Origin: Caedibacter taeniospiralis
GTDB lineage: Bacteria; Pseudomonadota; Gammaproteobacteria; Francisellales; Francisellaceae
Reading direction: 5' to 3'
DNA: 32,000 nt
NCBI RefSeq assembly: GCF_002803295.2
Contig: NZ_PGGB02000005.1
Location: 30,059-62,058, forward strand
In this document: piece after piece, positions 1-32,000 of the stretch
Numbering within the stretch: the stretch's first letter is position 1
Layout: each line of letters opens with the position of its first letter
Made by a program: the position numbers and the translations under genes
Notes under the pieces: generated by a model
Databases searched by the model: none
What the model saw: only the letters and a program-made list of their open reading frames with translations
Told to the model about the DNA's origin: nothing

Positions 1-2002
1 TAAGACCTTGAAGAACGGGTCCAATGCTTAAAACATCGGCACTTCTTTGCACCGCTTTATAAGTTGTGTTTCCTGTGTTTAAATCAGGGAAAATGAGGAC
101 AGTTGCTTTACCCGCCACGGAACTACCAGGGGCTTTTTTTCTGGCAACCGATAATGTGGTTGCGGCATCGTATTGCAGTGGTCCATCAATCATAAGTTCA
201 GGCTTGTTTTGTCTGACGAGTGCTGTTGCCGATTTCACTTTATCAACATCGACGCCATGACCTGAGTCGCCTGTGCTATAGCTGATCATGGCAATTTTGG
301 GTTCAATACCGAAAGCTTTGGCAGACTTCGCACTTTGTATGGCAATTTCAGCTAATTGCTCGGCATTTGGATCTGGGTTCACCGCGCAATCACCATAAAC
401 AAGCACCTGATCCTCAAGACACATGAAAAAGACAGAGGAGACGATGGAACATTCGGGTCTCGTTTTAATGATTTTAAGCGCGGGAGAAAGGGTGTGTGCT
501 GTGGTGTTAAGTGCACCTGCCACAAGCCCATCGACGTCATTCATTTGCAACATCATGGTCCCAAGCGTGATATTATCTTCAAGTGCATCAGTGGCCATCA
601 TCTCAGTCATCCCTTTATGCTTACGAATCTCTACCAGCGGCTTAATATATTGGCTTTTAACATCCTCAGGATCAATAATGCTAAGACCATCAGGAATGCT
701 CAAACCATGTTTTTGTGCGATCTCTAGAACCTGATTGCGCTTGGCCAGTAAGATACATTCAGCAATATTGCGCCTGGTGCAGAAAATCGCTGCCTCGATG
801 GTTCGAGGTTCTAAACCTTCAGGCAAAACAATACGTTTCTTCACTTCCATGGCACGCTTAATCAAATAATGGCGAAACGCAGGCGGTGACATTTTTTTAT
901 GCACGGGCATTTTTGTCAGTCTGGCTTCTATTTTATGGATATCAATACATTCAGCGATTGATGATTTTAATAAGTTAAGGCGAGTAATATCGTCTTTGGG
1001 GATGCTGCTGTAGTCAATATCAGCAAGTTTTAGAATGGTGCTCATGCTTTTATTTTCGGTAGTAAAAATGGGCAATGCCATCTGTTTGGCAGCATCCATG
1101 CAGAAATCAATAAGGCGTTCATTTGCCAGAGAATAAGCGGTTAAGATGAGTCCTCCAACTTTAATGCCTTTTTTGGCGGCAAGGGTTGCGCCTAAAATAA
1201 TATCACTGCGATCAGCTGCAGTAATAATCAAGGTCCCTGCTTGAAATTCATCGGCAACGTGATCAATCGTTCTTGAGCACATGGTGACCACTTTTATGCG
1301 TCGACTACGGTCAAAGTCTGGATAAAGTGGCTTAAGATTAAGTCTGTCAGCAACATCGACAATGCGGGGATAGGTTAGCTCATTTTGCCAGTGGGTAACG
1401 CCTAATAAGGATAATTGTTTTGTTTGAAACAAGGATAAGCTGGCAATATCCTCAATCGAAATATGGGGTGCCTGCTCATGTAAAGTTTCATCCAAAAGAC
1501 TAAAGCGGTTATTGCCATTGGTATCAAGGGGCGCGTTGATTTTGGTAATAATGGTCCCAAGCAGCACATCTTGTGGGATCTGCTGCTGATGCAGCTTAAG
1601 CTGAATTTCGAGATCTTTGAGATTCTTATAGCCCTGGCGGGCAATTAAAATAACATTGGCATTAAACGTGTGAATAAGCGTTTTATTAAAGAGATTGATG
1701 TAGGCATTTGACCAGTCAAAAGCATTATGGTTGTGCTCTTTGATAAAGATGCCGTCAATAAGGGTGATGTCAGCGCTTTGGCTAAGTCGATCATAAATGG
1801 TTAATAGATGTTCAAAAAAGTCTTTGACTTTGTTTTGGCGAAAATATTGTTCCATCTCAGCAGCAGGAAGTTCGGCATCAAACAAAGGATTAAATAGTTT
1901 GACGGTATAACCCTGCTGTTCCAGTGCATACTTTAGACCCTGTTTTAAAGAAAACAGCCCAACTCCCTGCCCTGTGGGCAGTAAAACAATTGGTAGACTC
2001 AT
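1..2002 (-). CDS. pta: Phosphate acetyltransferase (Pta); the C-terminal end (about 40 aa) is cut off by the window edge
   Basis: Absent from the ORF track because it runs off the window. The reverse-strand ATG at 2002 (SD AAGGAG 5 nt upstream) reads MSLPIVLLPTGQGVGLFSLKQGLKYALEQQGYTV. The reverse strand at the window start reads APGSSVAGKATVLIFPDLNTGNTTYKAVQRSADVLSIGPVLQGL, the conserved Pta catalytic-domain block. Both ends are in the same frame (667 codons). It lies downstream of ackA on the same strand. Confidence 0.9.
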   Translation of the reverse strand, partial: MSLPIVLLPTGQGVGLFSLKQGLKYALEQQGYTVKLFNPLFDAELPAAEMEQYFRQNKVKDFFEHLLTIYDRLSQSADITLIDGIFIKEHNHNAFDWSNAYINLFNKTLIHTFNANVILIARQGYKNLKDLEIQLKLHQQQIPQDVLLGTIITKINAPLDTNGNNRFSLLDETLHEQAPHISIEDIASLSLFQTKQLSLLGVTHWQNELTYPRIVDVADRLNLKPLYPDFDRSRRIKVVTMCSRTIDHVADEFQAGTLIITAADRSDIILGATLAAKKGIKVGGLILTAYSLANERLIDFCMDAAKQMALPIFTTENKSMSTILKLADIDYSSIPKDDITRLNLLKSSIAECIDIHKIEARLTKMPVHKKMSPPAFRHYLIKRAMEVKKRIVLPEGLEPRTIEAAIFCTRRNIAECILLAKRNQVLEIAQKHGLSIPDGLSIIDPEDVKSQYIKPLVEIRKHKGMTEMMATDALEDNITLGTMMLQMNDVDGLVAGALNTTAHTLSPALKIIKTRPECSIVSSVFFMCLEDQVLVYGDCAVNPDPNAEQLAEIAIQSAKSAKAFGIEPKIAMISYSTGDSGHGVDVDKVKSATALVRQNKPELMIDGPLQYDAATTLSVARKKAPGSSVAGKATVLIFPDLNTGNTTYKAVQRSADVLSIGPVLQGL

Positions 2003-2020
2003 ATGGACTCCTTGTTTACC

Positions 2021-2214
2021 TGAGTTAGATACTTTTGCTGAACTACCCCGCCTCGCAGACCTGACCACTTTAAAGTGGTCAGGCAGGCTCGGCACCCCTT
2101 CACAAGTAAAGGGGAATTTTCGATAGCTTGTTGCTAGATTCCCCTTCGTTAGCGAAGGGGTGGACGCGAAGCGGACGGGGTAGTCTTAAAATCAGCAAAA
2201 GTACGTAACTCCAG
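2021..2214 (+). repeat. MITE-like modular repeat, copy A (short form, End-1 to End-2 orientation), between ackA and pta
   Basis: The terminal inverted repeats are tgagttagatACTTTTGCTGaACTACCCCGcc on the left and ggaCGGGGTAGTcttaaaatCAGCAAAAGTacgtaactccag on the right. Internal hairpins are GACCTGACCAC-N5-GTGGTCAGGC, CCCCTTCAC..AAGGGG and CCCCTTCGTTAGCGAAGGGG. The same architecture recurs at five other sites. Confidence 0.85.
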
Positions 2215-3390
2215 TTATTTATTTAATAATTCATGGCAGCTTTGAGCGATCATCAGCTCCTCATCAGTTGGTAGAACCATAATGCGTTTGCTGCCTGGTT
2301 TGTGAATTTCGATATACTGCTTTGCATTACTATTACGCGTATCATCGATCATAAAGCTGAGAGCTTCAAGCTTATCAATCACTTTCTGGCGCACCATAGC
2401 GCTATGTTCACCGATGCCTGCGGTAAATATCAGTCCATCAAAATGTGCAAAGTACATCATATAACTTGCGATATACTGGGCAATACGATGGCTAAATATC
2501 TCCAGAGCTAAAATGGCTTTGGCATTATTCTGGCTGATGGCGTGTTCAATATCACGCATATCACTTAAGCCGCATATTCCCAAAAGACCGCTTTGTTTGT
2601 TTAATAGCTGATTGATTTGGTCAATGTCCATATCTATGGTTTGTTTAAGATAGCCAAAAACGCCAGGGTCAATAGCACCAGAGCGCGTGCCCATAACCAG
2701 GCCGTCAAGCGGGGTAAACCCCATGCTGGTGTCAATGCTTTTGCCCTCTTTAATTGCAGTGATACTGCAGCCATTGCCCAAATGAGCACAGATGAAATTA
2801 CCCTGAGCAAGTCTAAGATAATGTGCTGCAGTTTGTGCTATGTACTGGTGACTAATGCCATGAAAGCCGTATTTTCTAAGCTTAAGCTCCTCATAAAGGT
2901 TTTGCGGAATAGCATAGCGGTATATGTGCTCAGGTATGCTTTGATGAAAAGCCGTATCAAATACGGCAACCTGTTGGATATTACCAAAATGCTGATTACA
3001 AAATTCAATTCCCTGAAGATTGGCAGGGTTATGTAAAGGTGCCAGTGGAATCAGGGCGCGAATCTTATCAAGAACATCCTGATCAATCATTACAGCTTTA
3101 TTGAAATAGTGCCCTCCATGAACCACGCGGTGACCAATGCAGCTGATACATTCAAGAAACTGGTGTTCCTTTAGTGTTGCAATAATCAGTAGAAAGGCAG
3201 ATTGATAACTTAATTTCACATGAGCCTGCTGTTGTTTGGCATTGATCTTAAAAGAAAAATTGCCACCAGACTGGTTAATTTTATCCGCTATGCCAGATAA
3301 AGTGGCTGTGGTTTTCCCACGTTCGAATACAGCGAACTTAATTGATGAACTGCCACAGTTAAAAACCAGATAATATGTGCCACAAGCCAT
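2215..3390 (-). CDS. ackA: Acetate kinase
   Basis: The ORF track gives 2215..3468, which is a TTG-extended call. The first ATG at 3390 gives MACGTYYLVFNCGSSSIKFAVF, the acetate-kinase N-terminal signature. Further blocks are GFHGISHQY, AHLGNGCS and FTAGIGE. It lies directly upstream of pta. Confidence 0.93.
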   Translation of the reverse strand: MACGTYYLVFNCGSSSIKFAVFERGKTTATLSGIADKINQSGGNFSFKINAKQQQAHVKLSYQSAFLLIIATLKEHQFLECISCIGHRVVHGGHYFNKAVMIDQDVLDKIRALIPLAPLHNPANLQGIEFCNQHFGNIQQVAVFDTAFHQSIPEHIYRYAIPQNLYEELKLRKYGFHGISHQYIAQTAAHYLRLAQGNFICAHLGNGCSITAIKEGKSIDTSMGFTPLDGLVMGTRSGAIDPGVFGYLKQTIDMDIDQINQLLNKQSGLLGICGLSDMRDIEHAISQNNAKAILALEIFSHRIAQYIASYMMYFAHFDGLIFTAGIGEHSAMVRQKVIDKLEALSFMIDDTRNSNAKQYIEIHKPGSKRIMVLPTDEELMIAQSCHELLNK

Positions 3391-3577
3391 GAAAGACAAA
3401 AACTCAAAACGGATACGGGCTGTCAATATAGCGCTGGAATTAGTCGTTTGGAAAGTCAAAGTGAACAAAAACTTGAGCTATGTCATAAAGTACAAAAATA
3501 AAGCTGCTTCATATTAGCTTCTTATAATGGGCAGTGGTACGCTTATCAGCATAAAGCAGCCTGGGCATCGATTTAAA

Positions 3578-3934
3578 ATGCACGAATTTTCGTTATGTCA
3601 GCGTGTTATTGGCATTGTGTTAAACAAAGTACGAGAAATGGATCAGGATGCAAAAAAGCTTAGCGCCATTACGCTCTGCATTGGGCAATTGGCAGGTGTT
3701 GATGTCGAATCGATGCAGTTTTGGTTTCCTGTGGCAGCAAAAAACACCTCTCTTTCTGGCGTAGGCTTAAAAATACTGATTGAGTCTGCGCGTGCGCGCT
3801 GTGTGACGTGTAATAACGAGTATGAAGTGGCGCAGTTTTATGCGGCATGCCCACAGTGCCAAAGCTACGAAAAAGATATAATCTGTGGTCAGGAAATGTT
3901 GGTTGATCATATTGAATTTGAAATGAAAAAATAA
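3578..3934 (+). CDS. hypA: Hydrogenase nickel-incorporation protein HypA
   Basis: The ATG at 3578 gives MHEFSLCQ, the canonical HypA MHE Ni-binding N-terminus. Two CxxC pairs (CVTCNNEY...CPQCQS) form the Zn site. The product is 118 aa. The ORF-track start at 3527 is an upstream extension. Confidence 0.9.
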   Translation: MHEFSLCQRVIGIVLNKVREMDQDAKKLSAITLCIGQLAGVDVESMQFWFPVAAKNTSLSGVGLKILIESARARCVTCNNEYEVAQFYAACPQCQSYEKDIICGQEMLVDHIEFEMKK

Positions 3935-3950
3935 TCGGTTAAAGGAGTGA

Positions 3951-4035
3951 GTAGGGTGGATAAGCGTAGCGCATCCACGCGGGGAGGCAGATTGGCTGCG
4001 TGTTGGTGGATGCGCGTTTGGCTTATCCACCCTAC
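3951..4035. repeat. Inverted pair of REP elements (BIME-like) in the hypA-hypB spacer
   Basis: GTAGGGTGGATAAGCGTAGCGCATCCAC (3951-3978) faces its inverted copy GTGGATGCGCGTTTGGCTTATCCACCCTAC (4006-4035). Each unit is a GTAG head followed by an imperfect palindrome (GGTGGAT..ATCCAC). Confidence 0.75.
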
Positions 4036-4101
4036 TACTAAAAAGAGATGGGCGAAGACATTGTGACTGCCTGAGTTTGAAGTGAAGTAATAGGAGTAAA
4101 T

Positions 4102-4845
4102 ATGTGTACCACATGTGGTTGCCAGGCTGATATGCTCCATAAGCACGATCAGCACTATCATCATCACCACACACATGAGCATGAAGTTAATCGTGTGAAG
4201 TTAGAAGAAGCTATTTTAGCGACGAATGATCAATATGCTAAAGCCAATCGTGAATATCTTAAACGCAGGAATGCGATCGCGTTTAACTTTGTTTCAAGTC
4301 CTGGTTCAGGTAAAACTTCGTTATTGGAGAAAACAATCGCCAGGCTTAAAGGCGAATATCCCATTGTGGTAGTCGAGGGAGATCAACAGACCGAGATTGA
4401 TGCAGCGCGCATTCGTAAGGCGGGGGCTCACGCTTATCAGATCAACACAGGCAAAGCATGTCACCTGGATGCGCATATGGTCGGTCATGCGTATGAACAC
4501 TTACAGATCCACAATGATAGCCTCGTCTTTATTGAAAACGTCGGTAACCTGATATGTCCTGCGATGTTTGATTTAGGGGAGAAGCATCGTGTTGCTATGA
4601 TTTCAGTCACTGAAGGGGATGACAAGCCGTTGAAATATCCAGACATGTTTTATCACGCCGATACCGTTGTGATCAATAAAGTTGATCTTTTGCCCTATGT
4701 TGACTTTGATGTCGCGCGTTGTATCAATAACCTGCGTAAAATTCGCTCGGACATCCGCATTTTTACGCTGTCGGTGAAAACTGAAGAAGGTTTAGGTGAC
4801 TGGTGTGCGTGGCTAAAATCGCTTTTAGCAGCAAAAGCACAATAA
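4102..4845 (+). CDS. hypB: Hydrogenase maturation GTPase/nickel metallochaperone HypB
   Basis: N-terminal MCTTCGC (CxxCGC Ni site), His-rich run HKHDQHYHHHHTHEHE, P-loop SSPGSGKTSLL and the NKVDL motif. SD GGAG lies upstream. Confidence 0.93.
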   Translation: MCTTCGCQADMLHKHDQHYHHHHTHEHEVNRVKLEEAILATNDQYAKANREYLKRRNAIAFNFVSSPGSGKTSLLEKTIARLKGEYPIVVVEGDQQTEIDAARIRKAGAHAYQINTGKACHLDAHMVGHAYEHLQIHNDSLVFIENVGNLICPAMFDLGEKHRVAMISVTEGDDKPLKYPDMFYHADTVVINKVDLLPYVDFDVARCINNLRKIRSDIRIFTLSVKTEEGLGDWCAWLKSLLAAKAQ

Positions 4846-5107
4846 CTAAGTGGAGTTATGTACTTTTGCTGATTTTTAAGACTACCCCGTCAGCCTCACG
4901 CGCAGAGCTTGTGGCGTTCAAAGCTGAAGAAGCAAAACTGTTTACTTCTTTCGGGCGCTTTTCACCCCCTTCGCTAACGAAGGGGAATCTGACGACAAGC
5001 TATCGAAAATTCCCCTTCACTGGTGAAGGGGTGCCGAGTCTGCCTGACCACTCTGGAGTGGTCAGGTTTGCGAGGCGGGGTAGTGCAGCAAAAGCATCGA
5101 ATTCCAG
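4846..5107 (-). repeat. MITE-like modular repeat, copy C (long form with the extra about 85-nt module M)
   Basis: The left end is ctaagtggagttatgtACTTTTGCTGatttttaagACTACCCCGtcagc. The right end is gcgaggCGGGGTAGTgCAGCAAAAGcatcgaattccag. It contains module M (cagcctcacgcgcagagcttgtggcgttcaaagctgaagaagcaaaactgttt...) plus hairpins H3, H2 and H1. It starts immediately after the hypB TAA. Confidence 0.85.
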
Positions 5108-5120
5108 TGATTAAATTTGT

Positions 5121-5184
5121 CACCCCTTCTAAAAGAAGAGCGCGAAAGACTACACAAAGGAACGTTCTTCTTTTAGAAGGGGTG
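5121..5184. repeat. Perfect 19-bp inverted repeat (long hairpin) just upstream of hypF
   Basis: CACCCCTTCTAAAAGAAGA (5121-5139) and TCTTCTTTTAGAAGGGGTG (5166-5184) are exact reverse complements separated by a 26-nt loop. The stem shares the CACCCCTTC core with the H2/H3 hairpins of the MITE-like family. Confidence 0.8.
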
Positions 5185-5210
5185 GCACAACTTCAGCAAG
5201 CTTAGGTGAT

Positions 5211-7544
5211 ATGATGCAAAGCGCAGTAAAAATCATAGTAACTGGGATAGTCCAAGGTGTGGGCTTTAGACCATTTATCTATCGTTTGGCAGCACAGTTT
5301 CATTTATCAGGAAGCGTACAAAACACGCCTTTGGGTGCTGAGATTATTCTATTTTCAAGCCCTGAAATAGCCAGGGATTTTATTGATGTGATGTGTGGTC
5401 AATTGCCGCCATTGGCTAAAATTAAATCATTGGCATGGGTTGAAGTTAAGTGCTTATCCAGTGATCAAACATTCAAAATTCTTCCGAGTGTCCCTGGAGA
5501 AAGTGCAACTGAAATTCCTGCGGATACAGCAATTTGTGTGGCATGTATCGCAGAGATATTTTCGCCAGATAGTCGTTATTATCTTTATCCTTTTACAAGC
5601 TGCACCTCTTGCGGTCCACGTTTTAGCGTGATTACATCCTTACCCTATGACAGGGACGCCACGACGTTTGTCGATTTTCCCTTGTGTGATGCCTGTTTAG
5701 CGGTTTATCAGAATCCTCTGAATCGACGCTATCATGCGCAAACGACCGTGTGTGAAAAGTGTGGTCCAGTTTTCTCAAATACTTTTAAAGCGATGTTACA
5801 GGTTTTACAAAATGGAAAAGTCTTGGCACTTAAAAGCCATAATGGTTTTAGACTCATTGTGAACGCTAAGAATAAAGCGGCAGTTGGGTTATTGCGTGAG
5901 CGTAAAAAAAGACCATATAAACCCTTTGCACTCATGGCATTGAATAGTGCGAGCATTAAGCAATATGTGGAGCTTAATGCCAAAGAAGAAGCGCTTTTAA
6001 ATACAAATGCGCGTCCCATTGTGCTTTTGAACAAAAAACAAAACCATTTACTGCCCGATGCCGTAGCCCCTGGCTTAAACGAGCTTGGATTGATGTTGCC
6101 CGCAACCGGGCTTGATTATTTGCTCTTTTATTACTTGTTAAACGAACCAAAAGGCTTAGATTGGCTGGAAGCTCCTAATGATTGGCTTCTTGTGGTGACC
6201 AGTGCCAATTTTTCAGGAGGCAGCATTATTGCAGATAATGAACAAGCCAGGGAAAAACTCCATAACATCGCCGATTTAATCGTCACCGATAACCGAAAAA
6301 TTGCCATGCAAAGCGATGATAGTGTGATGCGCGTGGTGGCGGGTAAAGAAATGATGATTCGCCGATCTCGTGGTTTTGCACCCCTGTCCATCGAGCTTCC
6401 AGAGCCATTGCCAAATGTATTGGCGACAGGCGCTTTGCTTAAAAACACGTTTTGTTTTATCGGGAATAAAAAAGCCTATTTATCGCAATATATAGGGGAT
6501 ATGGATAGTGCTGAGAGTATCGCGTATTTCAACAAGGCGTTTGTCCATTATCAACGTTTATTTGGGGTGAGCTTTGATGCCCTTGCGTGTGATTTTCACC
6601 CTGATTTATACACCACGCATTTTGCCGAGGACTTTCAATTGCCGCTTTATCAAATCCAGCATCATGAAGCGCATGCTGGAGCAGTTATTGCTGAGCATAA
6701 CTTAAAGGGCGAGGCTTTAGCGCTTATCCTTGATGGTTTTGGTTTAGGTGAAGATGGTGTGGCTCGAGGGGGCGAACTCTATTATTGCGATATGGATCGA
6801 TTGGATTTTGTCCGTTGTGGTGAGCTTGTGCCAATGTGGTATCTGGGTGGAGACAGGGTTCAAAAAGAGCCTTGGAGAATGGCACTTGCCTTGTGTGTAC
6901 AGTTGAAATTGCCTGTGCCTCTGTATCTACTTAAAGATAAACATGCAAAAGATTTATTGACTTTATTGCGTAAGAATCAGGCTGAGATTCCAGTCACAAC
7001 CAGTATGGGGCGTTTGTTTGATGCAGTTTCAAGTCTTATTAATGTTTGTCATTACAATAGCTATGAAGCTGAGGCTGCCATGAAGTTTGAAGCTTTAGCC
7101 AAAGATCCGCAATGCGATGAAAGCCTGTTTGACATTAACAATGGGCAATTAGACTTATCAGCACTGATAGCCTGTATTATCGCGATGCCAGCAAACAGGG
7201 CGAGTGACCTGTTTCATGGAACGCTAGCGTATGCCTTAGCTTTTTGGGTCAATCATGTTGCAAAAGAAAAAGACGTAAAGAAGATTATCTTAAGTGGTGG
7301 CTGTTTTCAAAATAAGATTTTATTAACATGGATACTGAAGTATTTGGCAGCATTTGGTTTAGAAAGTTTTATCCCAGAGCAAATCCCTGCTAATGATGGA
7401 GGTATTAGTTTTGGGCAAGCGTGGATTGCTGCCAGGAAGCTGGAGCTACACACTTTTGCTGTACTACCCCGCCTCGCAGACCTGACCACTCCAGAGTGGT
7501 CAGGCAGGCTCGGCACCCCTTCACAAGTGAAGGGGAATGTTTGA
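5211..7544 (+). CDS. hypF: Carbamoyltransferase HypF (hydrogenase maturation)
   Basis: Acylphosphatase-like N-terminus (VTGIVQGVGFRPFIYRLA). Two Zn-finger pairs (CVAC..CTSCGPRF and CDAC..CEKCGPVF). YrdC-like middle region. Kae1-like C-terminal region ending PANDGGISFGQAWIAA. The last 34 codons and the stop lie inside repeat copy D. Confidence 0.92.
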   Translation: MMQSAVKIIVTGIVQGVGFRPFIYRLAAQFHLSGSVQNTPLGAEIILFSSPEIARDFIDVMCGQLPPLAKIKSLAWVEVKCLSSDQTFKILPSVPGESATEIPADTAICVACIAEIFSPDSRYYLYPFTSCTSCGPRFSVITSLPYDRDATTFVDFPLCDACLAVYQNPLNRRYHAQTTVCEKCGPVFSNTFKAMLQVLQNGKVLALKSHNGFRLIVNAKNKAAVGLLRERKKRPYKPFALMALNSASIKQYVELNAKEEALLNTNARPIVLLNKKQNHLLPDAVAPGLNELGLMLPATGLDYLLFYYLLNEPKGLDWLEAPNDWLLVVTSANFSGGSIIADNEQAREKLHNIADLIVTDNRKIAMQSDDSVMRVVAGKEMMIRRSRGFAPLSIELPEPLPNVLATGALLKNTFCFIGNKKAYLSQYIGDMDSAESIAYFNKAFVHYQRLFGVSFDALACDFHPDLYTTHFAEDFQLPLYQIQHHEAHAGAVIAEHNLKGEALALILDGFGLGEDGVARGGELYYCDMDRLDFVRCGELVPMWYLGGDRVQKEPWRMALALCVQLKLPVPLYLLKDKHAKDLLTLLRKNQAEIPVTTSMGRLFDAVSSLINVCHYNSYEAEAAMKFEALAKDPQCDESLFDINNGQLDLSALIACIIAMPANRASDLFHGTLAYALAFWVNHVAKEKDVKKIILSGGCFQNKILLTWILKYLAAFGLESFIPEQIPANDGGISFGQAWIAARKLELHTFAVLPRLADLTTPEWSGRLGTPSQVKGNV

Positions 7545-7717
7545 AAAGTATATCCCCTAATTCCCCTTCGTTAGCCAAGGGGGCGAAAAGCGCCTTAAAG
7601 GAAGCAAACAGTTTTGCTTCCTTAGCTTTGAGCGCTGTAAGCTCCGCGCGCAGCTGGAGGACAATGCGAAGCGGACGGGGTAGTCTTTAAAATCAGCAAA
7701 AGTTCAATTACAAACAG
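7440..7717 (+). repeat. MITE-like modular repeat, copy D (long form), overlapping the hypF 3' end
   Basis: The left end is ctggagctacacACTTTTGCTGtACTACCCCGcctcgcag, followed by H1, H2, H3 and a diverged module M. The right end is gcggaCGGGGTAGTctttaaaatCAGCAAAAGTtcaatt, and its outer part is degenerate. Confidence 0.85.
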
Positions 7718-7729
7718 AGGAATAAAAGC

Positions 7730-7963
7730 ATGTGTTTAGCTATTCCAGCGCAGATTATAGCGTTTAATGAGGGCAAGCAAGCGCTTGTTAATATAGGTGG
7801 AGTGCGTAAAGAGATTTCACTGGCGCTATTAAAAGAAGACGTGAATATCGACGATTATGTCATCGTTCATGTCGGTTTTGCCTTAAGTAAACTAGATGAA
7901 GCAAAGGCAAGGCAAACCTTGGCAGATTTTGCAACCATGCTGCAAGCTAAGGAGGAAAAATGA
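7730..7963 (+). CDS. hypC: Hydrogenase assembly chaperone HypC/HupF
   Basis: MCLAIPAQI N-terminus (essential Cys2), 77 aa. SD GAGGA lies upstream. Its stop overlaps the hypD start (ATGA). Confidence 0.92.
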   Translation: MCLAIPAQIIAFNEGKQALVNIGGVRKEISLALLKEDVNIDDYVIVHVGFALSKLDEAKARQTLADFATMLQAKEEK

Positions 7964-9066
7964 ATTATATCGAAGTTTTTCGTGATCCTAAGGTCGCAAA
8001 AAAACTGATTACTGAAATAAATAGAGTAGCTCGAAGTGATCGAAACTATCACCTTATGGAGTTTTGTGGTGGGCATACCCATGCCATTTATCGCTATGGT
8101 ATTACGGGGCTTTTGCCAAAAAACGTCAAAATGATTCATGGTCCAGGTTGTCCTGTGTGTGTCTTGCCAGTGGCACGAGTCGATCAGGCAATTTATCTGG
8201 CTGCTCAAAAAGAGGTAATATTTTGCAGCTATGCCGATATGTTACGCGTTCCTGGCACAAACCAGGATAGCCTACTTAAAGCAAAAGCCCGAGGTGCCGA
8301 TGTGCGTATGGTGTATTCAAGTGAAGATGCGTTAAAGCTTGCGACAATGAATCCAGAGAAAAGAGTGATTTTCTTTGCCATTGGATTTGAAACAACCACT
8401 CCCCCGACAGCAGTTGCACTGGATCAGGCTGTTAAACTCGGGTTAAAGAATTTTTATGTCTTTTGCAATCACGTGCTAACACCGATTGCCATGGAGGCTA
8501 TTTTATCCGATGAAGTTAAAATTGACGGTTTTGTTGGTCCCTCGCATGTCAGCATCATTATAGGCAGTAACGCCTACCACGATGTAGCAACGCGCTTTCA
8601 CAAACCTGTGGTGATCGCAGGGTTTGAACCTTTGGATGTATTACAATCCATTTTAATGTTGATACAGATGATTAATAACAACGAGGTTGGCGTTAAAAAC
8701 CAGTATACTCGAGCGGTAACCCAGAAAGGTAATACCCTGGCACAAGCGCTCATTGGCAAATATTTGGAGTTGCGCGATACGTTTGAATGGCGTGGCTTAG
8801 GTTTTATTCCCCAAAGTGCCCTAAAAATTAAAGCACAATATGCGTCATTTGATGCCGAAGTGGTTTTTGATATTCCAAAGATTAAAGGTGAGGAGCATAA
8901 ATCCTGCGCATGTCCTGATATTTTGCGTGGCGTTAAAGAGCCTAGAGACTGCAAATTGTTTGGTGTGGCATGTACTCCTGAACAGCCGATGGGGGCGTGT
9001 ATGGTATCCTCAGAAGGTGCTTGTGCGGCGCACTATCAATACCAATCGCAAGGAGAACGTGCATGA
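7960..9066 (+). CDS. hypD: Hydrogenase formation protein HypD
   Basis: Motifs EFCGGHTHAI, HGPGCPVCV and GFETTTPP, plus a C-terminal Cys cluster (CACPDILRG..C..C..C). Confidence 0.93.
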   Translation: MNYIEVFRDPKVAKKLITEINRVARSDRNYHLMEFCGGHTHAIYRYGITGLLPKNVKMIHGPGCPVCVLPVARVDQAIYLAAQKEVIFCSYADMLRVPGTNQDSLLKAKARGADVRMVYSSEDALKLATMNPEKRVIFFAIGFETTTPPTAVALDQAVKLGLKNFYVFCNHVLTPIAMEAILSDEVKIDGFVGPSHVSIIIGSNAYHDVATRFHKPVVIAGFEPLDVLQSILMLIQMINNNEVGVKNQYTRAVTQKGNTLAQALIGKYLELRDTFEWRGLGFIPQSALKIKAQYASFDAEVVFDIPKIKGEEHKSCACPDILRGVKEPRDCKLFGVACTPEQPMGACMVSSEGACAAHYQYQSQGERA

Positions 9067-10088
9067 GTGTTAAACTTAACTTTAATCACGGCGTTGTCGA
9101 TCTTTCAATGGGCGCAGGTGGCAAAGCGATGAATCGCCTGATTGACCAGCTGATGAAAAAAGCGTTTACCAATGAATACCTGTTGCAGGGAGAAGATCAG
9201 GCAGTTTTGCCGCATATTGATGGCAGAATAGCTATGACCACCGATAGTTACGTGATTACGCCTTACTTCTTTCCTGGAGGTGATATTGGCAGCTTAGCTA
9301 TCTGTGGCACGGTAAATGATCTGGCAGTGGGCGGTGCCACTCCTCGCTATCTTTCCGTTGGCTTTATTTTAGAGGAGGGCCTTGCGTTGAGTGATTTAAA
9401 ACAAATCGTGTATTCGATGGCAGATACCGCGGCAAAAGCCGATGTGATGCTGGTGGCAGGAGACACCAAAGTCGTCGAAAAAGGCAAGGGCGATGGTATT
9501 TTCATTAACACCACAGGCATTGGCGTTGTCAGGGAAAACTTTGTGACAAGAGAGGTCTTGACGGTAGGGGATTGCATTATCATCAATGGCGCTATCGCCG
9601 AGCATGGTGTGGCAGTGATGTCAAAGCGTGTGGGATTAAGCTTTGATTGTGACGTCAAAAGTGACGTTGCTCCCTTAAATGGCTTGATTGATCAGCTTTA
9701 TCAATCAGGATGCAGGCTTAAAACCATGCGCGATCCAACACGCGGTGGTGTTGCTGCAACCTTAAACGAATGGGCTAAGCAGTACCAGGTGGGGATTGAA
9801 ATTGATGAAAGTGCTTTAGTTATCGGTGAAGAGGTTCAATCTGCGTGTGAGTTGTTAGGGCTTGATCCTTTATTTATTGCCAATGAAGGAAAGGTGTTGA
9901 TCGTTTGTGAGGCTCCAGAAGCCCAGAAAGTTTTAGCTTGTCTGACGCAAGATGAGTCAGGTAAAAATGCGAGCATAATTGCAACAGTGAAAAAGGAAGG
10001 TGAGGCTTATGTCAATATGCAAACCACTTTTGGCGGTGTTCGTCGAGTGGATTGGTTAAGTGGCGAACAATTACCCCGAATTTGTTAA
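9063..10088 (+). CDS. hypE: Hydrogenase expression/formation protein HypE
   Basis: The ATG at 9063 overlaps the hypD stop (ATGA). The ORF-track start at 8997 is an in-frame extension inside hypD. It carries the MRDPTRGG motif and the C-terminal PRIC motif. Confidence 0.92.
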   Translation: MSVKLNFNHGVVDLSMGAGGKAMNRLIDQLMKKAFTNEYLLQGEDQAVLPHIDGRIAMTTDSYVITPYFFPGGDIGSLAICGTVNDLAVGGATPRYLSVGFILEEGLALSDLKQIVYSMADTAAKADVMLVAGDTKVVEKGKGDGIFINTTGIGVVRENFVTREVLTVGDCIIINGAIAEHGVAVMSKRVGLSFDCDVKSDVAPLNGLIDQLYQSGCRLKTMRDPTRGGVAATLNEWAKQYQVGIEIDESALVIGEEVQSACELLGLDPLFIANEGKVLIVCEAPEAQKVLACLTQDESGKNASIIATVKKEGEAYVNMQTTFGGVRRVDWLSGEQLPRIC

Positions 10089-10094
10089 AAATAA

Positions 10095-10285
10095 CTGGAG
10101 ATATAAACTTTTTAAAAACTACCCCGTCAGCCTCACGCGCAGAGCTTGTGGCGTTCAAAGCTAAAGAAGCAAAACTGTTTGCTTCTTTCGGGCGCTTTTC
10201 ACCCCCTTCACTTGTGAAGGGGAATTAAGCCCGTCAGCTTTGCTGCCTGCGAGGCGGGGTAGTTAGGTAAAACCACGTACCTCAA
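10095..10285 (-). repeat. MITE-like modular repeat, copy E (degenerate ends; module M plus H2 only)
   Basis: The left end is ctggagatataaACTTTTtaaaaACTACCCCGtcagc, followed by module M (near-identical to copy C) and CCCCTTCACTTGTGAAGGGG. The right end is gcgaggCGGGGTAGTtaggtaaaaccacgtacctcaac. It fills almost the whole hypE to hydrogenase spacer. Confidence 0.75.
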
Positions 10286-10298
10286 CATAGGAGGAAAA

Positions 10299-11405
10299 AT
10301 GAGTCAGTTTTATTTTTTACCTCATGCTCGATTGGATGATTTAATCCGTCATCTAAAGCGTGATGGTTATACGGTGAAAGCACCCATGGTCAGTGAAAAT
10401 GCGATCGTGTACGACGATATTGACAGTGCATCTGAATTACCTTGGGGGTATGTTGATGAGCAAAAACCTGCGCATTACCGCGTGGCAAAAACAAAAGAGA
10501 ACAAGGCGTTTGCCTGGAGTCTTCCTGTGCAGTCGATAAAGCCGATGCTGTTTGAAGAGAAAGAAGCTCTGTGGCAGGTTACACGCGATCAAAATGGCAA
10601 GCTCAAGTTTGAGCAATGTTTAAACACGCAAAAATATGCGGTATTGGGTGTAAGACCCTGCGATTTACGTGCGATCGAGATTCAGGATCGCGTGTTTATT
10701 GAAAATGCCTATCAAGACGTACGCTATAAGGCGAGACGCGAACAGATGTTTATTATCGCGGCAAATTGCACCACTTGTCATAGCAACTGTTTTTGTATCA
10801 GTATGGGCGATGGTCCATATGCGGATAAAGGCTATGACTGGGCAATCACAGAGATTGATGGAGGCTTTGTTGTCGAATCAGGAAGTGATAAAGGAAGAGG
10901 GCTGATCGAATCCTTGCAGTTAGAGCCTGCTACGGGGGCAAAAACGCATAGTGCTGAAAGTGCGGTAAAAAGCGTGTATGTGGTACAAAAGAAAAAAATT
11001 CCGCCTTTAGCCAAGGTTGAAAAAGCCTTATTTTCTCAACCTGATCACCCACAGTGGGACGATGTAGCAAAGCGTTGCCTATCCTGTGGCAGCTGCACGC
11101 AGGCTTGTCCTACCTGTTTTTGTCACACGGAAAGAGAAAACCCCGATTTGGAAGGTGATAAGAGCACGCATACGCGTGAATGGGATTCCTGTTTTAGCCT
11201 GGATCATAGTTACACCCATGGTGAGCTTTATCGCGATAAGCCCAAGTATCGCTATCGACAATGGCTGACACACAAGTTTTCAACCTGGCGTGAGCAGTTT
11301 AGAACAAAAGGTTGTGTTGGCTGTGGTCGCTGTATTACCTGGTGTCCTGTCGGCATTGATGTGACTGACGAGATCAATATAATTTGTCAGGAGAAAAAAG
11401 CATGA
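10299..11405 (+). CDS. 4Fe-4S dicluster protein; beta subunit of a group 3b-type [NiFe]-hydrogenase (sulfhydrogenase HydB/HyhB-like, AsrA-like)
   Basis: Cys motifs [26 protein letters not shown] and [20 protein letters not shown] lies upstream. It is the first gene of a translationally coupled four-gene set ending in a NiFe large subunit. Confidence 0.8.
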
Positions 11406-12253
11406 TTTATCCACAAGATCCTTATCTGCCTCATGAGGCGGAGATTGTTGAGTTTATTGAAGATGCGCCTGATATTTTCACCATACGCTTACGCTTAACC
11501 GATGAAATATTGCGTAAAGCTTATCGTTTTCAACCAGGTCAATTTAATATGATTTATCTTTATGGTGTTGGTGAGGTAGCGATTTCAATTGTCAATGATC
11601 GCAAGTTTGACGAGGAGGTGTTTGAGCATACTATTCAGGTGGTAGGACGCGTGACAAAAGGCATGCACCAATTAAAAAAAGGGCAGACAGTGGGTATTCG
11701 TGGACCTTTTGGCAGCAGCTGGCCAGTTGAAGAAGCTCGCGGCAAAGATGTCGTTATTATGACAGGAGGTCTGGGTAATGCGCCCTTGGTTGCGGCAACT
11801 GAGACCATGCTTAAAAATCGTGAAGCGTATGGGCGAATCTATGTTGTGCAAGGCGTGCGTCACAGCAGGGGTCTTATTTATCAGGATAAATATACCCGTT
11901 GGAACAATGTGCCAGATACCAAAGTAATTATTACGGCGACAGAAGGTGAGTCCTTTGGTCCGTGGAAGTGGTATCAGGGTTTTGTTACTGAAGCGGTAAA
12001 AGATTTAGTGCTTGATTATCAGAATACCTATGTGATGAGTGTGGGTCCTGAAATTATGATGAAAAATGTGGCTCGTCGCTTTATTGATATTGGCGTGCCT
12101 GAGCATCAGATTTTTGTGTCCCTTGAGCGCAGCATGAAGTGTGCTATTGGGCATTGTGGACATTGTCAAATGGGTAAAGAGTTTATCTGTAAAGATGGCG
12201 CCGTCTACGCCTATCCTCAAGTTGAAAAATTGTTAGACATTAAGGGGGTGTAA
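11402..12253 (+). CDS. FAD/NAD(P)-binding oxidoreductase; gamma subunit of a group 3b-type hydrogenase (HydG/HyhG, AsrB/PyrK-like)
   Basis: The ATG at 11402 overlaps the upstream stop (ATGA). It has a ferredoxin-reductase-like layout (RFQPGQF, GGLGNAP) and a C-terminal [2Fe-2S]-type motif CAIGHCGHCQMGKEFIC. Confidence 0.8.
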   Translation: MIYPQDPYLPHEAEIVEFIEDAPDIFTIRLRLTDEILRKAYRFQPGQFNMIYLYGVGEVAISIVNDRKFDEEVFEHTIQVVGRVTKGMHQLKKGQTVGIRGPFGSSWPVEEARGKDVVIMTGGLGNAPLVAATETMLKNREAYGRIYVVQGVRHSRGLIYQDKYTRWNNVPDTKVIITATEGESFGPWKWYQGFVTEAVKDLVLDYQNTYVMSVGPEIMMKNVARRFIDIGVPEHQIFVSLERSMKCAIGHCGHCQMGKEFICKDGAVYAYPQVEKLLDIKGV

Positions 12254-12254
12254 G

Positions 12255-13076
12255 ATGTCGTCTGTAGCCAAATTAAAAAGCTTAAAAAAACTGCCAAATA
12301 AGCCAACATTAGCCGTTCACAAATTTAGTTCGTGTGATGGCTGCCAGCTTGCGTTTATCAATGACGGTGTAAGACTTCTTAAACTTTCTACACTCGTCGA
12401 TATTAAACATTTCGCCGAAGCAGGTCCTGTGGAGGAGGATTGTAAAGTCGATGTTGCGATTATTGAGGGGAGTATTAACACAAAGCATGACGCTCGTCGG
12501 ATAGAGAAAATTCGCCAAAACAGCAAATACTTAATTGCCATGGGGGCATGTGCGACAACTGGAGGTATTCAAGGCTTAAGAAATAACATCAATCGTCAGC
12601 AATTTGAAGACTGGATGAAAGATGTATATCCACAGCATACTGATGTGATTGATCAAATGGAGCTAGACACCGCGAAGTCGATTGGAGACTATGTTGAGGT
12701 TGATTTTGAAATAAGAGGCTGTCCCGTCAGTTCTGATCAAGTGTATCACGCAGTGCGCCAATTGCTGTTTAAAGTAGAACCTGAAAAAATTGCAGATCCC
12801 GTGTGTACCTCCTGTAAACACCGAGGCATCACCTGTGTCATGGTGGCTTTTAATGAACCTTGTCTGGGTCCTGTTACGGCAAACGGATGTGATGCACTCT
12901 GTCCACATATTAACCGTGGCTGTTACGGATGTTATGGCGCATCAAGCTATGCCAATTTTGATGCAATGACTGAAAAATTAAAATCAATGGGATTAAGTGA
13001 GAAAGAAATCGCGCGCAAGTATCATTTTATTAATAATCAGCAAAAAGGTTTCAAAGAAGCAGGAGATAAGGCATGA
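12255..13076 (+). CDS. [NiFe]-hydrogenase small (delta) subunit, NuoB-like
   Basis: Motifs SSCDGCQ, GACATTGGIQ and RGCP, plus a C-terminal Cys-rich region (CTSC..C..C..C..C..C). SD AAGGGGG lies upstream. Confidence 0.82.
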   Translation: MSSVAKLKSLKKLPNKPTLAVHKFSSCDGCQLAFINDGVRLLKLSTLVDIKHFAEAGPVEEDCKVDVAIIEGSINTKHDARRIEKIRQNSKYLIAMGACATTGGIQGLRNNINRQQFEDWMKDVYPQHTDVIDQMELDTAKSIGDYVEVDFEIRGCPVSSDQVYHAVRQLLFKVEPEKIADPVCTSCKHRGITCVMVAFNEPCLGPVTANGCDALCPHINRGCYGCYGASSYANFDAMTEKLKSMGLSEKEIARKYHFINNQQKGFKEAGDKA

Positions 13077-14380
13077 GTGATAATGTGAAAACAACCAGAA
13101 TAGAAGTCCCTATTTTGGCTCGTGTTGAGGGAGAAGGCGCGCTCGATTTAGAAATTACTGATCATAAGATTACCAGGTGTCACGTGCGTATCTATGAACC
13201 GCCTCGCTATTTTGAGAAGTTCTTAGAGGGGCGTGAACCCAATGAGATTATCGATGCCGTGGCACGCATTTGTGGTATTTGTCCCATGGCGTATCAGATG
13301 AGTGTGGTAACCTTAATGGAGAAAGCCTTTGGCGTTACCGTCACCCCTTGGGTGCATCAGATGCGTCGGGTAATGTATTTAGGCGAGTGGATTGAATCCC
13401 ATTATTTACATACTCATATTTTGGCAGCGCCTGACTTTTTGAAATATCATTCAGCTATTGAAATGGCGAAAGATTTTCCCACTGAAGTCAAGCGTGGGGT
13501 GAAGTTGCAGCATTTGGGCAATGATATTCTATCCCTTTTTGGGGGCAGATCGGTTCACCCTGGCGCAATTAAAGTCGGAGGTTTTTATCGTGCGCCAAAA
13601 CCCAAGGAAATTAAGTCATTGATTCCGCGTTTACAAGAGGCATTAAACGATGCCAAAGAGGTGGTGATGTGGTTTGCCAAGCTGCCTTATCCTGATGTGT
13701 ATTTTGATGAGATTTTACAGGTTTCGCTCATGGATAAATCAGGGCAATATCCCGTGATTGCGGAACATGTGGTTACCAATAGAGGAGAGTGCTTCCCCAT
13801 TGAAGAATGGGATCACTATTTTTATGAGTTTCATGCGCCACAATCGACAGCCCTACATTCAACGTGTGATGGTAAACCTTATATCACAACCCCTTTAACA
13901 CGACTTAATTTAAACTTTGATAAGCTGCCAAAAAACGTGAGGGATCTGGCAAACAGCACGGGAATTTTATTCCCAAGTAATAATATTTTCCATAGCATTT
14001 TGGCGCGATCGATTGAGTGCTATTATGCGTTTGGTGAGATCTTACGCATCCTGGAAAACTATGAATATTCTGATAAGCCTTATGTTGATGTGAGCTTTAA
14101 AGCAGGTAAAGCCTGGGGTGCAACAGAAGCCCCTCGCGGTATTCAGATTGATTACTTTGAGTTTGATGATAAAGGGCTTGCGACAAAAATTCGCATCACG
14201 CCACCAACGGCGCAGAATCTCGCGTGTATGGAGGCGGACCTTAAGCAGTCATTGACAAAGTTTGGTTTAGATAAATCAGATGATGAATTAAGGCAGCACG
14301 CGGAAATGGTGATCCGTAATTATGATCCATGTATTTCCTGCTCAGCGCACTTTTTAACTTTAAACCTTAAACGACATTAA
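13073..14380 (+). CDS. [NiFe]-hydrogenase large (alpha) subunit, group 3-type
   Basis: N-terminal ligand motif RICGICP (RxCGxC) and C-terminal DPCISCSAH (DPCxxCxxH), followed by a 9-aa extension FLTLNLKRH. The product is 435 aa. Its start overlaps the small-subunit stop (ATGA). Confidence 0.92.
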   Translation: MSDNVKTTRIEVPILARVEGEGALDLEITDHKITRCHVRIYEPPRYFEKFLEGREPNEIIDAVARICGICPMAYQMSVVTLMEKAFGVTVTPWVHQMRRVMYLGEWIESHYLHTHILAAPDFLKYHSAIEMAKDFPTEVKRGVKLQHLGNDILSLFGGRSVHPGAIKVGGFYRAPKPKEIKSLIPRLQEALNDAKEVVMWFAKLPYPDVYFDEILQVSLMDKSGQYPVIAEHVVTNRGECFPIEEWDHYFYEFHAPQSTALHSTCDGKPYITTPLTRLNLNFDKLPKNVRDLANSTGILFPSNNIFHSILARSIECYYAFGEILRILENYEYSDKPYVDVSFKAGKAWGATEAPRGIQIDYFEFDDKGLATKIRITPPTAQNLACMEADLKQSLTKFGLDKSDDELRQHAEMVIRNYDPCISCSAHFLTLNLKRH

Positions 14381-14382
14381 AA

Positions 14383-14410
14383 CTGGGGTAGTCCAGCAAA
14401 AGTGTGGAAC
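14383..14410 (-). repeat. Remnant (about 28 bp) of the MITE-like repeat, copy F
   Basis: ctGGGGTAGTcCAGCAAAAGTgtggaac matches the End-1 terminus (GGGGTAGT-N-CAGCAAAAGT). It begins 2 nt after the large-subunit TAA. Confidence 0.6.
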
Positions 14411-14431
14411 GAAAGTAAGGAGGAAATATCA

Positions 14432-15361
14432 ATGTATCAAAAGTTTTTTCGTCATTTTATCGCTATAAGCCTGATCGTATGGACAATTTTTGCGCTACTT
14501 TTTTACCAGCATTTAAATCTGTTAGCCATCGTATTTATTGCTTTTATGCTGGGACTTCGCCATGGCTTTGATGTTGATCATATCGTTGCCATTGATAATG
14601 TAACAAGGCAACTTGCAGCAAGCGGTAAACCAAGTGTCACCACGGGATTGTTTTTTGCCTTGGGTCATTCAAGTATTGTATTTTTATTGACTCTATTGGT
14701 GATTTTGGGCGTAAGTCTCACTAAAGCGGAAGATTTAGGAATCATAGGCATAGGTGCAATGATTGGCAGCATCGTGTCGATCGTATTTTTGTGGCTGACA
14801 GGGGGCATGAATCTTATCTCACTGTATCGCTTAGTGAAATATCAGCAAAACAAACATGCCCACTCGCCCTTAACACGTTGGTTTAAGCCACTTTTTACGC
14901 TCGTTGATAAGCCTTATAAGATGTATCCTGTGGGCTTTTTGTTTGGACTTGGATTTGACACTGCGACTGAAATTGCTCTTTTGGGACTTGCGGCCACAGC
15001 ATCATTAAGTGGAGAGTCTATCTGGCTTATTCTCTCATTACCAATTGCATTTGCACTGGGCATGACCTGGGTTGATTCCTTAGATGCGCTGTTGATGACG
15101 AGACTCATTAGTAGTCAAAACGTCAATGATCAGCTGTTTAGGCGTTATAATATTGCAATATTATTGATTGTGATTACAGCGTCCTTCGCGGTGGGGCTGA
15201 TTCAACTACTTGGGCTGATCGAACGTGACATAGAAGGTGTTGTTAGCTTTATCGGGGATCATTCACCATGGTTTGGCGCAGGTCTTGTGCTTATCATGCT
15301 GGTTGTATTTGTCAGCATGATTTTGAAAAAAAGGGTACTGATGAACCGTCAAAAAATTTAA
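14432..15361 (+). CDS. hoxN: Nickel/cobalt permease, NiCoT family (HoxN/HupN/NixA)
   Basis: NiCoT signatures LRHGFDVDHIVAIDN (HX4DH), LGHSSIVF and GLGFDTATEIALL, with multiple hydrophobic spans. The ATG at 14432 is preceded by AAGGAGG. The ORF-track GTG at 14402 is an extension. Confidence 0.88.
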   Translation: MYQKFFRHFIAISLIVWTIFALLFYQHLNLLAIVFIAFMLGLRHGFDVDHIVAIDNVTRQLAASGKPSVTTGLFFALGHSSIVFLLTLLVILGVSLTKAEDLGIIGIGAMIGSIVSIVFLWLTGGMNLISLYRLVKYQQNKHAHSPLTRWFKPLFTLVDKPYKMYPVGFLFGLGFDTATEIALLGLAATASLSGESIWLILSLPIAFALGMTWVDSLDALLMTRLISSQNVNDQLFRRYNIAILLIVITASFAVGLIQLLGLIERDIEGVVSFIGDHSPWFGAGLVLIMLVVFVSMILKKRVLMNRQKI

Positions 15362-15409
15362 CGCCAAAATTCAAACAATACCATATCCACCCTGTATGCT
15401 GAGCAAAGG

Positions 15410-15700
15410 CTAAATAAACGCAGCATATGCTTCTGCATGCTTCACAGGGGAAAAACTGTGATAACTATAGGTAGCAACATTTTCCACTAAAAAGGGATCT
15501 TCCTGAAGTAAAGCTTTGATTACATCCAACTCACCTGAGGCTAAAATAACACCACCATTGCGTGCACTATTGGGACCTGATGCAATAAATAGCCCTTGGG
15601 CGTACCCGCGATCAAGAAACTCGCGATGTTTAGGTCGAATCAGATCAATCATTTCTGAGCTTGCGGTGTAGCTGATAGTAATAATATGCGTTGGTTTCAT
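15410..15700 (-). CDS. YciI-like family protein
   Basis: 96 aa. The pattern RPKHREFL..G..IASGP..GGVILA..LLQEDPF...Y..H.F.P matches the YciI-like small alpha/beta family as I remember the E. coli YciI layout. Confidence 0.65.
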   Translation of the reverse strand: MKPTHIITISYTASSEMIDLIRPKHREFLDRGYAQGLFIASGPNSARNGGVILASGELDVIKALLQEDPFLVENVATYSYHSFSPVKHAEAYAAFI

Positions 15701-15833
15701 TCGTTTGCCTTGTACTAAGTGGTTGTGAGGCTAATTTTGTCATAGCTTACAGGCTGTTTGTACTTTTTTTTCAAGATTTTCCTGCGTAGAATGGACTCAG
15801 CAATTTTGCGAAACTGTGGTGAAGATAACATTC

Positions 15834-17168
15834 ATGAAGTATTTTGATTTGAAAGCGCTAAAAAAAGATAAAATTTTCACTGAATCCCGTAAGCTTATGT
15901 CTTTTTCACTGTGGCGAAGGCGCTTACTTTTCTGGGGAGGTGCTATTTTAGTTGGGCTTATTTGTGTGTTATTTGCCTATCTTTGCGATAATTTGAATGA
16001 CAGCTTTAGCGAATTAAGCCAGAAGCATCCTCATTGGCCATTGTTCATTATGCCCATTGGCTTTATGGTCATCATATATTTGCTTAAAACCTACTTTGAT
16101 GGCGCTGAAGGCAGTGGGATACCACAGGTGATGGCTGCTTTGAAAGTCAAGAATATGCACAGGCGCAGCAAACTGGTTTCAATGCGTATTGCCCTAGGCA
16201 AATTTATGCTAACGGCTTTGGGTTTCTTAAGTGGTGCATCCATTGGGCGCGAGGGTCCTACCATTCAGCTAAGCGCCTCAGTCATGCACTTTTTAGGGCG
16301 CATGGAGAAGTTTAATCGCGAGGACACCGAAAAAGGTCTGCTCTTGGCAGGGGGGGCTGCAGGGATTGCCGCAGCTTTTAATGCACCGTTGGCGGGGGTG
16401 GTATTTGCAATTGAGGAATTAGCGGGCTCGTTTGATAAAGGCATTACAGGGACAATGATTACCACAGTAGTATTGTGCGGATTTGTGTCATTAGAGATTA
16501 TGGGAAATTATGCCTACTTTGGTGCAAGCTCTGCCACTTTAGATATTTTAGGTTGGGGTGGGTTTGTGTTAATTGTCGTTGCCATTGCGTGCGGATTTTT
16601 AGGGGGAGTATTCAGTCGTTTGTTATTGGTAATCTCTGCTGCGGTTGCCAGGATTATTGGCAAACACCCTGTGCTCTTTGCGGGTGGTATTGGTTTTGTG
16701 ATTGCTGTAATTGGTGTGCTTACCGGCGGGATTATTTATGGCAGTGGTAAAGAGACTGCTGTAGCACTGTTAAATGGGCATGAGGTGGAGGTTTCTGTTT
16801 TCTTTGGTTTATGGAAAATGATAGCAACCCTGCTATCGTTTATCAGTGGCATTCCAGGTGGGATCTTCGCCCCGTCGTTATCTGCAGGTGCGGGATTTGG
16901 TCATATGATGAGTTTTTTCTTTGAAGATCAATATGCCAGTGCGGTGGTTTTGGTTGGTACAGTTGCCTATTTTTCAGGCGTTGTTCAAAGTCCAATTACC
17001 TGCTTTATCATTGTGTCTGAAATGACCCAAAATGTCTCAACAGGCATGCTGCTACCCATTATGCTCGCGGCACTGTTAGGCACAGCAGCTTCAAGAGTGA
17101 TATGCAAAGAGCCCGTATATCATGCGTTGTCATTGCGTTACTTGGAGAAACTGCGCTCGAACAGTTAA
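15834..17168 (+). CDS. ClC-family voltage-gated chloride channel/Cl-:H+ antiporter
   Basis: ClC selectivity-filter motifs GSGIPQ, GREGPTIQ and GIFAPSL, and the protein is polytopic and hydrophobic. The start is uncertain: ATG 15834 versus GTG 15816 in the ORF track. Confidence 0.88.
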   Translation: MKYFDLKALKKDKIFTESRKLMSFSLWRRRLLFWGGAILVGLICVLFAYLCDNLNDSFSELSQKHPHWPLFIMPIGFMVIIYLLKTYFDGAEGSGIPQVMAALKVKNMHRRSKLVSMRIALGKFMLTALGFLSGASIGREGPTIQLSASVMHFLGRMEKFNREDTEKGLLLAGGAAGIAAAFNAPLAGVVFAIEELAGSFDKGITGTMITTVVLCGFVSLEIMGNYAYFGASSATLDILGWGGFVLIVVAIACGFLGGVFSRLLLVISAAVARIIGKHPVLFAGGIGFVIAVIGVLTGGIIYGSGKETAVALLNGHEVEVSVFFGLWKMIATLLSFISGIPGGIFAPSLSAGAGFGHMMSFFFEDQYASAVVLVGTVAYFSGVVQSPITCFIIVSEMTQNVSTGMLLPIMLAALLGTAASRVICKEPVYHALSLRYLEKLRSNS

Positions 17169-17297
17169 AAACCTGATTACGTCTGAAGCTTCTAAAACTT
17201 TCCATGCGCACTGAGAACTTGAGGCGTATGGGTGAGCTCAGAGTTTTTGGAATAAACCAGGGGCTGTGAGTACTAAAGTGCCACAATAAATTTTGGT

Positions 17298-17333
17298 TTT
17301 TAAAACAGATGAGCGCGTAGCACTGTTTTAAAA
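17298..17333. terminator. Possible bidirectional terminator hairpin between convergent clc and dnaB
   Basis: TTTTAAAACAG-N14-CTGTTTTAAAA is a perfect 11-bp stem flanked by T/A runs on both sides. The stem is AT-rich, so the call is only moderate. Confidence 0.4.
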
Positions 17334-17406
17334 GCGTTAAAAAATTTGTGACCCTCACCTTGTCATATCGAAAGGGTACGTTTAAGCATGTCATAAAATA
17401 TACACT

Positions 17407-18807
17407 TTAATACACGCCTATTGGTACGCTTTGCTCGAAAGTTAAATCGGCAAAGCGGCAGAATCTTCCTTCAAAATGTACTTTGATACTGCCAATAGGA
17501 CCGTTACGCTGTTTGCCAATGATAATTTCACCTAAGCCTTTATTGTCTTCTTTATCTTTGTGATAAACCTCATCACGATAGACAAACATGATCACATCGG
17601 CATCCTGCTCAATTGCGCCAGATTCACGCAGATCAGACATCATTGGACGCTTATCCGCGCGATCATCCACGCCACGATTAAGCTGTGATAATGCAATAAC
17701 AGGCACGTGCAACTCTTTAGCCAGCGATTTCAGCGCGCGCGAAATTTCAGAAACCTCCTGTGTGCGGTTATTTTCATAACCTGGGACTTTCATCAGTTGC
17801 AAATAGTCGACTACAATCATGCTTAAACCATTGTGCTCTTTGTACAGTTTACGCGCTCTTGAGCGCATCTCAGATGGCGAAAGCCCAGCACTGTCATCAA
17901 TGTGCATGTTAAAATCTTTGGCTAAAACTTCCATCGCTGTCGTTATTTTCGCCCAATGCTCATCTTCCAAACGACCCTTTCTAAGGGCATTTTGCTCAAC
18001 ACGTCCCAAGGATGAAATCATTCTAAGGACAATATCTTCAGCAGGCATCTCAAGACTAAACACCAAAACGGGCTTATCAGCACCTCTTGCCACATTCTCT
18101 GCCAGGTTCATCGCAAAAGTGGTTTTTCCCATTGAAGGGCGCCCCGCAACAATGACGAGATTGGCAGGATGAAGCCCTGAGGTTAATTCATCCAAATCAG
18201 CAAAACCGCTGGGTGTTCCTGTAATGCCATCACTGGACTCCATCATTGCATCAATGCGATCAATGACGCTTGGGATAATATCACGAACTGCTCTTGGACC
18301 ATCACCTCTTTGGGTGTCCGTTTCCGCGATCGCTAAAATCTTTTGTTCTGCAACATCTAAAATATCTTCCGCTTTTCTGCCTTCTGGAACGTAAACCATA
18401 TTGGCAATATCCGTCGCTGTATTTAAGAGTACCCTTAACTTTGAACGCTCTTTGACAATCTCAGCATAGGCTACGACATTCGCCGCCGTTGGCGTATTTT
18501 TGGCAATCTCTGCTAAATAATGCAATCCGCCTGCCTGCTCCAATAGCTTTTCATTAGATAATGAATCACTCAATGTAATAATATCAAAGGGAGATTCATC
18601 TTGGATAAGCTTCTGCATTTGCCTAAAAATGATGCGATGTTGAGAACTATAAAAATCTTCGGGTTTAAGAATTTCTTCGATTTTAAACCATGCTTCATTA
18701 TCCAATATAAGCCCACCAATAACTGACCGCTCAGCATCAATTGAAGAGGGTGGGCGTTTAATGCTTTCAAGCTGAGTATTTAAAGATATCACTTCATTTG
18801 GGTGCAT
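17407..18807 (-). CDS. dnaB: Replicative DNA helicase DnaB
   Basis: PPSSIDAERSVIGGLILDNEAW N-terminal domain, Walker A GRPSMGKTTFA, Walker B IVVDYLQLM, and the SQLNR and GKQRNGP blocks. The ATG is at 18807, with an alternative GTG at 18813. Normal length, no intein. Confidence 0.95.
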   Translation of the reverse strand: MHPNEVISLNTQLESIKRPPSSIDAERSVIGGLILDNEAWFKIEEILKPEDFYSSQHRIIFRQMQKLIQDESPFDIITLSDSLSNEKLLEQAGGLHYLAEIAKNTPTAANVVAYAEIVKERSKLRVLLNTATDIANMVYVPEGRKAEDILDVAEQKILAIAETDTQRGDGPRAVRDIIPSVIDRIDAMMESSDGITGTPSGFADLDELTSGLHPANLVIVAGRPSMGKTTFAMNLAENVARGADKPVLVFSLEMPAEDIVLRMISSLGRVEQNALRKGRLEDEHWAKITTAMEVLAKDFNMHIDDSAGLSPSEMRSRARKLYKEHNGLSMIVVDYLQLMKVPGYENNRTQEVSEISRALKSLAKELHVPVIALSQLNRGVDDRADKRPMMSDLRESGAIEQDADVIMFVYRDEVYHKDKEDNKGLGEIIIGKQRNGPIGSIKVHFEGRFCRFADLTFEQSVPIGVY

Positions 18808-18818
18808 AATCACGCCTG

Positions 18819-19868
18819 TTACTTATCTTGCTGCAGCAAAGTATCTACCTTTTTGTCTGTTTGCGCTGTGGCATTTTCCATCTCATCAACTTCTTCCCAT
18901 GGCGCCTTATCTTCTTTAGGATTAGATTTACCAGTGAGCTTTGTATTTTGCTCAGTTAGATCCAAACCTGCAGTGTCTTCCTTGGCAAAAACCTGCATAA
19001 GAAAATCAATAAACTCACGCAATGTCTCTGCCATGATAATGAAGTCAGCATCAAAGCGCTCTTGTTTGGTTTCGGAAACAATATCGTTGGCTTTGTCCTG
19101 CACCATTTCCAGGAACTTTACCGATTTAATCATAAACTCATCATTGATGATAAAACTCAGCTGATCCTGCCAGGATAATCCCAACTGGATCGTCTCACGA
19201 CCTGATTCTATTAATGACAAAATGTCATCGGTAAATAAATTCTGGCGCTGACAGCGAATAATTCCCGACGCATCTTTATCATCCTGCAAGATACATTGAT
19301 CCTCAATGGTAAGTGCTGCTGGATATTCATTGGTTTTAAGCCATTGCGTCAAGAGCATGGAAACAGGAAGCACCTCTGGAATGCGGATCTTCAAGCTCCC
19401 CAGGGCTTTGCGCAAATTCACGGTTAAAAGCTCGGCTTTCTTTGCTGAAGAAGCATTGACCACAAGCCAACCGTTTTGCGTATCGATATAAGCGTTTATC
19501 ACACTGTTACGAGTAAATGCGCGAGGTAAAAGCGTTTGATAAATTTCCTCTTTAAGCGTGTCTCTTTCTTTCTTTTTAACTGTGCGAGATTCCTGTAATT
19601 CAATCTCTGCCACTTTTTCATCCACAAGTTCTTTTATCACGCCAGCAGGCACTATTTTTTCCTGCACCTTAAATGCCATCAGCATAAAGCCACTAGCGGC
19701 ATGCACGATGGGCGCATTATTTCCCAAAGGAGATACCCAGCCCATAGATACAGGAGTGCTTGTTGAACAAGGAACAAAGGCGTGTTCATTTAAATATTTT
19801 TCCACTTCCTCAACCGTAAGGGTAAATTTTTCTGTCAATTGAAATAACGCTAAATTTTTAAACCACAT
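18819..19868 (-). CDS. rdgC: Recombination-associated protein RdgC (with a C-terminal extension)
   Basis: MWFKNLALFQL is the typical RdgC N-terminus. SD GAAGG lies upstream. The product is 349 aa. Its stop is 11 nt before the dnaB ATG. Confidence 0.85.
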   Translation of the reverse strand: MWFKNLALFQLTEKFTLTVEEVEKYLNEHAFVPCSTSTPVSMGWVSPLGNNAPIVHAASGFMLMAFKVQEKIVPAGVIKELVDEKVAEIELQESRTVKKKERDTLKEEIYQTLLPRAFTRNSVINAYIDTQNGWLVVNASSAKKAELLTVNLRKALGSLKIRIPEVLPVSMLLTQWLKTNEYPAALTIEDQCILQDDKDASGIIRCQRQNLFTDDILSLIESGRETIQLGLSWQDQLSFIINDEFMIKSVKFLEMVQDKANDIVSETKQERFDADFIIMAETLREFIDFLMQVFAKEDTAGLDLTEQNTKLTGKSNPKEDKAPWEEVDEMENATAQTDKKVDTLLQQDK

Positions 19869-19889
19869 TTTTTACCTTCTTAATTTTTA

Positions 19890-20085
19890 GAGGAGTTACG
19901 TACTTTTGCTGACCTTAAAGACTACCCCGTCTGCTTCGCAGCCACCCCTTCGCTAACGAAGGGGAATTAAGTAATAAACTTTCCGAAAATTCCCCTTCAC
20001 TTGTGAAGGGGTGCCTCGCGGTCTGACCACTCCAAAGTGGTCAGACCGCGAGGCGGGGTAGTGCAGCAAAAGTGTATCACTCCAG
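19890..20085 (-). repeat. MITE-like modular repeat, copy G (short form)
   Basis: The left end is gaggagttacgtACTTTTGCTGaccttaaagACTACCCCGtctgc, followed by H3, H2 and H1. The right end is gcgaggCGGGGTAGTgCAGCAAAAGTgtatcactccag, directly abutting the bamD stop (TTA at 20086-20088). Confidence 0.85.
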
Positions 20086-20886
20086 TTATTTAAATACTAC
20101 CGTCGGACGCTTTGCTGCATCCTCTAAAGATTTTAAGTACACATTATTGGGATAATTTGTTTTTAACACTTCCATGGATTTCTCAGCCAACACGGGTAAC
20201 TTCAAAATGTCATACGAGCGAATCATAACAACCAGCGCGTTTTCAATCGAAGTGCTTTGCGGATAAGACTCAACTACGATCTTAGCGCGATTAATTGCTG
20301 CAACATAGGCTTCATGATCAAAATAGAATTGCGCAATATTACATTCATATTCGCCAACCACATTATTGATGTGAATCATTCTACGTCTTGCGTCCTCAAC
20401 AAATGCGCCTTTAGGTTCTATCAACACGGCGCGTTTTAAGTCACTAAATGCTTGTCTATATGCAGCAGGATCATGTTGTGCCATGTCATAAGGAAGTCTG
20501 CGCTGTAAAAAACCACGCCCATTGTCATAGTTCATTACCCCCATCATGTAGTAGACATACCCAAGATGTGTTGAAGTCGGATAAGCACGCAAAAACTGGC
20601 GCGCAAGCCCTAATGCCATCTCAGGCTGCCCATCTTCATAGTAAGTGTAAATAAGCTCCAAGTTACCCATTTCAGTATATTTTTGAAATGGATACTGAGA
20701 ATTTAATGATCTAAACGTGTCAATAGCTTTGTAGTAATCCCTGTTTTTGACCTGCTCGTGACCCTTGGCGTAAATATACTCTGGACTTTCACCTTGATAA
20801 GGCAATGGTTTATTCGTTGTCGTCGAACAACCTGAAAAGAGCAAAAGTGCCCCTAAGCCACTTATTGCCCATAATATTTTTTTCAT
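20086..20886 (-). CDS. bamD: Outer-membrane protein assembly factor BamD (ComL/YfiO lipoprotein)
   Basis: Signal peptide with lipobox LLFSGC, and a TPR-like helical repeat composition. It is divergent from rluD, as is usual in gammaproteobacteria. Confidence 0.85.
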   Translation of the reverse strand: MKKILWAISGLGALLLFSGCSTTTNKPLPYQGESPEYIYAKGHEQVKNRDYYKAIDTFRSLNSQYPFQKYTEMGNLELIYTYYEDGQPEMALGLARQFLRAYPTSTHLGYVYYMMGVMNYDNGRGFLQRRLPYDMAQHDPAAYRQAFSDLKRAVLIEPKGAFVEDARRRMIHINNVVGEYECNIAQFYFDHEAYVAAINRAKIVVESYPQSTSIENALVVMIRSYDILKLPVLAEKSMEVLKTNYPNNVYLKSLEDAAKRPTVVFK

Positions 20887-20973
20887 TGATTTCCCTTTAA
20901 TTTATTACCGCCTTTGTCATTTATTGTTTACAATGCTGCACAATTTAACAGGCGTCTTGATAGGACTCTATTT

Positions 20974-22074
20974 GTGCCACATCATACCGTATTTAAAAAT
21001 ATTCAGCAAAATGTTATTGCACCTGAAACGCTGGCAGGCAAAAGACTAGATCAGTGTTTATGTATCCTGTTTAGTGATTATTCTCGTTCACAACTGCAAA
21101 AATGGTTGAAGCAGGGCAGCATCCTTGTTAATCGGGAGGTTAAAAAGGCCAAAGACAGAATCATTGGCGGTGAACACATCATGCTGGACGCTGAACTTTA
21201 TGAGCATAGCGGCTGGCAGGCTGAGCATATTCCTCTTGAGGTGATATTTGAGGATGAGGACATTATTGTCATCAACAAGGCAGCAGGACTTATTGTTCAC
21301 CCAGGGGCAGGGAATTTCTCAGGTACCTTATCTAATGCCCTTTTAGCCCATGATCCCATCTTTGCAACTGTGCCTCGCGCAGGCATTGTCCACCGTTTAG
21401 ATAAAGATACCTCTGGATTAATGATGGCTGCTAAAAGTTTAAAAGCGCATACTTCATTGGTTGCTCAATTATCTAAGCGTCAAGTAAAACGTGAATATGA
21501 AGCCATTGTTACAGGCTATATTACCGTTGGCAGCACGATCAAGACCAAAATCGGACGAAGTCCTCATAATCGCTTAAAAATGGCAGTAACCCCTACAGGG
21601 AAAGAGGCAATCACTCACTTTGTTGTCATTGAGCGTTATCGCGACCATACGCGCATTCGCTGCAAACTGGAAACGGGGCGCACACATCAGATTCGTGTCC
21701 ATATGGCGCACGTTAAAGCCCCTTTAGTGGGGGATTCCATTTACAACCCCAGATTGAAACTCGCTCGCGGCTTGTCCGATGAAGCTCAAGAGGTGTTAAA
21801 AAACTTTCAACGCCAGGCATTGCACGCTTATAAACTTGGCTTTATTCACCCTGCCAGTGGTGAAAGGATCGAATTTAGTGCTAAGCCACCTGAAGATATG
21901 CAGCACCTGATTCAAGTCCTGCGTGAGGATGCTGAAGGCTTATATTCATACGATGATGATTTTGATGACGAATGCTTCGACTTTACAGGTGATTACGTCG
22001 ATGATGATTTTGACGATGAAGCGTATGACGAATACACCGATGATGATTCAGATGAGTCCACTTTTAATTCTTAG
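20974..22074 (+). CDS. rluD: 23S rRNA pseudouridine synthase RluD, with an acidic C-terminal tail
   Basis: S4-like N-terminus (LAGKRLDQCL..YSRSQLQKWLKQGSILVN), catalytic HRLDKDTSGL, and GRTHQIRVHMA. The GTG start at 20974 is preferred over the ORF-track TTG at 20914, which leaves only 27 bp to bamD. Confidence 0.88.
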   Translation: MPHHTVFKNIQQNVIAPETLAGKRLDQCLCILFSDYSRSQLQKWLKQGSILVNREVKKAKDRIIGGEHIMLDAELYEHSGWQAEHIPLEVIFEDEDIIVINKAAGLIVHPGAGNFSGTLSNALLAHDPIFATVPRAGIVHRLDKDTSGLMMAAKSLKAHTSLVAQLSKRQVKREYEAIVTGYITVGSTIKTKIGRSPHNRLKMAVTPTGKEAITHFVVIERYRDHTRIRCKLETGRTHQIRVHMAHVKAPLVGDSIYNPRLKLARGLSDEAQEVLKNFQRQALHAYKLGFIHPASGERIEFSAKPPEDMQHLIQVLREDAEGLYSYDDDFDDECFDFTGDYVDDDFDDEAYDEYTDDDSDESTFNS

Positions 22075-22128
22075 TTATTTTCAACTATCTTTAGCACTAA
22101 ATGGAGTTTGAGTAAGTTTGACAAGGCT

Positions 22129-23397
22129 ATGAAAAATTGCATCTATAACCTGTGTATCATTTTACATAAAACAATTAAGGCATCTATAAGAATTATTTTA
22201 TTGCTAATGCTTTTCAGTCTATCCTTGATTTATGCAGCTGACTTGAATCCATCGAGCAAAATACTATGGGAAATGCAACAGCCATTGGCACAGTCAATGA
22301 GTAAATTTAACGATTATTGCGGCGAAAACAACACAAAAAATCAACAAATTTACTGCTATTGGTTTCAGCTGCTTCCAGCTAAACAGCTACTTCTTCAATA
22401 TGCCAGGGCACAAGAATATATAGCGCTTAAAACCAGTGGGGATTTAGTGGAATTTTCGTATATTGTACGACAAAACGAGCAAGTAATTATTACTATCAAT
22501 ATTTATTTGAGCTGGATAAATCACGCCAAGTTAATTGATTTAGCCGAAGCTCTCAACCAAAAAATGCCCCTGTTTTCTTTGATTCATCACGCGCTTGAGG
22601 AGAGTTTGATCGATGCAATTATCGATAGCGCCGAGGTCCACCTGGATGTTGTCACTGAACTTGATGGTAAAACACTATTACAAATGCTCCAGCTTCCCAT
22701 TTATACGCCACTTCAGACAAATGAGAAAATAAGCTATCAGACCCAAATTAAATTTACCGCTTACTTACAGGCAAATCAATTATTAAGGGCTGATCTTAAG
22801 ATGAATATTGCTAATCTGGCTAGTGTTGAAGGTGGTTTTATCAGTCATCTGACACCTCCTCTTTGGCTGTCTCCTATTCTAAATACCCTTTCAAGTGGAC
22901 TTTTTTTTGCTGCTAAAAATAGCATTCATCACACAAATGCTCTTTATTTCGACCAGGCTTTTATGCGCTTTAAGGATTTTGGGCTAATCGCTAACTTATT
23001 AGGGCAGTACATCTCAGCGAGTCCAATGTTTCGTTTTTTAGCCTTTGAAGAAATGAGTAAGTTTAGCCATGAGCTTGCACAGCAGCATAGGGATGCGGAG
23101 AAAAGAAAGTTATATCTGGCATTGGCTGAGTATTTGGCAGCACCTCAGTGTTTTGAAGCGGGTGTGGAAACTTCGAAAGATACCGCTCAAACCCAAGAAA
23201 TCTGGTTTGCCTTGTGGCAGTTATTTGCCTTACCAGGGCAATTAAATCAGCAGGAAAAGATGCTTGCAAAGACACATGCCAGCAAGACTCAAGCAGAAGT
23301 CAACGAGCTCACCCGTCTGCAAAAGAAATCCCTAAGTAAAGTGCAAGGTTTACTACAGAATAATTTCAAGATTCATTATCAAAGCAAAAAATGCTAA
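22129..23397 (+). CDS. Hypothetical exported protein (422 aa from ATG 22129), no recognisable domain
   Basis: This is a long ORF. Its N-terminal hydrophobic segment IRIILLLMLFSLSLIYA-AD looks like a Sec signal or membrane anchor, and the rest is helical and Leu/Gln-rich. I recognised no motif. Confidence 0.6.
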   Translation: MKNCIYNLCIILHKTIKASIRIILLLMLFSLSLIYAADLNPSSKILWEMQQPLAQSMSKFNDYCGENNTKNQQIYCYWFQLLPAKQLLLQYARAQEYIALKTSGDLVEFSYIVRQNEQVIITINIYLSWINHAKLIDLAEALNQKMPLFSLIHHALEESLIDAIIDSAEVHLDVVTELDGKTLLQMLQLPIYTPLQTNEKISYQTQIKFTAYLQANQLLRADLKMNIANLASVEGGFISHLTPPLWLSPILNTLSSGLFFAAKNSIHHTNALYFDQAFMRFKDFGLIANLLGQYISASPMFRFLAFEEMSKFSHELAQQHRDAEKRKLYLALAEYLAAPQCFEAGVETSKDTAQTQEIWFALWQLFALPGQLNQQEKMLAKTHASKTQAEVNELTRLQKKSLSKVQGLLQNNFKIHYQSKKC

Positions 23398-23665
23398 AAA
23401 ATTAGTTTCTGAACATAAGTTTAGATTTTGACCTATACTCATGACACGAAGGAACGTGTATCAAATAACTGACCTGGTTTTCTCAGTTGAGATTATTTTA
23501 CGCATGACCCAAAGTTATTCTTTAAATAACGGTTATTTATGCGTGTTCCTTGGTATGAGAGTTAGGAGCGTAAAGCTATCTGTTGACCCCGTACATTATC
23601 GGAGTTACCAGGCTTTATGCAAAGAGTAGGATGATTAACCAACGCACAAATTAAGGAACATAGTA

Positions 23666-23848
23666 ATGAAAACAAGAAGATTTTTTTTAGTCATTTTAGC
23701 GGGTTTCAGTATTTTACTTAGCGCCTGTGGTGGAGGCGGCGGTGGCGGAACTTCAAGCACAACTGCCGCTGCAGCAGAGACAACTGAAGATTGTGCAGCT
23801 GGTTCAGTATGCGCGCCAAGCCAGGTTAGCATGGTGCCAAGTAAGTAG
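23666..23848 (+). CDS. Small Gly-rich lipoprotein (60 aa)
   Basis: SD AAGGA lies upstream. The signal peptide ends in the lipobox LLSAC, followed by a G7 linker and a Thr/Ala/Glu-rich tail with one Cys pair (CAAGSVC). The gene ends 27 nt upstream of the next gene. Confidence 0.6.
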   Translation: MKTRRFFLVILAGFSILLSACGGGGGGGTSSTTAAAAETTEDCAAGSVCAPSQVSMVPSK

Positions 23849-23875
23849 TTACCCAAAGATCAAGGAGACAGTCAA

Positions 23876-26095
23876 ATGAGATTAAAAACAATAGCTCAAG
23901 TAATCGGTAGTACACTACTGATTTCATCGGTTGGAATGGTAAATGCAGCTCCAGCTTCAGGTGATTATGTGAATGATAAAACAAGAACATTTACCAATAA
24001 TTTTGTGCAGCGCATTATCAAAGACATCAATGGGATTTTGTGTATTGGCAAACAAACGCTATATGATCAATTCACAGGACAACCCGCGTATCTTGCGCAA
24101 GTGGATATGAATGTCTGTGGTATGGGTGAAGGGGAAGATAGCACAACACCAATGCTCATGAATGTGGTGGTAGACTCAGCTAACACTAATAACATCCAAA
24201 CCGTTAAAATGTGGTTTGATGGCGTGCCAGCAGGAGAGAATGGTCAGAAAGCCTTTATTGAGGCTAAAATGGTGATTACTGCAACGCCTACAACTACCAA
24301 CCCTTACGGAGAATTTACGTTCAATTACATAGGTCATCCCGTGAATGATGGGGTAATTAATGCCAATCAAACCCTAATGAAAGGAACGATTTCAAGTAGC
24401 GTAGATCCTGCTACCAAAGTAGCATCGCTAAAATATTATGATCAGTTTGGTAACGATGGAACCAATGATGTGATCAAAATAAACTTTGTCGATACGGGAA
24501 ATGACACGGGTTATGGCAGGTTTGATATGAATGTTGGAGAAGGTCAGTTTAGTGATGCTATGTTAGGCACCGTCGCTTTTAATGCCACCTATTTGGAGAA
24601 TCTAGTCACTAATGCTCAGGGAGAAAATGAGCTTTGTTATGATAGAACCGATTATAACAGTCATGTGTATGGTTATGGACTATATAATGCGGATGGATCG
24701 CGCGTTGGCAGACGAGACTCAGGTTTCCCCGTTATCTATACCAAAAATGGTGAAGAATTCCACGGCTGGCTTGGCTTCCATGGCTTATGGTTAGGTGGGG
24801 TGAGCTTTGCTCATGGCGATGCCATCGAGAAAATTAACATCCAAACGGACACTCGCGAATCAGGCACACTCGTGGTTTCCAGTGGACGTTTGATGCAAAG
24901 AACAGTACAAAGAAAAACCTTGGCGAATTTAAATGGCATTGATTTGATGTTTTTCTATATTACCCCGCCACAAGAAGGGCAGGAAGTCAAAGACATCCTA
25001 CGTTGGAATAGCAACACCGAGACATTCTCTAAAGTCGCTGAAGAAAGCTGTTCGCCAGGGTCAGGTTGTCAAAGAACCAATGTTTCTCCTGCTGTCGAGC
25101 TGACAGCGGACCAAATCAGAAGCACCTATAGAGGCTGGCAAGGTCAAGGTAATGAGCCTGGCTTTGTCGATATTATTCTGCCTGGCATGTCAGGGGGTGG
25201 TTTTACGCAACTGCAAATTAAGGCAGATAATGGCGCTACCATAACACCAACCAATGAAAGCGGTTTAAATATCTGGACTGAGAGCATGGTAGCTCCAACC
25301 TCGACAGATGAAATACTAACATTGCGCTGTTACTTTGACTGTCCCATGTGGAATGGCTCAGCATGGGTCCGTATGAATCCTTCCCCAGCTGCTGCTGTAT
25401 ATAGAATCAATAAAAATATTAATACAGCAAACGGCTACACTTTACTTGCACCACAGTCGTTTGACTCCCAAACACCAAGCGTTGCTTATAAGGCAACTCA
25501 AGGTCAGAATTTAGGCATTCATGAGTTGTTTGATAGTGCCATTACCCAAGGGGATATACATCAGTTATTCGATGGCACGATTGCCACCAAATACTCATGG
25601 CGCTCAAGTGACAATCCCTGGGATAAATATATTAGCTTTAAAGATAGTGCTGGCGTCATTGCAACATTTTCTCCGCCATTACAACTGGTTTATAATGATG
25701 ACGGTGGTGAGCATTACATAGAATATCAAGGCTTCCGCCAACTGCACATTCCAGGGCAATGCTACACCAGAGCGACACACGAACCAACGCGTTGTGGAGA
25801 AGGACGTGATATTATCTGGGAACCTGATTTTACCATACCCAATGGCACGCAATTAACCTCTCTTGATAGCAGTGACACCAATGCGTATTTTGTCAAACAG
25901 CTGGATGTGTCACAAAACCTGATCCCACTCTCAGCAGGAGCTGAAAAAACGGCATGTATCAATGCCTTACAATCTACCATGGTATCGGCAAGTGCCTTAA
26001 GTCTGCCCAGTGTTTCAGATTGGAGTGTCCCAAATCTGGGTACAAAACCCAGTGCAGGGAATATTCCTAAAGTCATTGTGGGTGTGAAGCAATAG
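23876..26095 (+). CDS. Hypothetical secreted protein (739 aa), no recognisable domain
   Basis: SD AAGGAG lies upstream. The Sec signal is MRLKTIAQVIGSTLLISSVGMVNA-AP. The composition is Gly/Asn/Thr-rich and beta-like, with closely spaced Cys pairs (CSPGSGC, CYFDC, CYTRATHEPTRC). Confidence 0.7.
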   Translation: MRLKTIAQVIGSTLLISSVGMVNAAPASGDYVNDKTRTFTNNFVQRIIKDINGILCIGKQTLYDQFTGQPAYLAQVDMNVCGMGEGEDSTTPMLMNVVVDSANTNNIQTVKMWFDGVPAGENGQKAFIEAKMVITATPTTTNPYGEFTFNYIGHPVNDGVINANQTLMKGTISSSVDPATKVASLKYYDQFGNDGTNDVIKINFVDTGNDTGYGRFDMNVGEGQFSDAMLGTVAFNATYLENLVTNAQGENELCYDRTDYNSHVYGYGLYNADGSRVGRRDSGFPVIYTKNGEEFHGWLGFHGLWLGGVSFAHGDAIEKINIQTDTRESGTLVVSSGRLMQRTVQRKTLANLNGIDLMFFYITPPQEGQEVKDILRWNSNTETFSKVAEESCSPGSGCQRTNVSPAVELTADQIRSTYRGWQGQGNEPGFVDIILPGMSGGGFTQLQIKADNGATITPTNESGLNIWTESMVAPTSTDEILTLRCYFDCPMWNGSAWVRMNPSPAAAVYRINKNINTANGYTLLAPQSFDSQTPSVAYKATQGQNLGIHELFDSAITQGDIHQLFDGTIATKYSWRSSDNPWDKYISFKDSAGVIATFSPPLQLVYNDDGGEHYIEYQGFRQLHIPGQCYTRATHEPTRCGEGRDIIWEPDFTIPNGTQLTSLDSSDTNAYFVKQLDVSQNLIPLSAGAEKTACINALQSTMVSASALSLPSVSDWSVPNLGTKPSAGNIPKVIVGVKQ

Positions 26096-26353
26096 CTTAC
26101 AATGCTTTTATTATGTAAGGCATATGCCTGACACTGTTGAGTGTTTAAGCCAAGAGTCAGAATGATATATTTTAAGTTGAGTCGTCGTGATCAATCATCC
26201 CTGAAATCAGCATCAGAAGCTGATACCTTATTTCCCTTGGTTTTGTGTGATTTCTAAACTTTGCCAATGCCACTACTATCTGTCTGGTGTTGAATATTGT
26301 ATGATTGCGACATTTGTTGCAATCCTCCAGTCTAAGGCAAGTCTTTTAGTTTT

Positions 26354-27160
26354 ATGTCATTAAGTTATCAGCACATTTATCACGCGGGCAACCTTGCCGA
26401 TGTGCATAAGCATTTATGGCTGATTGCTATTGTGGATTATCTAGGGAAAAAAGAGAAACCGTTTTTCTGGTTGGATACACATGCAGGGCGTGGAGTTTAT
26501 GATTTAAATAGCATAGAGGCGCGAAAGACCAAAGAGGCGATAAATGGCATTGGCAGACTACTTGGTACCATGAGCGTCAGTAATGATCCGCTGCTCATTC
26601 AATACAAGGGTTTGATTGATGGTTTAAATGAACATGGTCTTCAGTTTTATCCTGGCTCATGCCGCCTAGCGGCAAGTCTGTTAAGAGAATCTGACAGGAT
26701 GTGCGCGCTGGAGTTGCATCCTCAGGAAGTTGAATACCTCAAAGTTGCTATGCGTGGATTGAAACAGGTGGCAGTAAAGCATGGTGATATGTTAAAATTA
26801 TGGTCGTCATTTTTGCCGCCAAAAGAGCGTCGAGGTGGCATGTTGATAGACCCAAGTTTTGAGATTAAAACTGAGTATGAGATTCAGGCAAAGCTCTTGA
26901 TAGAAGCAACAAAAAAATGGTCAACAGGTGTTTATATGCTCTGGTATCCGCTATTGCCTCAAAGGCGGCATGAGGAGTTGAAGAATATCCTACTCAATGC
27001 GCAACTGAATATGCAGATAGATGAATGGCAATTTCAACATCCTGCTCAGGCAGTGGGTATGTACGGCTCGGGGATGGTTATCGTTAATCCGCCGTATACT
27101 GTTTACGAAAAAGTGCGTAATGCAATACGCGAGCTTGAGAGTGGTTACAATCCTAATTGA
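26354..27160 (+). CDS. rlmJ: 23S rRNA (adenine2030-N6)-methyltransferase RlmJ
   Basis: The blocks MSLSYQHIYHAGNLADVHKH, LDTHAGRG, YPGS, IDPSFE, LWYP and VNPP follow the E. coli RlmJ (YhiR) sequence block by block. Confidence 0.85.
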   Translation: MSLSYQHIYHAGNLADVHKHLWLIAIVDYLGKKEKPFFWLDTHAGRGVYDLNSIEARKTKEAINGIGRLLGTMSVSNDPLLIQYKGLIDGLNEHGLQFYPGSCRLAASLLRESDRMCALELHPQEVEYLKVAMRGLKQVAVKHGDMLKLWSSFLPPKERRGGMLIDPSFEIKTEYEIQAKLLIEATKKWSTGVYMLWYPLLPQRRHEELKNILLNAQLNMQIDEWQFQHPAQAVGMYGSGMVIVNPPYTVYEKVRNAIRELESGYNPN

Positions 27161-27210
27161 AGTGGACGAAAAGAGGCTCGCTAATTTTTAAGTCAAACCC
27201 AAGAAAACTC

Positions 27211-27239
27211 TGGTTCATGTCACAAAAATACGTTAGAAT
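27211..27239 (+). promoter_or_regulatory. Candidate sigma70 promoter for the rpsP operon
   Basis: TGGTTC-17 nt-TAGAAT, about 80 nt upstream of the rpsP ATG. Pattern match only. Confidence 0.3.
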
Positions 27240-27318
27240 GCACGCGTTTTTGTCCTTTGACAAGGTCGAAAGGCAAATTCTAGAGCAACAATAACTAAAT
27301 AGAATCTGGAGAAGTATT

Positions 27319-27579
27319 ATGGTCGTAATTCGTATGGCTAGAGGTGGCGCTAAGAAACGTCCTTTTTATAGAATCGTTGTGACTGACAGCCGCGCTGCGC
27401 GTGATGGTCGTCATCTTGAGCGTGTTGGTTTCTTTAATCCCTTAGCCAAAGAACATGAAGAGAAAGTACGCGTTGATCTTGCGCGCGTTGATTACTGGGT
27501 TGGCACTGGAGCGAAAATGTCTGATCGTGTGACTTATTTAGTCAAAGAAGCACGTAAAGCAGCACTGCCACAAGCTTAA
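27319..27579 (+). CDS. rpsP: 30S ribosomal protein S16
   Basis: [21 protein letters not shown] is the canonical S16 N-terminus. SD GGAG lies upstream. Confidence 0.97.
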
Positions 27580-27611
27580 TTCAGGTCTAAGCACTTAAGT
27601 GCTTAACGCTT

Positions 27612-27653
27612 AAAACGCCAATCTACGCTCGTCGAGATTGGCGTTTTCGTTTG
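27612..27653 (+). terminator. Rho-independent terminator/attenuator between rpsP and rimM
   Basis: AAAACGCCAATCT-N10-AGATTGGCGTTTT is a 13-bp stem followed by TTTTCGTTT. Confidence 0.75.
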
Positions 27654-27696
27654 GTGGGCTTAAATAATAGGGGTTGGACTATCTTTCTGCCCACAA

Positions 27697-27719
27697 GGGC
27701 GTATTCAATACGCCCCTAC
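27697..27719 (-). repeat. Single REP element
   Basis: The minus strand reads GTAGGGGCGTATTGAATACGCCC, a GTAG head followed by an 8-bp palindrome. The design matches the REP pair at 3951-4035. Confidence 0.6.
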
Positions 27720-27777
27720 GATTGTTCAAATGAAAAATGGGCTGAAATTCTGTCAAAGCCTAAATATAGAAGGTTTT

Positions 27778-28302
27778 ATGATGCCACAACAGACTAATGA
27801 CAATATGATCGTAATCGCTAAGGTTGGAGCTCCTTACCGCTTAAAGGGTGAGCTGAAGCTTCACGTTTTAAGTGACTCAATTGAAACAGCGCTGGCTTAT
27901 GGGCAATGGTTTATCAAAAAAGCAAACGATCGAACCTGGCAGCCATTGAAGGGAGAAACGGTCAGTAGAGTTGGTGATAAATTGATTATTCAATTTACAG
28001 ATGCAAACGTGAAAGAAATTGCTGCTAAATACACCAATGCGTTAATTGCGGTACCTCGTTCGGTGTTAAAAGAGACAGCTGAAGATGAGTACTATTGGGT
28101 GGATCTAATTGGTATGCAAGTGATCAACCATGAAGGGCAGACATTTGGTCAGGTGGTTGACATTTTAGAAACAGGGGCTAATGAAGTTTTATGCTGCAAG
28201 CATCAGGATAAAACTTATTTGATTCCCTTTATCAATGAGTATGTCCATGAGGTTAATCGGGGTAGTAAAGTCATTACCGTTGATTGGCAGTATGATTATT
28301 AA
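27778..28302 (+). CDS. rimM: 16S rRNA processing protein RimM
   Basis: The ATG at 27778 gives MMPQQTNDNMIVIAKVGAPYRLKGELKL, which carries the RimM N-terminal G..G.KG motif. It sits at the conserved position between rpsP and trmD. Confidence 0.9.
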   Translation: MMPQQTNDNMIVIAKVGAPYRLKGELKLHVLSDSIETALAYGQWFIKKANDRTWQPLKGETVSRVGDKLIIQFTDANVKEIAAKYTNALIAVPRSVLKETAEDEYYWVDLIGMQVINHEGQTFGQVVDILETGANEVLCCKHQDKTYLIPFINEYVHEVNRGSKVITVDWQYDY

Positions 28303-28316
28303 AGCTTGGGTTTAAG

Positions 28317-29108
28317 ATGGATTTTGCTGCCATTACCATTTTCCCAGAAATGTTCGCTGCCATTTCGCAGTTTGGCGTTTCCGCGCGGGCATTTAATCTG
28401 GGCAAGGCGAGCCTCCATACTATTAATCCCAGGCAGTTTGCAACGAATCACTATCAAACGATAGATGATCGACCTTTTGGTGGGGGACCTGGGATGGTAA
28501 TGATGTATGAGCCGTTGCAAAAAGCCATTTTTGCAGCCAAAAAAAGATTGAATAAGCCCGCTAAAGTTATATACTTGTCGCCGCAAGGAAAACCGTTGAC
28601 GCAAAAGCGTGTTAAAGAGTTTGCTTGCGAAGATGCTTTAATCTTGCTTTGTGGTCGTTATGAAGGTATCGATGAGCGCTTGATTGAACGTCATGTTGAT
28701 GAAGAAGTTTCAGTTGGTGATTATGTTTTAAGTGGCGGTGAATTACCTGCCATGACTTTGATTGATAGCATTGTGCGGCTGTTGCCAGGTGTGCTAAACG
28801 ATCAGAATTCAGCTGTTGAAGATTCTTTTTACGATGGTTTACTGGATTGCCCACATTACACAAGACCTGCGACGCATATCGAAGCAGGTGATGTGCCAGT
28901 GGTGCTTTTATCTGGAGATCATCAGAACATTCAGCAGTGGCGACATCAAGAAAAGCTTAAACGTACTTTTTTACGACGTAAAGAATTGATTGAGTGCCTA
29001 TGTCTATCGAATGAAGATAAACAATACATTGCGCAGCTTGCGCAACAGAAAAAACAACAAATCGTGATAGAGAATGCACAATTAGGAGAAAAGAAGAATG
29101 AAAAGTAA
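28317..29108 (+). CDS. trmD: tRNA (guanine37-N1)-methyltransferase TrmD
   Basis: [14 protein letters not shown]-terminus, plus the blocks [23 protein letters not shown] and [11 protein letters not shown]. Confidence 0.96.
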
Positions 29109-29445
29109 ATACTTGGAATTAGTTGAAAAAACGCAGTTACGCACTGATTTACCCGTTATTTACCCTGGTGACTCAGTCACTGTAAATGTATGGGTGAAAG
29201 AGGGCGATAAAGCGCGTATTCAGGCGTTTAAAGGTTTTGTGCTTGCGATTAAAAATCGTGGCATTAACTCAGCCTTTACCGTGCGTAAAATGTCATCAGG
29301 TGAAGGTGTTGAACGCACTTTCCAAACGCACAGCCCAATTATCGATAGCGTCGTTGTAGAAAGGCGTGCTAAGGTGCGTCGTGCCAAGCTTTACTACATG
29401 CGTGGACTTACTGGTAAAGCTGCAAGAATCAAAGAAAAAGTATAA
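29098..29445 (+). CDS. rplS: 50S ribosomal protein L19
   Basis: Motifs PGD.V.V.VWV.EG.K.R.QAF.G, SAFTVRK.S.GEGVER.FQTHSP and TGKAARIKE. It overlaps the trmD end by 11 nt, and SD AGGAG lies upstream. Confidence 0.97.
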
Positions 29446-29452
29446 TTTTAGG

Positions 29453-29480
29453 GGCTGGTATTGCCAGCCTTTTTTGTTTT
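29453..29480 (+). terminator. Rho-independent terminator of the rpsP-rplS operon
   Basis: GGCTGGTATTGCCAGCC hairpin followed by TTTTTTGTTTT, 8 nt after the rplS stop. Confidence 0.85.
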
Positions 29481-29613
29481 AATCCTTAGGGATGCGGTTA
29501 TCCAAAATACATTCAGCTTGCTTGGTACTTTACTGAATATGGGGGTGATAAAGTAGTTTTGAACAGTGCAAACTGTTATACTTTCCCTCTCTTGAATTTC
29601 TTGGTTGAATAGC

Positions 29614-31209
29614 ATGAAAAAACTTCCCATTGGTATTTCTGGTTTAGAGAAAATTATCACCGGCAATTACGTTTATGTCGATAAAACTAGACATATTGCT
29701 GAGCTTGCTCACGGTGGAGGAGGGTATTATTTTCTCTCTCGACCACGACGCTTTGGCAAATCCCTTTTGATCGATACGATTAAACAAGCGTTTCTAGGCA
29801 ATAAAGATCTGTTTAATGGCTTGTACCTGGAAAATAACTGGGACTGGGATGTGAGCTATCCTGTGCTGCATTTCACCTTTGGTGAGGGCAATGCCGCTGA
29901 CCCTGAAGCACTAGATGCAAAAATCACCAAATTTTTGGATGCTTATTATGAAAGCTATCAGATTCAAAATATCTACGATGAAATCAGTAGTCGCTTTGCT
30001 TATTTGATCGAACAACTTGCTCGTAAAAGTAATAAGGTCGTGATTTTAGTCGATGAGTATGACAAACCCATTTTAGACAATGTTGACAACACCGAGATTG
30101 CCAAGGCAATGCGCGGGCGTCTTAGAAATTTTTATAGCGTGATTAAATCCCAGGATGTGAATGTAAAATTTGCGATGCTCACAGGTGTGTCAAGATTTAG
30201 TAAAATCAGTATTTTTAGTGAATTGAATAATTTAAAAGATATTACGCTGGATAAACGCTATGCGGATATTTGCGGCTATAACCAGAGTGAGCTAGAGCAT
30301 TCATTTAACGCTTATTTGACTGAAGGACAAGTTGATCTTAAGCAACTTAAAAAATGGTATAACGGCTACAACTTCACAGGCATAGAAAGCCAAAAGGTCT
30401 ATAACCCATTTGATATTTTGTTATTTATCGATGGCGATTATCAGTACCAGTCCTATTGGTTTGAAACGGCGACACCGACTTTTTTGGTCAAAATGATCGA
30501 AAAGAGTCGTTATTTTATCCCAGATCTTGAAGATATTGTTGTCGGTGAGGAGATCTTAAAAACTTTTGATATTGAAACCATGCCGATTGAAACCTTACTG
30601 TTTCAGACAGGCTATTTAACGATTAAAGAAATCACGAGCCGTGGTCAGACAATAGCCTATCGCTTAAGCTACCCTAATTATGAAGTCAAATACAGTCTAA
30701 ATAATGCATTAGCGGTTATCGCTTCTAATCAAAGCGTTAAAAACATGCTGATTGATCGCATGCTTAATGTATTGGAAGGGGATGATTTTAAGCGTCTTGA
30801 GCTGCTGCTAAGTAGCCACTTCGCCTCCATTCCACATGACTGGTATCGCAATAATCAAATTGACCAGTACGAAGGGTTTTATGCGAGCGTTGTGTATAGT
30901 TTTCTAACTGCTTTGGGATACGACACGATTCCTGAGGATGTGACCAATCACGGTAAGATTGATTTGACGATTATAATGCACGATAAGATCGTGATTATCG
31001 AATTTAAACTCGCTAAGTTGGGGGATGCTAAAAGTGCTATTCAGCAGATTAAAGACAAAAAATATGCGGAAAAATATCTCAGTATCAATAAGCCTATTTA
31101 TCTCATCGGTATGAGTTTTGATCCGATTGAACGCAATGTTATGGGTCTTGCGGTTGAGCACTTTATAGCTAAAAATACAATGAAATATAAGGATTGTGAT
31201 GGAAGTTAA
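29614..31209 (+). CDS. AAA-ATPase-like domain protein fused to a PD-(D/E)XK nuclease-like C-terminal domain (DUF1703-type family)
   Basis: The N-terminus MKKLPIGISGLEKIITGNYVYVDKTRHI..YYFLSRPRRFGKSLL carries a Walker-A-like RRFGKS, followed by a Walker-B-like ILVDEYD. The C-terminus has GKIDLTII..IVIIEFK, a D..ExK nuclease motif. The family assignment is from memory of predicted AAA-ATPase/PDDEXK_9 proteins. Confidence 0.75.
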   Translation: MKKLPIGISGLEKIITGNYVYVDKTRHIAELAHGGGGYYFLSRPRRFGKSLLIDTIKQAFLGNKDLFNGLYLENNWDWDVSYPVLHFTFGEGNAADPEALDAKITKFLDAYYESYQIQNIYDEISSRFAYLIEQLARKSNKVVILVDEYDKPILDNVDNTEIAKAMRGRLRNFYSVIKSQDVNVKFAMLTGVSRFSKISIFSELNNLKDITLDKRYADICGYNQSELEHSFNAYLTEGQVDLKQLKKWYNGYNFTGIESQKVYNPFDILLFIDGDYQYQSYWFETATPTFLVKMIEKSRYFIPDLEDIVVGEEILKTFDIETMPIETLLFQTGYLTIKEITSRGQTIAYRLSYPNYEVKYSLNNALAVIASNQSVKNMLIDRMLNVLEGDDFKRLELLLSSHFASIPHDWYRNNQIDQYEGFYASVVYSFLTALGYDTIPEDVTNHGKIDLTIIMHDKIVIIEFKLAKLGDAKSAIQQIKDKKYAEKYLSINKPIYLIGMSFDPIERNVMGLAVEHFIAKNTMKYKDCDGS

Positions 31210-31256
31210 GCGAGGTGGTTTAACCCGAATGAAAGTTGCTGGGTTTAAGTCAATAA

Positions 31257-32000
31257 ATGTCTAATTTTTGTGAAATTATTGACCAGTTTATTGATGATAT
31301 TTGGCTTTCCGAAGGCTTAAGCCAAAATACTTTGTCCGCCTATAAAACGGATTTAAATCATTTGGCAAAAGCCTATCCAAAGAGAGATTTAGTCAAGCTT
31401 TCCTTGCAGGATTTACAAACCTTCCTGACCAGGCGCTTAAGCTTGGGATTAAGTGCGCGCTCTAATGCGCGTATGATTTCAACGCTACATAAGTTTTATC
31501 AGTGGTGTTATGCACAAGAGAAAATCAGCATAGATCCAACACAAAAATTGACTCTGCCAAAATTACCTAAATATTTGCCTCAGGATTTATCTGAGGAGGA
31601 CGTCGAAAAACTGCTTGCCGCACCAGATTTAAATAGTGACCTTGGCATAAGGGACAAAGCGTTATTGGAGCTTATCTATGCAACAGGTTTACGTGTCAGC
31701 GAACTTGTCGGTTTAACTTTGGATGATGTTAATCTGCGCCAAGGGGTGGTGCGTGTGATGGGAAAAGGTTCAAAAGAGCGCCTGGTGCCAACGGGTGAAT
31801 ATGCCCTAGATTATTTAAACAAATATATCAACGAAGTGCGTGAAGAATGGTTGCAAGGGTTGAAGCTTGATAAGCTGTTTGTGTCACATCATCGAAAAGG
31901 TATTACTCGACAAACCTTTTGGCATAGAATCAAGTATTATGCTGAACTGGCAGGGATCAATAAAGAGATTTCGCCACACACCTTGCGTCATGCCTTTGCG
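31257..32000 (+). CDS. xerD: Site-specific tyrosine recombinase XerD (3' end beyond the window)
   Basis: Translation from ATG 31257 gives MSNFCEIIDQFIDDIWLSEGLSQNTLSAYKTDLNHL, then ATGLRVSELVGLTLDDVNLRQGVVRVMGKGSKERLVP, ITRQTFWHRIKYYA and SPHTLRHAFA. These blocks closely parallel E. coli XerD. It is absent from the ORF track because it is open-ended. Confidence 0.93.
   Translation, partial: MSNFCEIIDQFIDDIWLSEGLSQNTLSAYKTDLNHLAKAYPKRDLVKLSLQDLQTFLTRRLSLGLSARSNARMISTLHKFYQWCYAQEKISIDPTQKLTLPKLPKYLPQDLSEEDVEKLLAAPDLNSDLGIRDKALLELIYATGLRVSELVGLTLDDVNLRQGVVRVMGKGSKERLVPTGEYALDYLNKYINEVREEWLQGLKLDKLFVSHHRKGITRQTFWHRIKYYAELAGINKEISPHTLRHAFA

Follow-up and report, generated by a model that had tools for sequence, protein, structure and literature searches.

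Small foldback elements, very probably MITEs, at the gene junctions of the hyp–hydrogenase cluster of Caedibacter taeniospiralis

The window – the 32,000-nucleotide stretch of Caedibacter taeniospiralis DNA analysed here – contains a hyp–hydrogenase cluster. A small, non-coding element rich in hairpins is present at gene junctions of this cluster in five copies, together with one remnant. That the window is C. taeniospiralis chromosome is borne out by a 100% identical HypF. The original prediction placed a repeat at six locations and one is present at each; its limits need correction for copy C, which ends at about 7708 and not at 7717. The copies are:

2021–2214, plus strand: copy A, short form (End-1, H1, H2, H3, End-2), between pta and ackA
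4851–5107, minus strand: copy B, long form with module M1 at about 4897–4965, between hypB and hypF
7440–7708, plus strand: copy C, long form with variant module M2 at about 7583–7664, inside the 3′ end of hypF
10095–10285, minus strand: copy D, with degenerate arms, M1 at about 10134–10202 and only one H2; it separates hypE from the gene for the first hydrogenase subunit
14383–14410, minus strand: remnant E, a single End-1 arm of 28 nt, in the gap that separates nicO from the gene for the hydrogenase large subunit
19892–20085, minus strand: copy F, short form, between rdgC and bamD

The association with gene ends is close: the End-2 tip of copy A adjoins the stop codon of ackA, the End-1 tip of copy F adjoins that of bamD, and the tip region of copy B overlaps the stop codon of hypB (4843–4845). 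The End-2 tip of copy C is truncated. Short (191–194 bp) and long (257–269 bp) forms can be told apart, as can the two ends and hairpins H1, H2 and H3, all as first described. Module M, however, had been assigned to "C, D and E", when it belongs to the second, third and fourth copies (4851, 7440 and 10095), the fifth being the 28-nt remnant. Copy D retains M and lacks both H1 and one member of the H2/H3 pair.

That these sequences form a family is evident from motif counts. The pattern CTTTTGCTG-N1-9-ACTACCCCG occurs eight times in the window (0 expected), the core ACTACCCCG 11 times (0.1 expected) and CCCCTTC-N6-GAAGGGG nine times (0 expected); the elements, moreover, are richer in GC than the window (49–54% versus 42.6%). 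An nhmmer profile of the arm recovered the two arms of each of the five copies (A, B, C, D and F) and also the only arm of E (E=5e-4), and across the whole window it matched nothing beyond these; the last 12 kb is therefore free of the repeat, as had been claimed.

The basic unit is a foldback core of approximately 85 nt with two bipartite terminal inverted repeats, each comprising, from the outside inwards, a 22-bp arm (CTGGAGTTACGCACTTTTGCTG), a spacer of 1 nt (End-1) or 7–9 nt (End-2) and a 9-bp inner core (ACTACCCCG). At the apex of the foldback sit hairpin cassettes – H1, an inverted doublet of H2 and H3, and M – whose presence or absence gives rise to subfamilies of 85–270 bp; individual copies measure 83–269 bp. 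A minimal form is represented by L082 and L087, and a form with a single H2 by L085 and L089a; module M1 is common to copies B, D, L080, L081c and L086a. Since the same architecture recurs at several loci, it follows that subfamilies were copied as whole units.

The search for copies beyond the window yielded approximately 16 more on other C. taeniospiralis contigs, the provenance of which was confirmed, bringing the number to about 22 copies and fragments in roughly 135 kb. Some 38 arms from about 20 copies fit one profile, such that the ends align as conserved termini. All full copies lie outside conserved coding sequence, save where they overlap gene ends.

Evidence that the element moves by transposition came firstly from its flanks. 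Direct repeats of 6–8 bp, AT-rich in composition, border the copies and exceed those obtained by cross-pairing flanks (14 copies, permutation p=5e-5; summed score 23, control pairs averaging about -1.9 each). Exact duplications flank L082 (TGAATAA) and L086b (ACTTAA), while about one third of complete copies have poor ones. The duplications also serve to define the ends: a Tn3-like reading, with GGGGTAGT... taken for an outward-facing end, was rejected because they place the true tip at CTGGAG.

Further evidence came from the related genera Fastidiosibacter and Cysteiniphilum. The gap between pta and ackA is 212 nt here and 22 and 9 nt in relatives; that between hypB and hypF is 365 nt, versus 4 nt in Fastidiosibacter and 12 nt in a MAG; and hypE is separated from the first hydrogenase subunit gene by 210 nt, versus 11–15 nt in relatives. 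Syntenic junctions in Fastidiosibacter are empty (4–33 nt, or a 38-nt overlap), and those of Cysteiniphilum span 7–76 nt or overlap, with the exception of an occupied hypB–hypF junction. That matching junctions are mostly short or overlapping indicates that the Caedibacter copies are insertions. Comparable regions of different C. taeniospiralis strains showed no differences in presence or absence. The Cysteiniphilum exception shows that the family is not confined to the C. taeniospiralis genome: in one species a related element, flanked by a perfect TTAATAA duplication, lies in the 3′ end of hypB, where it encodes the HypB tail.

A comparable event is found in hypF, where copy C has rewritten the C-terminus of the protein. 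HypF departs from its homologues exactly at 7440, after residues AARK, and the native tail is still legible downstream of the copy, overlapping the hypC start at 7730:

7440–7544, plus strand: element-encoded replacement HypF C-terminus, LELHTFAVLPRLADLTTPEWSGRLGTPSQVKGNV, then stop
7709–7770, plus strand: relic of the native hypF tail, LQTEE*KHVFSYSSADYSV (compare the Fastidiosibacter tail YQKEKQNVFSNSCTSDCT)

The element itself has no coding capacity: open frames are not conserved from copy to copy, and when the longest one running through a copy was used for a protein search, aimed at mis-annotated repeat ORFs elsewhere, nothing was returned. No transposase was seen in the window, in agreement with the original prediction, nor did an autonomous element with the same termini turn up when about 135 kb of chromosome, plasmid pKAP298 and collections of plasmids and viruses were searched. 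Self-comparison of about 128 kb revealed no long IS-like repeats, and a Pfam scan of ORFs beside solo arms identified housekeeping genes only. Copy B had no BLAST match among 72,556 plasmids; none was found when the repeat was compared directly with pKAP298, with that plasmid's Tn3-family transposon and IS4502; scans of viral contigs gave chance matches or none; and a scan for the arm pattern in a genome collection lacking the source genome gave only single chance matches in unrelated taxa. The family has no match in Rfam 15 at gathering score, and a relaxed scan produced only generic hairpin matches to microRNA models at 5116–5190, outside the repeat family. Published descriptions of C. taeniospiralis genomes do not mention dispersed repeats, and literature searches with the motif strings returned only primers and unrelated matches.

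Taken together, the conserved termini, the target duplications, the mostly empty sites in relatives and the lack of coding capacity agree with the MITE-like interpretation first proposed. The repeats are very probably copies of a non-autonomous DNA transposon (MITE) with two bipartite inverted ends. The family is apparently undescribed and uncatalogued, albeit of an ordinary kind of mobile DNA. A transposase acting in trans, which we infer to be of DDE type, would bind both ends of the element and insert it into AT-rich heptamers such as TTAATAA, duplicating 7–8 bp. Stop codons and gene junctions are where most such heptamers lie in this compact genome, and copies therefore accumulate right at gene ends. 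Copies have split the ackA–pta junction and most junctions of the hyp–hydrogenase operon, which in relatives is tightly packed. The family is probably no longer active in C. taeniospiralis, given that copies differ by 5–25%, that several tips are degenerate and that no partner transposase was seen.

Under an alternative reading, mobility is merely the origin of the copies, which would instead be primarily functional RNA or DNA modules – processing sites, stabilizers, attenuators or protein-binding sites – selected at operon junctions. The elements do fold with extreme stability (z-scores -7 to -9.6), pairing of H2/H3 and of the core is kept through two-sided changes between genera, and the M hairpin of L086b has a different sequence in the same shape. 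In addition, three different hairpin elements have settled in the hypB–hypF junction, independently in two genera, and all genes neighbouring copies remain intact. Mirrored changes in the arms, however, are also expected of inverted repeats read by a single transposase, and the covariation term from RNAalifold is unfavourable (+1.05). Both orientations, already noted at the outset, occur within one operon and show no bias relative to genes (3 sense, 7 antisense); no copy contains a promoter-like site, and the only terminator-like feature is a weak hairpin in one orientation. Copies C, D, E, L081c and L083, furthermore, are decaying. Selection for function as the primary explanation is thus quite improbable. 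Any effect of the copies on transcripts is a matter of inference, as is the type of transposase.

We regard as highly improbable a REP or REPIN identity for the repeats, in which a REP-associated tyrosine transposase (RAYT) would have spread them by way of single-stranded hairpins and the GTAG within GGGGTAGT would be the REP signature. The resemblance is real – these too are short, hairpin-forming intergenic repeats, each core contains GTAG and the element as a whole forms a very stable hairpin – and true GTAG REP/REPIN repeats, of which the original prediction took note, do exist in this genome, at 3952–4027 and near 27700. These, however, are unrelated in sequence. The GTAG of the present element is not followed by a palindrome of its own and is lost from the core of the Cysteiniphilum relative (GGGGTGTT), and RAYT-type spread leaves no flanking duplications of the 7–8 bp kind seen here. 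Complementarity between the arms of one element, moreover, does not significantly exceed that between elements (p=0.06), and there is consequently no case for selection on the arms at the level of the hairpin.

Local duplication or gene conversion of hyp-cluster intergenic sequence, without transposition, might account for six copies within 18 kb where the density elsewhere is roughly one per 20 kb, but is effectively refuted by dispersed copies beside unrelated genes (including ftsZ, nrdA, comEC and pepP) on many other contigs. Cluster copies, too, are no closer to one another than to distant ones, and the target duplications speak against this reading, as does the occurrence of a copy in a second genus.

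As a MITE, the C. taeniospiralis element finds ready parallels. Correia of Neisseria, RUP of Streptococcus pneumoniae and Nezha of cyanobacteria are likewise small, non-coding and dispersed, with inverted termini, target duplications, foldback structure, a location at gene ends and size variants arising from internal insertions and deletions. The present element differs in that it appears unrelated in sequence, has bipartite termini with an asymmetric spacer, and has no identified parent insertion sequence; Correia and RUP, in addition, duplicate TA, rather than an AT-rich 7–8 bp. It is also not known to share the consensus sequence of Correia, ERIC, RUP or BOX. In modular construction – variable internal hairpins and several size classes – it seems to resemble BOX of S. 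pneumoniae, the BIMEs of E. coli and long ERIC variants, in which end modules surround variable hairpin cassettes, but it has true inverted ends and target duplications and no tandem internal module. Rickettsia palindromic elements (RPEs) offer another likeness, being palindromic, mobile and multiplied in an obligate intracellular bacterium, and the element can, as RPEs do, join coding sequence (the HypF tail here, the HypB tail in Cysteiniphilum). RPEs, however, typically lie in frame inside genes, whereas C. taeniospiralis copies, unrelated to them in sequence, lie at gene ends and junctions.

As to the mobilising enzyme, an ISPepr1-like transposase of the IS4 family is only a lead. The ISPepr1 subgroup has ends of the form YT-AA-YTT---A, direct repeats of 7–8 bp and a preference for AT-rich targets (PMC2266710). 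The arm CTG(G/A)AGTTACGCA fits 6–7 of the 8 conserved positions of this consensus, which is degenerate; the match was noticed after several families had been considered. Duplication length and AT-richness fit also, but the DNA examined yielded neither a transposase of IS4 type nor a full-length element. The IS1016 group, with AT-rich repeats of 7–9 bp and ends GGGGCTGTACTAGA (PMC12561309), was ruled out as parent because those ends are unlike the repeat's termini.

The window holds at least three families of small non-coding repeats, and most junctions of a conserved 11-gene operon are taken up by a single MITE family, together with a GTAG REPIN that fills the hypA–hypB gap. Where relatives have translationally coupled operons, those of C. 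taeniospiralis are broken at most junctions, yet every gene is intact. This, combined with the twofold colonisation of hypB–hypF and the retained pairing, makes co-option conceivable: the family may have been recruited as RNA-level punctuation – affecting processing, stability or decoupling – that adjusts the dosage of hyp and hydrogenase genes in a reduced endosymbiont, a proposal we consider unlikely. The insertions constitute a defined set, and existing dual RNA-seq data could show how they affect operon expression. The repeats also explain why short-read assemblies of C. taeniospiralis break at these sites (contigs L076 and L078 both break within copy F), and copies could serve as markers for strain typing. 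More generally, C. taeniospiralis – an obligate endosymbiont of Paramecium with a genome of 1.3 Mb – clearly exemplifies how mobile elements expand while a genome is being reduced. Cysteiniphilum is a genus of emerging human pathogens, and its related copy suggests that one transposon lineage is shared across the Fastidiosibacteraceae.

The repeat family stands at all the places originally predicted. Repeat detection across the window gave long direct and inverted matches among 2022-2160, 4873-5107, 7440-7706, 10089-10294 and 19889-20093, motif counts were far above chance (CTTTTGCTG-N1-9-ACTACCCCG, expected 0, found 8; ACTACCCCG, expected 0.1, found 11; CCCCTTC-N6-GAAGGGG, expected 0, found 9), and an arm profile recovered every copy, including the 28-nt remnant E at 14383-14410 (E=5e-4), while returning nothing in the last 12 kb, where no copy had been claimed. 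Reading of the window sequence at the copies bore out the anatomy of the element; once oriented from End-1 to End-2 – its two distinguishable termini – the copies align end to end. Common to copies A (2021-2214), B (4851-5107), C (7440-7708) and F (19892-20085) are End-1, the hairpin cassettes H1 and H2, a spacer, cassette H3 and End-2; copies B, C and D (10095-10285) carry an additional hairpin module, M, of ~70-85 nt, and D is without H1 and one H2/H3 hairpin. The assignment of M to copies C, D and E needs correction: counted in order, M sits in the second to fourth copies.

Target-site duplications, the expected trace of insertion, were found as flanking repeats of 7-8 bp. With element boundaries set from the arm consensus, and flanks paired across different elements as control, the bases abutting both tips of one element reached a summed score of 23, where control pairs averaged about -1.9 each (permutation p=5e-5). 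Among copies on further C. taeniospiralis contigs (L080-L089) L082 (TGAATAA) and L086b (ACTTAA) have perfect duplications, and L084, L087 and L089b have duplications with a single mismatch; the length comes to 7 or 8 bp, depending on how the tip base C is assigned.

The genes among which the copies lie are as follows.

Minus strand: pta, ackA
Plus strand: hypA, hypB, hypF, hypC, hypD, hypE
Plus strand, after hypE: four NiFe hydrogenase subunits (domains Fer4_22, NAD_binding_1, Oxidored_q6, NiFeSe_Hases)
Plus strand, after the hydrogenase subunits: nicO
Downstream of nicO: CLC channel gene, dnaB, rdgC, bamD, rluD and others

The subunit set resembles that of group 3b hydrogenases. HypF is identical (100%) to a Caedibacter taeniospiralis protein, its nearest relatives being those of Fastidiosibacter (65%) and Cysteiniphilum (63%). 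Further downstream, the rluD-like pseudouridine synthase gene has at its 3' end a short, imperfect repeat with many GATGATGATTTTGA codons (21943-22055), which encodes an acidic tail, and two large ORFs (22108-23397 and 23876-26095; 429 and 739 aa) without Pfam or NCBIfam match may be lineage-specific symbiont proteins.

In Fastidiosibacter lacustris and Cysteiniphilum sp. QT6929 gene order is as in the window and the junctions are tight.

Junctions in the two relatives and in C. taeniospiralis
hypB-hypF: 4 nt in Fastidiosibacter, occupied in Cysteiniphilum; 365 nt in C. taeniospiralis (copy B and a hairpin)
hypF-hypC: 38-nt overlap in both relatives; in C. taeniospiralis hypC begins 22 nt past the element (copy C)
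hypE-hydrogenase: 11 and 15 nt in the relatives; 210 nt in C. taeniospiralis (copy D)
hydrogenase-nicO: 10 and 7 nt in the relatives; 21-52 nt in C. taeniospiralis (remnant E)
pta-ackA: 22 and 9 nt in the relatives; 212 nt in C. taeniospiralis (copy A)

That the insertion sites are mostly empty in relatives argues for transposition in C. taeniospiralis. Copy C lies inside the 3' end of hypF: HypF matches its homologues as far as residues AARK, followed by 35 residues encoded by copy C, and the native tail LQTEE*KHVFSYSSADYSV (Fastidiosibacter counterpart, YQKEKQNVFSNSCTSDCT) is still recognisable directly past the copy, overlapping the hypC start.

In QT6929 the 3' end of hypB carries an element in which outer arms, core and H2/H3 doublet can be recognised (nhmmer E=5e-5, 8e-3), ~80-90% identical to the Caedibacter copies over aligned columns and flanked by a perfect TTAATAA duplication. 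Its insertion point and that of copy B are 4-5 codons apart, so the two are independent events. In Cysteiniphilum sp. 6C5 another dispersed repeat, a 255-nt palindrome with no obvious duplication (L099 2695-2949), occupies the very same point as the QT6929 element (L096 9762-9949), after TTTAATAA and before CTTTAGC, and in a related MAG the hypB-hypF junction is empty. With different repeats at one point, this AT-rich, stop-codon-bearing site has thus been hit repeatedly and is an insertion hot spot. A 22-bp-stem hairpin, CACCCCTTCTAAAAGAAGAGCG...CGTTCTTCTTTTAGAAGGGGTG (5118-5187), with termini resembling the H2/H3 cassette, adjoins copy B; its loop motif GCGAAAGACTACA recurs in the 6C5 repeat, of which QT6929 has a further copy (L096 4791-4966).

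The family is also dispersed outside the window. A metagenome scan matched 11 contigs, every one from assembly JACCDZ01. Contigs of JACCDZ01 show 99.1-99.9% identity to the window, and the proteins on the matched contigs group in C. taeniospiralis clusters; the matched contigs hold ~16 additional copies and fragments. A scan of a genome collection with the arm pattern, the source genome not being among those scanned, gave chance singletons only.

Architectures of the copies
Minimal form of 83-87 nt, two ends only: L082, L087
Ends and one H2 hairpin: L085, L089a
Ends and H2/H3, with or without H1: among the JACCDZ01 copies
Symmetric form, H1 at both sides: L081b
Two End-2-type ends: L088, L083
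M1 variant of M: B, D, L080, L081c, L086a
M2 variant of M: C, L086b

Since identical architectures are found at unrelated loci, these forms are subfamilies, each copied as a unit. Their neighbours are ordinary genes (ftsZ, nrdA, comEC and pepP, for example), and for almost all copies a gene end is 0-50 nt away. Outside the hyp/hydrogenase cluster density is roughly 1 copy per 20 kb – one solo arm lies between window position 20.1 kb and the end of contig L097 (19 kb), and ~4 extra copies in ~96 kb of matched contigs – which, as a rough inference, would put the genome total at some tens of copies. Against this, six copies in 18 kb make the cluster a local hot spot, on a density comparison made after the fact. 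The repeats are also a cause of short-read assembly fragmentation in C. taeniospiralis. Two independent short-read assemblies (Logan contigs L076 and L078) both stop at the same base in copy F, 19944, where the repeated H3 hairpin starts.

Is the hairpin itself under selection? Folding of the minimal element gives a stem of 21 bp and one of 8 bp, with an asymmetric bulge between them and a small apex (-52 kcal/mol, z=-9.6); for the larger copies the energies are -99 and -114 kcal/mol. Arm complementarity is 17.4/22 within elements versus 16.9/22 between them, which is not significant (p=0.06); for want of a significant excess, the arms look less like a selected hairpin than like two copies of one putative protein-binding consensus. 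Between genera the core and the H2/H3 stems have changed in mirrored fashion on their two sides; this does not discriminate, since it is expected both of selected hairpins and of inverted repeats that a single transposase reads. The covariation term from RNAalifold is slightly unfavourable. No promoter-like site was found inside any copy, H2 followed by AATTTTC is no more than a weak terminator-like site, in forward orientation only, and orientation to transcription is mixed (3 sense, 7 antisense).

Other small repeats share the genome. The hypA-hypB gap, the sole hyp junction without the MITE, holds a GTAG REPIN-like inverted doublet, GTAGGGTGGATAAGCG...CGCTTATCCACCCTAC (3952-4027; also L086 1908-1993), which would imply a RAYT-type system somewhere in the C. 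taeniospiralis genome. A second REP type, GTAGGGGCGTATTGAATACGCCC, lies within a ~90-nt dispersed repeat with 93% identity between loci (window 27670-27760; L086 2018-2107 and 6240-6302; L081 near 6315). A ~125-nt repeat with its own hairpin, GGATTCCCGCC...GGCGGGAATGAC (L081 885-1008 and L086 6080-6203, 82% identity), is a further small family. L081 12089-13001 and L085 12059-12632 contain internal tandem-like repeats (68-85% identity), the former within a 1191-aa ORF without Pfam match.

As originally claimed, no transposase is present among the window genes; nor do ~128 kb contain long IS-like repeats, or plasmid and viral collections anything similar. The Tn3-family transposon and IS4502 of plasmid pKAP298 show no similarity to the element, and IS1016-group elements also have AT-rich repeats of 7-9 bp, but their ends are unrelated (PMC12561309). 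Of the families in published tables the IS4 subgroup ISPepr1 fits best: its ends read YT-AA-YTT---A, its repeats are 7-8 bp long and its targets AT-rich (PMC2266710). The arm agrees at 6-7 of 8 conserved positions, making ISPepr1 a lead as candidate parent type.

Identity with REP or REPIN was rejected on the criteria for those elements. The MITE (non-autonomous transposon) reading of the original prediction held, every testable feature being found with the exception of an identified parent element. Rfam gave no match, in line with the earlier failure to recognise a named family, and the searchable literature does not describe it. Its modular build resembles that of BOX, BIME and long-ERIC variants; in habitat and in gene-end fusions it resembles Rickettsia palindromic elements. 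C. taeniospiralis lives in Paramecium tetraurelia as a killer endosymbiont, and its genome is 1.32 Mb with 41.3% GC; dispersed repeats, MITEs and these genes go unmentioned in both genome papers (PMC5773718, PMC7297999). The family is thus a MITE of familiar type, unmatched in Rfam and undescribed in the searchable literature, and involves no new principle; it helps in understanding genome reduction, assembly breaks and operon expression in C. taeniospiralis.
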